From Alphaproteobacteria bacterium (GTDB lineage: Bacteria; Pseudomonadota; Alphaproteobacteria; MPNO01; UBA830): a stretch of DNA of 64,000 nucleotides. The DNA lies in the NCBI GenBank assembly GCA_964291215.2, contig OZ219790.1:64001-128000 (forward strand), written 5' to 3'. How positions within the stretch are numbered: position 1 is the first letter of the stretch; the number at the start of each line of letters is the position of its first letter. Shown piece by piece: positions 1-64,000 of the stretch. A model generated the notes under the pieces. That model made no database searches. It saw nothing but the letters and a program-made list of their open reading frames with translations, and had not been told where the DNA came from. A program made the translations under genes and the position numbers.

Positions 1-407
1 CATAGCGGTATTTCCCAGATCTGGGTCAGGTCGCCCTTGCCGCGCTGAGCCGCCGCCTGCTCGCCCAGACGCCAGCAGATCAACGCTACGAAAACGAGCG
101 ACACCGCATAGGTAACCCCGTCGAACGCCGCTCGCCAGCGTGGCGGGAGGTGGGAGATGACGATGTCGACCCGGGTGTGGCCGCGCAGAAAGGTGGTCAG
201 GCCGATTGCCAGAAAGACCGTCAGCCCCATGATCAGTTCGGTGACCTCGACCTTGGCCGAAATCGGTGCGGACAGCAGCTCCCGGCCCAGTACGTCGACG
301 AACGTAAGGAGCGCCATCAGTCCGAGCATCACCGCACCGAGCCAGGCGAGGCGGGACGAGGCCCGTCCGGTCAGTGCGGCAAACCGGCCCGGCGAGGGTC
401 CGGTCAC
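1..407 (-). CDS. dctQ: TRAP transporter small permease (DctQ), runs off window edge
   Basis: Manual translation from GTG 407: ...MLGLMALLTFVDVLGRELLSAPISAKVEVTE...RGHTRVDIV...; hydrophobic, with the DctQ HxxVD motif; directly downstream of dctP. Confidence 0.85.
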   Translation of the reverse strand, partial: MTGPSPGRFAALTGRASSRLAWLGAVMLGLMALLTFVDVLGRELLSAPISAKVEVTELIMGLTVFLAIGLTTFLRGHTRVDIVISHLPPRWRAAFDGVTYAVSLVFVALICWRLGEQAAAQRGKGDLTQIWEIPL

Positions 408-433
408 GAAACCGGCGCCATTGCGGACGACGG

Positions 434-1447
434 CTAGCGGATGGACTTTACCGTGGCCTTCAGATCGGCCAGCAGCGCCTCGCCGTCATAACCTGCCTTG
501 TTCATCTTGGCGAGATACTCGGCGACGATCTTGTCGGTCCTCGCCGACCACTTCTTGAACTCCGCGGGCGTGATCTGTTCGATCGTGTTGCCATTGTCCT
601 CGGCGATCTTCTTCCCGATCTTGTCGCCCGCGTCCCAGTGCTTCCCGATCAGCTTGGCACCGGCGCGGCCTCCCGCTTTGTTCAGCGCGTCCTGCGCGTT
701 CTTGCTCAGCGAAGCCCATTTCTTCTTGTTCATCGTCAGAAAGAAGGGAACCGTGTACAGTCCGCCGGGCACCTGGAGGTGATGCGTGACGAGTTTCTCC
801 AGGCGGAACCCCCTGATCGCCTCGAACGGGAAGAACGCGCCCGCGGTGGTTCCGCGGAGCAGGCTTTCATGCGCCTTGGTCGCCGGCATCGCGACCGGAA
901 CCGCGCCCAGCTGCTTGGCGAGAAAGATGCCGCCCCCACCAACCCGGAGCTTCACCCCCTGGAGGTCTTCGAGCGTGGCGACCCTCTTCTTGGTGTGGAG
1001 TATGCCCGGCCCGTGAACCCATACCGTGAGCAGGTGGGTGTCCGCGAACTCCTTCGCGGCCAGGCCATTCTTCTCGTACCACATCCAGGCGGCCTGACTG
1101 CCCAGCTCGGCGCTCGGCGACAGGAAGGGCATCTCCCACAGGCGCAGCGCGACGAAACGGCCCGGGGTATAGGCGGGCACGCCCCAGGCGACATCGCGTA
1201 TGCCGTTGACCGCGAGGTCGTACTGCCCGGGCGGCTTGGCGAGCGCCGTCTTGTCGACCGTCAGCTTCAGCGTCCCGCCGGATGCCTTTTCTGCCGAGGC
1301 GGCCCAATCGGCGAGCGTGTTGGTCATGTGATGTACCGACGGCACCCAGTTGGCGATCCGAACGGTTTCCGCCTGGGCCGTAACCGATCCGAAGGCGGTC
1401 GCGGCGACGAGGGCCCCGGCGGCGAGATATTTTAACGTTCCAGACAT
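434..1447 (-). CDS. dctP: TRAP transporter substrate-binding protein (DctP)
   Basis: Signal peptide ending AQA; LEDLQGVKLRV motif; RBS GAAGGGAG before ATG 1447. Confidence 0.9.
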   Translation of the reverse strand: MSGTLKYLAAGALVAATAFGSVTAQAETVRIANWVPSVHHMTNTLADWAASAEKASGGTLKLTVDKTALAKPPGQYDLAVNGIRDVAWGVPAYTPGRFVALRLWEMPFLSPSAELGSQAAWMWYEKNGLAAKEFADTHLLTVWVHGPGILHTKKRVATLEDLQGVKLRVGGGGIFLAKQLGAVPVAMPATKAHESLLRGTTAGAFFPFEAIRGFRLEKLVTHHLQVPGGLYTVPFFLTMNKKKWASLSKNAQDALNKAGGRAGAKLIGKHWDAGDKIGKKIAEDNGNTIEQITPAEFKKWSARTDKIVAEYLAKMNKAGYDGEALLADLKATVKSIR

Positions 1448-1490
1448 GACGACTCCCTTCATTCGTTGAGATTCGATTTGCGCGTCCCCG

Positions 1491-2588
1491 TCATGACAGC
1501 CGAATGTGTTCGGCCGTGTTCGAAAGCCTGACGCCGCGGCGCCAATGCAGCGCGTGGGCGGTAGGCGGCCTCAAACCGTCATCTGCGAGCCAGAGGCGCC
1601 ACAGCAGTCGCTTCCGCTCCTGCTCCGGCCAGTCCTCGTATTCGTTTCGGGTGTGCAGTATGACGAAGTTGTTGAGAAACTGGATGTCGCCGACCTCGAA
1701 ATCGAGTTCGTAACGGTTTTCCTCCGCGAGATCCTCGGCCACGCGCAAGGCCTCGTGCTGCATGTCGGTCAGAGGCGTCGTCCCGGGCAGGTCGTGGCCC
1801 TTCAGGATGTGCGCCGGCCCGAACGAGGTGCACAGATAGCCATCCAGGAAATTGAACACCGGACTCTCGTAGTAGGCCGATTCCCCGGCGTCGACCTCGC
1901 CGTGCTTGGACCAGCAGAAGGGCTTCGTCAGCATCGGTACGAGATCGGGCCGGCGCGCCAGCAGGTCGTTGTAGACCGCGACCGAACTCGCGATCTTGGA
2001 CGTGCCTCCCGACTTCGAGGGGCGCAGGCACAACAGCCCGACGACGGTGCATTGGTCGCAGTGATAATCCATCGTCGCGCGCGTCTGATAACCCCGCACC
2101 TCCGGATCCCGGTAGTCCTTGCCCAGGTCCGTCACGTGCCCGATCAGATCGCCTTGCGGGTTGTTCGACAAGGGTTTGCCGAGCTGCCGCCCAATCGCCC
2201 AGTAGGCGATCGCCACATCGATGGGCTCCATGTTCCCGACCGGCAGGCCGCGCAGCATGATCACGCCGGCACCGTCTTTAAGCTCCCGGCGGATGTGGGG
2301 GAGCCTGTCCGCGAACCGGCCGAGGTCGAAGGCATCCGGGGGAATGTCGATGAGTCTGTCGGGGTCTTCTCCGACGACCGCCCTGGCCGTGCGGCACATC
2401 GCGAACAGCCCCTCGATCTCCCCGTCATCCAGATGCAGGAACCACCCGGTTCGCTCGGCCAGCTCGCTACCCCGCCATTCGGACGGGTCCGAGACCGGCT
2501 GTCCGAGCCGGGCGACGCCTCGTCGCCTTTCTATCTGGCCCTGCATGATTTCCGCGTCTCCGAGCATGGGTATTTCGAAAGATGCCAT
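1491..2588 (-). CDS. TauD/TfdA-family Fe(II)/2-oxoglutarate dioxygenase
   Basis: HxD (YHCD) and GDIQFLNN..ILHTR..Y.D...RLLWRLWL motifs; start uncertain. Confidence 0.85.
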   Translation of the reverse strand: MASFEIPMLGDAEIMQGQIERRRGVARLGQPVSDPSEWRGSELAERTGWFLHLDDGEIEGLFAMCRTARAVVGEDPDRLIDIPPDAFDLGRFADRLPHIRRELKDGAGVIMLRGLPVGNMEPIDVAIAYWAIGRQLGKPLSNNPQGDLIGHVTDLGKDYRDPEVRGYQTRATMDYHCDQCTVVGLLCLRPSKSGGTSKIASSVAVYNDLLARRPDLVPMLTKPFCWSKHGEVDAGESAYYESPVFNFLDGYLCTSFGPAHILKGHDLPGTTPLTDMQHEALRVAEDLAEENRYELDFEVGDIQFLNNFVILHTRNEYEDWPEQERKRLLWRLWLADDGLRPPTAHALHWRRGVRLSNTAEHIRLS

Positions 2589-2719
2589 ATAATATTTCGT
2601 TGTCCGGGCCGAGTCAAATTCGCGAGATATCTTGCGACAAGTCATCAAGAAAAACCATTCTGTTTGAACCACATGACGAATGACGGCCTAAAATAATACA
2701 TCCCCACTTCCAGTCTGAA

Positions 2720-2786
2720 GTGCAACATCCGGCCCTCATCTCCGTTCGGGCTACGCCCTCACTGCGATGAGGGCCGGATGTTGCAC
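2720..2786. repeat. Perfect 21-bp-stem hairpin overlapping an IS30-type terminal motif
   Basis: GTGCAACATCCGGCCCTCATC (2720-2740) and GATGAGGGCCGGATGTTGCAC (2766-2786). Confidence 0.9.
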
Positions 2787-2889
2787 AAATTTTCCCCCTC
2801 TGCCCCTCTCGATTCCGCCTGGGAACAGCTTCAGTTCCTTCAACATCGAGTTTATGCAACGCCTTTGTCGGCTTCAAGCCACTATTTCG
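2771..2889. repeat. ~120-bp dispersed repeat; inverted copy at 18039-18157
   Basis: Near-identical reverse complement (GAAATAGTGGCTTGAAGCCGACAAAGGCGTTGCATAA...TGTGCAACATCCGGCCC). Confidence 0.9.
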
Positions 2890-2900
2890 TCGTCTGTCGC

Positions 2901-3770
2901 TAACAAGCGATATGTCCGGTGGATGTAACATGCGATCTGTCCGGTTCAGATGCTTCAAAAATGAGGAAGCCGATGAAAGAGTGTTACAGGAATTACGGAT
3001 TATGAAGTTTGAAGAGTTGTATTCACGAAGGCGGGCGAAGCAGTTGAGCCAGTAGCAGGCCGCCGAGATTCTTGGTGTATCGGTGCGTCGCTGGGAGGAG
3101 AGGCGGAAGGAGCGGAAGGTCTTTATGGCAAGCGCCTTGGCCGTCTGGCTGGCAACCGCGTTCCGGTCGATACAGTGACGGAGGTTCTGGAGTTGTTCGA
3201 CACCCGGGACTACACGGCCAGGCATTTCCACGAGAAGCTGGTCAAGGACCACGGGTTCACGCACAGCTACAACTGGGTGCGCCTGACGCTTCAGGCCAAC
3301 GGCCGGACCAGAGCGGGTGCGCATCGCCGCAAGCGTGCTCCGGGCGGGCATGATGGTGCGGCTCCACTCACGAATGGGCGCCCGGACAGTCGTGGGATCT
3401 GACCATGCCACCAGCGAGATCTGCTCGGCCTTCTTCGTCCCCGAAGAGGGCACGATGAGCACCTTTCAGCGCATCCAGGTTGAGGCCAAGGTTCTGTTCG
3501 CTTTACGCCGATCGGGGGTCGCACACACGCCGGAAGCCGGCGGCAAGGTCGACAAGGACAAGCTGACCCAGGTGGGCCGGGCGCTCCGCATTGAACTGAT
3601 TCCCGCCTATTCGCCTGAGGGCCGCTCGGAGCGCATGTTCGGCACACTGCAGAAGCGTCTGCCGCAGGAATTGCGTACACAGGGCATCGAGACGATGGAC
3701 GAAGCCAATCTCTTTCTCAAGGATGTCTTCCTGCCCGATCACAACACCCGGTTCATGTGCAAGCCGGAAG
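2901..3770 (+). pseudogene. Degraded ISNCY/IS481-like DDE transposase
   Basis: QAAEILGVS HTH, HFHEKL, IPAYSPEGRSERMFGTLQKRLPQELR; stops and frameshifts; truncated by an IS66 end at 3771. Confidence 0.75.
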
Positions 3771-3937
3771 GTATCTACTCACCCCTAGTTGGTTTCTGAT
3801 TGGTCGTAGTGCTCGTTGATGATGTCTGCGGCTTTTCCGTCGAGGACGATCTGGGTTGCGACGTGATGATTGTAGCCGAGTGCCGCCATGGAGGTGAGGT
3901 AGCTTGAGCCCCGGCACCATGCTTTTGCGTGGAGCGG
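3771..3937 (-). mobile_element. IS66-family right-end fragment
   Basis: Begins GTATCTACTCACCCC; matches the 3' end of the full copies. Confidence 0.85.
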
Positions 3938-5457
3938 GTAACTGCTCACCCCCTGGTTCCGGCTTGATGTCGGGGTAGAGCAACGAACGGGTTTTCGTGG
4001 AGATTTGACACTGCAGGCCGATTCGTTTAGTGGTGGTAATCGAGAACGACGGGGACCGCCAGTGGGCTACTTTGGATCGAAGGCGACGAGCGGGCTGTGC
4101 CAGCTGCTTCCGGGGCTCCAGCCCCCGCATGATCTGTATGTGGAAACGCATCTCGGAGGCGGCGCGCTGATGAAGCGCAAGGCCGGGTGATGGCGACGGG
4201 CGGCGCGCGAGGAGTTCGAAGCGGCCAAGGCGCTGCGTGCGGCCGGCAAGGTGCCGAAAGAGGCCGTGATCCGCGTCTTCGTCATCCTGCTCGACATCCT
4301 CATCGTCGTCCTTCTGGAGAAGACCACGCACGAGCCGGAACTCCGGTCTGCCGCCGTCACAGACGGACAAGAGCGTGCCGGGAGCAAGGGCCCGAAGCCA
4401 AACCGGCAGATGGGCGACAACCTGCGCAAGACTATCGTCGAGGAGACGGTCGCGGCCTGCGACGCCTGCGGCGCCGACATCGACGGCCCCGTCGATCGGG
4501 AGCGCCGCGTCCTCTATGACATCGTGTTCGAGGTCGTCGAGCGCCGCGTCGACGTCGAGGAATGCCCGAAGTGCAAGGCCCGAACCAAGGGCCGGTTCCC
4601 CGACAACATCCCGTGCAGTACGGCATCGACATCCAAGCCCTCGTCATCAACCTGCTGGTCGCCCAGATGCTGTCCCTGCGCCGTCGCGCTCGTGCAGGCG
4701 ATCTCCGGCATCAAGCTCTCCGAGGCCTCGGCTATGCTTTCACGATGTGTCATGGGAGGAGGCCGCCGTGGCGCACCTCCTGCAACGCCCGATGTCGATG
4801 ATTTCGGATCAACAGTAAGTGGCTCCATGTCGTGGGACCCTGACGTGCAAGTTCCCGCACCGCAAGCGCGGGCAAGAGATCGGCCCGTGCTACAAGGGCG
4901 TCCTGGGCCTCGTACATGGGCCAGTGTAGCCACCAGTTGTGCGGCAGCCACCTGCTGCGCGAACTGACCTTTGTCGTCGAGGCTACCGCTGGGCGCGACT
5001 GATGAAGAGCCTGCTCCGCGAGGTCTGCCACAAGATCAACAAGAGCGCATCCAAGACCCTGAACGACGCCGGGCGCAAGCGCTACCGCACCATCAGGGCG
5101 CCAGGGAACTGCCCGATATCCCGCCGCCGCCGAAAGGAAAACGTGGACGCAAGTCCGACGCGCACAACCTGCACGAACGTCTCGTGAAACACGAAAACCT
5201 GCGCTTCACAGACGACCCCGATGTCAGCTTCACCAACAATGCCGGAGAACAGAAGATCAGGATGGCAAAGGTCAAGGTGTCCGGATGCTTCCGCTCCACG
5301 CAAAAGTATGGTGCCGGGGCTCAAGCTACCTCACCTCCATGGCCGCACTCGGCTACAATCATCACGTCGCAACCCAGATCGCCCTTGACGGAAAAGTCGC
5401 AGACATCATCAACGAGCACTACGACCAATCAGAACCCAACTAGGGGTGAGTAGATAC
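3938..5457 (+). mobile_element. IS66-family (ISBst12-like) element copy A, transposase degraded, with Dam-like MTase remnant
   Basis: TIRs GTAACTGCTCACCCC / GTATCTACTCACCCC; CxxC ribbon, CGSHLLREL, FTNN..EQ..RMAKVK..SGCFRS; no matching TSD. Confidence 0.85.
4062..4190 (+). pseudogene. Remnant of a D12-class (Dam-like) DNA adenine methylase inside IS66
   Basis: GYFGSKATSGLCQ...PPHDLYVETHLGGGALMKRK; present in all four full copies; TTGACA-N17-TAGTGG upstream. Confidence 0.65.
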
Positions 5458-5801
5458 AATTTATTTTAGCGAGAACCCTTACCTGAACCGGCGGAGACGC
5501 CCCTGTGGTGAGCTCCGTGGAGCTTTGGCTGCACATGCGGCCTTGACGGAACAGAGTTCCGGCCAGCCAAGCCGCGCCAGTGACTTGGCATAACGGCAAA
5601 GTCGAATGTCTACTCTTGTGCCGGCAATCGCCTGTGCAACTCAAGCCCTTGCATAAGAATCGTGTTGGCATGGTTGAAATTCTCAGGCTACCCCTGAAGC
5701 TGGTACGCCCATTTCTCGCCGTGAAAAAGATTACTCCGAAAACGGTAGGCGATGATGAGCAAAGCTGCCGCGATCTCAAAATGCTCCGCAGCGTCATTCC
5801 C

Positions 5802-7066
5802 TAGTAGTCTAACATTATTGGATTGACGGATATAGTGACTTCAGTTTCGTCCGGGCATCCTTCGTCGTGAAACGCCAGTCGACAGTGACATCGGCCGCAT
5901 TGCGGCGCTCGACCCACGCCATGGTCTCCCGCAGCATGGTGTCGCGGTCGGGAATGCGTCGCCGAAGGCATTGCCGCGACAGCGCACCGATCTCGATCTC
6001 GGCCATGTTGAGCCAGCTTCCGTGCTTCGGCGTATAGCGAAACTCGAACCGCTTTCGCACCCGCCTCCTCGGGCTCGAAGGCTTCATACAGCGACTGTGC
6101 GTGTTCAGATTGTCCAGCAAGATCTTCCTGTCGGGGGAATGGTCGTCGGCAAGCTCCTGGATGAAGTGCGCCCAGTCCCGCGACGGTCGGTGACTTTCAC
6201 CGTGCGCCAGTTCTCGTTGGGCGCAAAGGCCATGAAGAGGTTGGCCGTGCCGTTGCGCTCATATTCATAGTCGACCACCTCCGGCTGACCGGGGGATGCG
6301 GGTTTCCTGCTGCCGGCTGGTCTCAGCACCTCGTCCCTGGCAAAGTCCCGCTGATAAATGTCAAGCACATCCTCCATCGCCGCCACGAGCTGTGCGCTCC
6401 GGTGCGGTGGAATGCACCAGTACTGCTTCAGCCACGGCTTGATCTCCTTTTTTTTAGCGTCTTCCTGACCGTCTCTTCCGAAATGCTCTCGACGATCTCC
6501 ACCAGACGGCCGGCAAGCAGCGTCCACAGCCCTCGGGCGGGGACGAGCAGGCCAGAGCGACCAGCTTCGCCTCCATCGCCCCGTCCAGCCGTTTCGGCCG
6601 ACGGTTCACCTGCTCCTTGCGGCTGAGGGCGGCGTCCAACCCCTCCAGGACGCAGCGCTTGCGCAAACGCTCGACCGTCGCCGTGCCGATGCCCAGCCCT
6701 TGCGCAATGTCGGCATCGACAGACCGAGCGCCGTCGCGCCCCTCGTCGGCCAACATCAGGATTTGTGCCCGGCGCCGACGCCAGGCGGCCCCGGTGCCGT
6801 CGACGATCGCCTTCAGATCCTGGCGCTTCTGCGCTGAAAGGGTCACGCGGTAGAGCTTCCTGCCCCGAGAGTTGGCCATATGCGCCGCTCCTGTCATTGC
6901 GCCGAAGACCTGCGGGCATGCCCGTTGTCCGGACCTGCACATGGGGCTGCGGCTGCCTGCCTGTTCGGCATCTGCCCGTGTGGATGGCACTGTCCGGATT
7001 CCAACGAACGCCGACACGGAAATACTACCCACAAAAAACCATCAATACAATGCCGGTGGACTACTA
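5802..7066 (-). mobile_element. IS630-family element, degraded
   Basis: CTAG at both ends (5801-5804, 7064-7067); DNLNTH, YTPKHGSWLNMAEIE, DYEYERNGT motifs. Confidence 0.9.
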
Positions 7067-7135
7067 GAACCTTTCGTGCGAGAGTAGGTTGGTCGCCGTT
7101 CCGGAGGTTGAGATGATCGAAATGATAGGTAAATG

Positions 7136-8635
7136 GTATCTACTCACCCCTTGTTGGGTTCTGATTCATAGTGCTCGTTGATGATGTCTGCGGCTTTTCC
7201 GTCGAGGGCGATCTGGGTGGCGACGAGTGGGTTGTAGCCGAGTGCGGCCATGGAGGTGAGGTAGCTTGAGCCCCGGCACCATGCTTTTGCGTGGAGCGGA
7301 AGCATCCGGACACCTTGACCTTTGCCATCCTGATTTTCTATTCTCCGGCATTGTTGGTGAAGCTGACGTTGGGGTCGTCTGTGAAGCGCAGGTTTTCGTG
7401 TTTCACGAGACGTTCGTGCAGGTTGTGCGCGTCGGACTTGCGTCCACGTTTTCCTTTCGTCGGGATGTCGGGCAGTTCCCTGGCGCCCTGATGGTGCGGT
7501 AGCGCTTGCGCCCGGCGTCGTTCAGGGTTTTTGGATGCGCTCTTGTTGACCTTGTGGCAGACCTCGCGAAGCAGGCTCTTCATCAGTCGCGCGGTAGCCT
7601 CGACGACAAAGGTCAGTTCGCGCAGCAGGTGGCTGCCGCACAACTGGTGGCTACACTGGCCCATGTACGAGGCCCAGGACGCCCTTGTAGCACGGGCCGA
7701 TCTCTTGCCCGCGCTTGCGGTGCGGGAACTTGCACGTCAGGGTCCCACGACATGGAGCCACTTACTGTTGATCCGAAATCGTCGACATCGGGCGTTGCAG
7801 GAGGTGCGCCACGGCGGCCTCCTCCCATGACGCATCGTGAAAGCATAGCCGAGGCAGGTTGCCTCGGAGAGCTTGATGCCGGAGATCGCCTGCACGAACG
7901 CGACGGCACGGCGCAGGGATAGCATCTGGGCGACCAGCAGGTTGATGACGAGGGCCTGGATGCCGTACTGCACGGGATGTTGTCGGGGAACCGGCCCTTG
8001 CACTTCGGGCATTCCTCGGCGCGGCGCTCGACGACCTCGAACACGATGTCATAGAGGACGCGGCGCTCCCGATCGACGGGGCCGTCGATGTCAGCGCCGC
8101 AGGCGTCGCAGGCCGCAACTGTTTCCTCGACGATGGTCTTGCGCAGGTTGTCGCCCATCTGCCGGTTCGGCTTCGGGCCCTTGCCGTTGCTTCCGGCACG
8201 CTCTTGTCCGTCTGTGACGGCGGCAGACCGGAGTTCCGGCTCGTGCGTGGTCTTCTCCAGAAGGACGACGATGAGGATGTCGAGCAGGATGACGAGGACG
8301 CGGATCACGGCCTCTTCCGCCACCTTGCCGGCAGCGCCGCGGTCTTGGCCGCTTCGAACTCCTCGCGCGCCGCCCGTCGCCATCACCCGGCCTTGCGCTT
8401 CATCAGCGCGCCGCCTCCGAGATGCGTTTCCACATACAGATCATGCGGAGGCTGGAGCCCCGGAAGCAGCTGGCACAGCCCGCTCGTCGCCTTCGATCCA
8501 AAGTAGCCCACTGGCGGTCCCCGTCGTTCTCGATGACCACCACTAAGCGAATCGGCATGCAGTGTCAAATCTCCACGAAACCCCGTTTGTTGCTCTACCC
8601 CGACATCAAGCCGGAACCAGGGGGTGAGCAGTTAC
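7136..8635 (-). mobile_element. IS66-family element copy B with 8-bp TSD
   Basis: Same TIRs as copy A; TSD GGTAAATG at 7128-7135 and 8636-8643. Confidence 0.92.
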
Positions 8636-8886
8636 GGTAAATGTACCGTCGCGATAGTACCTGTTCCAGAAGTGCGCCAACTGTGGTTCGAACGATTTCT
8701 CGGTGATCAGATGGACATCTGCCCACTGTCGCGCGATCGCGACAATGGCAGCTACATCGCCGCGTTTGTTAAGCGCCTCGGATTCGAACAGGCTCCACAG
8801 AAACGAGAAATGCTTGACAGCTTCTCGCTCTTCCTGAGAAAGTGCGGGAAAATCCGGCGCATACCTTTCAAGCCAATCCATCGGGG

Positions 8887-11538
8887 TCATTGCAGCCAGT
8901 CGATCTTGTCCTGGCGCTGCTTGATGTCTTCGACCCAGCTCCGCAGCGTCGTGATCTCATTCTGAACGGCGTCGGGTTTCGGCAGCGGCGGATTAAGGGC
9001 ATCCGCCGAACTGTGCAACAGCGTCGAACAACGCCCGTATGCCTGGCGCATCCCGGTACAGTCATCCATCATCAACGTCGTGACCTTGGCCAAACCTTTG
9101 GTCTCCACTTTGTTCGACAGGCGCTTGATGACCGGCCCGACAGCTTCCTCGACGGCACGCTCCCAAGTCCAGCGCAAGCGTTTTTGCAGCGCGTCCACCG
9201 TTCTTTCCCATTTGTCGTGATCGCCGTTCTCATACAGGCCCTTCTCATTATCGAGCTGCTTCTGCATGCCCTCAATAACCTTCTCGATCGGCTGGGCACG
9301 CGCGGGCGGGTCCTGCTGGACAAATCCAACGTAATCGTCGGTCCGGGTGACAGAGCGAAAAGCCACATGAGTACCCTTGTCGCGGCATGCTTGGTCGAGC
9401 AGGAAGAGGAAGGCGATATCGTGCGTCAGCACGATGATCTGCCGGTGTTTCCCTTCGTCGGCCAGCCGTTCCGCTACCGCATCGCGGTGCATGTGATCAA
9501 GCGACGATACCGGGTCGTCGAACACGATCGCGGAGCGACTTTCGGTCGTCGCGAGTTCGGCCAGGAACGCCGCCAGCGCGACGCAACGATGTTCCCCCTC
9601 GCTCAGAATCTCGCCGACACGGGCGTCCGGCTTGCGGATCAGGCTGACACGAAAATGCGGAACGCCATAACTCGTCTTCTCCTTGCGCAGCTCGATCGCC
9701 AGCCCGGCGACGCCGAACTTGTCGATCTCTTTCGAGAACTGGGCGCGCAGCGCGTTTGTGACGAGCTGCTCGGCGAGCTCACCGCTCTTTGTCGTGATCC
9801 GGTTCGTCGTGGTGTCTTTCGACACGGCATCGAGCACGGCGCGCTTCTTCCGGCGACCAATCTCTGCGATGACATCTTCCTGTATCACTACCAGCCATTC
9901 GCGGTCGGCCAACTCTTCGAACTCTGCGCGCATCTGCTTATGTTCTTCGGACTCGTCCTCCGCACGCAACGCGCTGATTCGTGCCAATAGAGCGGCGCTG
10001 TGCACTGCGATAAGTTCGGAGGGCCACGCCTCGGCCACCGGAAGCGGATCGGCTTCGTCCCCCTTCGTGTGATTGCGTAGGATCTCGCGCAGCCGGCACT
10101 TCAGCGTGACGGCAGCCCGGCGGACAGACACCGCAAGCTCACCATCGTTTAACTCGTCGCGGACGAAGGCGACAGCCGCCGGAATATCGCCGGCTGGGAC
10201 ATCGGAATCGACCAGTTTATCCAACGCGGCGCGGTACGCCGCTGCGGCTTGTTCTTCCCTCCGCTTGGTTTCGTCCTTCACGAAACCCTCGAAACGCGCA
10301 AGCCGGTCAGCCGCTTCTTCGTCGAGTTCCTGCTGGCACAGCACGCAGTGCGCACCGTCCACAGTCACAGGAAACGGCCTATCCGGGTATGCCTGCTGCT
10401 CCGAATAGCTTCGCGCCGCCTCCCAGAGCCCGCGCCACACATCGGAGCCGACATCCGGTAGCGGCTCATCGGCGAAGAGGTCACCGGCGGCAGCCATGGC
10501 GGTGGCCTGTGCCGTTCGGTGCGCCTGATACAACGCCGTAAGGCGGCTGGCTTGTGCGTCACTAACCGCCGTGTGTAAAGCCTCAAACGCCGTATTGACC
10601 GCGTCGAGCCGGTTCTTCAGTGCCTCGACTTGGCGCACCACCTTGGCAGGGTCGGTGCCCAGGTCGGTTTTCAGCGTGCCAAGCCGCACCTTCTCCTTCT
10701 CGTCGAGCGTCGCTAGGTCGCGAACGTCCTGTTCCTTCGTTTCACCGTTGAGTCCCGTGATCAACTTGCCGACCGTCGTATTGTCATGGCATTCCGGCTT
10801 CGTGATCGCCTCGGGAGTCTGATGTTTTAGTTCGCGGAGTTCCGCGGTGATGCGCCTCTTGATTATCTGGCAGGCTTCGGCGAGTCGCTCTAACACGCGC
10901 ATCGGGAACGGCGTATAGGCGACATCGTTCAGCTCATCGACATGCACGTTGGCGGTGCGACTATCGAACACGCTGATCGAGGATAAGAGCGGATCGCCAG
11001 GGTCGTCCGCTGTCCAGTTCTCGCTCTTGTTGTGCCCATTGGCGCTGAAGTCGATTACTGCCCTTTGTTGCTCAGTCTTCGTTGCGTAGATATTCGGCAG
11101 TATTAGGTCGCCCTTCGGTGGCGTGCGGGCCCGGCAGACCTTCTTCAGAACACGCGCGTAACCGGACTTGCCCGACCCGTTATCACCGTACACGACCGTC
11201 AACCCGGCTTTGTCGAAGGTTAGGCGTTCGCCGGCTTTCAGTGCATTGATGTTTTCGGCGTCATGAATGGCCCGAAGATTGACGGCAGTTGTGGCCACCT
11301 GGGGATCGGGGATGTGTTCGGCGGCGATGGGAACGCTGCCTTTGCCGTTGCTCTTGCATAGAGCCGTTAGCTCGTCCAGGTCAGCATCTTCCAGCATGTC
11401 CTTCGTGCATAGGCGGCGCAGTGCATCGCGCTGCCATGCCGGGCAGTCTTTCGACTAGGCCAAGATATCGGCCAGGGCTAGGGCCTCGCTGGCGATCTCT
11501 TTCTGCTGATTTTCTAAGTCTTCGGCTATGTCAGCCAT
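8887..11538 (-). CDS. RloC/Rad50-like ABC ATPase with zinc hook and HEPN-like C-terminus; amber stop at codon 28
   Basis: Walker A GDNGSGKS, hook CVLC, signature LSEGE, Walker B FDDP, H-loop THD, C-terminal LRWTWERAVEE...RCSTLLH; N-terminus ILA*SKDCPAWQRDALRRL (TAG 11457-11455); an 836-aa ORF remains from ATG 11397. Confidence 0.8.
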
Positions 11539-11613
11539 TTCCAATCAACCTGTTTCGAGTTATTGCACGCCCTGAGCTGTCCTGGTGTGCCGCGCTGGCA
11601 TCGCTTGGAACCC

Positions 11614-11865
11614 CTAGATCGCTTTGATCTCCTCAAAATCTTCCGCAGTCTTTTCTAGAATTCGCTGAAAGCATTCGTCACAAACCCGCTTGGCTGTAGA
11701 ATAGGCGCTGCCTAGTTTCGGGATCGATATACAGGTATCTCCGGCGGCGAACAGGGCATGACATCGTGAGCACTTGCTTTGCCGCTGCACGGGTACGCGC
11801 TTGGGTCTGCCATTCGCTCCGCCGATTAATGACGGCACAGGCCCTCTAGGCTTCCTTCTGTTCAT
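11614..11865 (-). CDS. Small Cys-rich (CxxC...CxxC) zinc-finger protein, 83 aa
   Basis: CSRC...C...CDEC; start overlaps the 3' end of the helicase gene by 20 nt. Confidence 0.7.
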   Translation of the reverse strand: MNRRKPRGPVPSLIGGANGRPKRVPVQRQSKCSRCHALFAAGDTCISIPKLGSAYSTAKRVCDECFQRILEKTAEDFEEIKAI

Positions 11866-13876
11866 ATTCCGCTTTCGCTTTGTGCACGCGCCGGACGAGC
11901 GTTTGGAGCAGGTCATCAAGGTTGTCCAAAACCTGTCTGAACTCCTCAGTACTCGCCTGAGCCCGCTCTTTACCGAGGCGCTTGTTGATTTCGTGATTGA
12001 CCATCATTAGAGCCGATACGTAGTTTTTATTCCCGGTAGTATTCAGGGACTGGTACTTGTAGGTCAGCTCGGTCCCCGTCATTGAGAGCTCGACATGATT
12101 GAGCAGGAGCTTCGCCAAGCGTTGCGCCTGTTCGTAAAGTCGTTTTTTCGCTTCTTCCCATTCGCGCTGCGGTTGGATCAGGAACGGCTCTGATGGAGCA
12201 CGTTTTCGGACGGCTACGCCTCGCGCTTTCTTGACCATTTCCTCGGCCTGGTCGGGGTCGAGGCCGAAAAGCTTCAGGCGGTCCCGAAAATCCTCGATGA
12301 TTTGCTGATCCTCGACGGTGGTGAAATCTTCCTCCCACAGCGATTCGACGATCTCACCATGAACGACGAGCCGTTCCTCGGCGGTCAGCCTCGCCGAACC
12401 GTCGAGTACCGACTTCGGCACTTCGGGTTCGTCGCCGCCGATGACCTTGTCCCAGAAGGCCTGGTCGTCATTTTCAAATTGTTTGAATTCCTTCAGGCGC
12501 TCATCGAGATTCATACCGAGATGCGTCACGATATGGCCGACATTATCGGGATGCATCGGGTCGTTCTGAACGACGACGCGCATGATCCTGCCGACGAACT
12601 GGACGTATGGCGCCAAAGTCCTGAACGGCCGGAAGATTGATGCGACGCTCAGCTTCGGGTGGTCGAAGCCCTCACCCAGCATCTGGACCTGGACGATGCA
12701 ATCCAGCGTTCCGTTCTGAAGCGCGTTGAGGATCGCCGCTTGTTCGTTGTCATTCTGTTTGCTGTGAATGACATCCGCGTTGAATCCGCGCTCCTGGTAC
12801 AACGACCGGATTTCCCGCGCATGGTTGATCGAGCACGCCACTGCGATCAGTTGATGGCGCGTTCCGCTTTGCCGCAGCTCCTCCAGCTTCTCCAGACTGC
12901 TATCGACGATGTGCTGGTTACAGGGACGCGCAAGCGCGACGCCGCGGCTGAACCAGTCTTCTTCCTTGAGTTTGAGAACCTCGTCGAGACTGTAGGTACG
13001 GCCGCGCTCGTCGCGAAATCCCAGTTCGATTTCCGAGGGTACGACATAACTCGCCTTCAGGCGCTTGATGTAACCTTTCAGCGTGGCGCTCCTAAACGAG
13101 TACCGATAGACCAGTTCGCCATCGATTTCCTGGCGGTCGCTCCGAAAGGGCGTGGCCGTCAGGTGAATGACCTTGGCAGACGGAAAGCGGTCGATGACCT
13201 TTTGCCAGCTTGCGGCTGTGCTGTGGTGGGCCTCGTCGACGATGATCATGTCGAAAAAGTCGTCAGGAAACTGTGTGAGCCATTTGTCGACGTTGGTAGC
13301 AAGCTGCTGGATATTTGTGATGACGATGTGGGATTTGGTTGCGACCGAGATGTTGCCGGTCTCCAGCGTGCAGGCCAGCGGTCCCGCGACCATCTGGTCT
13401 TTGCTAAGCACAGCCGTTTTACGCCAGAAGCATTTCTGGCGGTTAGTTATGTCCATCGCGTCGTAAAGGCCGTTTTTGATCGTCAGGTTGGGCGCGATGA
13501 CGATAACGCGTCCCTCGGCGAGACCTAGGGGAAGCAGGGCGGCTAGACCGGTCTTGCCGCAGCCGACAGGAATCTGAAGGATCGCCTTGTTCTTACCGGT
13601 GCGGAAGAATTCATAGGTGCGCAGATAGCCGTCGTGCTGTGGCTCCCGCAGGAACGCGTTGCCTTCGATGTCGAAATCAAGATTGACGAAGAAGGATTCC
13701 AGAGGCTGCTTTGTGCGAACCCAGGCATCCAGCCCTGCCTTCTCGAAAACCCACTTCTTGCCAATTTTCCGGGCCGGGATGCGCCCCTCGCGCGCAAGTG
13801 TATAGAGCGCGGTCTTACCCATACCCAAATAGGCTGCCGTTTCGTCGAGGGAGAGCCACCCAGCATTCGATTCCAT
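11846..13876 (-). CDS. Excisionase-type HTH fused to a ResIII-like SF2 (DEAH) helicase
   Basis: N-terminal LSLDETAAYLGMGKTALY..IPARKIGKKW; PVGCGKT, DEAHH, TATP, LGEGFD, QFVGRIMR. Confidence 0.88.
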   Translation of the reverse strand: MESNAGWLSLDETAAYLGMGKTALYTLAREGRIPARKIGKKWVFEKAGLDAWVRTKQPLESFFVNLDFDIEGNAFLREPQHDGYLRTYEFFRTGKNKAILQIPVGCGKTGLAALLPLGLAEGRVIVIAPNLTIKNGLYDAMDITNRQKCFWRKTAVLSKDQMVAGPLACTLETGNISVATKSHIVITNIQQLATNVDKWLTQFPDDFFDMIIVDEAHHSTAASWQKVIDRFPSAKVIHLTATPFRSDRQEIDGELVYRYSFRSATLKGYIKRLKASYVVPSEIELGFRDERGRTYSLDEVLKLKEEDWFSRGVALARPCNQHIVDSSLEKLEELRQSGTRHQLIAVACSINHAREIRSLYQERGFNADVIHSKQNDNEQAAILNALQNGTLDCIVQVQMLGEGFDHPKLSVASIFRPFRTLAPYVQFVGRIMRVVVQNDPMHPDNVGHIVTHLGMNLDERLKEFKQFENDDQAFWDKVIGGDEPEVPKSVLDGSARLTAEERLVVHGEIVESLWEEDFTTVEDQQIIEDFRDRLKLFGLDPDQAEEMVKKARGVAVRKRAPSEPFLIQPQREWEEAKKRLYEQAQRLAKLLLNHVELSMTGTELTYKYQSLNTTGNKNYVSALMMVNHEINKRLGKERAQASTEEFRQVLDNLDDLLQTLVRRVHKAKAEYEQKEA

Positions 13877-14679
13877 AGCTGTTCCTTATAGTATTTGATG
13901 CTGTATGATAGCAAATGAAAGGTCCTGATACAAGGGCTTCAGGCCGACGGAAGTTTGCCGCCAAGTCAATACAGGAATCCTGGCTTCTGGACCGGCTCCA
14001 GGCTCGCCCGCTCTATTGCGCACGACTTGAAAACCTGGTACCGCCGTGACCCGGGTTAGGCGGGACATGTCCCCCGTTCCATAGTGAAGTGCAACACATG
14101 ATGGGCTGTGGCCATGTGTTTTTAGACGCATGATGTTGCGGAGCGGTAGCGGCGAGAGTTCCTGTACAAGATGAAGGGAGCTTGTTCATGTCCAAAGGCT
14201 ACCGTCACCTACGAAGAGCGATGCCAGATTGAGGCAGAAGAGCGGTCTTTCACAAGGTACGATTGCTCGGCAGCTGGGCCGTGACCGATCAACAATTTTC
14301 CGGGAGATCAAGCGCAACACCGGGGGACGGAGTTACCGTCACAAGCAGGCGCAAAGGATGGCAGAAACGCGCCGCAGGGCCGCCTCGTCTGTTTCTTGGC
14401 GGTTGACGCCTCGGGTTGAGGCTCAGAAAAAGCTGCGGGAGGGCCGTGGGTCGGCAACGGATCCATGATCGCATTCATGAAGATCGGAGAGCCGGGGGCG
14501 TCTTGTGGAAGAAGCTTCGGCGGCGCGGCAAGAAGCCGAACTGGAAGGGCGGATGCCATTCCGGCCGGGTGGACATTTCCGAGGGAAATTATATACCAAA
14601 CTCCCATTTTTCCTTGACGCACCGGGCGTAATCCGCCATGATGAGGATAGGGCGAAACACGCCATAAGAGGTTGTTCCG

Positions 14680-15671
14680 ATGGTCAAAAAGGCACCCGGC
14701 AAAGCGTTCCGCAAGGGCATCAGCGTGAAGCGGCTGATGACCATGTTCCCGGACGACGAGAAGGCGCGGGAGTGGTTCGAGTCGCACATGTGGCCGGAGG
14801 GTCCGTTCTGCCCGCACTGCGGGTCCTACGATGTGCAGCACCCGATCGGGCACAAGACGATGACGCACCGCTGCCGGTCCTGCCCGAAGCGGCCGCAGTT
14901 CAGCCTGAGGACCGGCTCGGTCATGGAGGGCTCGAAGCTCGGCTACCGGGATTGGGCGATTGCGCTCTACCTCGTCATGACGAACCTCAAGGGCGTTTCG
15001 TCCATGCGCTTGCATCGTGAGCTGGAGATTACGCAGAAGAGCGCGTGGCATCTGGCGCACCGGCTCCGCAAGGCGCTGGAAAACGGAGAGGTTCCGATGT
15101 TCCTCGGCCCCGCAGAAGCCGACGAAACTTTCATCGGCGGAAAGCGTAAGAACATGTCGAACGCGAAGCGCAAGGCACTGGCGGAGGCTGGTGCCGGACG
15201 CGGGACGGTTGGGAAAGCCGCCGTGGCGGGCGTGAAGGACCGGGACACGAACCAGGTAGCCGCATGGAGGGAACCGACGCCAGCGCGCTCCAGTCCTTCG
15301 TGCGGGAGCACGTAGCGCCCGGCGCGACCCTCTATACCGATGAAGCGCCTGCCTACGCTGGAATGCCCGAATATGCCCACGAGGCGGTGAAGTACTCGGC
15401 CAAGGAGTTCGTGCGGGGCATGGCCTCAACGAATGGCATGGAGAGCTTCTGGGCAGGCCTCAAGCGCAGCTTTGTCGGGACCTTCCACAAGTTCAGCGAG
15501 AAGCATCTCGACCTCTATGTTGCCGAGGCGGCGGGCCGGCACAACATCCGGCCCCTGGACACCGAGGACATGATGGGGCGCACCGCCGCCGGCATGAGAG
15601 GCAAGCGGCTGCGGTATCAGGACCTCATCGCAGACAAGGGCCTGCCGTCCGGCGCAAGGCCAGTCGCATGA
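14680..15671 (+). pseudogene. IS1595 transposase, single frameshift near 15265
   Basis: CPHC...CRSC ribbon, EADETFIGG, YTDE, TNGMESFW, KHLDLYVAE. Confidence 0.88.
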
Positions 15672-16084
15672 GAGCCGGGTGGGTGACGGCACGGGCGAAC
15701 TGCTCCGTTGACGATTGCCTCAACTCCATCATCAAGCGGGTGAAGGACGATGTAGCCGAGTTCAACCGGCTCCCGACGCACAAGAGAGGCAGCCATGAGT
15801 TTCGGGCTGCGTTTGCGGACGGCGAACTGGTCGTCCGCCGCATCGAGTTGGTGAAGGACTATCGTGGCACACACGAAGTGGATGCCGACGACGGCAAGGA
15901 TGTGGTCGTCGTCCGGCGGTCGGATGAAGCCATTACCGCCTGCCGCTCGGGGAAGCTGCATTTGACGATCGTTCCGCAATGGAACCCCGAACGGCAGGAA
16001 TGCGACCTGCAAATCGACGAAGCGACATATCCGCTCTGGCAGATCAGCGAGCGTATTCTCGGCGAGTTTCTGTTCGACCGCTGA
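15668..16084 (+). CDS. Hypothetical protein (IS1595 cargo)
   Basis: 138 aa; ATGA overlap with the transposase stop. Confidence 0.65.
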   Translation: MRAGWVTARANCSVDDCLNSIIKRVKDDVAEFNRLPTHKRGSHEFRAAFADGELVVRRIELVKDYRGTHEVDADDGKDVVVVRRSDEAITACRSGKLHLTIVPQWNPERQECDLQIDEATYPLWQISERILGEFLFDR

Positions 16085-16091
16085 CCGGTGC

Positions 16092-16514
16092 CTATGCCCT
16101 GCGCTGGGCGTCTATCTCAAGCTGAAGCCGATTGATGAACGGCCGCACTGCGCCCTTCGGCACGTTCTTGATCTGCCGTGCAGCGAAGCCATCGTTGATG
16201 ATGATCTTGCCGAAGATGAGGCCAGTCTCCCCGGAGACGCCGTTGACCCTGTCGAGGGGTATCGAGGACTCCTTGAGGCCCCACAGCATTCCCTTGTCGA
16301 GGAAGAGCACCCGACGATCCGTCAGGGCGATCAGCCATGTGTTCCCGTCCAAGATGCCTGATGCGAAGCCAAGCACCTGCTCATCGTCCGTCAGGAGCTG
16401 CGGCAGATGCTTCAACTCCTTTTTGGTCCCGAACCCATCATCGCCGGACTCTCTGGCGATCTCCTTGAATTTCTGCTCAAGCTCCTGTTTCGATGCTCGC
16501 TTGAAATCGAACAT
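16092..16514 (-). CDS. Bacterial PH-domain protein (YokE/bPH-like), IS1595 cargo
   Basis: L..DEQVLGFASG...LIALTDRRVLFLDKG...IPLDRVNGVS..TGLIFGKI; RBS GGAGG. Confidence 0.8.
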   Translation of the reverse strand: MFDFKRASKQELEQKFKEIARESGDDGFGTKKELKHLPQLLTDDEQVLGFASGILDGNTWLIALTDRRVLFLDKGMLWGLKESSIPLDRVNGVSGETGLIFGKIIINDGFAARQIKNVPKGAVRPFINRLQLEIDAQRRA

Positions 16515-16801
16515 TCCGCCCTCCCTCCGCTATCGCACTGGTTCCCGGCGCCACCGGCTGGCGTCGGGCCGTTGTCAACACTGCACACGAAGTGAGAGTC
16601 CCACCTATTCGCCAGGCGGCGGGTGATCGGCCCGCTGCCGGGTTCAGGCTGTTCTATTCGGTGGGCGACCCGGCAGAGCGGGCGCGCACAGTGTTGACGG
16701 GGATACGATAGCAGGGGGTTTTTTCTGTTCCTATCCCTTGCATCACCGGCCAAAAACGGGCAGGCTGCCAGCCTGATCCCGCGAGCGGTGAGGCAAGGAA
16801 T

Positions 16802-16975
16802 ATGACGGCGCGCCAAGAGGTTCGATTGAAGTCTAACCGCTACCAGCCGACGAAGGCGGAAATCGAGGAAGTGTTCACGCCGCCGCGCAAGGCCGACGGG
16901 ACCGAATACAAGGTCGGCGAGGCGGTGCGGACGCTCATGCGCCCCGTGAAGGTGGTAGAAGACCCGGAAGCCTGA
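16802..16975 (+). CDS. Small 57-aa protein (below ORF-track cutoff), IS1595 cargo
   Basis: MTARQEVRLKSNRYQPTKAEIEEVF...; AAGGA RBS; followed by a GC hairpin. Confidence 0.55.
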   Translation: MTARQEVRLKSNRYQPTKAEIEEVFTPPRKADGTEYKVGEAVRTLMRPVKVVEDPEA

Positions 16976-17084
16976 AAGCGCAACGCCCCGCAGGTTGGGG
17001 GACCGACGCGGGGCGCTACTGGACTTAGGAACATCCGGGAGGTTCGACCAACCTAACCGGGAGCTTCCGCCATGGCAAGCAACA

Positions 17085-17369
17085 TCACTGCTTCGGATAC
17101 AGAGATTCCAGATCGACAAGCAGGTGCGCGCGTCCGTGAATTGATGTCGAAAGCAACTGGTGAAGCGCTCGAAGAGCTTGAGACTGCTTTTCCTCAGTTG
17201 AGAATGGCGGCCGAGCGGCGCATATCAGTTCCAAGATATACCCGGCCTCATCAAGGACAGTCTCGGCAGAGAATGCGTCCTCTGCCGGACGAGCTTCAGC
17301 CCTACGCAACGCTACGGCAATGCACACGGTGAATGCCCTGATCTGATCTCCGTCATGCGCTTCCTCCAT
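17085..17369 (-). CDS. Hypothetical protein (IS1595 cargo)
   Basis: 94-aa helical-looking ORF; competing ORF 17072-17332 on the + strand. Confidence 0.35.
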   Translation of the reverse strand: MEEAHDGDQIRAFTVCIAVALRRAEARPAEDAFSAETVLDEAGYILELICAARPPFSTEEKQSQALRALHQLLSTSIHGRAHLLVDLESLYPKQ

Positions 17370-18159
17370 GCCTTGGCGGCCCGTTGACGGCGCAACCGGC
17401 TGGCGCTACATGGAGCGGCAGACGGGGCACGGCCGGCCTCGGCTCGCAGGTTCAACAACGCCCCGGTGTTCCAAGCACCGGGGCGTTGGCGTTCTAGGCT
17501 ATGGTGCGGAAACGGTCAAGCGAAAGTGGGACTTTGGTATATAATTCCCTTTCCGAGCGCCCTGCGGAGGCAAAGGAACGGATCGGCGACCGGGAGCCAT
17601 CATCGGCAAAGCTCACAGTGGAGCTGTCGTGTCGCTCGTGCCACGAAATACACCTTGCCGGGTGGACAGAAAGACACGGTCGGTTCGGTCATGATCCGCC
17701 TGCTCGGTTCTGGTGCGCTATTGGTCCACACAATCACAACGGCAAGGAGTTCGCAGACCACAGGCGTGTCGCACTTGACGCAGATTTCTTCTTCGCCTTT
17801 CCATTCCTGGGAGCGCGGCTTGAATGAGCACACCAACGGCCTGGTGCGGGAGTACTTCCCGAAGGGCACGGACTTTCGCGCGATATGCAACGAAGATGTT
17901 CAGAAGGTACAGGATCGGCTCAACACTCGGAAAGTCCCGGGATCGCCGACGGAGGTAATGTTCGACCTTGAAGTGAAACCGCCCTGACCATCTGCGTTCC
18001 GTAGCCGCACGTGCAGCAGGGTCCATGCCGCGCGACGGCGAAATAGTGGCTTGAAGCCGACAAAGGCGTTGCATAAGCTCGATGTTGAAGGAACTGAAGC
18101 TGTTCCCAGGCGGAATCGAGAGGGGCAGAGGGGGAAAATTTGTGCAACATCCGGCCCCT

Positions 18160-18835
18160 GATGAAATACCTGATCCTGGATGCGCGCTACGAAAAAGCCC
18201 GCCATGACGGCGTTGTGCGCGATGTCGCAGTGTCTCGGCCATCGGAATAGGGGCTGCAGGCACGTTCTGGGGCTCTCTGTGGCGCTCTCCGAGGCCGAGG
18301 TCCATTGGAGAGCCTTCCTGGAAAGCTTGCTAGCCCTGCATGGTACGACCTTCATCGTCTCGGATACCGGGCTGAAAGCAGCACGACGCGCGGTGCTGGG
18401 CGCGGCGACGTGGCAGCGCTGCCAGTTCCACCTGGCGCAAAACGCCGTGCACCGAACAACGACATCAGGAAACGCATTGGAAAACAGCTCGGAGCCACGC
18501 CTCCTCACTCCAAACCGCCGAGGTTGAACTGGCCGCCCTCGTGGCCAGCGACAAGCATCCAGGCTTCCTGGCTGGAAAACAATGCGGGGCTCGCTGTCTT
18601 CACCTTGCCCGATGCTCACCGCAAGCGCATGCGAACCTCGAACGGCATCGAGCGACCGATCCAGCAAGAGCTCAAGCGGCGCACCTCCAAAGTCAGGGTC
18701 TTTCCGAACCTCGCCTCGTTGGAGCGCCTCTCAACCGCAGTCCTCGTCGAGGAAAAATGGGAAACCGAAACCAAGATCAAATGGGAACAGCTCGATCAGC
18801 TTCACGACAATTTTTAGACATCAGGTTGCGTAATC
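18160..18835 (+). pseudogene. IS256-family transposase remnant
   Basis: YLILDARYEK, LSEAEVHWRAFLESL, WQRCQFH, RMRTSNGIER...RRT..V.VFPN; right-end motif at ~18810-18835. Confidence 0.85.
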
Positions 18836-18839
18836 ACAT

Positions 18840-19232
18840 TCCGAAGAGCTGCACGGACCGTGCGCCGCTTCAGCGTCTCGGCGTATCCGTGGACGAAAGG
18901 CTCGTCACCGTCGCTACCGTGACGGCATTCCAGCCCGGATGGGCCGATTCGTGCAGCGGCACCGATAATGTTCTCACGGAGGACCAATCCTGTTTCTTCG
19001 CGGTCCACATGGTACGCAACTGCCGGAAAAGCGTCCGGGCAGGATCATTGACGAAAGGCACCTTCGCCAGCACCTCCGGGCGTCGTGCGGCGGGAGGCGC
19101 GGCACCGGCCATGTCTCCATAAGCGCCAGAACAGACCGTGCTTCGGTCGCGGTCACACGGCACTGCGATTCGATTGCAAACTGTCCGGCTATGGAGCAGG
19201 ATTGGATGATCGTCCACCGGCATTGTGCCCAT
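18840..19232 (-). pseudogene. Possible degenerate response-regulator receiver
   Basis: VDDHPIL start and weak receiver-like segments in shifted frames. Confidence 0.25.
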
Positions 19233-19478
19233 GGAGGCGGCGAGGCAAGAAAGGGCCGGAGAGGCAGAGCATGGCTAGGGGAACACCCACACGACGATTC
19301 CACGCTGCCAATCCAGCGGCGACCGGCGAGATTTTTCGGTCTGCGTCGCGCTGCAATCGTGCCGCCAAGGCTCAATGAGACCTTCTCGGCGCGAAAAATT
19401 GCGATCAAGGGGCGATCTGTGATGACGCGAGCCCCAACGCACTCGGATTTCGCGTCTCGGAATCAGCATGGGATCGCC

Positions 19479-20945
19479 GTGGGAACACCCAGGAAACAGC
19501 AAGGCGGCGCGACGACCGGGCGCGGCTCAATGGAGGCGGCGGAATACAAGCATGTCGTCCTCGGTCTGATCTTCCTGAAATACATCTCCGACGCCTTCGA
19601 GGAGCGCCATGCGGCGGTGTTGGCCGAATGGGGCGCGGACGCCGCCGAGGACCGGGATGAGTATGCGGCCGAGAACATCTTCTGGGTGCCGCCGGAAGCC
19701 CGCTGGGAGCATCTGAAGGCGCAGGCGCGGCAGCCGGCTGTGGGCCAGGCGATGGCGGCGGTTGAGCGGGAAAATCCCGCGCTCGAAACTGTGCTGCCGA
19801 AGGACTATGCCCGCCCCGCCCTCAACAAGCAATGGCTCCGCCAGCTCATCGACATGGTCGGCAACATCCGGGTGGGCGATGCGGCGGCGCGCTCGCGCGA
19901 TGTGTTGGGCCGGGTCTACGAGTATTTCCTGTCCCGGTTCGCGAACGCCGAGGGCAAGAAGGGCGGCGAGTTCTACACTCCGCGCTGCGTCGTCCGGCTG
20001 CTGGTCGAGATGCTGGAGCCGTACCGGGGGCGGGTTTACGACCCGTGCTGCGGCTCGTCCGACATGTTCGTGCAATCGGTCGAATTCATCCGCGCCCACG
20101 CCACCGGCAATGGCGGCCGGATGCGCGGCGACATTTCCATCTGGGGCCAGGAATCCAACTACACGACATGGCGACTGGCAAAGATGAACCTCGCCATCCG
20201 CGGCATCGAGGGCCGCATCGCCCATGGCGACAGCTTCCATAACGACCGCCACCCCGACCTCAAGGCCGACTTCATCCTTGCCAATCCGCCGTTCAACGTG
20301 AAGGACTGGGGCGGCGAGCGTCTGGTCGACGACAGGCGCTGGCAATACGGGACCCCGCCGCCGCGCAACGCCAACTTCGCCTGGGTGCAGCACATGGTCC
20401 ACCATATGGCGCCCGGCGGCACGGCAGGGATCGTGCTTGCCAACGGTTCCATGTCGTCGGCCCAGTCGGGCGAGGGCGAGATCCGCCGCAACCTGGTCGA
20501 GGCCGGCCTCGTGGACTGCATGGTCGCCCTGCCGGGCCAGCCCTTCTACTCGACGCAGATTCCGGCCTGCCTGTGGTTCCTGACGCGGGACCGCGGCAAC
20601 GGCCGGTTCCGCGACCGGCGCGACGAAATCCTGTTCGTCGATGCCCGCGCGCTGGGGCGCATGGCGGACCGCACCCACCGCGAGTTGACGGACGAGGACA
20701 TCGCCCGCATCGTCGGCGCCTACCACGCTTGGCGCGGCGCGGCGCTGGCCGAGGTGCGCCAGCACGGCCATGTACTCACCCCCGGCCGCTATGTCGGCGC
20801 GCCGCCGCAGGAGGACGACGGCGAACCCTTCGAGAACAGGATGAGGCGCCTCGCTGCGCAGCTGCGCGAGCAGCAGGCCGAGGGGGCGCGGCTGGACGCG
20901 GCGATCGAGAAGAACCTCCAGGCGCTGGGGTTCAGGGGGAATTGA
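19479..20945 (+). CDS. hsdM: Type I R-M methyltransferase subunit with apparent in-frame deletions (possibly inactive)
   Basis: [33 protein letters not shown]; segments usually present (LW..ADAL; after AWRG) are missing; no hsdS or hsdR in the window. Confidence 0.85.
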
Positions 20946-22060
20946 TGCCGCCCGTCCGCTACCATGCTGGCCGCTTCCCGCCCGAAGACCGGATCGACTG
21001 GCGCAAACTGATCCCCCATATCGGCCCCGCGGCCGCGGCGCTGGCGCGTTACGACGGGGTACTGGCGGTGGTTCCGAATCCCAGAGTTCTGCTCGCGCCG
21101 CTGAGCACTCGAGAGGCGGTACTCTCGTCGCGAATCGAGGGAACCCGGGCCACGATGGGCGAAGTGCTGCAATTCGAGGCCGGCCGGCCGGCCGATTCGC
21201 CGACGCACCACGACGACATTCACGAAGTGCTCAACTACCGCGCCGCCATGCGCCAGGCAGAAGAGGCGCTGGAGACGCTGCCACTCTCCCAAAGGGTTAT
21301 TCGGGAGGCGCACGCAGTATTGCTGCGCGGCGTGCGGGGCCAAGGGAAGTCGCCCGGCACATACCGGCGGGTCTCCAACTGGATCGGCCCGCCCGGCTGC
21401 ACCGTGGACGAAGCGCGGTTCGTGCCGGTCGAGGCAGACAGGCTCCTCGAAGCCATGGACGCATGGGAACGCCACCTCCATGCGGAAACGCCCGACAGGC
21501 TGGTGCAACTGGCTGTCCTTCACGCCGAATTCGAGGCCCTGCACCCCTTCCTCGACGGCAATGGACGCCTCGGACGTATGCTCGTGCCGTTGTTCCTGTG
21601 GCAGGCCAACCAGATCCGTGCGCCCATGTTCTACATCAGCGCCTACTTCGAGGCGCACCGCGACGCCTACTACGACGGCCTGCTCACCGTGTCCCGCGAC
21701 GACGACTGGACGGGTTGGTGCCGGTTCTTCCTCAAAGCCGTCAAGCTACAGGCCGAGGACAATCTGGCTAGGGCGCAAGGGATTGTCGAACTCTACGACA
21801 CGATGAAGGGTCGTGTGGTCGGCCTGACCCGGTCCCAGTACGCCATCTTCGCTCTGGACTGGATCTTCGGACAGCCGATCTTCCAAAGCACCGACTTCGT
21901 GTCCCAGTCGGCGATCCCGGCCCCCACGGCGCGGCGGATTCTCAACCTCTTGCGTGAAGCCGGCATCCTCGAGACCATCATCGAAGGCCGGGGCCGTCGC
22001 GCCGCTGTTCTAGCGTTTCCCGAACTATTGAATATCGTGGAGGGTGGGAAGGAGTTTTGA
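20945..22060 (+). CDS. Fic-family protein
   Basis: SSRIEG inhibitory motif; [12 protein letters not shown]; TGATG overlap with hsdM. Confidence 0.92.
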
Positions 22061-22184
22061 GACTTGCCTGTGCCACACAACGGTTGTTGAGTCTCATTAT
22101 CTTGCTAAAATTGATCGGCAAATCGGCTTGCTGCTCATGGATGAGCCGCAACGGGCCTGGGCGCCGGAGACCGAGCGGCGGGAC

Positions 22185-22610
22185 ATGAGCATCGATACGA
22201 CTTTCCTGCGGCGCTGCATCGGTGCGCTGGAAACTGTCTTCCGCGAGATCGGGAAGCATCGCGCGGCGGACGACTTCATGTACGACATCTATCGCGCCGC
22301 CTGCGTGAAGGAGTTCGAGTTGGTGCTGGAGCAGAGCGGCAAGCTGTTGCGCAAGCGGCTTGCCGGTTTCTTCGCCAGCAACAGGCAGGCCGACCGGCTT
22401 GTCTTCAAGGACCTGTTCCGTCATGCCGCCCGGCACGGACTGATCGGAGCCGCCGCGGCGAAACGCTGGCTCGGCTATCGCGACAACCGCAACGATACCG
22501 CGCACGACTACGGCAAAAGCTTCGCCGAGGCCACGCTGAGGCTATTGCCCGACTTTATCGCCGATGCCCGGACGCTGGCGGGGAGACGTGATCGAGGCGG
22601 CGCCGGATGA
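22185..22610 (+). CDS. HEPN nucleotidyltransferase substrate-binding protein (HI0074-like)
   Basis: RAACVKEFELVLEQSGKLLRK; RNDTAHDY. Confidence 0.85.
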   Translation: MSIDTTFLRRCIGALETVFREIGKHRAADDFMYDIYRAACVKEFELVLEQSGKLLRKRLAGFFASNRQADRLVFKDLFRHAARHGLIGAAAAKRWLGYRDNRNDTAHDYGKSFAEATLRLLPDFIADARTLAGRRDRGGAG

Positions 22611-22742
22611 CTGACCGGCTGCATCTCCAGCCACAGCATCGCAAAGTGCTGAAAACGCTGTTGCGGAAGCATGGGCCCGATGTGGAGGCGTAGGCCTATG
22701 GCATCCGCATCAACGGGCAGTCATGACAGCAGCGACCTCGCT

Positions 22743-24476
22743 CTAGTCTGAAGTTCCAGAGCCGATCAGACGTAAGTACTTGATAGAAATGACATTCGAT
22801 ACATTTCAGCGGTCTGGGTACACTATGGCTTCACGCCCAGGAGCTTGAAAGCCCTTCTCTGGAGCGGCGTGGGCCGTGTGGTGACCGGGAAGGGTTCGGC
22901 GCCCGCAAGGCGGGGCGCCACGGTGTTGCGGGTGGCAAGATCGCCGATGAGGGTGCGGAAGCTGTGCCCCCTCCGGGCGTCCTTTTCGTGGCCGCCTTGG
23001 CCCGGGCGCTCGCCGAGACTTCTGCCGGCGCCACGACGGACGGCCGCCTTCGGCATCCTCGTCGTCGAACAGCATGGGCTTCAGTCGCATGTGCCATTCG
23101 ATGTAGTAGGCGAGCATGCACAGGAAGACGCGGACTCGGGGTGCGGTGGTAGACGGGGCGCACCTTCAGGTCCTTGAGGCTGCGGAAGGTCCGTTCCACG
23201 GAGCTCAACCGCTTGTAGGTCCGCACCGTGCCGGGACCGTCGAGCTCGCTCTGCGGCAGGCGGATCACGTAGAGGAGCTGGGCCTCGGCGGCGATGGCAG
23301 CCGCATCGCGCCCATAGGTGAAGACCCCCTCGTCGTCGATGGACCACGTGAAATGCTTGGCCATCCTGCCGATGACCTTCCGCTCCCCGATCTTCCCGGC
23401 GCCCTTGAGACGGCGCTGGTCTCGCCGTGTCGCTGCGGCAATCGGTGCGAGCAGGGCCTCGGTGGCCTCGAGCAGTTCCTGGCGCTTCCGGTCCTCGGCC
23501 AGCAGCGGGTTGCGGCAGAGGCGCTCGCCGGGATACGCATCGCTGGTGATCTCCACCAAGTCCCTCTCGTCGAAGAGCGACATCTCGACATCGCCGGCCT
23601 CCACCAGGGAACGGATACCCCTCAAGGCGCTGGCCCGCAGGCTTCACCTCCTCGCGGGCCTCGGTCAGCATCCCCCACCAGCACCACCTTCGCCAGGGAG
23701 AACCGCTCCTGCAGCGTGGTGATCTGCGAGGACAGCGTCGCCGGGTGTTGCCGGGGAACACCGACACCCGTCCCGGTCGCACAGAAGGCCGACTGCAGCT
23801 TGCCCTTCTTGCCATCCCGGGAATGACCTCGCCTGGCCAAGGGGCACCCCTCCATCCACACGGAAGTCAGGAGCACCAGGCAGCCTTCTTCGAGGTGCCG
23901 CCAGGGGATCCTCTCCTGACGTTCCAGGAGCCGTAGAGGGCGTCCTCGTCCATCTCCGCATCGAGGAGCTCGCCCAGAGTGCTGACCGCTGTGGCCATCC
24001 CCCTGGCCAGCTTCGAGGCGGGCTCGAGGATGCGTGCCACGATCATGGCGAGAACCTGATCGCGCTCGGGAGAAGGCTTCGGGTCGATCCGCCGGTCCAG
24101 TTTCTTCAGGGTTCCCAGCACCGCGGCCACATGGGGTAGGGAGCGGACGAGGCGTCGTCGAGACCTGCGGTTCCTCCCTTGAGCAGAATGCGCAATCCCT
24201 CGATGAGAGCGGGCTTGGAAAGGTTGGCGAGGGTGCGCTTCTTGACTGCTCCGGCTTTGCGCTAGGACTCGCGGAGCAGGATGGCGGGCGGGGACGAGCG
24301 CTTGGGGACGGATTCGATATACATGGCTACTGCATATAGGCGCAAGATCCATGGATGTCAAGCACCGAAAACCGTATTACATGGGTACATTCTGACGCAC
24401 GAAAAATCCGACAAACCACGCTGCATCAATGACTTGACGTGCATTTCAGCCGGAATTTTCTGGAACTTCTGTCTAG
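22743..24476 (-). mobile_element. IS1634-family element copy 1, degraded
   Basis: Ends CTAGTCTGAAGTTCCAG / CTAGACAGAAGTTCCAG; YIESVPKRSSPPAILLRES, GHSRDGKKGKLQ, VE..FRSLK. Confidence 0.85.
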
Positions 24477-25360
24477 TGTTATGTCAGCAATGATATGTCG
24501 TACATTTGGCGCTGGACTGTCCGTTCATTCGGGATGGAGGTCGGAGTATGAAACGCTACGTGGTGACCTTGGACGAACGGGCAGAACTTTCGGAGATCAC
24601 GACCAAGGGCTCGCACCTGTCGCAAAAGGTGATCAACGCCCTGCTTAACTGCGACGAGGGCGCGTTCAATGAATGCCAGATGACCGGGAAGGTCATTGCC
24701 GGGATTCTGCGCATCAGCATGCGCAAAGTAGACCGGGTGAAGAAGCGTTTCGTGGAAGAGGGGCTGGAGGCGGTATTGGGTGGCCGGCGCCGTCCTACCT
24801 ATATGCGAAAAGCCGACGGCACCTTCGAGGCGCGTGGCCCTGAGTTGTGGCGAACCGCCCGAGGGACACGCGCAATGGTCGTTGCGGCTGCTGGCCGACC
24901 GCGTTGTCGAGCTTGGTTACGCCGTGTCACACGAGATGGTGCGGCGTGTTCTAAAAAAAATTGCCTCAAGCCATGGCAGCGGGTGGGTGATTCCTCCTCA
25001 AGGGAACGCCGACATCGCCGGGCGCTACCAGGATGCCACCACCATCACCCTGGTGATGGACAATCTCAACACTCCCCGGTGCCTTCTATGAGGCCTACCC
25101 GCCGGACGAGGCCTTGTGGGACCGCTTCGAGTTCGTCTGCACCCCCAAGCACGGCAGTTGGCTGAACGTGGTGGAACTCAACGTCATGATCCGCCAGTGC
25201 CTGAACCGCCGCATCGACTGCATCGAGGTGCTACGCCGGGAAGTCGCCGCCTGGCAGGCGACCGCATTCAGGCCAAGGTGGATTGGCAGTTCACCACCGA
25301 CGATGCCCGCGTGAAACTCAAACGCCTTTATCCAACATTTGACGAAGCACAAGACACTAG
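24473..25360 (+). mobile_element. IS630-family element (second type), degraded
   Basis: CTAG-bounded; MKRYVVTL, DNLNT, TPKHGSWLN. Confidence 0.85.
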
Positions 25361-25552
25361 TGCTGCGGGGGCCGGGATTGAAGGAAATTCCGGCGGACAA
25401 CATGGCAGACTTCGAGGAGGCGGTGTGGAAATCGACCATTCCCTTCTTGGTAGAGGCCCGCGACTGGTCCCGCCAGCCGAAGCAGTTCCACCGAGAGATT
25501 GAGCGGGCCCATGTAGTGCTGACCAAATCTCCGGCCTTCGCCAAGCATTGGC

Positions 25553-25631
25553 TTAAGCCGAAGTTCCAGAGCCGATCAGACGTAAGGGTTTGTCACCAAA
25601 TGATCGAATCCGTGTATCTACTCACCCCTAG
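25553..25631. mobile_element. Orphan IS1634 end followed by the terminal 18 bp of an IS66
   Basis: CCGAAGTTCCAGAGCCGATCAG, then GTATCTACTCACCCCTAG (25614-25631). Confidence 0.75.
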
Positions 25632-27336
25632 TCCGAAGTTCCAGAAGATTCCGGTTGAAATGCACGTCAAGTCATTGATGTAGCGTGGTTTATCGGATTT
25701 TTCGTGCGTCAGATTGTACCCATGTAATATTATGTTGGATGCTTGACATCCATGGATCTGCCGCCTATAGTCATGTATATCGAATCCATCCCCAACCGCT
25801 CGTCCCCGCCCGCCATCCTGCTCCGCGAGTCCTGCCGCGAAGCCGGAACGGTCAAGAAGCGCACCCTCGCCAACCTTTCCAAGTGGTCGCCCGCTCTCAT
25901 CGAGGGATTGCGCATTCTGCTCAAGGGAGGAACCGCAGGTCTCGACGACGCCTCTTCCGCTCTCTTCCCCATGTCGCCGCGGTGCTGGGAACCCTGAAGA
26001 AACTGGACCGGCGGATCGACCCGAAGCCTTCTCCCGAGCGCGATCAGGTTCTCGCCATGATCGTGGCACGCATCCTTGAGCCCGCCTCGAAGCTGGCCAA
26101 GGGGCTGGCGACAGCGGTCAGCGCCTTGGGTGAGATGCGGAGTTGGACGAGAATGCCCTCTACGGCTCCTGGAACGTCAGGAGAGGATCCCCTGGCGGCA
26201 CCTCGAAGAGGGCTGCCTGGTGCTCCTGACTTCCGTGTGGATGGAGGGAAGAGCATGCCCCTTGGCCCAACGGGGTCATTCCCGGGATGGCAAGAAGGGC
26301 AAGCTGCAGTCGGCCTTCTGTGCGACCGGGACGGGTGTCGGTGCGGGTGTTCCCCGGCAACACCCGGCCACGGTGTCCTCACAGATCGCCACGCTGCGGG
26401 AGCGGTTCTCCTTTGCGAAGGTGGTGGGGGACCGGGGGACCGAGGCCCGCGAGGAGGTCAAGCCTGCGGGCCAGCGCCTTGAGGGGCATCCGTTCACTGG
26501 TGGAGGCCGGCGACGATGTCGCTCTTCGACGAGAGGGACCTTGTGGAGATCATCAGCAATGCGTATCCCGGCGAACGCCTCTGCCGCAACCCCCTGCTGG
26601 ATCGGGCTCGCAAGCGCCAGGAACTGCTCGAGGCCACCGAGGCTCGCACCGATTGCCGCAGCGACACGGCGCGACAAGCGCCGCCTCAAGGGTGCCGGGA
26701 AGATCGGGGAGCGGAAGGTCATCGGCAGGATGGCGAAGCACTTCACGTGGTCCATCGACGATGACGGTGTCTTCACCTATGGGCGCGATGAGGCTGCGAT
26801 CGCTGCCGAGGCTCCTCTACGTGGTCCGCCTGCCGCAGAGCGAGCTCGACGGTCCCGCGCGCCTACAAGCGGCTGAGCTCCGTGGAACGGGCCTTCCGCA
26901 GCCTCAAGGACCTGAAGGTCCGTCCCGTCTACCCGAACCCCGAGTCCGCGTCTTCCTGTGCATGCTCGCCTACTACGTCGAATGGCACATGCGACTGAAG
27001 CCCATGCTGTTCGACGACGAGGATGCCGAAGGCGGCCGTCCGTCGTGGCGCCGGCAGAAGTCTCGGCGAGCGCCCGGGCCAAGGCGACAACGAAGAGGAC
27101 GCCCGGAGGGGGCACAGCTTCCGCACCCTCATCGGCGATCTTGCCACCCGCAACACCGTGGCGCCCCGCCTTGCGGGCGCCGAACCCTTCCAGGTCACCA
27201 CATGGCCCACGCCGCTCCAGAGAAGGGCATTCAAGCTCCTGGGCGTGAAGCCATAGTGTACCGAGACCGCTGAAATGTATCGAATGTCATTTCTATCAGA
27301 TACTTAGGACTGATCGGCTCTGGAACTTCGGGCTAG
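25628..27336 (+). mobile_element. IS1634-family element copy 2, degraded
   Basis: Inverted near-copy of 22743-24476; CTAG-bounded. Confidence 0.85.
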
Positions 27337-28046
27337 TGTCTTGTCATTCATAAAATGTCGAATAAATACGTTTGAGTTTCACGCGGGCATCGTCGGTGGT
27401 GAACTGCCAATCCACCTTGGCCTGGATGCGGTCGCCTGCCAGGCGGCAACTTCCCGGCGTAGCACCTCGATGCAGTCGATGCGGCGGTTCAGGCGGATCA
27501 TGACGTTGAGTTCCACCACGTTCAGCCAACTGCCGTGCTTGGGGGTGTAGACGAACTCGAAGCGGTCCCACAAGGCCTTGGCCTCGTCCGGCGGGTAGGC
27601 CTCATAGAAGGCGCCGGGGAGTGTTGAGATTGGCCATCACCAGGGTGATGGTGGTGGCGTCCTAGTAGCGCTCGGCGATGTCGGCCAGGAACTGCGCCCA
27701 GTCGATCTTGCGCTCGGTTACCTTGGTCATGCGCTTGCCGGCCAGGGGTTCCGTGAAGACGTTGCAGGTACCGCAACGTCGATACTCGTAGTCGTTACGT
27801 GCTGACCGTCCCGGCGCCATGGCGATCGGTTGCCGTGTCTCGCCGGTCGGGGCGTTTCGTCCATGCAGACCACGGGGAAGGCGGCGGGGCGGCGATAGAC
27901 ATCGAGCACCTTTTCCATCGCTGCGGCGAAGTCGGCGTTCCCTTGAGGAGGAATTACCCACCCAACCCGCTGCCATGGCTTGAGGCAGTTTTTTTTAGAA
28001 CACGCCGCACCGTCTCGTGTGACACGGTATCAATGTAACCAAGCTC
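27333..28046 (-). mobile_element. IS630 3' half
   Basis: Homologous to 24900-25360; begins with the 8-mer GAGCTTGG (28046-28039). Confidence 0.8.
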
Positions 28047-29566
28047 GTATCTACTCACCCCTAATTGGGTTCTGATTGGTCGTAGTGCTCGTTGATGATG
28101 TCTGCGGCTTTTCCGTCGAGGGCGATCTGGGTGGCAACGAGTGGGTTGTAGCCGAGTGCGGCCATGGAGGTGAGGTAGCTTGAGCCCCGGCACCATACTT
28201 TTGCGTGGAGCGGAAGCATCCGGACACCTTGACCTTTGCCATCCTGATCTTCTGTTCTCCGGCATTGTTGGTGAAGCTGACATCGGGGTCGTCTGTGAAG
28301 CGCAGGTTTTCGTGTTTCACGAGACGTTCGTGCAGGTTGTGCGCGTCGGACTTGCGTCCACGTTTTCCTTTCGGCGGCGGCGGGATATCGGGCAGTTCCC
28401 TGGCGCCCTGATGGTGCGGTAGCGCTTGCGCCCGGCGTCGTTCAGGGTCTTGGATGCGCTCTTGTTGATCTTGTGGCAGGGAGCAGGCTCTTCATCAGTC
28501 GCGCGGTAGCCTCGACGACAAAGGTCAGTTCGCGCAGCAGGTGGCTGCCGCACAACTGGTGGCTACACTGGCCCATGTACGAGGCCCAGGACGCCCTTGT
28601 AGCACGGGCCGATCTCTTGCCCGCGCTTGCGGTGCGGGAACTTGCACGTCAGGGTCCCACGACATGGAGCCACTTACTGTTGATCCGAAATCATCGACAT
28701 CGGGCGTTGCAGGAGGTGCGCCACGGCGGCCTCCTCCCATGACACATCGTGAAAGCATAGCCGAGGCAGGTTGCCTCGGAGAGCTTGATGCCGGAGATCG
28801 CCTGCACGAGCGCGACGGCGCAGGGACAGCATCTGGGCGACCAGCAGGTTGATGACGAGGGCTTGGATGTCGATGCCGTACTGCACGGGATGTTGTCGGG
28901 GAACCGGCCCTTGGTTCGGGCCTTGCACTTCGGGCATTCCTTGATCTCGGCGCGGCGCTCGACGACCTCGAACACGATGTCGTGCGGCGCTCCCGATCGA
29001 CGGGGGCGTCGATGTCGGCGCCGCAGGCGTCGCAGGCCGCGACCGTCTCCTCGACGATAGTCTTGCGCAGGTTGTCGCCCATCTGCCGGTTCGGCTTCGG
29101 GCCCTTGCCGTTGCTCCCGGCACGCTCTCGTCCTTGTCCGTCTGTGACGGCGACAGACCGGAGTTCCGGCTCGTGCGTGGTCTTCTCCAGAAGGACGACG
29201 ATGAGGATGTCGAGCAGGATGACGAAGACGCGGATCACGGCCTCTTCCGCCACCTTGCCGGCCGCACGCAGCGCCTTGGCCGCTTCGAACTCCTCGCGCG
29301 CCGCCCGTCGCCATCACCCGGCCTTGCGCTTCATCAGCGCGCCGCCTCCGAGATGCGTTTTCACATACAGATCATGCGGGGGCCGGAGCCCCGGAAGCAG
29401 CTGGCACAGCCCGCTCGTCGCCTTCGATCCAAAGTAGCCCACTGGCGGTCCCCGTCGTTCTCGATTACCACCACTAAACGAATCGGCCTGCAGTGTCAAA
29501 TCTCCACGAAAACCCGTTCGTTGCTCTACCCCGACATCAAGCCGGAACCAGGGGGTGAGCAGTTAC
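28047..29566 (-). mobile_element. IS66-family element copy C
   Basis: Both TIRs present; same Dam-like remnant. Confidence 0.88.
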
Positions 29567-29842
29567 CCTGCACGAACGTCTCGTGAAACACGAAAACCTG
29601 CGCTTCACAGACGACCCCAACGTCAGCTTCACCAACAATGCCGGAGAACAGAAGATCAGGATGGCAAAGGTCAAGGTGTCCGGATGCTTCCGCTCCACGC
29701 AAAAGCATGGTGCCGGGGCTCAAGCTACCTCACCTCCATGGCCGCACTCGGCTACAGCCCACTCGTCGCCACCCAGATCGCCCTCGACGGAAAAGCCGCA
29801 GACATCATCAACGAGCACTACGACCAATCAGAACCCAACTAG
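29567..29842 (+). mobile_element. IS66 3' fragment cut at its subterminal CTAG
   Basis: Ends AACCCAACTAG, followed directly by IS630. Confidence 0.8.
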
Positions 29843-30288
29843 TGTTATGTCAGCAATGATATGTCGTACATTTGGTACTAGACTGTCCGTCCATTCGGGA
29901 TGGAGGTCGGAGTATGAAACGCTACGTGGTGACCCTGGACGAACGGGCAGAACTTTCGGAGATCACGACCAAGGGCTCGCACCTGTCGCAAAAGGTAATC
30001 AACGCCCTGATCCTGCTTAACTGCGACGAGGGCGCGTTCAATGAATGCCAGATGACCGGGAAGGTCATTGCTGAGATTCTGCGCATCAGCATGCGCAAGG
30101 TAGACCGGGTGAAAAAGCGTTTCGAGGGGCTGGAGGCGGCATTGGGTGGCCGGCAAGGACGCCGTCCTACCTACATGCGAAAAGCCGACGGCACCTTCGA
30201 GGCGCGTGGCCCTGAGTTGTGGTGAACCGCCTGAGGGTTACGCGCAATGGTCGTTGCGGCTGCTGGCCGACCGCGTTGTCGAGCTTGG
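29839..30288 (+). mobile_element. IS630 5' half
   Basis: Near-identical to 24473-24915; ends with GAGCTTGG (30281-30288). Confidence 0.8.
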
Positions 30289-30534
30289 GTATCTGCTCAC
30301 CCCTAGTTGGGTTCTGATTGGTCGTGGTGCTCGTTGATGATGTCTGCGGCTTTTCCGTCGAGGGCGATCTGGGTGGCGACGAGTGGGTTGTAGCCGAGTG
30401 CGGCCATGGAGGTGAGGTAGCTTGAGCCCCGGCACCATGCTTTTGCGTGGAGCGGAAGCATCCGGACACCTTGAGCTTGACCTTTGCCATCCTGATCTTC
30501 TGTTCTCCGGCATTGTTGGTGAAGCTGACGTCGG

Positions 30535-33500
30535 GTGCGCCAGGCAAACTGGTGGAATGTGGCCGGGTGCAAGTCCCGGCAGGAAGAGAGGCTAATTTCT
30601 CCGTGAACCATGCGTCGTGAGGCGAAGCGTTGGGGAGCGGCAGGTCAGGCTATTGAGCCACGAGATGCTTTGAAACCGGAGTGCCGAGGTCGTGGCCGAA
30701 GGCAACGAGCCGCGTTGGTGAGGGGGGCTCCGCGGGGTCCGAAAACCATGGCCGAAGCAGGGACCTGGGAGGTCTTGCCCCTCTGTCGTAGAGGGGCCGC
30801 AGAGGAAATTCCGTAAGCGGATGATGAACGAGAAGTCAGATTCGGCCATAGTGTGTGCTGGGCAGCGCCCAGATCAGGTGGGTTCAAGTCCCACTGGCGC
30901 TCGGGTAAGGGGCGCCATATCCAAAAGCGGGGGTAATTCCTCGCTGGCCGGGGTGAGCGAATAAGCGACGCCCTAAACGGGCACGAAGTTGGAAACGACG
31001 GAAACTGCCAAGGGAAGAGCTAAGTTGGTTCACTGTCGAGAGACAACCGGAGGGCAGGGTGTCCACCGTGAGGTGGAATCTGAAGGGCCTGCGGAGAAGT
31101 ACCGGGCCGTAATCGAGGGCCCATGATGAATCGGTCGGCCAAAGACGGGGTAAGGTCGAGCCGGCACTATGGCGGCGAAGGCGTTCTTACTCACCCGTCG
31201 CACCAAGGTGTTTGCGAACGGCGGAAGATCTGGACGTGACCCCAGGAGGGCTCGTCGTGTTCCCGGGTGGCACCGGGATAACGGCCCCTATAAGCCGAGA
31301 GGCGAACTGGGAAAGGATGCGCGGCGAGCAATCGGACAACCGAATAGTACCACAAGCCCGGCGAAAGCCGGGTGACCGCGCGAGCGGCGACCGGGTGGGT
31401 CGGGGAAGGCGGTTGGCAGAGGTGGTTGGTGAGAGACGGTGAAGGAGCGAGTAAGGATCATGACGCGGACAAGTTCCATGAGCCCGGACGTCATGGGCCG
31501 AGGAGACTGGTTCACTAGCTCAACCTGACGGGAGAAAGGAAGGTCCACTCACTGAAGGTGTACAAGCGGAAGAATCTTGAGGTGGCCTGGGAGAAGGTCA
31601 AGCGCAACCGCGGTGCCGGTGGCGTGGATGGAGAGGACCTGGCGGCGTTCGAGGCATCGCTTGATGCGAATCTCGATCGCTTGCACCGAGAGTTGCGGGA
31701 CGGTGATTACGTACCGCAGCCGGTTCTCCAACGCCTGATACCCAAGGCGGGCCAGCCGGGGAAGCTACGTCCTCTTGGCATCCCGACGATTTACGATCGG
31801 GTGTGTCAGCAGGCGCTGCTGAACCGGCTGGAGCCGATCTTCGAGCCGATTTTCGATGATGCCAACTTCGGTATCGGCAAGGGAGGTCCGCCCGCACTAC
31901 GCAAGATATGGAAGGAGAGGGCCGGGAGTGGGTTGTTGACGCGGATTTTTCTTCGGATCCGTGGGCCACGCGAAGCTTCTTGAGCTTGTGAACCAGCGCG
32001 TCTCGGATGGCCGGGTGTTGGGCCTGCTCCGGCAGATGCTCACGGCCAGCGTGGTGGCTGAAGGAAAAAGGCTGCCGGGGTACTCCACAGGGCGGTGTTG
32101 TATCAGCGCTGCTCAGTAACATCTTGCTGACACCGTTTGATTGGGAAATGCGGCGGCTATCGATTGACTGCTGATGACTGGCTGGTGACGTGCGCGAGGA
32201 AGCTCACGCGGCATTGGCCAGACGGATCCTGGCCAAGTGACCCTGAATGCCGGGAAGACCCGGACCGTTCACATCAGGCACGGGTTCGAGTTCCTCGGCT
32301 ACAAGATCAAGCAGGGCAAGAAGCCACTCCGGTTGCACGCCTCGAAGATCAAGAGCGGGGTGAGCGGGAGGACACGCTATGCGGTTCCCCGTGCGAAATC
32401 GATCCAGCACTTCAAGGACCAGATCCGCCAGCGCACCCGGCGCAAAGCTCCTGTCAGTACGCAGGAGTTGATCGATGAGATCAATCCAGTCATTCGGGGT
32501 TGGGGCCAATACTACTGCAAGGCCCACATCCGCAAGCTCTTCCACCAGCTTGACGGCTGGATCGTTCGGCGGCTTTGGTCGCATCGTCGCAAGCGCTGGC
32601 GCAACGCCGGCTGGAAACAGCTGCCGGAGCGCAAGCTGAGTACGGGCTTGTTCGCTTGTGGTCTCTTCCTTGAACCTTCGACGAGACACCTCTGTGAAAG
32701 CGGCTTACGGGAAAGGGCCGTTTGAGCGGCGGACGGAGGCCAGCCCTTCGGGGCGCCTCCTCCGACCCGACACCGCTGAAGGCGGCGAACAAGGGCTCTC
32801 CGGAGCCTGCGGAGTTGCTGGAGGGAAGGGCAATGCGGTTGGCCCGCGCCGCGCGCAGAAGCGGGTCACAGGCGGCTGAACGCAGGTAGCGAAGAGGAAC
32901 CCGGAAGAGCGTCTTGTGGCGCTACTCCACCACGTGATGTTCTGCGTTCCATTCCTTGAGGAAGGATGCGGCGGCGGGGCGTTGTGTGGCAAACGTACGG
33001 GGTGGAACTGCCTGCACGCCCGTGTGCACAGGGGCGGGCGCCTCCGGGGTCTGCATTCCCAAGGAGGGGCAACTTGCCTCGGACAAGATTCTTCAGCGGG
33101 CGGTGTGATTCTGGTGCCGCGAAACGGAGTTCCTCGGTTCCGGCCGGGGCGCATCATGCGCCGTCACGGTGGAACGGCGGAAGGTCAACTGGATCGTTGA
33201 CGCCCGTGGGTTCTTCGACAACCGCGACCATCTGGTTGCGATGCTCGGGAAACGGATCGGGGGGTCTGATCATCAAGTGACCCCGGCGTCATGGAAGGGA
33301 CCGACTGGCAAGGGAACACCGCAAGGGGCGACGCCCTGCCTTGCGAACCTGCACTACGTGCGACTGGTTCCAGAACCACTGGCGCAAGCGGGACACGATC
33401 ATTATGCGGACGACTTCGTGTGCGGCTTTCAGAATCTGGGCGACGCTGGGACCTTGGGGAGAGACTGGCCCACTTGAACTGCACCCGGAAAATCATCGAG

Positions 33501-33932
33501 TTCGGTCGGTTTGCCAGAGCGAACCGCCGGAAGCGTGGACAAGACGTTCGACTTCCTCGGCATGACGCACTTCTGCGAACAGACGAGGAAAGGCAGGTTC
33601 AGGGTCGGTCGCAAACGGGCACCCTGCGGCGGATCAAGGAGGCCTTGCGCAAGCGGTGGCACGATAACCGGCACGAAACGGCCAAGTGGTGAGTTATCAA
33701 CGGCTGGCTCAACTACTACGTTGTTCCGGGAAGCAGCCTGCAGAAGTTCATACACCAATGCAAACGGCTGCGTGCCCTTCGGCGACGCCCCCAAAAAGAC
33801 TTCACCGGGGACACAGACACCCTCACCGCTGCCCACTGAGCCCGTGGCCAAACCAGCGCCTTGTCGTCAGGGGAGGAGCGAACAGCGCACGTCCGGTTCT
33901 GTGCGGGGGGTAACCCGGTTCCCTACCGCGAT
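30535..33932 (+). mobile_element. Group II intron (outer) with degraded RT/maturase at ~33100-33850
   Basis: 5' GTGCG; 3' ...GTCCGGTTCTGTGCGGGGG...CCCTACCGCGAT; RT motifs GTPQG, YADD, FDFLG. Confidence 0.85.
30853..32771 (+). mobile_element. Group II intron (inner) with degraded RT/maturase at ~31550-32700
   Basis: 5' GTGTG; 3' ...GAAAGCGG...TTTGAGCGGCGG...CCGACCCGAC; GAGGVDG, RPLGIPTIYDRVCQ, TPQGG, FEFLG, INPVIRGWGQYY. Confidence 0.85.
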
Positions 33933-35190
33933 GGTCGTCTGTGAAGCGCAGGTTTTCGTGTTTCACGAGACGTTCGTGCAGGTTGTGCGCGTTTGCGATG
34001 CGTTTTCCTTTCGCGGGATGTCGGGCAGTTCCCTGGCGCCCTGATGGTGCGGTTGCGGTCGGCCTCGTTCAGGGTCCTGGATGCGCTCTTGTTGATCTTG
34101 TGGCAAACCTCGCGGAGCAGGCTCTTCATCAGTCGCGCGGCAGCCTCGACGACGAAGGTCAGTTCGCGCAGCAGGTGGCTGCCGCTGGTGGCTACACTGC
34201 CATGTACGAGGCCCAGGACGCCCTTGTAGCACGGGCCGATCTCTTGCCCGCGCTTGCGATGTGGGAACTTGCACGTTCCGACGACATGGAGCCACTTGCT
34301 GTTGATCCGAAATCGTCGACATCGGGCGTTGCAGGAGGTGCGCCACGGCGGCCTCCTCCCATGACGCATCGTGAAAGCATGGCCGAGGCCTCGGAGAGCT
34401 TGATATCGCCTGCACGAGCGCGACGGCGCAGGGACAGAATTTGGGCGACCAGCAGGTTGATGACGAGGGCCTGGATGCCGTACTGCACGGGATGTTGTCG
34501 AGGAACCGGCCCTTGGTCCGGGCCTTGCACTTCGGGCATTCCTCGGCGTCGACGCGGCGCGACCTCGAACACGATGTCGTGCGGCGCTCGACGGGGCCGT
34601 CGGCGCCGCAGGCGTCGCAGGCCGCGACCGTTTCCTCGACGATGGTCTTGCGCAAGTTGTCGCCATCTGCTGGTTCGGCTTCGGGCCGTTGCTCCCGGCA
34701 CGCTCTCGTCCGTCTGTGACGGCGGCAGACCGGAGTTCCGGCTCGTGCGTGGCCTTCTCCAGAAGGACGACGATGAGGATGTCGAGCAGGATGACGAAGA
34801 CGCGGATCACGGCCTCTTCCGCCACCTTGCCGGCAGCGCCGCGGTCCTGGCCGCTTCGAACTCCTCGCGCGCCGCCCGTCGCCATCACCCGGCCTCGCCG
34901 CGAGCATCGCCTGACGCTCACCCGGCGGCATCTTCCGGTACTCCGCCTTGCGCTTCATCAGCGCGCCGCCTCCGAGATGCGTTTCCATATACAGATCATG
35001 CGGGGGCTGAAGCCCCGGAAGCAGCTGGCACAGCCCGCTCGTCGCCTTCGATCCAAAGTAGCCCACTGGCGGTCCCCATCGTTCTCGATTACCACCACTA
35101 AACGAATCGGCCTGCAGTGTCAAATCTCCACGAAAACCCGTTCGTTACTCTACCCCGACATCAAGCCGGAACCAAGGGGTGAGCAGTTAC

Positions 35191-35361
35191 ATGGAAACTA
35201 CGTTTAAGACTAGCAAATCGTCGCGGTTCGCCGCCGGGGTTCCCTAGTGTTGGACTCAGGGCAGCCACCCTTCCTCCAACTCGGCGATAATCCCCGGTAA
35301 TGTCGTCGTAAAGGTTCGTGCGCAAGTCGCCCTTGTGGGCTACGCGATGGTGTCTGGTCAT
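35191..35361 (-). pseudogene. ardC: ArdC-like antirestriction/ssDNA-binding protein, N-terminal fragment
   Basis: RTNLYDDIT..IIAELEEG.LP*VQ.*GT with frameshift and stops; truncated by IS66. Confidence 0.65.
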
Positions 35362-35519
35362 CTGGATGATCTCGGCGACGGGCGCCTATCTTCCGGCCCT
35401 CAGCCCGTTACGGAAAACCCACCGCACTCTCAAGGGGAGCTGCGGGGTCTCCCTGCAGAAGGGGGTGCGCCGGCAAAGCAGTGCCGGCCAGGGAGAAGGC
35501 TTTCCCCCTCCAACTCCCG

Positions 35520-35801
35520 TCAGGGACGCCGGTGTTTCTGTATTTCCTCGTCGGCGATTGTCTGCACGATGTTCATGTCCATCTCCGCAACGGGTGAGAG
35601 ACGAGCGACCTCGGAAGCCACTTTTGTCCAATGCCAGAACCCGGACCTGTCCCTTTGGGCGCGGTTGCGCGCGGCAAGACGCTGCGCCTCATAATAGGCT
35701 TGGCGCCCATGTTTCTCGATCAACGTGCGCGCGTCCTGCTGCCATCGCTGGCGGATCTGCCGTCGTTTTCGATCCACTTGGAGAACAGGTCGAACATTCA
35801 A
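35520..35801 (-). CDS. Hypothetical protein (ICE/plasmid-type)
   Basis: 93-aa ORF, AYYEAQRLAAR...FWHWTKVASEVAR; start uncertain. Confidence 0.5.
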   Translation of the reverse strand: MNVRPVLQVDRKRRQIRQRWQQDARTLIEKHGRQAYYEAQRLAARNRAQRDRSGFWHWTKVASEVARLSPVAEMDMNIVQTIADEEIQKHRRP

Positions 35802-36172
35802 ACTCGCTTTCCGATGCCAAAATGACCGGACGGGATGGCGATCGCCAGGCAGGGGCTATTTCCCATGCGTGAACGGCTGCTTGAGTTCTGCCAGAACGAT
35901 GATGCCGACTTCAACAGCCCGCTTTGCGCTTTCCGGGACCGCTCTACCTGCACCAACAAAGCGTGAACGTGGCGCGACGGCGATTGTGCAACGATCTGCT
36001 GCACAATTTCTGGATTGCGGGGCGCCGGGGTCTCGGCTGATTGGCCGATGAAATTGGCCTCTCTGCTTCCACGGTCGTCCCGCACGATACCATCGTGTTC
36101 GATGATCGGCCCGACATCTTGAATTTTCCGGCCATTGGCCGTACATATGTTCGATAGATAGGAGATCGAAAA

Positions 36173-36475
36173 ATGGCTGGAGCAGTAAAGAGGCCGACAT
36201 CCGGCCGCGTCCGAGGGGAGCGCCTCGAGACGCGCGTAACCACTTACCAAAAGCGTCTGATCGAATATGCCGCTGCCCTCCAAGGGCGTACTGTAACGGA
36301 TTTCGTTCTGACAAGCTTACAGGACGCGGCGCGGCGTGCCATTGAGGAACATCAACATCTGGAGCTTTCACTCCGGGACAGCCAGGCGTTCGTCCAGGCT
36401 CTGGTCGAACCGCGGCTGGTCAATGAGCGGCTGACTGACACCGTTCGCCGCTATCGTGAGAGAACGGGCGTCTGA
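36173..36475 (+). CDS. DUF1778 RHH antitoxin (TacA/AtaR-like)
   Basis: ERLETRVT..QKRLIEYAAALQGRTVTDFVL; RBS GGAG. Confidence 0.92.
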   Translation: MAGAVKRPTSGRVRGERLETRVTTYQKRLIEYAAALQGRTVTDFVLTSLQDAARRAIEEHQHLELSLRDSQAFVQALVEPRLVNERLTDTVRRYRERTGV

Positions 36476-36478
36476 CGC

Positions 36479-36988
36479 GTGGGGGGAGCGGATGACATTC
36501 TGCGAGTCGAGTTTCTCGGCGCGCAACACGACCGATCGGGGTTCGAAAGCGGTGTAGAGCCGCTTGATCGTTACTTTCAGACGCAAGCTGGACAGGACGC
36601 CAGAAAGAAGATGGCGGCGCCTTTTGTCCTCGTACTGAAGGATGGCAGCGTCGCCGGATATTATACGCTTTTGTCAACGACGGTGCGGCTTCCGGAGTTG
36701 CCGGAAGCCGTGGTCCGCAAGCTGCCGCGCTACCCGCTGATCCCGGCGACTTTACTGGGCCGCCTTGCTGTCGATCAGCGCTATCAGGGAAAAGGTTATG
36801 GTCGGTTCCTCCTTGCGGACGCACTCTTTCGGGCCGTGCGCAGCGAGATTGCATCCTTTGCGGTGATTGTGGACGCCAAGGGTGAGAGCGCGAAGCGCTT
36901 CTATGAGCGCGAGAGTTTTTTACCGTTCCCGGACCAGCAGATGAAGTTGTTCCGGCCAATGGCGGATATTGAAGCATTGTTCAAGTGA
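36479..36988 (+). CDS. GNAT acetyltransferase toxin (TacT/AtaT-like)
   Basis: HDRSGF.SG...LDRY, LLGRLAVD..YQGKGYG..LL.DA, VDAK...A..FY. Confidence 0.92.
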   Translation: MGGADDILRVEFLGAQHDRSGFESGVEPLDRYFQTQAGQDARKKMAAPFVLVLKDGSVAGYYTLLSTTVRLPELPEAVVRKLPRYPLIPATLLGRLAVDQRYQGKGYGRFLLADALFRAVRSEIASFAVIVDAKGESAKRFYERESFLPFPDQQMKLFRPMADIEALFK

Positions 36989-36999
36989 GGGGGGTGTTC

Positions 37000-37247
37000 G
37001 TGGCGGATGCGGATGGAGAAGAACCTGAGAAATTGACATTTTGACATTTAAATTTCTCCGGGGCCTCGAGGCTGATGCCGGTGAGCTTGGATGGCCAGCT
37101 GGCGCTGATTTCGTCAGGAAAGCGCTGTCGGAATCGCTCAACGCAAAGAACGTGGCGTTCCTGCTCGGGGCAGGTTGCTCGTCGAATTGCGTCAAAGAGA
37201 AAGATACTGCGGGCAAGGATGCCTGGCGAGAGCTTGGTATTCCGACC
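37000..37247 (+). pseudogene. SIR2-family protein N-terminal fragment
   Basis: NVAFLLGAGCSS...GIPT; frameshifted by an 8-bp duplication; truncated by a transposase remnant. Confidence 0.7.
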
Positions 37248-37249
37248 GA

Positions 37250-37684
37250 CGCAAAAAGTGCCAACTTGGGTGAAGGACGAGATCGTGACGCTCGACGCCG
37301 AGCACGAGGCGCTCAAGGTCCGGCGTTCAGAAACCCCGAAGCATGTCACGGTGGCCGAGCTCGACGAGAGACTCGACGCCCTGCCCTCCAGCGAGAAGCT
37401 GCTGCTCGACATCGTTCGCATGATCGCCTACCGCGCCGAGACCCGGATGATGTCCGCCGTCGCCGCGGCGCAGGGCGCAAAGCAGCGTCCGCGACGCCCC
37501 CTCGCCGAACTGTTCCAGTCGGACGCCGACATCGCCGGGCTGCTCGACGAACTCAACCGGACGCGCACGATCTTCCCCGGAACCGGGCTCCGCATGATCT
37601 ACGAACTGCCAGACAACGCACGCAAACCCGGCCCAGAAGCATCGCCCTGATTGGAAAAATTGAACCCGAGGTCAGGACATCTGA
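37250..37684 (+). pseudogene. C-terminal remnant of an unclassified transposase with its terminal repeat
   Basis: TPKHVTVAEL...LDIVRMIAYRAET...LNRTRTIFPGTGLRM.Y; ends GGTCAGGACATCTGA. Confidence 0.6.
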
Positions 37685-37740
37685 GCTTCCCATGGCAAGG
37701 GCCGTCTCTTCGCCCCGCATGATCAAGACATGGAAAGATC

Positions 37741-37760
37741 GGTATAGCATTTGCTATACC
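37741..37760. promoter_or_regulatory. Palindromic operator upstream of the XRE::helicase gene
   Basis: GGTATAGCA-TT-TGCTATACC, perfect 9-bp arms, ~60 bp before the start codon. Confidence 0.65.
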
Positions 37761-37819
37761 GCGCGAGATGATTTAATCTCGACGCCCAATGTGATCGAGA
37801 AACGGCGATGCAATCGGGA

Positions 37820-40800
37820 ATGGGCGACATTCCGGAAGACTACCCACTCCGGGTCAGGGACTTGCGTCAGCGGTTGGGGCTCACGCAGGCACAGATGGCG
37901 GAGCGCATCGGCGTGTCGTTCGCGACAGTGAACCGCTGGGAGAACAGCCAGTCCAGGCCCGGGCGCCTAGCGTGGCGCGGGATCGTCGATCTGGAAGCCG
38001 AGGTCCGGCACTCGAGCCGGCCGGCCGAACCGCCCGCCGCTTCGGCGGCGCCAACACTCGACTTTGGTGCTGAGCCGGCAGCGGTGGCCGCCGTTGCGGC
38101 GGCGACGCGGCTCGACTACGGCCACCTGTCCAACCCGACTTTCGCCAGCGAGATATCCTCGATCGACCCGTTGCCGCACCAGCGTATCGCCGTCTACGAA
38201 CACATGACCGGCCAGTCGCCGCTGCGGTTTCTCCTTGCCGACGATGCCGGTGCGGGAAAGACGATTATGACGGGGCTGTATATCCGCGAGATGCTCGTGC
38301 GCCGGCTGATGACCCGTGTGCTTGTTGCTGCGCCGGCCGGGCTGGTGGGCAACTGGGAACGCGAGATGCGCACGCTGTTCCGCCTCTCCTTCCGCATTGT
38401 GCGCGGCGCCGACGCCCGCGCCGGGAATCCGTTCGCCGGGCCGGAGAGCGACCGCATCGTCGTCAGCATCGACACGCTTGCCGGCGAGCGCATGTTCGGG
38501 CGCCTTCGCGAGGCGGTGGAATCGGGCGCCGCGCGACCCTACGACCTCGTGGTGTTTGATGAGGCTCACAAGCTGGCCGCCGCTCGCGAGCAGGATTTCC
38601 GAGTCCGCAAGACCGATCGCTACCGCCTCGCCGAAGCGCTGGCCGGCCTGCCCGTAGACTGTGCGCGCTGGAGCCTGGGCTGGTCGGCCTCGAATATCCT
38701 GCTGCTGACCGCGACGCCGCACATGGGCAAGGACTTCCCCTATTACTGCCTGTGGCGCCTGCTCGCGCCTGACGCGCTGTCGACTTTCGAGGCGTTCGAG
38801 GACTTCCCCGAGGCGTCGCGCCGCCGCCACTTCATCCGTCGCACCAAGGAAGAGATGGTTCACGCCGACGGTCGGCACCTCTATCCGCAACGTAAGTGCG
38901 ACACCCTCAGTTACGCGCTGAACCCGGCCGAGCAAGATCTCTATGACGCGACGACGCAATACATCAAGGAAACCTACAACAGGGCGCGCGTTCTGAACCG
39001 TTCCGCGGCCCGTCTTGCGATGAGCGTGTTCCAGCGCCGGCTCGCCAGTTCGACCTACGCCCTGATGCGCTCGTTCGAGCGCCGCCTCGACCGCCTGGAC
39101 AAGGCCATTGCGCTTGTCCGGGCGGGCCGCAGCGATGAGCTGAAGAGGGGCCAGACGCGGCTCGGGAAGACACCGGATTTCTTCGAATCCCGCACCGCCG
39201 ACGAGGAGGCGGACGACAGCGGCGAACGGGAGCGCCACGAGGAGTTCGAAGAGGCCGCGCTCGGCGGTTTCGCCTCGCTCACCCTTGTGGAGTTCCGGGA
39301 GGAGCGGGCAGAGGTCGAAGCCCTTCTGTCCCGGGCGCGCCGTCTCGCCGAAGCGGGCGAGGATTCCAAGTTCGAGAAGCTGCGTGCGGTCATGTGCGAT
39401 CCGGCCTTCGCCCGGGAAAAGCTCATCGTCTTCACCGAGCATCGAGACACGGCGGAGTTTCTGGTACGCCGCTTGGAAGAGCTCGGCTTCGCCGGTCGGG
39501 TCGGCCTGATCCATGGCGGGATGGATTACCACGCGCGCGAGGCGCAGGTAACGCTGTTCCGGCGTCCGGCGGAGCGCGGCGGCGCCAGCTATCTGGTCGC
39601 GACCGACGCCGCCGGCGAAGGCATCAATCTCCAGTTCTGTTGGCTTATGGTGAATTACGACGTGCCTTGGAACCCGGCGCGGCTGGAGCAAAGAATGGGG
39701 CGCATCCACCGCTACGGGCAAACGCACGACCCGGTGGTGATCGTCAACCTGGTCGCCGGGGAGACGCGCGAAGGCCGGGTTCTCAAGGTGCTGCTCGACA
39801 AGCTCGAGGCGATCCGCAAGGAACTCCGCTCGGACAAGGTGTTTGATGTCGTCGGGCACCTGTTCGAGAATCTGCCGCTCAAGGATTATCTGGAGCAGGC
39901 GGTGACGGAGGCCGGCGCCCGCACCGCTGTCGAGGCGTTCGATGCCAATCTGACGCCGGAACGAGCGGTCGCCATTGACGCGCGGGAGCGCGGCCTCTAC
40001 GGTAGCGGCGAGGTTCGCGCCCGCCTTTCCGAGCTCAACACGACCATGGAGCGGGAACAGTATCGCCGTCTGCTTCCTGGCCATGTCCGCCACTTCGTCG
40101 AGACCGCGGCCCCCTTGATCGACCTGCGACTGGAGGGCGACGCGGGCGGCGTATTCGACTTCGCGCCCCAACGCCCGCGCGCCGCCGACGATATGCGCGC
40201 CGCGATGGATGTCTACCCCGAAGCGATGCGAGGCCGGTTGACGTTCCAGCGTCCGGAAGCCGGCGACTACACTATCTGGATGCATCCCGGCGAGCCGGTG
40301 TTCGAGTGCTTTCACGCCGCCCTGCTGGCGCGCCGCGGCGGCGAGGCGCTGCGCGGCGCGATATTCGTCGATCCCCACGCCGAGGAACCCTACCTCTTTC
40401 ACCTGGCCCGGGTCTCGGTGGTGCGTCGCGGCCGAAACCGGACGGAGACGATCGAGATACGCCCGGTCGGGCTGCGGCAGGAGAGCGACGGCGCTGTTTC
40501 GCCGTGCCCGCCGGAGCATCTGCTTTTGTTGCGCGGCGTTGGCGGCGTCGCGCCCGGTAGCATACCGCTGGCCCGCGTGGCGCACAGGCTCACGGAAGAC
40601 GCCAGGGCGTCGCTGAAGGAGACTGCGCTGTGCATGGCGGCGAAACATCGCGCGCGCCTTGAGCAGGCGCTGCCGGAACTGCGCCGTTTGACCGCGCGCG
40701 GCTATGGCTACAAGACCGCCGAGTTGATGACGAGGCGTCGGAGCATGAGCGGGGAGGCCCGCCAGGGCAATTCGCAAGCGCAAGCGGAGCTCGCCATCGT

Positions 40801-41374
40801 GAAGGAAGAGCAGAGCCGCCTGGTCGCGGAGCAGCGCTGCCGTCTGGCGGCGCTGGAGGCGAAGCCTGCTTCGATTGGCCCCGGCGAGGCAGCGATGATT
40901 GCCCATGCACTGGTCCTGCCGACCAGCGACCCGGAAGAGCGGCAGCGGCACGACGCCGAAGTCGAGACGATCGCCATGGTCCGTGCGCGCGCCCATGAGG
41001 AAGCGGCGGGGGCCTCGGTTCAAGACGTGTCGCGGCCCGCGCTGGCGCGACGCGCGGGCCTGGGCGACTGGCCCGGCTTCGACCTTCGTTCGCTGCGCCC
41101 GGCGGGAGCGGGCGGGCCGGCGGAGGACCGCGCCATTGAGGTCAAGGGCCGCGCCGGTTCCGGCGCGGTGGAAGTGAGCGAAAACGAATGGGCGGCGGCC
41201 TGCAACCTGCGCGAGCGCTACTGGCTCTATGTCGTCTTCGACTGCGCCGGGTTGCGTCCCCGCCTGGTCAAGATCCGCGACCCCTTCGGTTGTCTGCTGG
41301 CCCGGACGAAAGGCGGAGTCGTCATTTCGGCGTCGGAAATCTTGTCGGCAAGCAGGGACGAGGGGGCGGCATGA
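37820..41374 (+). CDS. XRE-HTH::SNF2 helicase::DUF3883 (PD-(D/E)xK) fusion
   Basis: LGLTQAQMAERIGVSFATVNRWEN; LADDAGAGKT, DEAH, TATPH, EGINLQ, EQRMGRIHR; GFDLRS...IEVKGR...SENEW. Confidence 0.9.
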   Translation: MGDIPEDYPLRVRDLRQRLGLTQAQMAERIGVSFATVNRWENSQSRPGRLAWRGIVDLEAEVRHSSRPAEPPAASAAPTLDFGAEPAAVAAVAAATRLDYGHLSNPTFASEISSIDPLPHQRIAVYEHMTGQSPLRFLLADDAGAGKTIMTGLYIREMLVRRLMTRVLVAAPAGLVGNWEREMRTLFRLSFRIVRGADARAGNPFAGPESDRIVVSIDTLAGERMFGRLREAVESGAARPYDLVVFDEAHKLAAAREQDFRVRKTDRYRLAEALAGLPVDCARWSLGWSASNILLLTATPHMGKDFPYYCLWRLLAPDALSTFEAFEDFPEASRRRHFIRRTKEEMVHADGRHLYPQRKCDTLSYALNPAEQDLYDATTQYIKETYNRARVLNRSAARLAMSVFQRRLASSTYALMRSFERRLDRLDKAIALVRAGRSDELKRGQTRLGKTPDFFESRTADEEADDSGERERHEEFEEAALGGFASLTLVEFREERAEVEALLSRARRLAEAGEDSKFEKLRAVMCDPAFAREKLIVFTEHRDTAEFLVRRLEELGFAGRVGLIHGGMDYHAREAQVTLFRRPAERGGASYLVATDAAGEGINLQFCWLMVNYDVPWNPARLEQRMGRIHRYGQTHDPVVIVNLVAGETREGRVLKVLLDKLEAIRKELRSDKVFDVVGHLFENLPLKDYLEQAVTEAGARTAVEAFDANLTPERAVAIDARERGLYGSGEVRARLSELNTTMEREQYRRLLPGHVRHFVETAAPLIDLRLEGDAGGVFDFAPQRPRAADDMRAAMDVYPEAMRGRLTFQRPEAGDYTIWMHPGEPVFECFHAALLARRGGEALRGAIFVDPHAEEPYLFHLARVSVVRRGRNRTETIEIRPVGLRQESDGAVSPCPPEHLLLLRGVGGVAPGSIPLARVAHRLTEDARASLKETALCMAAKHRARLEQALPELRRLTARGYGYKTAELMTRRRSMSGEARQGNSQAQAELAIVKEEQSRLVAEQRCRLAALEAKPASIGPGEAAMIAHALVLPTSDPEERQRHDAEVETIAMVRARAHEEAAGASVQDVSRPALARRAGLGDWPGFDLRSLRPAGAGGPAEDRAIEVKGRAGSGAVEVSENEWAAACNLRERYWLYVVFDCAGLRPRLVKIRDPFGCLLARTKGGVVISASEILSASRDEGAA

Positions 41375-41795
41375 AGGTTTGCCATGTCGATGAGAGCGGT
41401 AATACTACACAGGGTCCCTCTCCAAGAGAGGCACTCGCTCGCCGCCCGGGCGCTGGCCGGCGAATGGGCCGTCTACGACAATGCGGGGCCGGCCCCGGTA
41501 TCGCTGGCGGAGGGAGGAAACGGATGACGCTGACGAAGCCCGCACATGACAAACCGGACGCCCCCGGCCGCGACCCGGACATGGCCGTCCGCCGCCGGGC
41601 CGTGGAGAATGGCGCCAAAGGCATCTCCGTATTCGAAGGGGTCAGGATCGTCCGGATGGTGGTGGACGAGGAAACCTTGGCCTTGAGCAGGTGCTGGCGG
41701 GCGCGGCGGATAAAGATGTGGTGGCGCCTCGTCGGACAAGTCGAAACACTGCTCGCGACGGTGCGTCGACCATTGGCGGAACCGGAGGCCGGTTG
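41371..41795 (+). pseudogene. Fused remnants: DUF3800-like N-terminus, zeta-toxin-like ATPase C-terminus and a small partner ORF
   Basis: MKVCHVDESGNT; W.VYDNAG..P..LAEG in another frame; MTLTKP...AVRRRA...VFEG.RIV. Confidence 0.4.
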
Positions 41796-41797
41796 AT

Positions 41798-42820
41798 ATG
41801 GCCGATGTGAACCTGAAAATTCCGGCGATCGACAGTTTGGTCAAACACGTCGCTAGCGGCATCGGCGCGGTGGCCGGGCCGATGCTGGAGCCATGGAAAG
41901 CACGTCAGGAAACGAAGGCGAAACTCATCAGGGCAGAGGCTGAAGCTGACAGACTGAAACTCTTCGCCAATGCCCAAGCCGAGGCGTGCCGCTTGCTGCT
42001 CCCACAGGACGAGGAAGCTCATGGTGTGCTGGACATCGGCGGCCCGAACGGGATTTCGCAGCGAATCGAGTTCCAGGAACGGAAGCGGCAGGCGAACATC
42101 GCCTCGGTAGTCCGGGACGCCGCCGCCGTGCTGGATGGCAAGGAGGTCGATGACCATGAACCCGATCCGGACTGGACGGCGCGGTTTTTCAATAGCGTTC
42201 AGGACGTAACGTCGGAGGATATGCGGAAAATCTGGGCCAGGATTCTTGCAGGAGAAGTCGAAGGACCAAGCCGGACATCGTTGCGAACGCTGGATGTTCT
42301 GAGAAACATGACGACTAAGGACGCCAAGATGTTCGAGCGGATATGCAGATATGTCGTTCGTGACCCCTCCAAAGACAAGTTCTTTTTCTCAGACGAAGAA
42401 CATGATTTCGGTCATCTTGCAATACCATTTGAAGATTTAATTTATCTTCAAGAAATTGGTCTTATTAATGCAAATAATCCACTTGAATGGAGTGTGTCCT
42501 TAAGCAAACAAAACAAAACCGTGCTTTTTTTTCATGAAAAATTTCTGATTATTTTGACAGGAAGCAAGTCAAAAGACAGTCAAACAATCAAAATTCCCAT
42601 TTACCGCCTTACGAATCCTGGAAAAGAACTCCATGCCATCGCAGGGTGCGAATTTCATTGGGATTACTTGCAGCCACTTGCACGATTCCTGCGCACACAA
42701 GACATCGAAGTGTCCTGCGCTCAGATTATCGAGAGCTTTCCCGACGGCAACTACGGATATTCCGCTCCCTTCGACCCTTTCAAGATCGAGTCCGCAAAGC
42801 CGCGCGGTACCGTCTCATGA
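41798..42820 (+). CDS. DUF2806-like protein
   Basis: QERKRQANIASVV..AA, PDPDWTARFF..VQDVTSEDMRKIWARILAGEV..P...SLRTL. Confidence 0.8.
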   Translation: MADVNLKIPAIDSLVKHVASGIGAVAGPMLEPWKARQETKAKLIRAEAEADRLKLFANAQAEACRLLLPQDEEAHGVLDIGGPNGISQRIEFQERKRQANIASVVRDAAAVLDGKEVDDHEPDPDWTARFFNSVQDVTSEDMRKIWARILAGEVEGPSRTSLRTLDVLRNMTTKDAKMFERICRYVVRDPSKDKFFFSDEEHDFGHLAIPFEDLIYLQEIGLINANNPLEWSVSLSKQNKTVLFFHEKFLIILTGSKSKDSQTIKIPIYRLTNPGKELHAIAGCEFHWDYLQPLARFLRTQDIEVSCAQIIESFPDGNYGYSAPFDPFKIESAKPRGTVS

Positions 42821-45800
42821 CCGCCGATCGCGACACCCGCCTGATCGAGGTGGATTTTCCGTTGGAGCGGGTTTCGCTCGATTCGGTGCATGAGAAGAAC
42901 GTCCGGCACGGACATATATCGACGCTGCATATTTGGCCGGCGCGACGGCCGCTGGCGGCGTGCCGGGCGGCACTGGTGGCGACGCTGCTGCCCGACCCCG
43001 GCGATGCGGCAGCGCGGCAGGCGCTCTACCGCCGGCTGGCCGGTGAGGTCGTCGAGACGGTCAGGGCGGAGCGCCGCGGCGGCCGCGCGGTGGAGCAACA
43101 CCGGCGCGAGACTGCAGGCGGCCTGCTGCACTGGGGACGCGAGGACGGCCCGGACCTGCAATGGTTCCGCGAGCGCATCCGCCAGGCCCATGGCGGGCGG
43201 GCGCCCAGGGTGCTGGACCCGTTCGCCGGCGGCGGCGCTATACCGCTGGAGGCGATGCGGCTCGGCTGCGAGGCGACCGCCGTCGATATCAACCCGGTGG
43301 CCTGGTTCATCCTCAAATGCACCCTCGACTATCCGCGCCGGATAGCGGGCAAGACCCTGCCGCTGCCCGGTTTCGCGCGCACCGACAGGGATTTCATGGC
43401 GGCCTTCCTCAAGGCGCGGGGCTTCAAGGGCAAGCCACTGGACGGCAGGCTTGCGGCGCTCGGCCTCGCGCCGGACTGCGGGGCGGGGGAACTGGCGCTG
43501 GATGCCCCGGCGCGCGAAGAGGCGCTCTGCGAAGCCGACCTCGCCTGGCATGTCCGCGCCTGGGGCCGGCGCGTGCTCACCGTAGTTCGCGCGGCGCTGG
43601 CGGCGCGCTACCCGACCTATGCTGCGTTCCAGGCGCCAGCACCTGGCGGCCCGTCGTTCGAGCCGCGGCCGCTCGCGCTGCTGGCGCCGGACGAAACGGG
43701 CGCGACCAGTGCCGGGCCGCTGAACGAGGCGTTCGACGCGGCCTGGCTCGCCGACCCGCGCAACCCGCGTTGGGTGGCGAAACCGACGGTGGCCTATCTG
43801 TGGGCGCGCACGGTGCGCTGCAAGAGCTGCCGCGCCGTACTACCGCTTCTCAAGACCCGGTGGCTGTGCAGGAAGGACAGCAAGCGCATCCTGCTCACCA
43901 TGACGCCGCGGGCGGACGGGTCCGGCGTCGCCTTCGGGGTCGAGGCCGGGGTGCCGCCGGCCACCGGCACTGCGGCGCAGCGGCGCGAGGGCGATAGGCG
44001 GCTCGGCGAAGGCACGATGAGCCGCAGCGGCGCACGCTGCCCCTGCTGCTCGGCGATCATGTCCATGGAGGACATCCGCCTCGAAGGCCGCGCCGGGCGG
44101 CTGGGCGCGGTGATGACCGCCGTGGTCGTCGACGGGCCGAAGGGCAAGGAATACCGCCCGCCGGAGGACGAGGAGCTCCGCGCTGCGGAGGTCTCCGCCG
44201 GCGAACTGGACGCGCTGTATGTCGACATTCCATTCGGGCTGCCGACGGAGGCGACGCCGCGCCAGGGACCGGGCGCTGCCCGCGCTTTCTCGGTGGAGAA
44301 TTACGGCCTCGACCGCTGGGACAAGCTGTTCACCGACCGGCAGCTTCTGGCGCTGGGCTCGGTGCTGCGGGAGATGCGCCGGTGCGCCGACGCAATGGCG
44401 GACCTCCCGCCGGAATGGCGGGAGGCGGTCCTGGCCTGTCTGGCCCCGTCGCTCGGCCGCCTCGCCGACCGGGGCAGTGCGCTTGCGACCTGGACCAATG
44501 ACCGTGAAACAACCCGCAGCACGTTCGCCCGTTTCGCACTGCCCGTCGTGTGGGACTTTGCCGAATCCTGCCCGCTGGCCGACACTACCGGCGGCTTCGT
44601 CCAGGCCGTCGAGTGGATCGCCCGCGTCGTCGAGCATCTGCAAGACGCGGCGAGGGACGCGCCCGGCGCAACGGTGCTGAGGCAGTCGGCGCTTGCACCC
44701 GTTCGCGGCGGGTTCGACGCCATCGTCACCGACCCGCCTTATTACGACGCCATTCCCTATTCGGACCTGATGGACTTCTTCCATGTCTGGCTGCGCCGCG
44801 CGCTGCACGGCGTCGTGGCGGACGCGGACCCGGCGTTCGCCGACCCTCTCGGCCCGAAATGGAATGCGGCCGGCGGCGACGGCGAGCTGATCGACGACGC
44901 CAGCCGGTTCGGCGGCGACCGGGCGGCATCGAAGCAGGCCTACGAAGACGGTATGGCCCGCGCCTTCCAGGCGTGCCACAAGGCGCTGAAGCCGGAGGGG
45001 CGGCTGGTCGTCGTCTTCGCCAACAAGTCTCCCGACGCCTGGGAGACCCTGGTCGCGGCGCTGATCCGCGCCGGGTTCGTCGTCACCGGTTCCTGGCCGA
45101 TCCAGACCGAGATGCAGAACCGGCAGCGTTCGCTGGCCTCCGCCGCCCTCGCCTCCTCGGTCTGGCTCGTCTGCCGCAAGCGCCCGCCGGGCCGGCCGGG
45201 CTGGGACAGCGCGGTGCTGGCCGAGATGCGCGAGAACATCACGCGGCGACTGCGCGGCTTCTGGGATGCCGGCATCCGCGGGCCGGACTTCGTGTGGGCC
45301 GCGACGGGGCCGGCGCTCGAAGCCTTCTCTCGGCATCCGGTGGTGAAGAAGGCCGATGCGCCCGGCGAGACCATGGCGGTCTCCGAATTCCTGCGAGAGG
45401 TGCGCCGCATGGTGGTCGATTTCGTCGTCGGCCGGGTGTTGACCCGCGACGCCGACGCGGCGGGCGGCCTCGACGATGTGACGACCTATTACCTGCTGCA
45501 TCGCGGCGATTTCGGCCTGGGCGAGGCTCCAGCCGGCGCCTGCATCCTCTATGCGCTGTCCTGCAACCTGTCCGACCGCGACCTCTCCGACCGCTTCGCC
45601 ATCCTGTCACGACCTGACCGCGTCCAATTCGACGAAGCAGATGACGACGGGACCGGCGACGAGGACGGCGGCGGTGCTGCGGGTGCCGGCGGCCGGGGCG
45701 GCAAGGCGAAGCTGCTGCCCTGGAACCGGCGCAAGGCCAGAGGGCTGGGCCTCGAAGGCCCGGGCGGTCGCCCCGCGCCGCTGATCGACCGGGCGCACAG

Positions 45801-46032
45801 GCTGATGCAGCTCTGGCGCGCGGGCGACGAGGCGAAGGTGAACGCCTATATCGACGACAGCGGCCTCGCACGCCAGACTCTGTTCGCGCGGCTGCTGCAG
45901 TCGCTGATCGAGCTGGCGCCAGCCGGCTCGGAGGAACGCGCGATCCTCGAATCCCTCTCCAACCACATCGCCGCCCGCACCGGCCTCGCCGCACCGCGCC
46001 AGGGCGCCTTGTGGCTGGAGGAAGCGCCATGA
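42817..46032 (+). CDS. DUF1156 adenine-specific DNA methyltransferase with Zn ribbon
   Basis: LIEVDFP..HISTLHIWPARRPLAACRA; DPFAGGG; CKSC...CPCC; TDPPY. Confidence 0.92.
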   Translation: MTADRDTRLIEVDFPLERVSLDSVHEKNVRHGHISTLHIWPARRPLAACRAALVATLLPDPGDAAARQALYRRLAGEVVETVRAERRGGRAVEQHRRETAGGLLHWGREDGPDLQWFRERIRQAHGGRAPRVLDPFAGGGAIPLEAMRLGCEATAVDINPVAWFILKCTLDYPRRIAGKTLPLPGFARTDRDFMAAFLKARGFKGKPLDGRLAALGLAPDCGAGELALDAPAREEALCEADLAWHVRAWGRRVLTVVRAALAARYPTYAAFQAPAPGGPSFEPRPLALLAPDETGATSAGPLNEAFDAAWLADPRNPRWVAKPTVAYLWARTVRCKSCRAVLPLLKTRWLCRKDSKRILLTMTPRADGSGVAFGVEAGVPPATGTAAQRREGDRRLGEGTMSRSGARCPCCSAIMSMEDIRLEGRAGRLGAVMTAVVVDGPKGKEYRPPEDEELRAAEVSAGELDALYVDIPFGLPTEATPRQGPGAARAFSVENYGLDRWDKLFTDRQLLALGSVLREMRRCADAMADLPPEWREAVLACLAPSLGRLADRGSALATWTNDRETTRSTFARFALPVVWDFAESCPLADTTGGFVQAVEWIARVVEHLQDAARDAPGATVLRQSALAPVRGGFDAIVTDPPYYDAIPYSDLMDFFHVWLRRALHGVVADADPAFADPLGPKWNAAGGDGELIDDASRFGGDRAASKQAYEDGMARAFQACHKALKPEGRLVVVFANKSPDAWETLVAALIRAGFVVTGSWPIQTEMQNRQRSLASAALASSVWLVCRKRPPGRPGWDSAVLAEMRENITRRLRGFWDAGIRGPDFVWAATGPALEAFSRHPVVKKADAPGETMAVSEFLREVRRMVVDFVVGRVLTRDADAAGGLDDVTTYYLLHRGDFGLGEAPAGACILYALSCNLSDRDLSDRFAILSRPDRVQFDEADDDGTGDEDGGGAAGAGGRGGKAKLLPWNRRKARGLGLEGPGGRPAPLIDRAHRLMQLWRAGDEAKVNAYIDDSGLARQTLFARLLQSLIELAPAGSEERAILESLSNHIAARTGLAAPRQGALWLEEAP

Positions 46033-47300
46033 TCACCGAGATCCGGCTCAAGGACTTCAAGAACTTCGCCGACGAGACGCTGCGCGTCGGCCCGTTCACC
46101 GTGATCGTCGGCGCCAACGCCAGCGGCAAGAGCAACATCCGCGACGCCTTCCGCTTCCTGCACGGCATCGGGCGTGGTTATACCCTCGCGGAGACCATCG
46201 GCGGAAAATACGGCGGCGGCGGCCAGGTCGAATGGGATCCGATTCGCGGCGGCGCCAACGAACTCGTCCGCTCGGGACGACAAACCCTGACCGTCGGCCT
46301 CACCGTGAAGCTGGCGGATGGGTCGCGCGCCTCTTACTGCATCGGGATGAAGCTCGACAAAGAAGGCCGCTTTCGGGTTGAGCGCGAAGTCCTCAAGGTC
46401 AGACATCGGGAAGTATATACCAGCCATCCGGCATCGCCCGATCCCGTTCGGGAACAGAACGACGATGCCCATCTGCTGCTTCGGATGGAAAAAACCGGCA
46501 CCCAACGTAAGTATGGCCACCGAATTCCCGTGCGATGGGATCAACCCGCGCTGACCCAGATTCAAGGCGTCAAGCATGTGGTGCGTTGGCACAAAGATTG
46601 GGCCGGGGAAGTGGCGGGCCTGCTCGGCCACTGCCGTTTTCTCGACCCGACGCCGGACCTCATGCGCAAGCCCGCCTTCCCCGGCCAGGTGACGCTGGGA
46701 GACAGCGGCGAGAATCTCCCCACGGTGCTGCAGAAAATCTGTGCCGACGAAGCGAAGAAGGAGGCCCTTTTCGACTGGACCCGCGAACTCACGCCGATGG
46801 ACGTGGCAAACTTCGAGTTTCCGCGCGACCCGACGACCGGGCTGGTGCAACTCGCGATCCGCGAGAGAAGCGGAAGAAGGATTTCCGCCTACAGCGCATC
46901 GGACGGCACACTGCGTTTCCTCGCCATGCTGGCGGCGCTGCTCGATGAGGAGCCGGCGGGCCTCTATTTCTTCGAGGAGATCGACAACGGCATCCACCCG
47001 TCGCGGCTTCACCTGCTGGTCGACTTGATCGAACGCCAGACGCAGGGCGGCGCGGTGCAGGTCATCACCACGACCCATTCGCCCGAACTGCTTTCCATGG
47101 TAAGCGACGGCACTTTCCGGGATATGTCCGTCGTCTGCCGTTCGGAGGATACGGAGGACGCCGTTATCCGCCCGGTCGCCGACCTGCTCGGCGCCAAGGC
47201 GCTGCGAGAAACCCAAGGATTGGGCCGTCTGCTCGCCGGGGGCTGGATGGAGACGGCCCTTGCCTTCACCGAAGGCGGTGGCGAGGGAGACCGGGAATGA
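46029..47300 (+). CDS. ABC-type (AAA_21-like) ATPase
   Basis: GANASGKS, ASDGT, FFEEIDNG.HP, TTHS; ATGA overlaps on both sides. Confidence 0.9.
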   Translation: MITEIRLKDFKNFADETLRVGPFTVIVGANASGKSNIRDAFRFLHGIGRGYTLAETIGGKYGGGGQVEWDPIRGGANELVRSGRQTLTVGLTVKLADGSRASYCIGMKLDKEGRFRVEREVLKVRHREVYTSHPASPDPVREQNDDAHLLLRMEKTGTQRKYGHRIPVRWDQPALTQIQGVKHVVRWHKDWAGEVAGLLGHCRFLDPTPDLMRKPAFPGQVTLGDSGENLPTVLQKICADEAKKEALFDWTRELTPMDVANFEFPRDPTTGLVQLAIRERSGRRISAYSASDGTLRFLAMLAALLDEEPAGLYFFEEIDNGIHPSRLHLLVDLIERQTQGGAVQVITTTHSPELLSMVSDGTFRDMSVVCRSEDTEDAVIRPVADLLGAKALRETQGLGRLLAGGWMETALAFTEGGGEGDRE

Positions 47301-47860
47301 ACATCCTTGTCATTCCCGAGGATTTTCGCAATGATCAATATATCCTGAAGCCCCTGTTCAAGCGGCTGTTCGCCGCCTTGGGCCGAGGGCGCGCGCGGAT
47401 CCGGGTTTGCCAGGACCCGCGGCTCGGTGGCGTCGGCGAGGCACTGAAAACCGAACGTATCCGCGAGATCGTGGACCAGCATCGCGGTATGACGGATATC
47501 TTCGTCCTTTGCGTCGACCGCGATGGCGAGACGGGGCGGCGTGCGCGGTTGACCGAGATCGAAGAAAATCTCGAAGATGATTGCCGCCTGTTCGCCGAGA
47601 ACGCCTGGGAGGAAATCGAGACCTGGGCGCTTGCCGGCCTGGACCTGCCCGACGAATGGAGCTGGGTGCAGGTTCGCACCGAAATCCAGGTCAAGGAGCG
47701 ATATTTCAAGCCGCTCGCCGAGCGACGCGGCGTTGCCGACGGCCCCGGCGGCGGCCGCAAGGCGCTTGGCGAGGAGGCCGCGCGTAAAATCGATACGATC
47801 CGGCGCAAATGCCCCGAGGATTTCGACGCGCTCGCCCGGCGCCTCGGCGACGCCGCCTGA
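47297..47860 (+). CDS. Putative TOPRIM-like (DUF4276/RloB-like) partner of the ATPase
   Basis: ILVIPED, CVDRD (DxD), EEIETW.LA. Confidence 0.65.
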   Translation: MNILVIPEDFRNDQYILKPLFKRLFAALGRGRARIRVCQDPRLGGVGEALKTERIREIVDQHRGMTDIFVLCVDRDGETGRRARLTEIEENLEDDCRLFAENAWEEIETWALAGLDLPDEWSWVQVRTEIQVKERYFKPLAERRGVADGPGGGRKALGEEAARKIDTIRRKCPEDFDALARRLGDAA

Positions 47861-47880
47861 ACCCATCGAGCGAGGACGAC

Positions 47881-50800
47881 ATGACGAGAAAACTTTCCTG
47901 GACGCCCTGGCATGAGGTCGTGACGCTGCGCGAGGATGTGCGCACGGGCGCGCTCTCGCTGGCCGACTTTGCCGCCGATCTTCACGATGTAGCGATGCAG
48001 AAGGGCGCGCGGCCGGTCTATGAGGATCCGGGCCGATTCTTTGCGCTGACCTATCCGACCTTCCCGTTGCGGGAACTTGCGCGCGATGTGGCGCTGCGCC
48101 TCGCCGGCAGGAACACTAGGGCAATCCGCCAGCTCGAACTCACCTATGGCGGGGGCAAGACCCATACGCTGGTGACGCTCTACCACCTGGCGCACGATCC
48201 GCAGTCGCTGCCGGCGCTCCCCGCGGTCGAGCAGTTCCGCTCCCATGTCGGCGCGCCCCTGCCGGCGGCGCGCGTAGCGGCGCTCTGCTTCGACAAGCTC
48301 GATGTGGAAAAGGGAATGGAGGTACGCGCCCCCGGCGGCGCGCTGCGCTGGCTCAAGTATCCCTGGAGCGTACTGGCGTTTCAGCTGGCGGGCGAGGAGG
48401 GCCTGCGCGCGCTTCATCCCGACAGCGCGAACGAGGAACGGGAGACGGCGCCTGCCGAGCCGCTGCTCGCCGAGTTGCTGTCGCGGCCGCAGGCAAGTGG
48501 GCTCGCCACCCTGGTGCTGATCGACGAAGTGCTGATGTACGCCCGTGAGAAGGCGGCGATGGAGGAAGGCTGGCGCACGCGGCTGACCGACTTCTTCCAG
48601 TATCTGTGCCAGGCGGCGGTCAGGGTGGACCGCTGCGCCCTCGTCGCCTCGCTGCTCGCCTCCGACCCCGCGAAGAGCGACGCGCTCGGCAAGCAGCTTA
48701 CCCGGCAGATTTTCGACATTTTCAACCGACAGCGCGAAGAGGGGATCCAGCCGGTGCAGAAGGAGGATGTGGCCGAAGTGCTGCGCCGGCGCTTCTTCGA
48801 ATCCGGTTCGATCGCCGATCCCGACTCCTTTCGCCCCCATGTCACGGCGACGGTCGCCAATATCGCCAGGGTCGACGAAACGGTGGACAAAAACAGGGCG
48901 GGCGAGGAACAGCGTTTCCTCGACAGCTACCCCTTCCATCCGGGGCTGACCGATATTTTCTATGCCAAGTGGACTCAGCTGGATGGGTTCCAGCGTACGC
49001 GCGGCATCCTGAGGACCTTCGCCATCGCACTGCGCGATGCCGAGAAGTGGGACAGGGCGCCGCTGGTCGGCCCCAATATCCTTTTGCCCGCGCCCGGCGA
49101 AAACGCTCTCTCCGAGGCGGCGCGCGAGCTTGCCGGCACCGCCACGCGCGAGATCACGGAGGGCGCCGGCAATGTCTGGAGCGCCGTGCTGGAGGGCGAG
49201 TTTGCGAAGGCGCGGGCCGTGCAGGACGACCATCCGGCGCTGAAGTTTCGCGAAATGGAGCAGGCGGTGTGCGCCGTGTTCCTGAGTTCGCAGCCGATCG
49301 GCCAGAAGGCGCACACGCCGGAGTTGATGGCGCTTGTCGGTGCGGCAGGCCCTGACCGGATTGATGTGGAGAAGGCCCTGCGCCGCTGGACCGAACTCTC
49401 CTGGTTCCTCGACGAGGTGGAGTTCGCCGACGCCGCGACTCTGCCCCGGGCGTGGCGTCTCGGCAACAGGCCCAACCTCAAACAGATGCATGACGACGCC
49501 TGCGCCAACCGGGTCGCGGCGGAGCAGGTGGAACAGGCGCTGCTGGAGGAAGTGCGGCGGGCAAAGAGCCTCACCCAGGGTGCGGCGGCGGCAGGCGCAA
49601 GGGTGCACATGCTGCCGGAGCGGCCGCGCGACATCGGCGATGACGGGGAGTTCCATTTCGCCGTCCTGGGGCCGGGCGCGGTTTCCGATTCGGGCCGACC
49701 GAGCGCACAAGCGCGGCGCTTCATCGACGAGACGACGGGGCCGGACCGGCCGAGGATCCGACGCAACGCCGTGGTTCTGGCGGCTCCCTCGCGCGACGGC
49801 CTCGACGCCGCCCGGGCAAGCATTCGCGAATATCTCGGCTGGGAGGAGGTGCGCCGACAACTTGACGGCCAGGGAGGCGATTCGGTGCGCGAAGGGATGC
49901 TAGCCGACTCGACGGAGCGGGCGCGCAAGCGCATTCCCGACGCGATCCGCCAAGCCTGGGCCATCGTCGTCGCCGTCAACGAGCACAACGACATCCAGGC
50001 GTTCAAGACAACCATCGGCGCGGAAGCGCTGTTTGCGGTCGTCAAGGCGGACCGGCGGGCGCGCATCCAGGAGACCGCGATCAGCGCCGAAGCGATGCTG
50101 CCTAACGGCCCCTACGATCTCTGGCGCGCCAACGAGGCCTCGCGCCGCGTGAAGGATATTGCCGGCGCCTTCGCGGAGAACCCGAAACTGCCGAAAATGC
50201 TCCGCCGTAAAGACATCCTCGACACGATCGACCGGGGTGTGCGCGACGGCGTCTTCGTCGCGTCGCTGGTCAGGCCCGACGGATCGGTCAGAACCTGGTG
50301 GCGGACGCCGGTCGACGAGCAGGCCCGGTCGGAGCCGGCGCTGGAGCTGTTCCTGCCCGACAAGGCCACGTTGTCGGAGCTCGACCCGCAGGCGCTGGCG
50401 CCGGATGTGCTTCCGGAGTTGTGGACCGGCGATTCGGTCACGGTGGCGGATCTCGTCGCCTACTTTTCCGGCGGGCGAATAGCGACCGTGCAGCGAGAGG
50501 GGTATGCGGAAACAGTTGGTATTCCGGCCTGTCCCCGCGCTGCGGTCGACGCGGCGGTCTCGGAGGCCGTCGGCCAGGGCGTCCTGTGGCTCGTGAACGG
50601 CCCCGCAAGTCTCCAGGGCGAACCAGTGCCGCCCGGCATCCTGTCTGAAACCGCCCAACTGCGCGCGCCGCTATCGCCGCTTTCGGTAAACCGATTGACG
50701 AAGGACTCGGCGCCGGAGGCATGGAAAGACGGGCAGACCAGCGCCCTGGCCCTCTTGACTGTGCTCTCTGTGCAGGCCGGCGTGCCTCTGCCCTGGGCGG

Positions 50801-51198
50801 TCCTGCGCCGGGCGATCAACGACGCGCTCGACGGACAGTGGCTCGCCCTGGCGCCCGAAAGCGCCCCGTGGCCGTGCCCGGCCGCGGGTGCGGAGACCGT
50901 CATGCTGCGGGAACCCGAATCTTCGGGTGTCGCGGAGGGCGGCGGCGAAACCGCATTGCTCCGCAAGGGCCTGCATACCGGGGCGGCCGACCTTGCGCCC
51001 AACGAGTTGCAGGACCTGGTTGACGCGCTGCCGGAAGTCATCACTGCCGCTGCTGGCATCCCCTTGCGGTTCCACCTTCGCATGACGCTGGGGGACGGCA
51101 GCGAACCGCACGCCGAAACGGCGGCGTCCATCAACATTATCCTGGAAAGCGCCAACCCCGGCTTGCGCTTGAGCGGGGCCGAAAAGCCGGACGGATGA
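47881..51198 (+). CDS. DUF499 AAA+ ATPase (BrxC-related)
   Basis: PWHEVVTLREDV..G...FAADL; TYGGGKTH; VLIDE; SYPFHP; FQRTRGILR. Confidence 0.9.
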   Translation: MTRKLSWTPWHEVVTLREDVRTGALSLADFAADLHDVAMQKGARPVYEDPGRFFALTYPTFPLRELARDVALRLAGRNTRAIRQLELTYGGGKTHTLVTLYHLAHDPQSLPALPAVEQFRSHVGAPLPAARVAALCFDKLDVEKGMEVRAPGGALRWLKYPWSVLAFQLAGEEGLRALHPDSANEERETAPAEPLLAELLSRPQASGLATLVLIDEVLMYAREKAAMEEGWRTRLTDFFQYLCQAAVRVDRCALVASLLASDPAKSDALGKQLTRQIFDIFNRQREEGIQPVQKEDVAEVLRRRFFESGSIADPDSFRPHVTATVANIARVDETVDKNRAGEEQRFLDSYPFHPGLTDIFYAKWTQLDGFQRTRGILRTFAIALRDAEKWDRAPLVGPNILLPAPGENALSEAARELAGTATREITEGAGNVWSAVLEGEFAKARAVQDDHPALKFREMEQAVCAVFLSSQPIGQKAHTPELMALVGAAGPDRIDVEKALRRWTELSWFLDEVEFADAATLPRAWRLGNRPNLKQMHDDACANRVAAEQVEQALLEEVRRAKSLTQGAAAAGARVHMLPERPRDIGDDGEFHFAVLGPGAVSDSGRPSAQARRFIDETTGPDRPRIRRNAVVLAAPSRDGLDAARASIREYLGWEEVRRQLDGQGGDSVREGMLADSTERARKRIPDAIRQAWAIVVAVNEHNDIQAFKTTIGAEALFAVVKADRRARIQETAISAEAMLPNGPYDLWRANEASRRVKDIAGAFAENPKLPKMLRRKDILDTIDRGVRDGVFVASLVRPDGSVRTWWRTPVDEQARSEPALELFLPDKATLSELDPQALAPDVLPELWTGDSVTVADLVAYFSGGRIATVQREGYAETVGIPACPRAAVDAAVSEAVGQGVLWLVNGPASLQGEPVPPGILSETAQLRAPLSPLSVNRLTKDSAPEAWKDGQTSALALLTVLSVQAGVPLPWAVLRRAINDALDGQWLALAPESAPWPCPAAGAETVMLREPESSGVAEGGGETALLRKGLHTGAADLAPNELQDLVDALPEVITAAAGIPLRFHLRMTLGDGSEPHAETAASINIILESANPGLRLSGAEKPDG

Positions 51199-51472
51199 AC
51201 CGAACACAATGCCTGTGCGCAGGAAAGTCGGAATTCCGCTATCCGGTGGGAGTGCGCTCATCGTGGAGACCGTTGGCATACGGGCGATTGCGCACGAGCG
51301 CCGAAGCGGATCCGGGATATCTGGCGGACACTCTGCCGACTGTGGCGGGGACGTGCGCCGCGCCGGGTTGGAAGCGGAATTGTCAGTAATCGGGTGGGAG
51401 CCTGGGGTGAACTGCTGTGTGAGAAGGGGCTGAGGCGACATCGAGTGTCCCATTCCGTCGGGCTCTGCCCGT

Positions 51473-52531
51473 TCAGGTGATCGGATCGACGGGCCAGCCG
51501 TAACTTTCGGAAAATTGTCTCCCGAATGCTGCTTCCACCAGGTATTTGGCAACGCGTGGACTTGCGGTCCTTTCATGCGCGATGCGCCAGCCTCGCTCAC
51601 CAAGCTGCCGGCGAGCATGGTCGTTGCGCCACAGATAGATCATTAACTCGACCAGATGTTCACGGCTTTCAAATTCCATCACGCCGTCATCATAGATCCC
51701 GGCCAACCCCGCACTCGTTGCGGTCAGCACGGAGACGCCTTGGCCCAACGACTGGGCAATCCTGTCGGAGGAATATAGAAGCGGAACGGGTTTGGTGTCG
51801 TCATGCGCGAGATTCGGCATACATGCCGCCTGCGCTAGGGCATCAAGGAATTCGATCGAACGGAGACGGCGCGGGCCGTGTGCGTTTGAGCGGAATCGGT
51901 AGCCGCCAGGCAACAAAGTAAGAAGCGCCACAATCTGGTCGTCGCGCGTCTTATTGGGGGTGCCGAGAAACTGGCCGTCATACGGAAGCACGTCTCGAGC
52001 CTTCTCGAATACACGTGCGACCTCGATGCTGGAGTCGACAGGGTTCGGGAAAAAATGGACAGGGCCACATCGGCGCTCGGGCAGAGAGAGACTACCAAGA
52101 CCGGCAGTCGTAATGAAGGAAATGTCGACCTCGCGCATCCGTGCGCAAAAGCGCTTCATCGAATGCGCGTTAAAGACAGCATCCACGTTGAACTGCGCGA
52201 GCACGGCCTCCGGAACTCCTTTACGAATGGCGCGCATTGTCGTCGCGTCCACCCGGTCAACATGGCCGAACAGTACGAGATCGGGTCGATAATGACTGGC
52301 TGTCTGGATCAGGCGCCGGCGCATTTTCGCGATGCCGCCGAATCTGGAGCTCAGCACCAGTGGTGAGGCCTCCCGGGAAACGTCGCGGTCCGAAAACGCA
52401 ATGACGTGATGCCCGGCTCGCAGGAGGCCCGTGTGGAGCTTGCTGTCTACATTGTAAAACGTGGCATGGAGTCGGCGACGATCGAGATTGGCGACCAGGA
52501 GAATGCGCAGCGGCTTGAGGCGGGAAGACAT
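51473..52531 (-). CDS. CgeB-like (GT1-related) glycosyltransferase
   Basis: GHHVIAFSDRD, PDLVLFGH, PNPVD.SIE, YSSDRIAQ.LGQG. Confidence 0.7.
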   Translation of the reverse strand: MSSRLKPLRILLVANLDRRRLHATFYNVDSKLHTGLLRAGHHVIAFSDRDVSREASPLVLSSRFGGIAKMRRRLIQTASHYRPDLVLFGHVDRVDATTMRAIRKGVPEAVLAQFNVDAVFNAHSMKRFCARMREVDISFITTAGLGSLSLPERRCGPVHFFPNPVDSSIEVARVFEKARDVLPYDGQFLGTPNKTRDDQIVALLTLLPGGYRFRSNAHGPRRLRSIEFLDALAQAACMPNLAHDDTKPVPLLYSSDRIAQSLGQGVSVLTATSAGLAGIYDDGVMEFESREHLVELMIYLWRNDHARRQLGERGWRIAHERTASPRVAKYLVEAAFGRQFSESYGWPVDPIT

Positions 52532-52689
52532 TGGTTGATCGGACCTGTCCGCTGGGAGAGAGGAATCTGGCGAGGTCCTGCCTTAGGCAGACGAAACAGT
52601 ATCGGTAGCACGAGTGTTCGTTTTGGCAAATCCCATATCGCGTGCGGCCTGTGATGTTGGGCCTGGACGCCGAACTGCAACGCAAGAAC

Positions 52690-53010
52690 AAGGATCACCC
52701 CGAAGCAGCAATGTAGCACGAGGATGGGGAGCAAGCGATGCTCTTCGGCCGGACGCTATTGGCGCTCGGGGCCGGGCTGCGACAGCTTCCCGGCGGTCGA
52801 GCCGCCGCCGTGTTTCGGCGAGGCTCTGGCGATGGTTCATGTTTCCCACCGCCCAGTGGCCGCGGCCGCAGCAGTTCCTCTGGCGAGGCGTGTTGCGCAT
52901 CAAGCGAGGTGATGATGTACTCGGTGTGGTCGTTGCCGCTCGCTGCGCCGCTGGCGCTCTTTCCCAACGGCTCGCGGTAGCGCTTGATGCGGGCGATCTG
53001 CCGGGGTAGT
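52690..53010 (-). pseudogene. ISAs1-family transposase remnant
   Basis: YIITSL...ASPEELL...RGHWAV.N..H across shifted frames. Confidence 0.6.
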
Positions 53011-53084
53011 TGATCAAGCCCTTGAGCGGCGTCAGGCCCCGTCGCTGCTCGAGGCGTCCGTGGGCCTTGGTCGAGCTTCTCCTT

Positions 53085-53120
53085 GAAGATCAAGGTTGAT
53101 GACATAGGCCGGAAGCATGG
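53085..53120 (-). pseudogene. Glycosyltransferase family 25 N-terminal stub
   Basis: MLPAYVINLD directly after the upstream GT stop, then interrupted. Confidence 0.4.
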
Positions 53121-53125
53121 CGTTA

Positions 53126-53869
53126 TCAATAGTCGGCGACCCACGGTGCCGGGCGCGTGCGGCGATGCAGTTGCCCGGCGCGGAACCCCGATAGCGCCTC
53201 ATCGGGATCGGGCCGGCCGTGAAACACCAGAATACGGGTATCTGGCGGAAGGGACGGCTGCCGCACCAGGTTGAACGGAAAGCAGGGCACCGCATGCCGC
53301 TTGAAGCTTCGCGCCCATTCATCCGGCCACCAGTACTTTTCGCCGAGGGCGTACGTCAGATAGGTCTGCTCCGGCGCAAAATTCGCCAACGCCCAGTCGC
53401 GCTCGGAGTAGAACTTGTCGATCGCAAACTGCATCGTGTTCGCGCGCCAGCGAACGATGGACGAGTTCCCGACGTTCGGACGCTTCTTGAAGATTTGCTG
53501 GCCCTGCTTCCAGTTGTGGATGATGCAGCGCTTCCCCGGCATGAAGTCGAAGAAACAGTCAATGCCTCCGATGATCAGGATGTCGAGGTCGAGGAACAGG
53601 CAATCACCCTCTATCCCCGGTTGATCGTCAGCGAAAAATCCCAGCTTTAGCCAAGCGGTCCTTTGGTGGCTTTCGGGCAGTTCGATCTCCGGCAGGGGCC
53701 GCGTTTCGATTCCGGAATCCAGCCCGGACTCATTGTCGGTGAAGCAGAAGAACTTGAACTCGCGATGGAGATTCGCGCTGACGCCGCGAAAGAGCCGGTT
53801 GACAAATTCGGGGCCGTAACGATCACCCCACTTCAAAGTGAGGACGCTGATTGGACAATTGCCGGTCAT
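53126..53869 (-). CDS. Glycosyltransferase-like protein (GT-A fold, DxD)
   Basis: LKWGDRYGPEFVNRL, CFTD, FLDLD, NSSI, EQTYL, VFHGRPDP. Confidence 0.8.
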   Translation of the reverse strand: MTGNCPISVLTLKWGDRYGPEFVNRLFRGVSANLHREFKFFCFTDNESGLDSGIETRPLPEIELPESHQRTAWLKLGFFADDQPGIEGDCLFLDLDILIIGGIDCFFDFMPGKRCIIHNWKQGQQIFKKRPNVGNSSIVRWRANTMQFAIDKFYSERDWALANFAPEQTYLTYALGEKYWWPDEWARSFKRHAVPCFPFNLVRQPSLPPDTRILVFHGRPDPDEALSGFRAGQLHRRTRPAPWVADY

Positions 53870-54219
53870 TGTCGCTTTCGCCGTGCAGTTCAGACTGGAA
53901 GTGGGGTTTGCCAAGCGCAGGGAGCTACCCCGCGCCGGGTCAAGGACTGTTCTATTCAGCGGGCGACCCGACAGAGCGGGACACGCCAGCAGTCGCAGGA
54001 ACGAGGGTAGAATAGGCTCAAGCCATAAGTCAAGAAGTTGACCTGAGGCGCGGCATAGGTTGGTAAGGTAGGTTGGGCCACCAAAAAGAGAGCAAGATAA
54101 CCAAGAACAAGGCCCCGGCGCGAGCCTAACAGGCGGATCTGAGCGTCCGGCCACCGCCCGGGGAGGCCACCACAAAGAGCTATGGGCGCGCGGGCACTCG
54201 TTCGTCAAAGGTGTGCTCG

Positions 54220-54340
54220 GCATGGCCGCACTCGGCTACAGCCCACTCGTCGCCATCCAGATCGTACTCGCCGAAAACGCCGTCTACATGATCAAGGTGC
54301 ACAACGCCAGACCCATCTCTACAGAGGGGTGAGCTGATAC
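54220..54340 (+). mobile_element. Diverged IS66 right-end remnant
   Basis: ATGGCCGCACTCGGCTAC...GGGGTGAGCTGATAC. Confidence 0.7.
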
Positions 54341-54758
54341 CCCCATTTTTCACGTGTTCTGGTGCAGAAGCTCCGAATCGAAGCAGGCATGAGTTGTCTC
54401 TACGTCAGCAACTCAATAAAGATTTGGAGCTAGTTCCGTGCCTACGCGAAAATGACCGTTTTGGCTGACCTTCCGACGAAATTTCGGGTTTGATCCACTC
54501 CCGGGGCCTCCGTTCCCAGGGGGGATTTCTGCCGATTTGCAGCGGCCCAGGGCCCTTCCACCGAGAATCCAGCGCAACTTGGCCCAATTCCAGCTGCGGA
54601 ACGTTTCGCGTGGCAATTCTCGCGAAGTTTTCCGAAAAGCCAGCGGCTTCCCGGTCTGATCGGTCAATTCCCGCCCCAAAGCGGGGTTCTTCGCCCCCTC
54701 TATATCACGATTTCGCGAATAGAATTGCGCAGTTGTACATTTTTAATCAGGCACTAGT

Positions 54759-56609
54759 TCAGCCAAAAGGTGCTGCAGTTTCCTTGGCTTCGACCTTTTC
54801 CGCCTCGCGTGCTGCGCGCTGTTGTTCGCGCCACATCGCAGCATAGATGCCGTCATCGGCAAGAAGGCGGGAGTGACGGCCGGATTCGACAATGCGTCCA
54901 TCGACGACGACCAGGATTCGGTCCGCATCGATGACCGTCGAAAGGCGATGGGCGATGACCAACGTGGTCTTCTCCTTTGATACAAGGCGCAGGGCCGAGA
55001 GTATCTCCCGTTCGGTATGGGTATCGAGGGACGAGGTGGCCTCGTCGAAGAGCAGAATTTGCGGCTGCTTCAGAATCGTCCGCGCTATCGCAACCCGCTG
55101 CTTCTCGCCGCCAGAAAGCTTCAGCCCGCGTTCACCGACCATGGTCTCGTAGCCGTCCGGCGAGGACATGATGAAACCGTGGATCGCGGCAAGGCGAGCG
55201 GCTTCTTCGATCTCTTCCGGCAAGGCATCGGGACGCCCGTAGGCGATGTTGTACCGGATCGTGTCGTTGAACAGTACCGCGTCCTGGGGAACGACCCCTA
55301 ACGTCCGGCGCAGGCTCTGTTGGGTAACGTCGCGGATGTCCTGTCCGTCGATCAGGATGGCCCCGGAGCCGACATCATAGAACCGGTAAAGGAGGCGTCC
55401 GATCGTCGACTTGCCGGCTCCGCTGGGTCCGACCAGCGCCAGCGTCTGTCCGGGTTCGACCCTGAAACTCACGTCGTGGAGCACCTCGCGCCGCGAATCA
55501 TAGGCGAACGAGACGTTTCTGAACTCCACGGCGCCGTCTCCAGGTACAATTGTCCCGGCCGCTGGACGGTCCCGGACCTCGGCGTTGACATCGAGGAGAT
55601 GGAACATTGCCTCCATGTCGGTCAGGGCCTGCTTGATCTCGCGGTACACGAAGCCAAGGAAGTTCAGGGGCATGTAGAGCTGGATCAGATAGGTGTTGAC
55701 CATGACGAACTCGCCAATCGTCATGGTCCCGTCAGCAACATCACCTGCGGCCATCAGCACCAGGACGGTGATCGCGATGCCGACGATGGCCGCCTGGCCG
55801 ATATTCAGGAGAGACAGGCTCGTCTTGCTGATCACCGCCGCCCGTTCATAGCGTTCGAGCGCACGGTCGTACCGGCTCGCCTCATACTCCTCGTTTCCGA
55901 AATACTTGACCGTCTCGTAATTGAGAAGGCTGTCGATCGCCCGCGTGTTCGCTCTCTGATCGGTCTCATTCATTTCGCGGCGCCATTTCAGGCGCCATTC
56001 GGTGACGATCATCGTGTAGGCGATATAAGCCGCTATCGATGCAAGGGTTATGAGTGCGTACCAGAAATTGAAGAGAGTCCAGAGGATACCGCAAACCAGG
56101 AGGATCTCGAGGAGGGTGGGCAGGATGTTGAAGAGCATGAACCGCAGAATGAAATCGATGGCCTTGGTTCCGCGCTCTATGGCGTGCGAAAGACCGCCCG
56201 TCTGCCGTTCAAGATGGTAGCGCAGGGCCAGCCCGTGGAGATGGCGGAAGGTCTGGAGAGCGGCCTCGCGAATGGCGCGCTGCGCCACCTTGGTGAAGAC
56301 AGCGTCCCGAAGTTCTGCGAAAGCGATCGACAGAATCCGCAGCGCTCCGAAGGCAATAATCAGAGCGACCGGAATGATAATCGCCGATGCCTCTTCGGGG
56401 CTCAGGCGATCGACGATCTGACCATAGACTACGGGGATATAGACCGTTGCCCCCTTCGCGGCGGCAAGGAACAGGAGCGCGACGAGCACCCGGACTTTGG
56501 CCTGCAGGCCACCGTAGGTCCAAAGGTAGGGGGCGAGAGTGCGGAGCGCCTGCCATTCAAAACCGGAATCGATGCGGCGTCCGGATAAGGTCCTGTCGGG
56601 CTCAGCCAT
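54759..56609 (-). CDS. atm1: ABCB/ATM1-type ABC transporter (fused permease-ATPase)
   Basis: DSLLNYETVKYF, PLNFLGFVYREI, GPSGAGKS, LSGGEKQR, FDEAT. Confidence 0.92.
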   Translation of the reverse strand: MAEPDRTLSGRRIDSGFEWQALRTLAPYLWTYGGLQAKVRVLVALLFLAAAKGATVYIPVVYGQIVDRLSPEEASAIIIPVALIIAFGALRILSIAFAELRDAVFTKVAQRAIREAALQTFRHLHGLALRYHLERQTGGLSHAIERGTKAIDFILRFMLFNILPTLLEILLVCGILWTLFNFWYALITLASIAAYIAYTMIVTEWRLKWRREMNETDQRANTRAIDSLLNYETVKYFGNEEYEASRYDRALERYERAAVISKTSLSLLNIGQAAIVGIAITVLVLMAAGDVADGTMTIGEFVMVNTYLIQLYMPLNFLGFVYREIKQALTDMEAMFHLLDVNAEVRDRPAAGTIVPGDGAVEFRNVSFAYDSRREVLHDVSFRVEPGQTLALVGPSGAGKSTIGRLLYRFYDVGSGAILIDGQDIRDVTQQSLRRTLGVVPQDAVLFNDTIRYNIAYGRPDALPEEIEEAARLAAIHGFIMSSPDGYETMVGERGLKLSGGEKQRVAIARTILKQPQILLFDEATSSLDTHTEREILSALRLVSKEKTTLVIAHRLSTVIDADRILVVVDGRIVESGRHSRLLADDGIYAAMWREQQRAAREAEKVEAKETAAPFG

Positions 56610-57249
56610 CGCGGCAGGGCTTGCGAAGCGGTGCGAGCTCAGGCGGCGGTCTTGCCGACCGCGCAAGACGGATTCGCTTCGCCGGTGGAGGATCGGGTCC
56701 CGAGCGACGGCCCCATCCGGTCCTGGACGGAAGAGGCTGCCGGTTCGACGGAACCGGCAGTGCGCTTCGTGACTGGCGTGGAACTGGGCCTGCGGTCCAT
56801 TTCGTCGGTCCTGTCGTTCACGAAGACCGCTTGCGACCCCGTCGGGTGCAGTCAGCATCGTGGAATGAACAGTTGCTCAGGGAGTATAGAGGAAGGCGGG
56901 ACCGACAAGAAGGGTTCCTCTTCGGCTTTCCGATGCCGCTTCCGATCGGCTGGTCCGAATCGGATAGGTAGGAGACCCTTCACCCTGCCAGCAACCTCGC
57001 ACCGATGGATCTGGCACTTTCACAGCCTATCGCAGGCGCAGATTGCTGGCAGGTGCCCCGGAAATGATGTTTTTTCCTTTGATTTTTCAACCAAAACCTG
57101 TATATGGCGGTTGGCTGCGTCCGGCTGTCAACGCAATCCCACAAACAACATGGACACGTCCGACGGAGCCCTGCCGCGCAGCGTGACGACCCATTCGAAC
57201 CTGCGCGGAGTTGCTGGCGAGTCTTGTGTAATTGTGCCAGATTCTCCCC

Positions 57250-58230
57250 ATGTACAGGATATTGATTGTTCCCGTCCTTGCGCTTGTGCTCGCACAGGGC
57301 ACAGTTGCCCGGGCATCGACCGACGGCGAGGCAAAATTCGAAGCCTGGTTGGATGTCGTGCGTACGGAAGCCGCATCACGCGGTCTGAAGGCGTCGACCA
57401 TTAGCGGGGCGTTGTCGGAAATTGAACCGATAGCACGGGTAATCGAACTCGACCGCCGACAGCCGGAGTTCACTCTGACCTTCAAGGAATATGTCAGGCG
57501 CGTCGTCCCCGACAAGCGGGTGCGCAAGGGCCGGGTACTTCTGAAGGAGAATGCCGGGCTCCTGGCCAAGGTTTCTGCCAGGTATCGGGTGCAGCCGCGC
57601 TTCATCGTTGCCCTGTGGGGAATCGAGACCGATTTTGGACGGGTTACCGGCGGTTTTCCGGTCATAGCGGCGCTCGCCACTCTTGCCTATGACGGTCGGA
57701 GATCGGCCTATTTCCGACGCGAACTCTTTGATGCGTTGCGAATCCTCGACGAAGGCCACATTACGCCACAGGAAATGATCGGATCATGGGCAGGCGCGAT
57801 GGGCCAGAACCAGTTCATGCCCTCATCGTTCAGGCGTTTTGCGGTCGACCATGACGGCGACGGCCGGCGCGATATCTGGACGACACGTGCCGACGTGTTC
57901 GCTTCGGCGGCAAACTATCTGTCGCATGCAGGGTGGAAGAACGACAGGACCTGGGGGCGGCAGATCCGCTTGCCGAAGGGGTTCGATGAAAAACTGGTCA
58001 ATGGCAAGACCCGCAAACGCCTTTCGGCCTGGCAAGCTCTCGGCGTCCGCAAGGCGGACGGTGGAAATCTGCCGAAACGCGATCTTCCTGCCGTTCTGGT
58101 CAGGCCCAGCGCTGGAATGAATCCGGTCTTCGCTGTCTACAGCAACTATGAATCTCTCCTGCGCTGGAACAGGTCCAGCTATTTCGCGATAAGCGTCGGC
58201 ATTCTGTCCGATCGCATCGCCGGCCGGTAG
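57250..58230 (+). CDS. mltB: Lytic murein transglycosylase (MltB family)
   Basis: ALWGIETDFG, GSWAGAMGQNQFMPSS, D.DGDGRRDIW. Confidence 0.92.
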   Translation: MYRILIVPVLALVLAQGTVARASTDGEAKFEAWLDVVRTEAASRGLKASTISGALSEIEPIARVIELDRRQPEFTLTFKEYVRRVVPDKRVRKGRVLLKENAGLLAKVSARYRVQPRFIVALWGIETDFGRVTGGFPVIAALATLAYDGRRSAYFRRELFDALRILDEGHITPQEMIGSWAGAMGQNQFMPSSFRRFAVDHDGDGRRDIWTTRADVFASAANYLSHAGWKNDRTWGRQIRLPKGFDEKLVNGKTRKRLSAWQALGVRKADGGNLPKRDLPAVLVRPSAGMNPVFAVYSNYESLLRWNRSSYFAISVGILSDRIAGR

Positions 58231-58238
58231 CGGGCAGA

Positions 58239-59144
58239 GTGTCTCCCGTGCTTCCTGACCACATCGGGCGATGGCCCAAGACGGGAAGAGCACTGGCCTT
58301 CACCGCTTGTGTCGTCCTGTTAGCCACCGGCTGCGCCGACAGGAGGGTGGCGAGAGAGGATCCCCCACCGAACCGGGATCCGTTGCCGCACACGAGTGCA
58401 CAGGCACGCTACAAGGTGGGTAACCCCTACGAGATCGCCGGAGTTCGCTATTTTCCCGCGGAAGACTATACCTATGCGGAAACCGGCATAGCCTCCTGGT
58501 ACGGCCCCAAATTCCATGGCCGGCCCACGGCCAACGGCGAGATATTCGATATGAATACGGTATCCGCTGCACACAAGACGCTGCCGATGCCGAGTGTCGT
58601 TCGCGTCACCAATCTCCGGAACGGCAGGTCGCTGGTGGTTCGGGTCAATGACCGCGGGCCGTTCGTTGCCGACCGGATCATCGATCTCTCGCGGCGTACT
58701 GCCGATCTCCTCGACATACGCCGGCAGGGAACCGCTCCTGTCAGGGTCGAGATCCTTCCCCGGGAAAGCCGGCATCTCAAGGAGCTTGCCCTCAAGAACA
58801 GCCTGCCGCCGGTTCCAGATACCGTGGAGGTCGCCCGGTCGGACACGCTTACCTCCGATTCTGCGATTCCGGCGTGGAAAACCACAGATGGCGGCCGGCC
58901 GGTTCCCGAGAGAAACCCGCAGATATTTGTCCAGGTTGGCGCCTTCACCCAACACGGCTACGCTGTGCGTGCCCTGGCCCGTCTGCAGGGCCATGGCGCG
59001 GCCCGGATCGCGGAGGGCAGGGTAGGGGGGAGACAGTACTTCCGCGTCCGCTTCGGACCGGTCCCGGACTTTGCCAGCGCCGAAACTGCCCTGCAGACCA
59101 TCGTTTCGGCCGGTTTTCCGAAGGCCATCATCGTTGTAGACTGA
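58239..59144 (+). CDS. rlpA: Septal ring lytic transglycosylase RlpA lipoprotein with SPOR domain
   Basis: LATGC lipobox, GIASWYG, AAHKTLP, RVNDRGPF, VQVGAF. Confidence 0.92.
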   Translation: MSPVLPDHIGRWPKTGRALAFTACVVLLATGCADRRVAREDPPPNRDPLPHTSAQARYKVGNPYEIAGVRYFPAEDYTYAETGIASWYGPKFHGRPTANGEIFDMNTVSAAHKTLPMPSVVRVTNLRNGRSLVVRVNDRGPFVADRIIDLSRRTADLLDIRRQGTAPVRVEILPRESRHLKELALKNSLPPVPDTVEVARSDTLTSDSAIPAWKTTDGGRPVPERNPQIFVQVGAFTQHGYAVRALARLQGHGAARIAEGRVGGRQYFRVRFGPVPDFASAETALQTIVSAGFPKAIIVVD

Positions 59145-59234
59145 ATCCGATCAGCAGGTGCGCGGATGGATCCGGCGCACAGTCCGCCATTGCCTTACAA
59201 TCGCTTGCGGCATGGACGGCAGGAGAGACGACCA

Positions 59235-60374
59235 ATGGGAACTCCGGCTCGGGTTGCCGCGCTTGCAGTCCTGCTTCCCCTTCTCGCCGTCTCTGGCGGC
59301 GCGGCCCAAGGTATCAGCACGCCTGCGAAGCATGCCTTCATGATCGACGTCTCCACGGATACCGTTCTTCTTGACAAGGCGTCGGATGTGCCGATGCCGC
59401 CAGCATCGATGAGCAAGCTCATGACCATCTACATGGTCTTCGATGCGATACGGCGCGGCACTCTCAAAATGGAGGATGAGCTCCTCATCAGCACGAAGGC
59501 GGCGAAGAAGGGCGGCTCCAGAATGTTCATGCGGCCCGGCGAGAGGATCCGCGTTGACGATCTTTTGCGCGGTATCATCGTGCAGTCGGGCAATGACGCC
59601 TGCATCGTGGTGGCAGAAGCTCTGGCAGGGTCGGAAGAGGAGTTTGCCAAGCTGATGACCGAACAGGGCAGGGTGCTCGGCCTGAAGCACAGCACCTTCA
59701 CGAATTCGACCGGCTGGCCGCACCCCAGGCACTTGATGTCGGCGCGCGATCTCGCACGCCTTTCCGTGATCCTGATCGAGAAGTTCCCCGACCTGTATGG
59801 GATCTTCAAGGAGAAGACTTTCACATACAACGACATAAAGCAGGGCAACCGCAATCCGTTGCTCTATATCGATCCGAGCGCAGACGGGCTGAAGACGGGC
59901 TTCACCAAGGCCTCGATGTACGGACTTACCGCATCGGCGATACGGGAGGGACGGCGAATTATCCTCGTTCTGAACGGGCTGGAGAATTCCAGGATCCGTA
60001 AGGAGGAGTCCGCCCGTCTTATGGAATGGGCCTTTCGCTCGCATCGCGTATACACGCTGTTCAAGCCCGGCGAAGAAGTCGTGAGCGCCGGCGTATGGCT
60101 GGGCGCCGAACCTGCGGTGCCGCTCGTGGTTGCCGGCGGTCTTCGGCTGTCGCTCACCCTCCCGCACTTTAGAAGGATGGAAGTAAAGGTGCGGACGATG
60201 GAACCAGTGGCTGCGCCGATCCGGAAGAATGACAGGATCGGAGCCCTGTTCGTCTCGGTCCCCGACCGCAAGATCCAGGAAATACCGCTGCTCGCCGGCA
60301 GGGATGTGGAGCGCATGAGCGTGTTTGGCCGCTTGGGAGCGACCCTGTCCTATCTCCTTTGGGGCGGAGTGTAG
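59235..60374 (+). CDS. dacA: D-alanyl-D-alanine carboxypeptidase (PBP5/6)
   Basis: SMSK, SGN, KTG motifs. Confidence 0.92.
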   Translation: MGTPARVAALAVLLPLLAVSGGAAQGISTPAKHAFMIDVSTDTVLLDKASDVPMPPASMSKLMTIYMVFDAIRRGTLKMEDELLISTKAAKKGGSRMFMRPGERIRVDDLLRGIIVQSGNDACIVVAEALAGSEEEFAKLMTEQGRVLGLKHSTFTNSTGWPHPRHLMSARDLARLSVILIEKFPDLYGIFKEKTFTYNDIKQGNRNPLLYIDPSADGLKTGFTKASMYGLTASAIREGRRIILVLNGLENSRIRKEESARLMEWAFRSHRVYTLFKPGEEVVSAGVWLGAEPAVPLVVAGGLRLSLTLPHFRRMEVKVRTMEPVAAPIRKNDRIGALFVSVPDRKIQEIPLLAGRDVERMSVFGRLGATLSYLLWGGV

Positions 60375-60393
60375 GGGCGAGCCGCCCTAGTTG

Positions 60394-61032
60394 ATGACCA
60401 CGGCAAGGTTCATAACGCTCGAGGGCGGCGAAGGCGTCGGCAAGACGACACAGGTGGAATTGCTGGCAGGGACCCTGCGCGAACGCGGGCTTGGCGTAAC
60501 GACAACGAGGGAGCCCGGAGGTTCGCCCGGTGCCGAGGAAATCCGCAAAATGCTGCTAGACCCTTCGGCGAACTGGACACCGGCAAGCGAGGCGCTGCTC
60601 CATTTTGCTGCCCGGGCAAACCACTATACGATGTTGATCGCGCCGGCCCTGAAGCGAGGTGAATGGGTTATAAGCGACCGGTTCGCGGATTCGACCCTCG
60701 CCTATCAGGGTTACGGCATGGGGCTGGAGTTGTCGGCCATAGAGATGCTCTATGAGCTGGCGCTCGGGGATTTCGAACCGGATCTCACGCTGGTTCTCGA
60801 CATTCCCGCCGAACTGGCGGTGGAACGGCGCCAGAAGAGGGCATTGGCCCCGGATCGTTACGAACGGATGGACATGGCCTTTCACCGTCGTCTTCACGAC
60901 GGATTCCTGGAGATAGCGGCGCACCGGCCAGACCGCTGCGCGGTGATTCCTGCGGATGGTTCCCCGGATTGCGTTGCCGCACGGATACGGACCGTTGTGA
61001 TGGAGAGGCTGTGGGAAGAGAGTGCACAATGA
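60394..61032 (+). CDS. tmk: Thymidylate kinase
   Basis: FITLEGGEGVGKTTQ, TREPGG, DRF.DST.AYQG. Confidence 0.95.
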   Translation: MTTARFITLEGGEGVGKTTQVELLAGTLRERGLGVTTTREPGGSPGAEEIRKMLLDPSANWTPASEALLHFAARANHYTMLIAPALKRGEWVISDRFADSTLAYQGYGMGLELSAIEMLYELALGDFEPDLTLVLDIPAELAVERRQKRALAPDRYERMDMAFHRRLHDGFLEIAAHRPDRCAVIPADGSPDCVAARIRTVVMERLWEESAQ

Positions 61033-62162
61033 GCGCGAGTCCCGAGCCCTGGCAGAATTCCGGCCTGCTCGGCCATGCGGAGGCCGAGAGACACCTGCTT
61101 GACGCTTGGGCAGGCGGAAAACTCGCGCATGGCTGGCTCCTCACAGGGCCAAGAGGCATCGGCAAGATGACGCTTGCCTGCCGGTTCGCCCGTTTTCTCC
61201 TCGCCAATCCGGAGCGGGCGGGCGATGACGGTCTTTTTGCAGCAGAGCCATCGCCACCGCCCGATTCACTGGAAATCTCCGAGGAACACCCCGTCTTCCG
61301 GAGGATTGCCTCTGGTGGCCATGTCGACCTCCATATCGTCGAACGCGGCTTCGTGGACGGTGATACAGACACCGAGCGCGCAAACCGGAAACGCCACACT
61401 GTGATTTCCGTCGACGATGTCCGGGCGGCATGCCGGTCGATGGCGCTCACGGCATCGGAAGGCGGATGGCGCATCGTCATCGTCGACGGTGCCGACGAGA
61501 TGAACGCGAATGCTGCCAATGCCTTGCTCAAGCTCCTTGAGGAACCGCCGGCCCGGTCCGTGCTGATTCTTGTTGCTCATTCAGGGGGCAGACTACCTCC
61601 GACCATTGCGTCGCGGTGCTGCCGCCTGCGTCTCATGCCCTTGGACCCCGAAACGCTTTCGAAACTGATGGGCATCTACAGGCCGCAACTCGACGGCGAT
61701 GCGCGTCGCCGCCTGATCAGTCTTGCGGACGGAAGCATCAGACGTGCGCTTGCGCTGGCGGACGGTGAGGGGCTCGCCGTCCACGACGATCTGATGGCGC
61801 TCTTGGCCGGCCTTCCCGACCTCGACACCTCGGCGGCACATGAATTTACCAGGCGTTTTGGACGCCGGGAGGCAGATGTTGCATGGCAAACGGCCACCGA
61901 CCTCATTGCCCGCTGCCTGAACCGCATGATCAGCGCCGGAGCACGGCAGACCGGAGTGGCTGCAATGGGTTTCGATCCGAAGGATGCCGAATGCCTCACA
62001 CGCCTTCTCAGCATGGCGAGCCTTGATTGCTGGTTGAGTGTGTGGGAAAAGAGTTGCGGCCTGTTCGCCCAGGCACATTCTGTCCATCTGGACAGAAGGC
62101 AGGTCATGCTGGAGATCCTCGGCATTCTTCAAACTGCAGCGCGGTCGGGTACAAGACCCTGA
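61029..62162 (+). CDS. holB: DNA polymerase III delta' subunit
   Basis: GPRGIGK, ANALLKLLEEPP, TIASRC; tmk-holB-metG synteny. Confidence 0.92.
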   Translation: MSASPEPWQNSGLLGHAEAERHLLDAWAGGKLAHGWLLTGPRGIGKMTLACRFARFLLANPERAGDDGLFAAEPSPPPDSLEISEEHPVFRRIASGGHVDLHIVERGFVDGDTDTERANRKRHTVISVDDVRAACRSMALTASEGGWRIVIVDGADEMNANAANALLKLLEEPPARSVLILVAHSGGRLPPTIASRCCRLRLMPLDPETLSKLMGIYRPQLDGDARRRLISLADGSIRRALALADGEGLAVHDDLMALLAGLPDLDTSAAHEFTRRFGRREADVAWQTATDLIARCLNRMISAGARQTGVAAMGFDPKDAECLTRLLSMASLDCWLSVWEKSCGLFAQAHSVHLDRRQVMLEILGILQTAARSGTRP

Positions 62163-62209
62163 ACCGGCGTCCCGACGCTGGCGGAAGACCGTTCGGGAAG
62201 GGGACGAAC

Positions 62210-63757
62210 ATGCCCGATCAGAGGAATTTCTACGTCACGACGCCGATATACTACGTCAATGATTCGCCGCATATCGGCCATGCCTACACGACGTTGTCAT
62301 GCGACGTTCTTGCCCGGTTCAAGCGCCTTGACGGTTTTGACGTGTTTTTCCTTACGGGAACCGATGAACACGGCCAGAAGGTCGAGAAATCGGCAACAGC
62401 CGCGGGCAAGACTCCGCAGGCATTCACCGATGAGGTATCGGAGAACTTTCGCGACCTCGCCGGGCTCATGAAATTCAGCAATGACGCGTTTATTCGGACC
62501 ACCGAGCCGCGACACGCCCGCGCCAGCCAGGCGATCTGGAGCGCGCTCATGGAAAACGGCCATATCTATCTTGGGTCTTATTCCGGCTGGTATGCCGTTC
62601 GCGACGAGGCGTTCTATGCCGAGAGTGAACTTCAGACCGATGATCAAGGACGCAAGATTGCCCCGTCCGGCGCTGAATGCGAGTGGGTGGAAGAGCCGAG
62701 CTACTTCTTCAACCTCTCGAAATGGCAGGATAGGTTGCTCGAGTTTTACGAGCAGAATCCCGATTTCATAGCCCCGCAATCGCGTCGCAACGAAGTCATC
62801 AGTTTCGTCAAGGGCGGGCTCCAGGACCTGTCCATTTCGCGCACCAGCTTCAGCTGGGGTGTTCCGGTCCCCGACGACGACGGTCACATCATGTATGTCT
62901 GGCTCGACGCGCTGACCAACTACATCACAGCGGTCGGTTATCCCGACACCGACGCATCCGCCTATCGGCAGTACTGGCCCGCAGATCTCCATATGGTGGG
63001 AAAGGACATCCTGCGTTTCCATGCCGTGTACTGGCCCGCGTTCCTGATGGGCGCCGGGCTGGAGCCGCCGAAGCGGGTATTCGCGCATGGATGGTGGACC
63101 AATGAAGGTCAGAAGATCTCGAAATCCTTGGGCAATATCATTGATCCCTACGAGATTGTGAAAACCTACGGTCTCGATCAGATCAGGTATTTCCTGCTGC
63201 GTGAAGTGCCGTTCGGAAACGACGGGGATTTTTCCCGAAAATCAGTCCTGAACCGGATCAATGGCGATCTTGCAAATGACCTTGGCAATCTTGTTCAGCG
63301 CGTTCTTTCCATGGTTGGGCGCTATTGCGACGGCCGGATGCCGGCCCCGGCGACGATACCGACGGACGATGACCGGGCACTTCTGGAACAAGCCGCCGGC
63401 GCTATCGCGGCCATAAGAAGGAGCATGGATGCGCAAGCCTTCAACGAAGCGCTCGACACCATATGGTCGCTGGTGAGGGCTGCCAACGGGTATGTCGATC
63501 ACCAAGCGCCTTGGCGCCTTCACAAAGAGTATGTGGAACGGCGAGATAGCGTCCTCTATACCCTTGCCGAAACGATCCGCCACATCGGCCTGTATCTCCA
63601 GCCATTCGTGCCGGATGCTGCCAGGTCGATCCTCGATCAGCTCGAGATCGCCGACGATCGGAGGGATTTTTCCTGCATCGGCGGCGGGCATGCGATGAAG
63701 CCTGGTACAGTACTCCGGAAACCTACTGCAATCTTTCCACGCATCGTGGCTGAATAG
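62210..63757 (+). CDS. metG: Methionyl-tRNA synthetase
   Basis: HIGH, GTDEHGQK, YVWLDAL, KISKS. Confidence 0.96.
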   Translation: MPDQRNFYVTTPIYYVNDSPHIGHAYTTLSCDVLARFKRLDGFDVFFLTGTDEHGQKVEKSATAAGKTPQAFTDEVSENFRDLAGLMKFSNDAFIRTTEPRHARASQAIWSALMENGHIYLGSYSGWYAVRDEAFYAESELQTDDQGRKIAPSGAECEWVEEPSYFFNLSKWQDRLLEFYEQNPDFIAPQSRRNEVISFVKGGLQDLSISRTSFSWGVPVPDDDGHIMYVWLDALTNYITAVGYPDTDASAYRQYWPADLHMVGKDILRFHAVYWPAFLMGAGLEPPKRVFAHGWWTNEGQKISKSLGNIIDPYEIVKTYGLDQIRYFLLREVPFGNDGDFSRKSVLNRINGDLANDLGNLVQRVLSMVGRYCDGRMPAPATIPTDDDRALLEQAAGAIAAIRRSMDAQAFNEALDTIWSLVRAANGYVDHQAPWRLHKEYVERRDSVLYTLAETIRHIGLYLQPFVPDAARSILDQLEIADDRRDFSCIGGGHAMKPGTVLRKPTAIFPRIVAE

Positions 63758-64000
63758 CCTGGCAAATCTGGCGATGCCAGCAAGGGATGGACAAGATCTT
63801 TCAGAACAGCAGATTATGCGCTTAATCTTGAAGGATACGCTGAAGCGGCACCAGGCAGCGTGGGGGACAAGGCAACCGGCCCTGCTGCCTGAAGGCCGGA
63901 GAACTGACCCTTCAGCGATTGGATGTGCAAACCTTCCTCTTCCGGCACACCAACATCACACCGGAGCCGATCACCTGCTATGGCATCATGCCTGCCACAC

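Follow-up and report, generated by a model that had tools for sequence, protein, structure and literature searches.

The genome of an uncultured marine alphaproteobacterium (G000) has lost short pieces of DNA, mostly 5–7 nt long, from the repeat families analysed, and the same size class is found in its single-copy DNA. An unusual mutation process acting across the genome is the likely source, and not a defence directed against mobile elements. Our analysis followed up a sequence-only reading of a 64,000-nt stretch of contig OZ219790.1 (the window), which had described mobile DNA shredded by microhomology-flanked deletions with a non-tree-like distribution among copies. Four congeners, including G001 and G002, were used for comparison.

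Identity of the IS66-type copies

The copies labelled IS66 in that reading are a ~1.5-kb non-autonomous IS66-family relic present in ~205 copies in G000, where repeated DNA makes up ~35% of the genome. Using copy C (Table 1) as the query, we searched the genome and aligned 89 full-length copies; these remain ~93% alike, and deletions recur throughout the family. Matches to the Pfam domain DDE_Tnp_IS66 above the cut-off were obtained in many copies, including one at 7284–7661 (− strand) in the window. Copy B ends in imperfect inverted repeats, GTATCTACTCACCCC and GTAACTGCTCACCCC, and an 8-bp target duplication (GGTAAATG, at 7128–7135 and 8636–8643) lies on either side of it. The site of copy B is empty in a marine-metagenome relative, with a joint from 7127 to 8636 at which the 8 letters fit both sides. 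The site of the neighbouring IS630-type relic is also empty in that relative (joint 5800 to 7064).

Domain homology, inverted repeats, target duplication and empty site are all features of the IS66 family. Unlike canonical IS66 elements, however, all 89 copies lack an intact transposase: the longest open frames cross mixed frames, no copy is colinear with the transposase, and the majority sequence is frameshifted. The accessory genes TnpA and TnpB are absent from the element; in an intact relative, their place is taken by a Dam-like methylase gene. When every segment found in at least two copies was kept, the reconstructed long form became colinear again with the intact 487-aa transposase of the congener G001, including one stretch in which 127 aa match without a change of frame (66% identity), and the N-terminal 40 aa of the methylase matched as well. 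This comparison shows that the element derives from an IS66-family transposon with genes for a Dam-like methylase and a 487-aa transposase. The amplified form had lost most of the methylase and had no intact transposase, yet it inserted with 8-bp target duplications; such copies would have been mobilised in trans.

The direction of the length changes was evaluated site by site against the G001 transposase. The long allele scored higher at 55 of 63 sites, lower at 7 and equally at 1, indicating that it is ancestral at those 55 and that the length differences are deletions. Seven of the 63 sites resemble 5–13-nt tandem duplications rather than deletions, and part of the long alleles may have arisen by insertion. 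As an outgroup for indels we also considered an intact 463-aa IS66-family element of G000, which was too distant (100 aa matched at 39%).

Table 1. Features of the window. Deletions are counted against the reconstructed long form of the IS66-type element.
Feature	Position	Strand	Remarks
IS66-type relic, copy A	3936..5457	+	transposase remnant reads +; 32 deletions
IS630-type relic, family B	5801..7064	−	HTH_29 and DDE_3 fragments
IS66-type relic, copy B	7136..8635	−	35 deletions
hsdM	19191–20945		single 584-aa ORF; HsdM_N and N6_Mtase domains near-full
Unclassified repeat, family C	22743..24476		inverted partner at 25628–27336
IS66-type relic, copy C	28047..29568	−	32 deletions
Partial inverted copy, first 276 nt of the IS66-type element	29567..29842	+	abuts copy C
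Group II intron RNA domain (D1-D4-6)	30570..30747	+	
Reverse-transcriptase fragment (weak)	31558–31983		near the group II intron RNA domain
Unclassified repeat, family E	32820..33900		adjoins copy D
IS66-type relic, copy D	33933..35190	−	right-hand part; composite subfamily split by a nested insertion

Deletion sizes in repeat families

Copies A–D differ by 21–40 mismatches and 9–30 gap openings per ~1.0–1.5 kb. In the four-copy alignment, D alone retains a 53-nt segment, confirming the loss described for A, B and C, and 11 deletions are confined to this copy. Over the span of D, 12 SNP sites group A+C against B+D, as had been stated, versus one that groups A+B against C+D and none that groups A+D against B+C. 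Shared losses were also present there (4 deletions in B+D, 2 in A+D and 1 in C+D), but the loss of GACGAG claimed for A+B only was not found. Other examples from that reading correspond to alleles in the 89-copy alignment: a 12-nt loss bounded by CCTTG repeats, CATCGA, and AACCTGC, which reads GCAGGTT in the opposite orientation.

In that alignment we recorded 89 distinct length differences, 54 of which were 5 nt (11), 6 nt (27) or 7 nt (16) long. Other sizes included 12–14 nt (11), 1 nt (8), 3 nt (4) and 8 nt (1), and no 4-nt event was present. The deletions of "3–53 bp" are thus real, but they form a sharp peak at 5–7 nt with a second class at 12–14 nt rather than a broad range. The median load per copy is 33 deletions versus 28 substitutions, and the 5–7-nt losses fall at ~55 recurring sites.

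Gaps were also analysed in three further repeat families. The IS630-type family B (47 full-length copies) had 7, 18 and 11 events of 5, 6 and 7 nt among 69 distinct events. The corresponding numbers were 8, 23 and 14 in family C (24 full-length copies) and 10, 17 and 16 in family E (46 full-length copies), among 64 distinct events in each. All three families have the same peak as the IS66-type copies. A genome-wide histogram of pairwise gaps showed the 5–7-nt peak both inside and outside the IS66-type family. The control, 400 kb of the congener G002 passed through the same pipeline, gave a falling series (651, 195, 79, 43, 35, 40 and 6 for 1–7 nt). We found no report of a 5–7-nt deletion peak in bacteria in the main text of open-access articles.

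G002 also has a small shoulder at 5–6 nt. Given this shoulder, the deletion process in the G000 lineage may not be unique to that lineage.

Deletions in single-copy DNA

The non-repeated DNA of G000 was compared with that of G001 over 311,501 aligned columns. Gaps of 1, 2, 3 and 4 nt were nearly symmetric (136/115, 34/30, 22/24 and 7/8 missing from G000/G001; 199/177 together), whereas longer gaps were not (5 nt, 7/4; 6 nt, 34/3; 7 nt, 9/2; 9 nt, 9/0). Gaps missing from G001 fell monotonically with size. When only well-flanked gaps of 5–7 nt were counted, 34 were missing in G000 versus 2 in G001 (binomial p = 2e-8), and only 2 of these 34 involved tandem copies, which could alternatively be duplications in G001. 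The losses lie at unrelated sequences. Polarity is less firm in unique DNA than in the IS66-type family. Of 9 events in one 20-kb stretch compared with G002–G004, only 1 could be aligned and was a loss in G000; polarity was otherwise taken from the G000/G001 asymmetry and the scarcity of tandem copies.

Six-nucleotide events made up 25 of the 34 well-flanked gaps in unique DNA but 85 of 178 in the repeat families (p = 0.008). A higher share is expected from selection against frameshifts, which in single-copy DNA would purge 5- and 7-nt events. In single-copy DNA the class is represented chiefly by lineage-specific losses of 6 and 9 nt that keep the frame. The sequence-only reading had called core genes clean, which is correct for frameshifts only, given the excess of such in-frame losses. 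The hsdM gene, said to bear the deletion signature, has no break that we could find and keeps its open frame and domains.

Sequence context, repair genes and a proposed mechanism

Microhomology at the IS66-type deletions averaged 2.04 nt, compared with 0.91 nt (sd 0.18) for random placements, and means of 2.0–2.4 nt versus 0.9 nt by chance were obtained across the IS family and unique DNA. This enrichment is weak, and microhomology is not supported as the defining feature of the events: it was lacking in 13 of 54 IS66-type deletions and 1 nt long in another 15 (≤1 nt in 28/54), and 14 of 34 unique-DNA losses likewise had ≤1 nt. No boundary motif was detected at deletion sites beyond a 3-nt periodic G, and no flanking hairpin or inverted-repeat signal was seen (stem length 0.43 versus 0.39 by chance).

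We then inspected the repair genes. MutS and MutL are full-length open frames without stops, and 1-nt events account for only 8 of the 89 differences, which speaks against a mismatch-repair-deficient mutator. The Ku domain had no match in G000 or the four congeners but was detected in the control, Bacillus subtilis, so Ku/LigD end-joining is not supported as the source. A Piwi-domain Argonaute was likewise found in the control genomes and in none of the five genomes, which speaks against Argonaute-guided targeting of multicopy DNA. RecJ, XseA, PolA, UvrD, DinB, DnaE and an AddA-like gene are present without stops. The short AddA-like frame was considered as a lesion and dismissed, as it is not the orthologue; in the true orthologous region, only 3 gaps interrupt an 8-kb alignment at 92%. 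The imuB-dnaE2 genes are missing in G000, but they are also missing in G001, which does not show the deletion signature. No candidate gene for the deletions specific to G000 emerged from this inventory. Between the two causes offered in the sequence-only reading, a lineage-wide mutator-like process fits these data, whereas Ku/LigD end joining and the targeting of repeats are unsupported.

We propose that a process acting on the whole genome of the lineage would delete 5–7 nt at a time. The deletions likely arise from misaligned replication or repair intermediates, with loops of 5–7 nt escaping MutS–MutL. MutS of E. coli does not recognise loops from about 5 nt upwards, and the lower size limit may reflect this blindness. 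Short-tract gene conversion between copies, possibly biased towards the deleted allele, likely creates the patchwork described below. Taken together, IS66-type relics, a genome-wide 5–7-nt deletion process, loops escaping mismatch repair and short-tract conversion are the account that we hold to be somewhat more probable than its negation.

Slippage filtered by mismatch repair is nevertheless incomplete, as it predicts 5 > 6 > 7 nt, whereas 6 > 7 > 5 nt with a steep drop at 8 nt was observed; some length ruler is needed in addition. A tentative version, to which we give about a one-in-three chance, would have an undescribed deletion activity with a ~6-nt ruler (5–7 nt, sometimes two units) working genome-wide, together with deletion-biased micro-patch conversion among hundreds of IS relics. 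If true, the combination would act as a natural engine, wearing down ~2 Mb of mobile DNA while shortening genes in frame.

Mosaic distribution among copies

The non-tree-like distribution of deletions was borne out. In four-gamete tests, 1101 of 1485 pairs of deletion markers (74%) were incompatible, as were 4751 of 6555 SNP pairs (72%) and 73% of mixed pairs (~73% overall), showing that SNPs are scrambled as much as deletions. Mean r2 fell from 0.34 below 5 nt to 0.055 at 20–30 nt and ~0.02 beyond (0.012 when permuted), so that linkage between markers vanishes within ~30 nt. The 22 copies that share a nested insertion form a clade, which was polymorphic at 32 of the 46 deletion markers that vary in the other 89 copies, and deletion frequencies in the two groups correlated at 0.87. 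The clade and the other copies also had 54 of 88 SNPs in common, including 11 of 20 transversions, and some minor SNP alleles were carried by as many as 44 of the 89 copies. The allele combinations of each copy were taken from the assembled sequence compared with contigs.

The sequence-only reading had named recurrent deletion or gene conversion. We favour gene conversion among copies, based on the shared variants and the decay of linkage, because the SNPs, transversions included, share the mosaic and a single mechanism can then explain it. That copies independently lost the same 5–7-nt segments at sequence-set hot spots, with no exchange, is unlikely. Markers nearly independent beyond 30 nt, correlated frequencies in two structurally separate groups and sites where distinct events overlap (6 and 8 nt at 588; 6 and 7 nt at 729; 12, 12 and 6 nt at 1007–1013) would all be consistent with such recurrence. 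However, it leaves the equally scrambled SNPs unaccounted for, as their sharing across the clade boundary makes recurrent point mutation implausible; moreover, the sites have no boundary motif, and the unique-DNA losses sit at unrelated sequences.

Among the 89 IS66-type length differences, 63 were shared and 26 were singletons, compared with 256 and 274 for substitutions, and 37 of the 63 non-singleton events were present in more than half of the copies. This excess of shared deletions requires an extra assumption, either biased conversion or a past burst. The many deletions at high frequency would also be consistent with ordinary subfamily structure, in which one or a few decaying master copies spawned copies that inherited their deletions while decay itself was normal. 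The amplification of the 22 nested-insertion copies as a unit and the true transposition of an already non-autonomous form, evident from the empty site and 8-bp duplication, agree with this reading. It is nonetheless improbable: nested, compatible patterns would be expected instead of all four combinations at most deletion pairs and polymorphism within the clade, and the 5–7-nt peak, which extends to unique DNA, would be left unexplained.

Two improbable readings: assembly artefact and targeted silencing

There is only a slim chance that repeat assembly or polishing produced the deletions themselves or just the way in which they are shuffled among copies. Evidence from related strains and samples came from Logan contigs, which in repeats are short pieces that could derive from any copy, and marker independence beyond 30 nt is what mis-assigned reads could yield. 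However, for the unique 20-kb stretch with 7 losses, contigs from three samples cover the stretch with no 5–9-nt difference (X2, 0 differences; X4, 7+7 substitutions and no gaps; X3, pieces with 0–4 substitutions), so the unique-DNA deletions are reproduced in samples that differ by SNPs. In X1, a marine metagenome run, the stretch is covered by small pieces only. No 5–7-nt differences from the window are listed in the contigs of those runs, and repeat depth was ~7,000–10,000 versus ~40 for unique DNA, which fits ~200 real copies. Furthermore, long alleles match the outgroup protein codon for codon, and with the same pipeline neither G002 nor the G001 side shows a 6-nt peak.

The slimmest chance of all falls to active RIP-like silencing, in which a system would recognise multicopy DNA (for example, by guides) and cut it, with repair leaving small deletions: the large repeated fraction, the deletions riddling 4 of 4 repeat families examined and the open frames of the longer genes in the window agree with it, but the same lineage-specific size class occurs in single-copy DNA (34 versus 2 well-flanked), neither Argonaute nor Ku was found in G000, the cut sites have no motif, and some IS66-family copies of another type keep 463-aa frames open in G000, showing that multicopy DNA is not uniformly hit.

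Relation to known systems and significance

The proposed genome-wide mutation process with short-tract conversion has partial parallels. The fungal RIP system causes C-to-T transitions in duplicated DNA only; as here, repeated DNA is heavily mutated and genes look intact, but our lesions are deletions and unique DNA is affected too. Slipped-strand deletion at short direct repeats and Ku-independent end joining resemble our case in the presence of some microhomology and a genome without Ku. In contrast to both, half of the events have 0–1 nt of microhomology, and the 5–7-nt range is narrower than either predicts. Concerted evolution by conversion among dispersed repeats likewise yields variants shared regardless of descent and linkage that decays with distance. 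Bacterial conversion tracts are usually far longer than ~30 nt, however, whereas linkage here is gone within that distance and the copies are not homogenised.

Deletional bias in bacteria is the subject of Kuo and Ochman (2009, PMC2817411). In bacterial pseudogene decay, as here, small deletions erode non-functional DNA, some of them at microhomology, and Ku/LigD is often absent. The G000 relics differ in their 5–7-nt peak, the lack of 4-nt events in the IS66-type family, the few insertions and the load of ~1 deletion per substitution per copy. In one pseudogene study, sizes follow a power law headed by 1-nt events (1 nt, 131; 2 nt, 44; 3 nt, 45), with 396 deletions, 171 of them between microhomologies, and nearly as many insertions (300) (Danneels et al. 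2018, PMC6054270).

Small-deletion bias is the accepted force behind compact bacterial genomes, and the sizes are generally taken to follow a power law in which 1-nt events predominate. Neutral DNA that loses almost only 5–7-nt pieces, about one for each substitution, points to a mutational mechanism or a repair defect not recognised before, for which ~200 copies each of several families and in-frame 6-nt scars in genes provide study material. The very short linkage range, if confirmed on reads, would be an extreme case of concerted evolution. Mobile DNA can look shredded through a process that affects the whole genome but is visible only under relaxed selection, a caution that bears on any claim of repeat-targeted defence.

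A repetitive genome and its IS66-type relic

The genome under study (G000, GCA_964291215.2) comprises 6.15 Mb in two contigs with 64% G+C, and the window spans positions 64001-128000 of contig 1. The methionyl-tRNA synthetase encoded in the window is nearest to those of metagenome-assembled Alphaproteobacteria, of Rhodospirillales type, and one public run with the window sequence carries the label marine metagenome. Self-comparison at ≥80% identity found at least one further copy for 2,125,971 of 6,154,152 bases and at least 20 copies for 1,159,740 bases; G000 is extremely repetitive. A row of large intact genes adjoining the mobile-DNA patch looks like a defence island, and an apparently intact hsdM overlaps the beginning of an ORF with a Fic/DOC domain.

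Pairwise comparison of the four IS66-type copies in the window (A to D) showed 21-40 mismatches and 9-30 gap openings. Using copy C as the query, we found 404 matching stretches genome-wide, 89 of which spanned the whole 1.5 kb unbroken (1435-1641 nt; median identity 93%), and each element end was present about 205 times. None of these 89 full-length copies had an intact transposase frame. The congener G001 has an intact two-gene relative, in which a Dam-like methylase (YFGSK and DPPY motifs in translation) stands in place of the usual TnpA/TnpB beside an IS66-family transposase. This arrangement resembles an IS66-type transposon carrying a methylase as passenger; the G000 copies retain just the first 40 methylase codons.

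Copy B is flanked on both sides by the 8-bp duplication GGTAAATG, and its site is empty in a related marine-metagenome strain, where the eight letters at the joint fit either side. The IS66-type family is therefore a non-autonomous relic that did transpose, presumably through a mobilising agent. That strain, ~95-97% alike in the flanks, lacks both an IS630-type and an IS66-type insertion, which are therefore younger than the split from it. In addition, 22 IS66-type copies on both G000 contigs (C1 and C2) are interrupted at one common internal position by a nested element of a different kind, 1.4-1.7 kb long, and this composite seems to have been amplified as one block.

Features discussed in the text (window positions unless another contig is named)
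Feature	Position	Strand	Product
IS66-type copy A	3936-5457		
IS66-type copy B	7136-8635		
IS66-type copy C	28047-29568		
IS66-type copy D	33933-35190		
IS630-type insertion lacking in related strain	5800-7064		
IS66-type insertion lacking in related strain	7127-8636		
Intact IS66-type relative, L016	G001:C13 1144-3270	minus	transposase 487 aa; methylase 219 aa
hsdM and overlapping ORF	19191-22060		584 aa; Fic/DOC domain, 495 aa
Gene row	37808-51198		
HTH + SNF2/helicase + NOV_C protein	within 37808-51198		1188 aa
DUF1156 methylase-like protein	within 37808-51198		1128 aa
AAA_21 ATPase	within 37808-51198		429 aa
DUF499 protein	within 37808-51198		1129 aa

Deletions of 5-7 nt in repeat copies

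The 89 full-length copies were aligned, copies split by BLAST into two or more pieces (e.g. those with a 53-nt segment or the nested insertion) being omitted, and a long reference was built from every alignment column that two or more copies contain. Relative to this reference, we counted 89 distinct gap events with 2877 occurrences. Sizes of 5-7 nt dominated, no 2-nt or 4-nt event occurred among the 89, and the 12-14-nt class may represent two adjacent units. Per copy, the median was 33 deletions, amounting to 217 nt, and 28 substitutions. Transitions from G:C to A:T made up most of the substitutions, at 71 of 116 among shared variants and 161 of 274 among singletons.

The long reference aligned far better with the G001 transposase than the majority sequence did, for example with 127 aa at 66% identity in a single frame, against at least six gaps over the same stretch. 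In a frameshift-aware alignment of each site, 55 of 63 sites favoured the long allele and 7 the short one, with one tie; the gap events are therefore overwhelmingly deletions. The seven sites favouring the short allele were mostly 5-13-nt tandem duplications (reference positions 418, 624 and 652-690), and duplications in this size range may form a minor second class beside the deletions.

The sequence-only reading had described these deletions as bounded by microhomology, which holds in part. Among the 54 events of 5-7 nt, microhomology averaged 2.04 nt, compared with 0.91 nt for random placements (sd 0.18; the highest of 2000 trials reached 1.59). Yet it was absent in 13 events and a single base in 15, so that 28 of 54 had 0-1 nt; the enrichment is real yet is not what defines the events. 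Neither a boundary motif nor a flanking inverted repeat was found at the deletion sites.

Three further families seeded from the window showed the same size class (a fifth seed gave one full-length copy only), and a genome-wide pairwise gap histogram also had the 5-7-nt peak outside the IS66-type family.

Gap sizes in four repeat families (distinct events) and in single-copy DNA
Size (nt)	IS66-type	IS630-type	Unclassified C	Unclassified E	Missing from G000	Missing from G001
1	8				136	115
2	0				34	30
3	4				22	24
4	0				7	8
5	11	7	8	10	7	4
6	27	18	23	17	34	3
7	16	11	14	16	9	2
8	1				10	3
9	3				9	0
12	7					
13	3					
14	1					
All events	89	69	64	64		

The same deletions in single-copy DNA

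We compared 521,161 nt of G001 (~5.0 Mb in total) with non-repeated G000 DNA, keeping the best non-overlapping matches of at least 500 nt (311,501 columns, 25,293 mismatches). Gaps of 1-4 nt were symmetric, with 199 missing from G000 and 177 from G001. Where the flanks were ≥80% alike, 34 gaps of 5-7 nt were missing from G000 and 2 from G001 (p = 2e-8); two of the 34 losses were tandem copies. Polarisation with a third genome was tried for nine of the single-copy events, and the one that could be aligned was a loss in G000. The share of 6-nt events was higher in unique DNA (25/34) than in repeats (85/178; p = 0.008), as selection against frameshifts in genes would produce. These data show that deletions of 5-7 nt build up across the whole genome in the G000 lineage and that, in genes, those shifting the frame are masked by selection. 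A silencing process aimed at repeated or mobile DNA, which had been proposed, does not agree with this asymmetry in single-copy DNA.

Controls and reproducibility

With the same pipeline, gap counts for 1-8 nt in the first 400 kb of G000 were 713, 343, 163, 102, 251, 470, 145 and 14, whereas 400 kb of the congener G002 gave a falling size series with a small shoulder at 5-6 nt. Repeats in that 6.1-Mb congener (G002:C1:1-400000) gave 43, 35, 40 and 6 for 4-7 nt. A weaker form of the deletion process may occur elsewhere in the genus.

Artefacts were checked on assembled contigs of public runs. In run X2, depth was ~40 over unique parts of the window and ~7,000-10,000 over IS66-type parts, which fits ~200 copies. 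Among the differences listed between the window and the run contigs covering it, none measured 5-7 nt. Over a 20-kb unique stretch with seven lineage-specific losses, contigs of three samples agreed in length: those of X2 had 0 differences, those of X4 had 7 and 7 substitutions and no gaps, and the X3 pieces had 0-4 substitutions and one 1-nt gap. Assembled contigs from different samples thus reproduce the deletions.

Mosaic distribution among copies

As the sequence-only reading had noticed, deletions are not distributed among copies in a tree-like manner. Using markers present in at least 4 of the 89 copies (55 deletions and 115 SNPs), we observed all four allele combinations in 1101 of 1485 deletion pairs, and SNP pairs (4751/6555) and mixed pairs (4611/6325) behaved alike. 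Mean r2 was 0.34 below 5 nt, 0.055 at 20-30 nt and ~0.02 beyond, against 0.012 under permutation. Within the window, SNPs grouped A+C against B+D at 12 sites and supported the other two groupings at 1 and 0, while B+D had four deletions in common, A+D two and C+D one, confirming the SNP grouping and the A+D and C+D shared losses reported earlier.

The clade of 22 copies with the nested insertion varied internally at 32 of the 46 deletion markers that are variable in the 89 copies outside it (frequency correlation 0.87), and shared 54 of 88 SNP markers with them, including 11 of 20 transversions. Recurrent site-specific deletion could also generate such a mosaic, and several sites do carry overlapping but different deletion events. 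Since SNPs follow the same pattern as deletions, the economical account is exchange between copies, with per-copy allele combinations taken from assembled contigs. Shared variants exceeded singletons for deletions (63/26) but not for substitutions (256/274), a difference with p = 9e-5 that suggests either conversion favouring the allele with the deletion or a burst in the past.

Repair genes and origin of the deletions

The inventory of repair genes gave no backing to a mismatch-repair or end-joining mutator: MutS (a 981-aa open frame) and MutL were intact in G000, and neither a Ku nor a Piwi domain was found in G000 or in the four congeners (G001-G004). RecJ, XseA, PolA, UvrD, DnaE and one Y-family polymerase were present in G000 with no stops, and the AddA-like region aligned with its G001 counterpart at 92% over 8 kb. 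No Y-family polymerase at all was found in G001, which is 93% complete. The error-prone polymerase cassette imuB-dnaE2 was present in G002-G004 and absent from G000 and G001. Its loss alone cannot be the cause, since G001 shares the loss without the deletion signature.

The deletions probably originate from misaligned replication or repair intermediates. In E. coli, MutS does not see loops from about five bases upwards; with mismatch repair intact, smaller slips would be repaired, and loops of ~5 or more bases would escape. The sharp lower size limit fits this blindness. The upper size limit and the 6 > 7 > 5 order still require some length ruler.

Comparison with known spectra and meaning

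In the portion of a bacterial pseudogene survey used as a benchmark, indel sizes follow a power law (deletions of 1, 2 and 3 nt: 131, 44 and 45), deletions outnumber insertions by 396 to 300, and 171 of the 396 deletions show microhomology (PMC6054270). Compared with these figures, G000 differs in the shape of its size distribution, in its near-absent insertions and in its deletion:substitution ratio. Full-text searches of open-access papers turned up no report of a 5-7-nt deletion peak.

The picture of mobile DNA shredded by deletions therefore stands as to the deletions but not as to their target, as unique DNA carries them too. G000 does not show a silencing system specific to mobile DNA; its 5-7-nt deletions are a real and unusual mutational signature, accompanied by extreme mixing among repeat copies.

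Follow-up and report, generated by a model that had tools for sequence, protein, structure and literature searches.

An intact Hma defence locus with two guest cassettes and a conserved palindrome upstream of its XRE-type helicase gene

The closest described relatives of the locus analysed here are the Hma systems (Payne et al. 2021/2024), which were tested in Halomonas meridiana (PMC11232893). PMC12839542 describes Hma as the Type-1 DUF499-centred BREX-related (BR) system, a triad of ATPase, methyltransferase and helicase-restriction endonuclease without DUF3780, whereas Type-2 BR comprises the DUF3780-bearing systems known as Gao_RL/MANTIS. MANTIS is presented as the only relative with a worked-out mechanism, in which ATPase-loaded hemimethylation occurs at asymmetric sites and inverted unmodified sites favour cleavage (bioRxiv 10.64898/2026.09.23.753747). 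In Halomonas, HmaA by itself defended against T4, and infectivity was reported as unchanged for phage raised on HmaB-overexpressing cells (Liu 2024); in the published accounts cited here, no Hma system thus has a demonstrated methylation-based self-mark.

Hma loci commonly house guest genes, with insertions reported in 62.7% of 1,485 systems and, by the count of Liu 2024, in 66.5%. The commonest guest is an ABC ATPase with a TOPRIM partner (Payne 2024), all Halomonas hma loci are described as having hmaB and hmaC separated by an AAA_21 ATPase gene and a small gene that lacks annotation (Liu 2024), and a back-up role has already been proposed for such embedding (Payne et al. 2024; PMC12839542). 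Several described systems resemble these guests. PARIS, a sensor of the anti-restriction protein Ocr, cleaves tRNA (PARIS paper), and HEC-01, the closest catalogued candidate for an ATPase plus TOPRIM pair, protected against none of the phages in the assays reported by Payne et al. 2024. Belisama, a single-gene DUF2806 system from the Vibrio cholerae chromosomal integron, is reported to protect against phage with culture lysis at high MOI, to be toxic when over-expressed and to show homology to Abi-alpha (bioRxiv 10.1101/2024.07.02.601686).

Results

The window, that is the whole 64-kb stretch of DNA that was analysed, contains six long open frames on the + strand, all of which have full-length family or homolog matches, and the identity and integrity of the six genes agree with the preliminary description, whose part names (DUF499, DUF1156 methyltransferase, SNF2 helicase-nuclease with XRE, DUF2806, and an ABC ATPase with TOPRIM-like partner) were right by Pfam, PADLOC and a predicted model. 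The stretch is very probably an intact Hma system with two guest cassettes between its core genes, of which the core likely restricts and the guests are predicted back-ups. That selection maintains the genes, as had been suggested, is supported by dN/dS values against two related loci of 0.21-0.33 for hmaA, hmaB, the ABC gene, the 187-aa gene and hmaC, and of 0.20-0.27 for the DUF2806 gene, with dS near saturation. The surroundings had been called decayed, which holds upstream, where there are the RNA domain of a group II intron (30570-30747), whose reverse-transcriptase frame is broken up, fragments of IS630-type HTHs and, at 37045-37647, the C-terminal fragment of a Transposase_29; it does not hold for the intact TacA/GNAT pair among these remnants or for the downstream genes, which appear whole.

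PADLOC names the three core genes HmaA, HmaB and HmaC, thereby assigning the architecture to Hma. Gene hmaA (37808..41374, + strand; 1188 aa) matches its PADLOC profile at E 1.7e-153 over residues 81-1144 and the Pfam families HTH_3 (6.7e-10), SNF2-rel_dom, Helicase_C (4.3e-21) and NOV_C (2.6e-13), so ordered that an XRE HTH (residues ~15-61) is followed by an Ala/Pro-rich linker, the SNF2/Helicase_C motor and a C-terminal NOV_C/DUF3883 PD-(D/E)xK nuclease (residues 1087-1154). The earlier start of the feature at 37741 falls inside a palindrome and is no gene start. Gene hmaB (42817..46032, + strand; 1071 aa from the ATG at 42817) encodes a DUF1156 N6-adenine methyltransferase (PADLOC HmaB 9.6e-112, Pfam DUF1156 1.2e-17) with FAGGG and DPPY motifs in its translation. 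Gene hmaC (47881..51198, + strand; 1105 aa from the ATG at 47881) encodes a DUF499 ORC/Cdc6-type AAA+ ATPase (PADLOC HmaC 3.5e-73 over residues 7-789, Pfam DUF499 2.3e-16); its frame is open from 47809 or 47881, and the latter, 21 nt past the stop of the 187-aa gene, is most likely the start because, counted from it, the alignment to the HmaC profile sets in at residue 7. Walker, DEAH, DPPY and E-x-K motifs are legible in the core translations. Against the assignment, the NCBIfam DUF499 and DUF1156 'antiphage' models score far under their cut-offs.

The locus shares with described Hma systems the three core genes and their domains, a helicase with a C-terminal PD-(D/E)xK nuclease, the presence of guest genes between core genes and the lack of DUF3780, for which Pfam, PADLOC and NCBIfam gave no match among the seven frames, the only leftover DNA being a 423-bp gap. 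It differs in its DUF2806 guest, and in an XRE-HTH HmaA sub-clade with an upstream dyad that the Hma main texts leave undiscussed. MANTIS likewise combines a DUF499 AAA+ ATPase, a DUF1156-type methyltransferase and a helicase-nuclease effector (bioRxiv 10.64898/2026.09.23.753747). It is described, however, with a small MtsB protein and a PLD/HKD nuclease, and neither an MtsB (DUF3780-type) gene nor such a nuclease was found among the seven frames (Pfam, PADLOC, NCBIfam); with NOV_C as the nuclease, assignment to MANTIS/Gao_RL/Type-2 BR was rejected. NCBIfam models of the MANTIS type reach 159 against a cut-off of 1000 and 84.7 against 1200, and the phospholipD_antiphage model (148.6 against 1100) spans the helicase core only. 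BREX types 1-6 were rejected as well, given no PglZ match in the seven frames by the same three collections; the methyltransferase and helicase show only weak PglX/BrxH-type PADLOC matches.

The XRE head of HmaA had been taken for a novel addition. Yet an XRE HTH is present on all 120 listed of 1622 homologs of the HmaA N-terminus and appears in Table S6 of Liu et al., and by these matches the fusion is the usual state in a large clade of HmaA proteins. A phylum sample yielded 26 HmaA-like matches in 21 of 401 genomes, 4 of the 26 aligning from residue 10 or earlier. An inverted-repeat search located, 46 nt before the hmaA ATG, a perfect 10+10 inverted repeat (37740..37761, no strand), CGGTATAGCA-TT-TGCTATACCG, which is the single match to the pattern ATAnCA-NN-TGn'TAT in the window. 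This pattern, which was initially derived from a few of the sequences to which it is applied, occurs upstream of XRE-type hmaA in 8 of the first 12 loci, in none of 12 upstream regions of non-XRE hmaA, and at 11 sites in 1.69 Mb. Among 78 independent metagenome loci, ATAnCA-NN-TGnTAT lies upstream of XRE-type hmaA in 41 and is missing in 37, compared with 0/78 control coding stretches and a shuffle mean of 0.2. XRE-type hmaA genes are thus preceded by a dyad-symmetric site.

The dyad is likely an autoregulatory operator, with predicted binding by the XRE HTH of HmaA itself. Specifically, the conservation of the palindrome suggests that the N-terminal domain would bind it and autoregulate hmaA, in the way that C-proteins set the timing of nuclease expression in restriction-modification systems. 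It is possible, though doubtful, that the palindrome is instead a promoter or another regulator's site and that the XRE domain serves target-DNA binding or sensing during restriction: a -35-like hexamer, TTGCTA, lies within the right arm, close to half of the test loci lack the pattern, and many HTH modules of BREX-type proteins are described as DNA-recognition parts (PMC12839542). Against this reading, the dyad keeps its symmetry because the inner bases change symmetrically (G/C, T/A and A/T variants), the site is confined to XRE-type hmaA (0 of 12 non-XRE regions), and its distance to the start is short and fixed.

The first guest lies between hmaA and hmaB. All four ATGA overlaps of the preliminary description (41371, 42817, 46029 and 47297) are there in the letters, yet the one at 41371 starts no gene: the frame opened there ends at 41796 (141 aa), has no match in Pfam, PADLOC or NCBIfam and has a GC3 of 0.70, where five of the six genes range over 0.77-0.87 and the DUF2806 gene has 0.57. 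As a start for the latter this ATGA was rejected, since the DUF2806 gene (41798..42820, + strand; 340 aa) begins at 41798 in a different frame, which leaves a 423-bp non-coding gap (41375..41797, no strand) behind hmaA. In blastn comparisons with related loci L002 and L001, 41375-41534 matches the hmaA-hmaB spacer of the uninterrupted L002 and is, by this alignment, the ancestral spacer; with borders taken from L002, 41535-41797 is the upstream part of an insertion of ~1.3 kb that brought in the DUF2806 gene. The protein matches Pfam DUF2806 (6.3e-41, profile positions 4-220 of 221) and reaches 114 bits with TIGR03899, under its cut-off. The gene has a foreign base composition, with 51.3% GC against 64-72% in its neighbours (0.678 in the flanking hmaA, 0.717 in hmaB), and its stop overlaps the hmaB ATG. 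A DUF2806 gene occupies the same junction in 5 of 21 related loci showing both hmaA and hmaB, and other guests at the same junctions include HEPN, AbiJ_NTD4, GmrSD_N, nSTAND and pairs of AAA_21 and DUF4276. Belisama also consists of a single DUF2806 protein, a likeness at the level of the Pfam domain; here, in contrast, the gene lies as a guest within an Hma operon and abuts hmaB translationally. On the model of the Belisama report, the DUF2806 protein may kill or lyse infected cells.

The second guest, between hmaB and hmaC, comprises an OLD-type ABC ATPase gene (46029..47300, + strand; 423 aa) and a DUF4276-like TOPRIM-fold gene (47297..47860, + strand; 187 aa). The ATPase matches Pfam AAA_21 (9.7e-34), SMC_N and AAA_15, and in PADLOC PDC-M07A (3.2e-64, full length) and HEC-01A (3.6e-41), with AriA (9.7e-35), mad3 (4.3e-24) and AbiLi scoring well below these two. 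Its column identity falls from 0.86-0.96 at the N-terminus to 0.31-0.47 in residues 81-200 and returns to 0.67-0.86 at the C-terminus, and this variable middle fits a sensor-like insert.

The 187-aa partner has no match of its own in Pfam or NCBIfam and a single weak model match, HEC-01B at E 0.0067. Among its relatives, 40 of 86 match DUF4276 weakly and 8 match RloB, two families that PMC12065111 assigns to the Toprim superfamily, marked by E plus DxD. Conservation in the family is 90% or more at E8, D74-R75-D76 and E106, and E108 is invariant. The AF2 model (pLDDT 97.7; strands 2-7, 34-37, 68-74 and 98-103) has a four-stranded parallel sheet with a Glu after strand 1 and a DxD after strand 3. 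On account of this fold, the E plus DxD and the DUF4276 matches, the modelled protein is of TOPRIM type (DUF4276/RloB branch), as the structure-prediction check of 47297-47860 had been meant to decide, and is predicted to be a metal-dependent nuclease effector. Matches of the model to known folds are middling overall: in Foldseek the BpOLD TOPRIM region 6nk8 ranks first, with no row at E <= 1e-3, and VIA gives 6nk8 a Z of 8.3 over 156 residues and AriB 6.6, its top row being an Argonaute MID domain (Z 9.5).

The coupling of a TOPRIM nuclease to an OLD-type ABC ATPase also characterizes PARIS, AbiL (AbiLi/AbiLii), Mad3/Mad4 of MADS, and OLD/Gabija, although in OLD and GajA the TOPRIM is fused to the ATPase, which it is not here. 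The pair had been likened to PARIS; AriB, however, is a DUF4435 protein of about 35 kDa, and the partner here is DUF4276-like, neither it nor its relatives having an AriB match in PADLOC. PARIS was therefore rejected: the 86 relatives match 29 Pfam families (E <= 1), and the 25 of these that are listed do not include DUF4435, so that at most one relative could carry it. Mad4 is a DUF4276 protein (PMC12065111), and the mad4 model is matched by 2 of the 86 relatives; membership in MADS was rejected at 91.1 bits for NCBIfam antiphage_MADS3 against a cut-off of 420. The PADLOC candidates HEC-01 and PDC-M07, as described by Payne et al. 2024, are likewise two-gene pairs of an ABC ATPase with a TOPRIM-type partner, embedded in Hma or other methylation-based systems or standing alone. 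The difference lies in the 187-aa partner, which the B-component models hardly recognise: 17 of 86 relatives match the best HEC-01B model (best 1e-6), and PDC-M07B in PADLOC is matched by neither the window's protein nor any of the 86.

The two genes occur together in 80 of 80 related loci, 34 of them flanked by Hma genes and 46 alone; around the lone pairs, tblastn found no Hma gene up to 10 kb away, and the neighbours are mostly housekeeping genes. The ATG of the 187-aa gene overlaps the ATPase stop, and 78 of 80 loci retain these 4 nt of overlap. The pair is thus an autonomous, translationally coupled cassette, found inside Hma loci or alone. In the window it is tightly coupled to its hosts, with a 4-nt overlap with hmaB and the 21-nt gap to hmaC, an arrangement that fits a working part of Hma too.

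Such a part, comparable to Mad3/Mad4 in MADS, would help to load, regulate or execute restriction. Besides this spacing, the filling of the same position in 34 of 80 loci and in all Halomonas hma loci of Liu 2024, the mad3 match and DUF4276 likeness, and the tree, in which embedded copies cluster (none of 500 shuffles gave so low a value), speak for this reading. It is nonetheless improbable given the 46 lone pairs, the embedded or alone state that changed 15 times most parsimoniously and at least 4 times as forced by starred branches, the two or three such pairs in some loci, and the existence of uninterrupted three-gene Hma loci, one of which, L114, lies in the same genome. Still less probable is a mobile cassette without a defensive role, selfish in the manner of addiction modules or otherwise, that is maintained by harm to cells losing it instead of by stopping phages. 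The pair's scattered occurrence next to housekeeping genes across many phyla, where the small protein is 62-87% identical, the toxin-antitoxin genes adjoining some pairs and the lack of defence by HEC-01 in the Payne et al. assays would suit this reading, as against the recurrence within defence operons (34/80), the kinship to AbiL, PARIS, OLD and MADS components, an ATPase insert whose variability fits a sensor under arms-race pressure, and the fact that most loci have no accompanying mobility gene.

Discussion

The available data are compatible with a model in which a restricting Hma core is accompanied by separate guests. If the core works like its Type-2 relative MANTIS and like Halomonas HmaA, HmaC would load HmaB, HmaB would mark host DNA by adenine methylation, and HmaA would translocate on unmarked DNA and nick or cut it; the core likely restricts unmethylated incoming DNA. 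The guests are predicted, from their described relatives, to act as separate abortive-infection back-ups. On the analogy of PARIS, OLD and HEC-type systems, the ABC ATPase would detect a phage cue, perhaps an anti-restriction protein, by way of its variable insert and would then release the TOPRIM nuclease, which would cleave nucleic acid and halt the infected cell. A back-up guard against anti-restriction proteins is, on this analogy, a reasonable reading.

The preliminary description had seen a new BREX-related variant that lost DUF3780, gained an XRE HTH and nested a PARIS-type guard, which is very improbable even though all its parts are present (Pfam, PADLOC) and XRE has 0 occurrences in the main texts of PMC12839542 and Liu 2024, because the lack of DUF3780 defines Type-1 BR/Hma against Type-2, the XRE fusion sits on every listed homolog and in Liu's Table S6, embedded ABC ATPase plus TOPRIM modules feature in papers of 2024-2026 (Payne 2024; Liu 2024; PMC12839542), and the 187-aa partner is not of the AriB family; literature passages and homolog counts have already largely refuted it. 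The whole architecture essentially matches described Hma, and an Hma cluster with extra defence modules between core genes is an arrangement already in print. New here is the conserved dyad upstream of XRE-type hmaA, a less-charted feature of the locus. If it is truly an operator, the helicase's own DNA-binding head would control the operon.

An intact Hma locus

The six long plus-strand frames that the preliminary description placed across 37.8-51.2 kb are real and intact: hmaA (37808-41374), a DUF2806 gene (41798-42820), hmaB (42817-46032), an ABC ATPase gene (46029-47300), the gene for a 187-aa protein (47297-47860) and hmaC (47881-51198, 47881 being the preferred start). Pairwise comparison with two related loci gives dN/dS of 0.21-0.33 for the five Hma and ATPase-pair genes, which are thus kept by selection, as had been suggested. 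The ATGA letters reported at 41371, 42817, 46029 and 47297 are present at all four positions and form stop/start overlaps at three (DUF2806/hmaB, hmaB/ATPase and ATPase/187-aa gene), whereas the one at 41371 joins no two genes. The frame that it opens (41371-41796, GC3 0.70) matches no family at any threshold tried, and the DUF2806 gene starts at 41798 in a different frame. Its reading as a frameshifted N-terminal extension of DUF2806 was rejected because Pfam covers the whole domain inside the 340-aa frame, and its resemblance to two compared loci (L001 and L065) is accounted for by conserved intergenic DNA.

The core is readily recognized. PADLOC-DB models match HmaA at 1.7e-153 over nearly its full length, HmaB at 9.6e-112 and HmaC at 3.5e-73, and Pfam assigns HTH_3, SNF2-rel_dom, Helicase_C and NOV_C to the first protein, DUF1156 to the second and DUF499 to the third. 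Payne et al. defined Hma (helicase, methylase, ATPase), which a 2026 survey renames the Type-1 DUF499-centred BREX-related system, giving as its mark the ATPase/methyltransferase/helicase-REase triad with no further core genes (PMC12839542). Since the DUF3780 gene is restricted to Type-2 systems, its absence, initially taken for a variant feature, is the expected state of a system defined without it. In agreement with the Type-1 reading, the locus scores far under the cut-offs of the NCBIfam models of the DUF3780-type system (159 vs 1000 and 84.7 vs 1200).

What such systems do has been worked out in part. The Halomonas HmaA alone protects E. coli against T4 and needs both its helicase and its PD-(D/E)xK nickase domain, and no methylation effect was seen for the Halomonas HmaB (Liu et al., PMC11232893). 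The Type-2 relative with a worked-out mechanism is MANTIS, in which a DUF499 ATPase and a small co-factor load a methyltransferase that hemimethylates asymmetric 6-bp sites, and a helicase-nuclease cleaves DNA with unmodified sites, best as inverted pairs (bioRxiv 10.64898/2026.09.23.753747). By analogy, this mechanism would be the likeliest model for the Hma core described here.

The surroundings are decayed on one side only: upstream lies mobile-element debris, as first described, but the downstream genes appear whole. The debris includes a decayed group II intron (30570-32722) with RNA domains D1-D4 at 30570-30747 (Rfam RF02005, 74 bits) and its encoded protein split into an RVT_1 fragment (31519-31980) and a maturase domain in another frame (32189-32722). 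IS630-type fragments lie in the debris upstream of hmaA, IS630-type HTH fragments occur at 6457-7032 and 24506-25162, and a Transposase_29 C-terminal fragment ends 160 nt before that gene. Amid the debris, just upstream of the locus, stands an intact TacA-like antitoxin gene (PF08681, 4e-24) followed directly by a GNAT acetyltransferase of TacT toxin type (36158-36985). Defence-type genes are also found in the first 27 kb: an AAA_13 ABC ATPase (8890-11397, minus strand), an HTH_17 plus ResIII/Helicase_C protein (11849-13876, minus) and an HsdM-type N6 methylase (19191-20942, plus), with which no HsdR or HsdS was recognized among the frames scanned. Directly downstream, 51476-56876 on the minus strand holds a Glyco_trans_1_2 glycosyltransferase-like gene, a 369-aa frame and an ABC exporter (ABC_membrane plus ABC_tran); from 57232, housekeeping begins with conserved cell-wall genes (SLT_2, RlpA-like, PBP5-type) and tmk. 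No operon border stood out above shuffled sequence in a promoter and terminator scan (4 promoter-like sites with 1.2 expected, 9 terminator-like with 10.4 expected), and no tRNA gene marks an integration site in the window.

The genome (6.15 Mb, two contigs) carries one copy of the 187-aa gene and three more Hma-like loci of 29-40% identity, plus an isolated HmaA-like piece. These places lie at about 832-840 kb (L114), 1.40 Mb (L115) and 1.89 Mb (L117) of contig C1 and about 3.155 Mb (L116) of contig C2. L114 is an uninterrupted hmaA-hmaB-hmaC; another of the three loci has guests including an ABC-ATPase-like frame, and in the third hmaC is split over two frames. Eight of 31 related genomes, the window's own counted, have an HmaC relative, and close ones (at least 68% identity) are limited to two, with broken pieces in a third; judged by these matches, the distribution is patchy and horizontally moved.

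A DUF2806 guest at the hmaA-hmaB junction

The 340-aa product of the first guest gene matches Pfam DUF2806 at 6.3e-41 and no PADLOC model. Its gene has 51.3% GC, against 67.8% in the flanking hmaA and 71.7% in hmaB. In a relative lacking the insertion (L002), alignment with the window runs to 41534 and resumes at 42831, so about 1.3 kb with the DUF2806 gene was inserted into the short hmaA-hmaB spacer. Of the 21 related loci with both hmaA and hmaB visible, 5 hold a DUF2806 gene at the same junction. In three of these five, a 174-aa Zeta-toxin/AAA_33 kinase-like frame precedes it (L033:3740-4261, L047:3734-4255 and L068:2463-2984), which hints at a two-gene form of this guest; where these relatives hold the kinase frame, only 263 non-coding bp stand in the window's insertion.

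Within the length range searched, the family has 1453 homologs at E <= 1e-3; of the 120 listed, one also carries Abi_alpha. A DUF2806 protein of the Vibrio cholerae integron, 'Belisama', is described as giving phage protection, culture lysis at high MOI and toxicity on over-expression (bioRxiv 10.1101/2024.07.02.601686). For the predicted model (pLDDT 74.7), neither Foldseek at E <= 1e-3 nor VIA at Z >= 5 gave a row, and weak winged-helix-like rows for residues ~160-285 were set aside as not interpretable, giving no mechanistic lead. The protein is likely a single-gene abortive-infection effector, and its recurrence at this junction supports a defence role of the family beyond the single Vibrio test.

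An ATPase-TOPRIM pair between hmaB and hmaC

The second guest is a gene pair. Its 423-aa ATPase is of ABC type (Pfam AAA_21 at 9.7e-34, SMC_N head), with PDC-M07A (3.2e-64), HEC-01A (3.6e-41), AriA (9.7e-35), AbiLi and mad3 as best PADLOC matches. The 187-aa partner has no match in Pfam or NCBIfam. It nevertheless belongs to a family of 2600 homologs at E <= 1e-3, which form 576 clusters at 50% identity; the best 120 of the 2600 are all 68-100% identical and about 187 aa long. In an alignment of 86 members, E108 is invariant and E8, D13, D74, R75, D76 and E106 are at least 90% conserved, and by these residues the conserved Glu plus DxD is a TOPRIM signature. DUF4276 is weakly matched by 40 of the 86 (best 2e-7) and RloB by 8; both belong to the Toprim superfamily, and Mad4 of MADS is a DUF4276 protein according to a 2025 report (PMC12065111).

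The very confident AlphaFold model of the 187-aa protein (pLDDT 97.7, pTM 0.92) has four strands with a helix after each, E8 lying just past strand 1 and the DxD ending strand 3. Support from fold searches is middling. Foldseek gave no row at E <= 1e-3, the best being the Burkholderia OLD TOPRIM region 6nk8 (E 7.3e-3, probability 0.97), and VIA-align ranks an Argonaute MID domain first (Z 9.5, 115 residues). By length, the leading VIA alignments are to PH0156 (Z 8.7, 164 residues), OLD TOPRIM (Z 8.3, 156) and AriB (Z 6.6, 153), with GajA and Thermus OLD at Z 6.2 each, and the family profile met chance-level rows only among PDB sequences (E >= 0.12). Motifs, family matches and predicted model taken together make the TOPRIM assignment well supported, and the initial reading of the protein as TOPRIM-like is borne out, structure prediction having given no sign that such a fold is lacking. 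Among PADLOC B-component models, HEC-01B matches at most 17 of the 86 members, mad4 two and AbiLii one; the family is thus an unmodelled DUF4276-like branch that these models barely see. Although large and strongly conserved among phyla, it goes unseen by Pfam and all but unseen by PADLOC, and an HMM from the 86-sequence alignment would let such pairs be called. Complex prediction for the ATPase and the 187-aa protein scored 0.34, 0.01 and 0.02 in its runs, against a mark of 0.32.

Whether the pair is a part of Hma or a cassette of its own was approached through 80 genome loci encoding the 187-aa protein at 62-87% identity. By their record names, these are MAGs of Alpha- and Gammaproteobacteria, Binatia, Latescibacterota, Chloroflexota, Acidobacteriota, Nitrospirota, Gemmatimonadota, Actinomycetota and Rhodothermota. 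The ATPase gene lies directly upstream in all 80, and the 4-nt stop/start overlap is retained in 78. Hma genes flank the pair in 34 loci, and 46 have no Hma gene within 10 kb; the nearest neighbours of these lone pairs are mostly housekeeping or metabolic (MnmE, CTP synthase, EngA, acetyl-CoA carboxylase, SdhA, ProRS, transporters), with a few defence-like genes among the 90 frames scanned. On a tree of the 187-aa family (81 rows, quick search), the embedded and lone states require 15 changes, with well-supported branches forcing at least 4 of these; under shuffled labels the number is about 26, and none of 500 shuffles was as low as 15. Hma loci have thus captured the pair, or lost it, repeatedly. 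These observations fit an autonomous sensor-nuclease cassette.

Among 76 aligned ATPases, column identity is 0.31-0.47 at residues 81-200, against 0.86-0.96 in the N-terminal head and 0.67-0.86 in the C-terminal half. A variable insert beside a constant effector would be the look expected of a trigger sensor, and the corresponding insert of the PARIS ATPase is proposed to recognize the trigger (PARIS paper). Across MAGs whose titles name at least nine phyla, identity is 62-87% for the 187-aa protein and falls in most to 49-65% for its ATPase partner. Between the window and L002, dS is only 0.30-0.45 for all five genes, which suggests a fairly recent transfer of the whole operon.

Guests of this kind are already in print. 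ABC ATPases with TOPRIM, NERD or PIN partners are given as the commonest Hma guests and are proposed to answer phage anti-defence proteins (Payne et al. 2024), an AAA_21 ATPase and an unannotated small gene lie between hmaB and hmaC in every Halomonas hma locus (Liu et al., PMC11232893), and OLD-type ABC ATPases with nucleases are reported from at least 1242 taxa of BREX and BREX-related systems (PMC12839542); the arrangement is that of the pair described here. A point against a role in defence is that HEC-01 failed to protect against any of the tested phages (Payne et al. 2024). Related Hma loci hold other guests at their junctions, namely HEPN, AbiJ_NTD4, GmrSD_N with HEPN, DUF3800, nSTAND NTPases, MNT/HEPN, RNA ligase, reverse transcriptase and second or third AAA_21 plus DUF4276 pairs, and the junctions are insertion hot spots, in agreement with the literature. 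Four loci (L045, L051, L060 and L077) hold two or three different AAA_21 ATPase cassettes per Hma operon, most with DUF4276-type partners and adjoined by HEPN/MNT and DUF433/DUF5615 pairs. The locus is real, intact and selected; it is an ordinary representative of a described, well-populated system, and its guests too are of described kinds. As an Hma example with embedded modules it adds little, because both its architecture and the idea of layered defence have been published.

A predicted operator upstream of XRE-type hmaA

The XRE HTH on the helicase, likewise proposed at the outset as an addition of this variant, is a common fusion already on record. A search with residues 1-140 of HmaA among proteins of similar length gives 1622 matches at E <= 1e-3. 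HTH_3 and SNF2 are both present on every one of the 120 listed, and NOV_C as well on all except a few shortened ones. HTH_3 or HTH_31 is found on many HmaA homologs in Table S6 of Liu et al. The main text of PMC12839542 does not use the term 'XRE', and that of Liu et al. uses neither 'XRE' nor 'HTH'. In the phylum, HmaA-like matches occur at 26 places in 21 of 401 sampled genomes, and 4 of the 26, the window's included, align from residue 10 or earlier, so that the XRE type forms a sub-clade.

A perfect palindrome, CGGTATAGCA-TT-TGCTATACCG, lies at 37740-37761, 46 nt before the hmaA ATG, and related loci have the identical palindrome or a symmetric variant. Expressed as the dyad ATAnCA-NN-TGn'TAT (n and n' complementary, one mismatch allowed), it was found in 8 of 12 XRE-type loci, 31-74 nt before the start, and upstream of none of 12 non-XRE hmaA genes; overall, it occurs 11 times in 1.69 Mb of loci, with a single occurrence in the 64-kb window. 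These very sequences had supplied the pattern, and a second count therefore used independent loci. A metagenome scan with the single HmaA N-terminal sequence found no relative, but one with an alignment of the N-terminal 200 residues gave 80 new loci, of which two with less than 120 nt upstream were dropped. With the pattern unchanged, the dyad lies upstream in 41 of the 78, 25-105 nt before the start of the tblastn match, and 37 are without it. It occurs in none of 78 coding stretches of equal length, and 200 shuffles of the 78 upstream regions gave a mean of 0.2 and a maximum of 2. The inner base pair varies (G/C, A/T, T/A) with symmetry retained, and since the dyad persists while this pair changes, it is likely the operator of a dimeric XRE head, through which the nuclease gene would be autoregulated.

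C-proteins of restriction-modification systems offer a comparison for such autoregulation of a nuclease gene, and separate repressors are known for BREX. A separate repressor is also named for MANTIS (bioRxiv 10.64898/2026.09.23.753747). We tentatively propose, at a confidence a little short of even, a large Hma sub-clade with the regulator built into the nuclease, in which the XRE HTH of HmaA would bind the ATAnCA-NN-TGnTAT dyad just upstream of its own gene and the toxic effector would repress or time its own synthesis. Such self-control would amount to a C-protein-like establishment circuit collapsed into one polypeptide. A literature search on HmaA and helix-turn-helix gave no title or abstract concerning an HmaA operator among the matches listed.

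Three elements of the locus deserve to be followed further: a DUF4276-like family that is unmodelled, a DUF2806 guest that recurs and, most of all, the operator predicted for XRE-type HmaA. A built-in regulator may help explain the spread of the operon over at least nine phyla with parts 62-87% identical, and, if the proposal is true, the level of the effector would report on its own engagement with DNA. In a BREX-related family whose regulation is little understood, the conserved dyad upstream of XRE-type hmaA provides a directly testable model for how the nuclease may be restrained.
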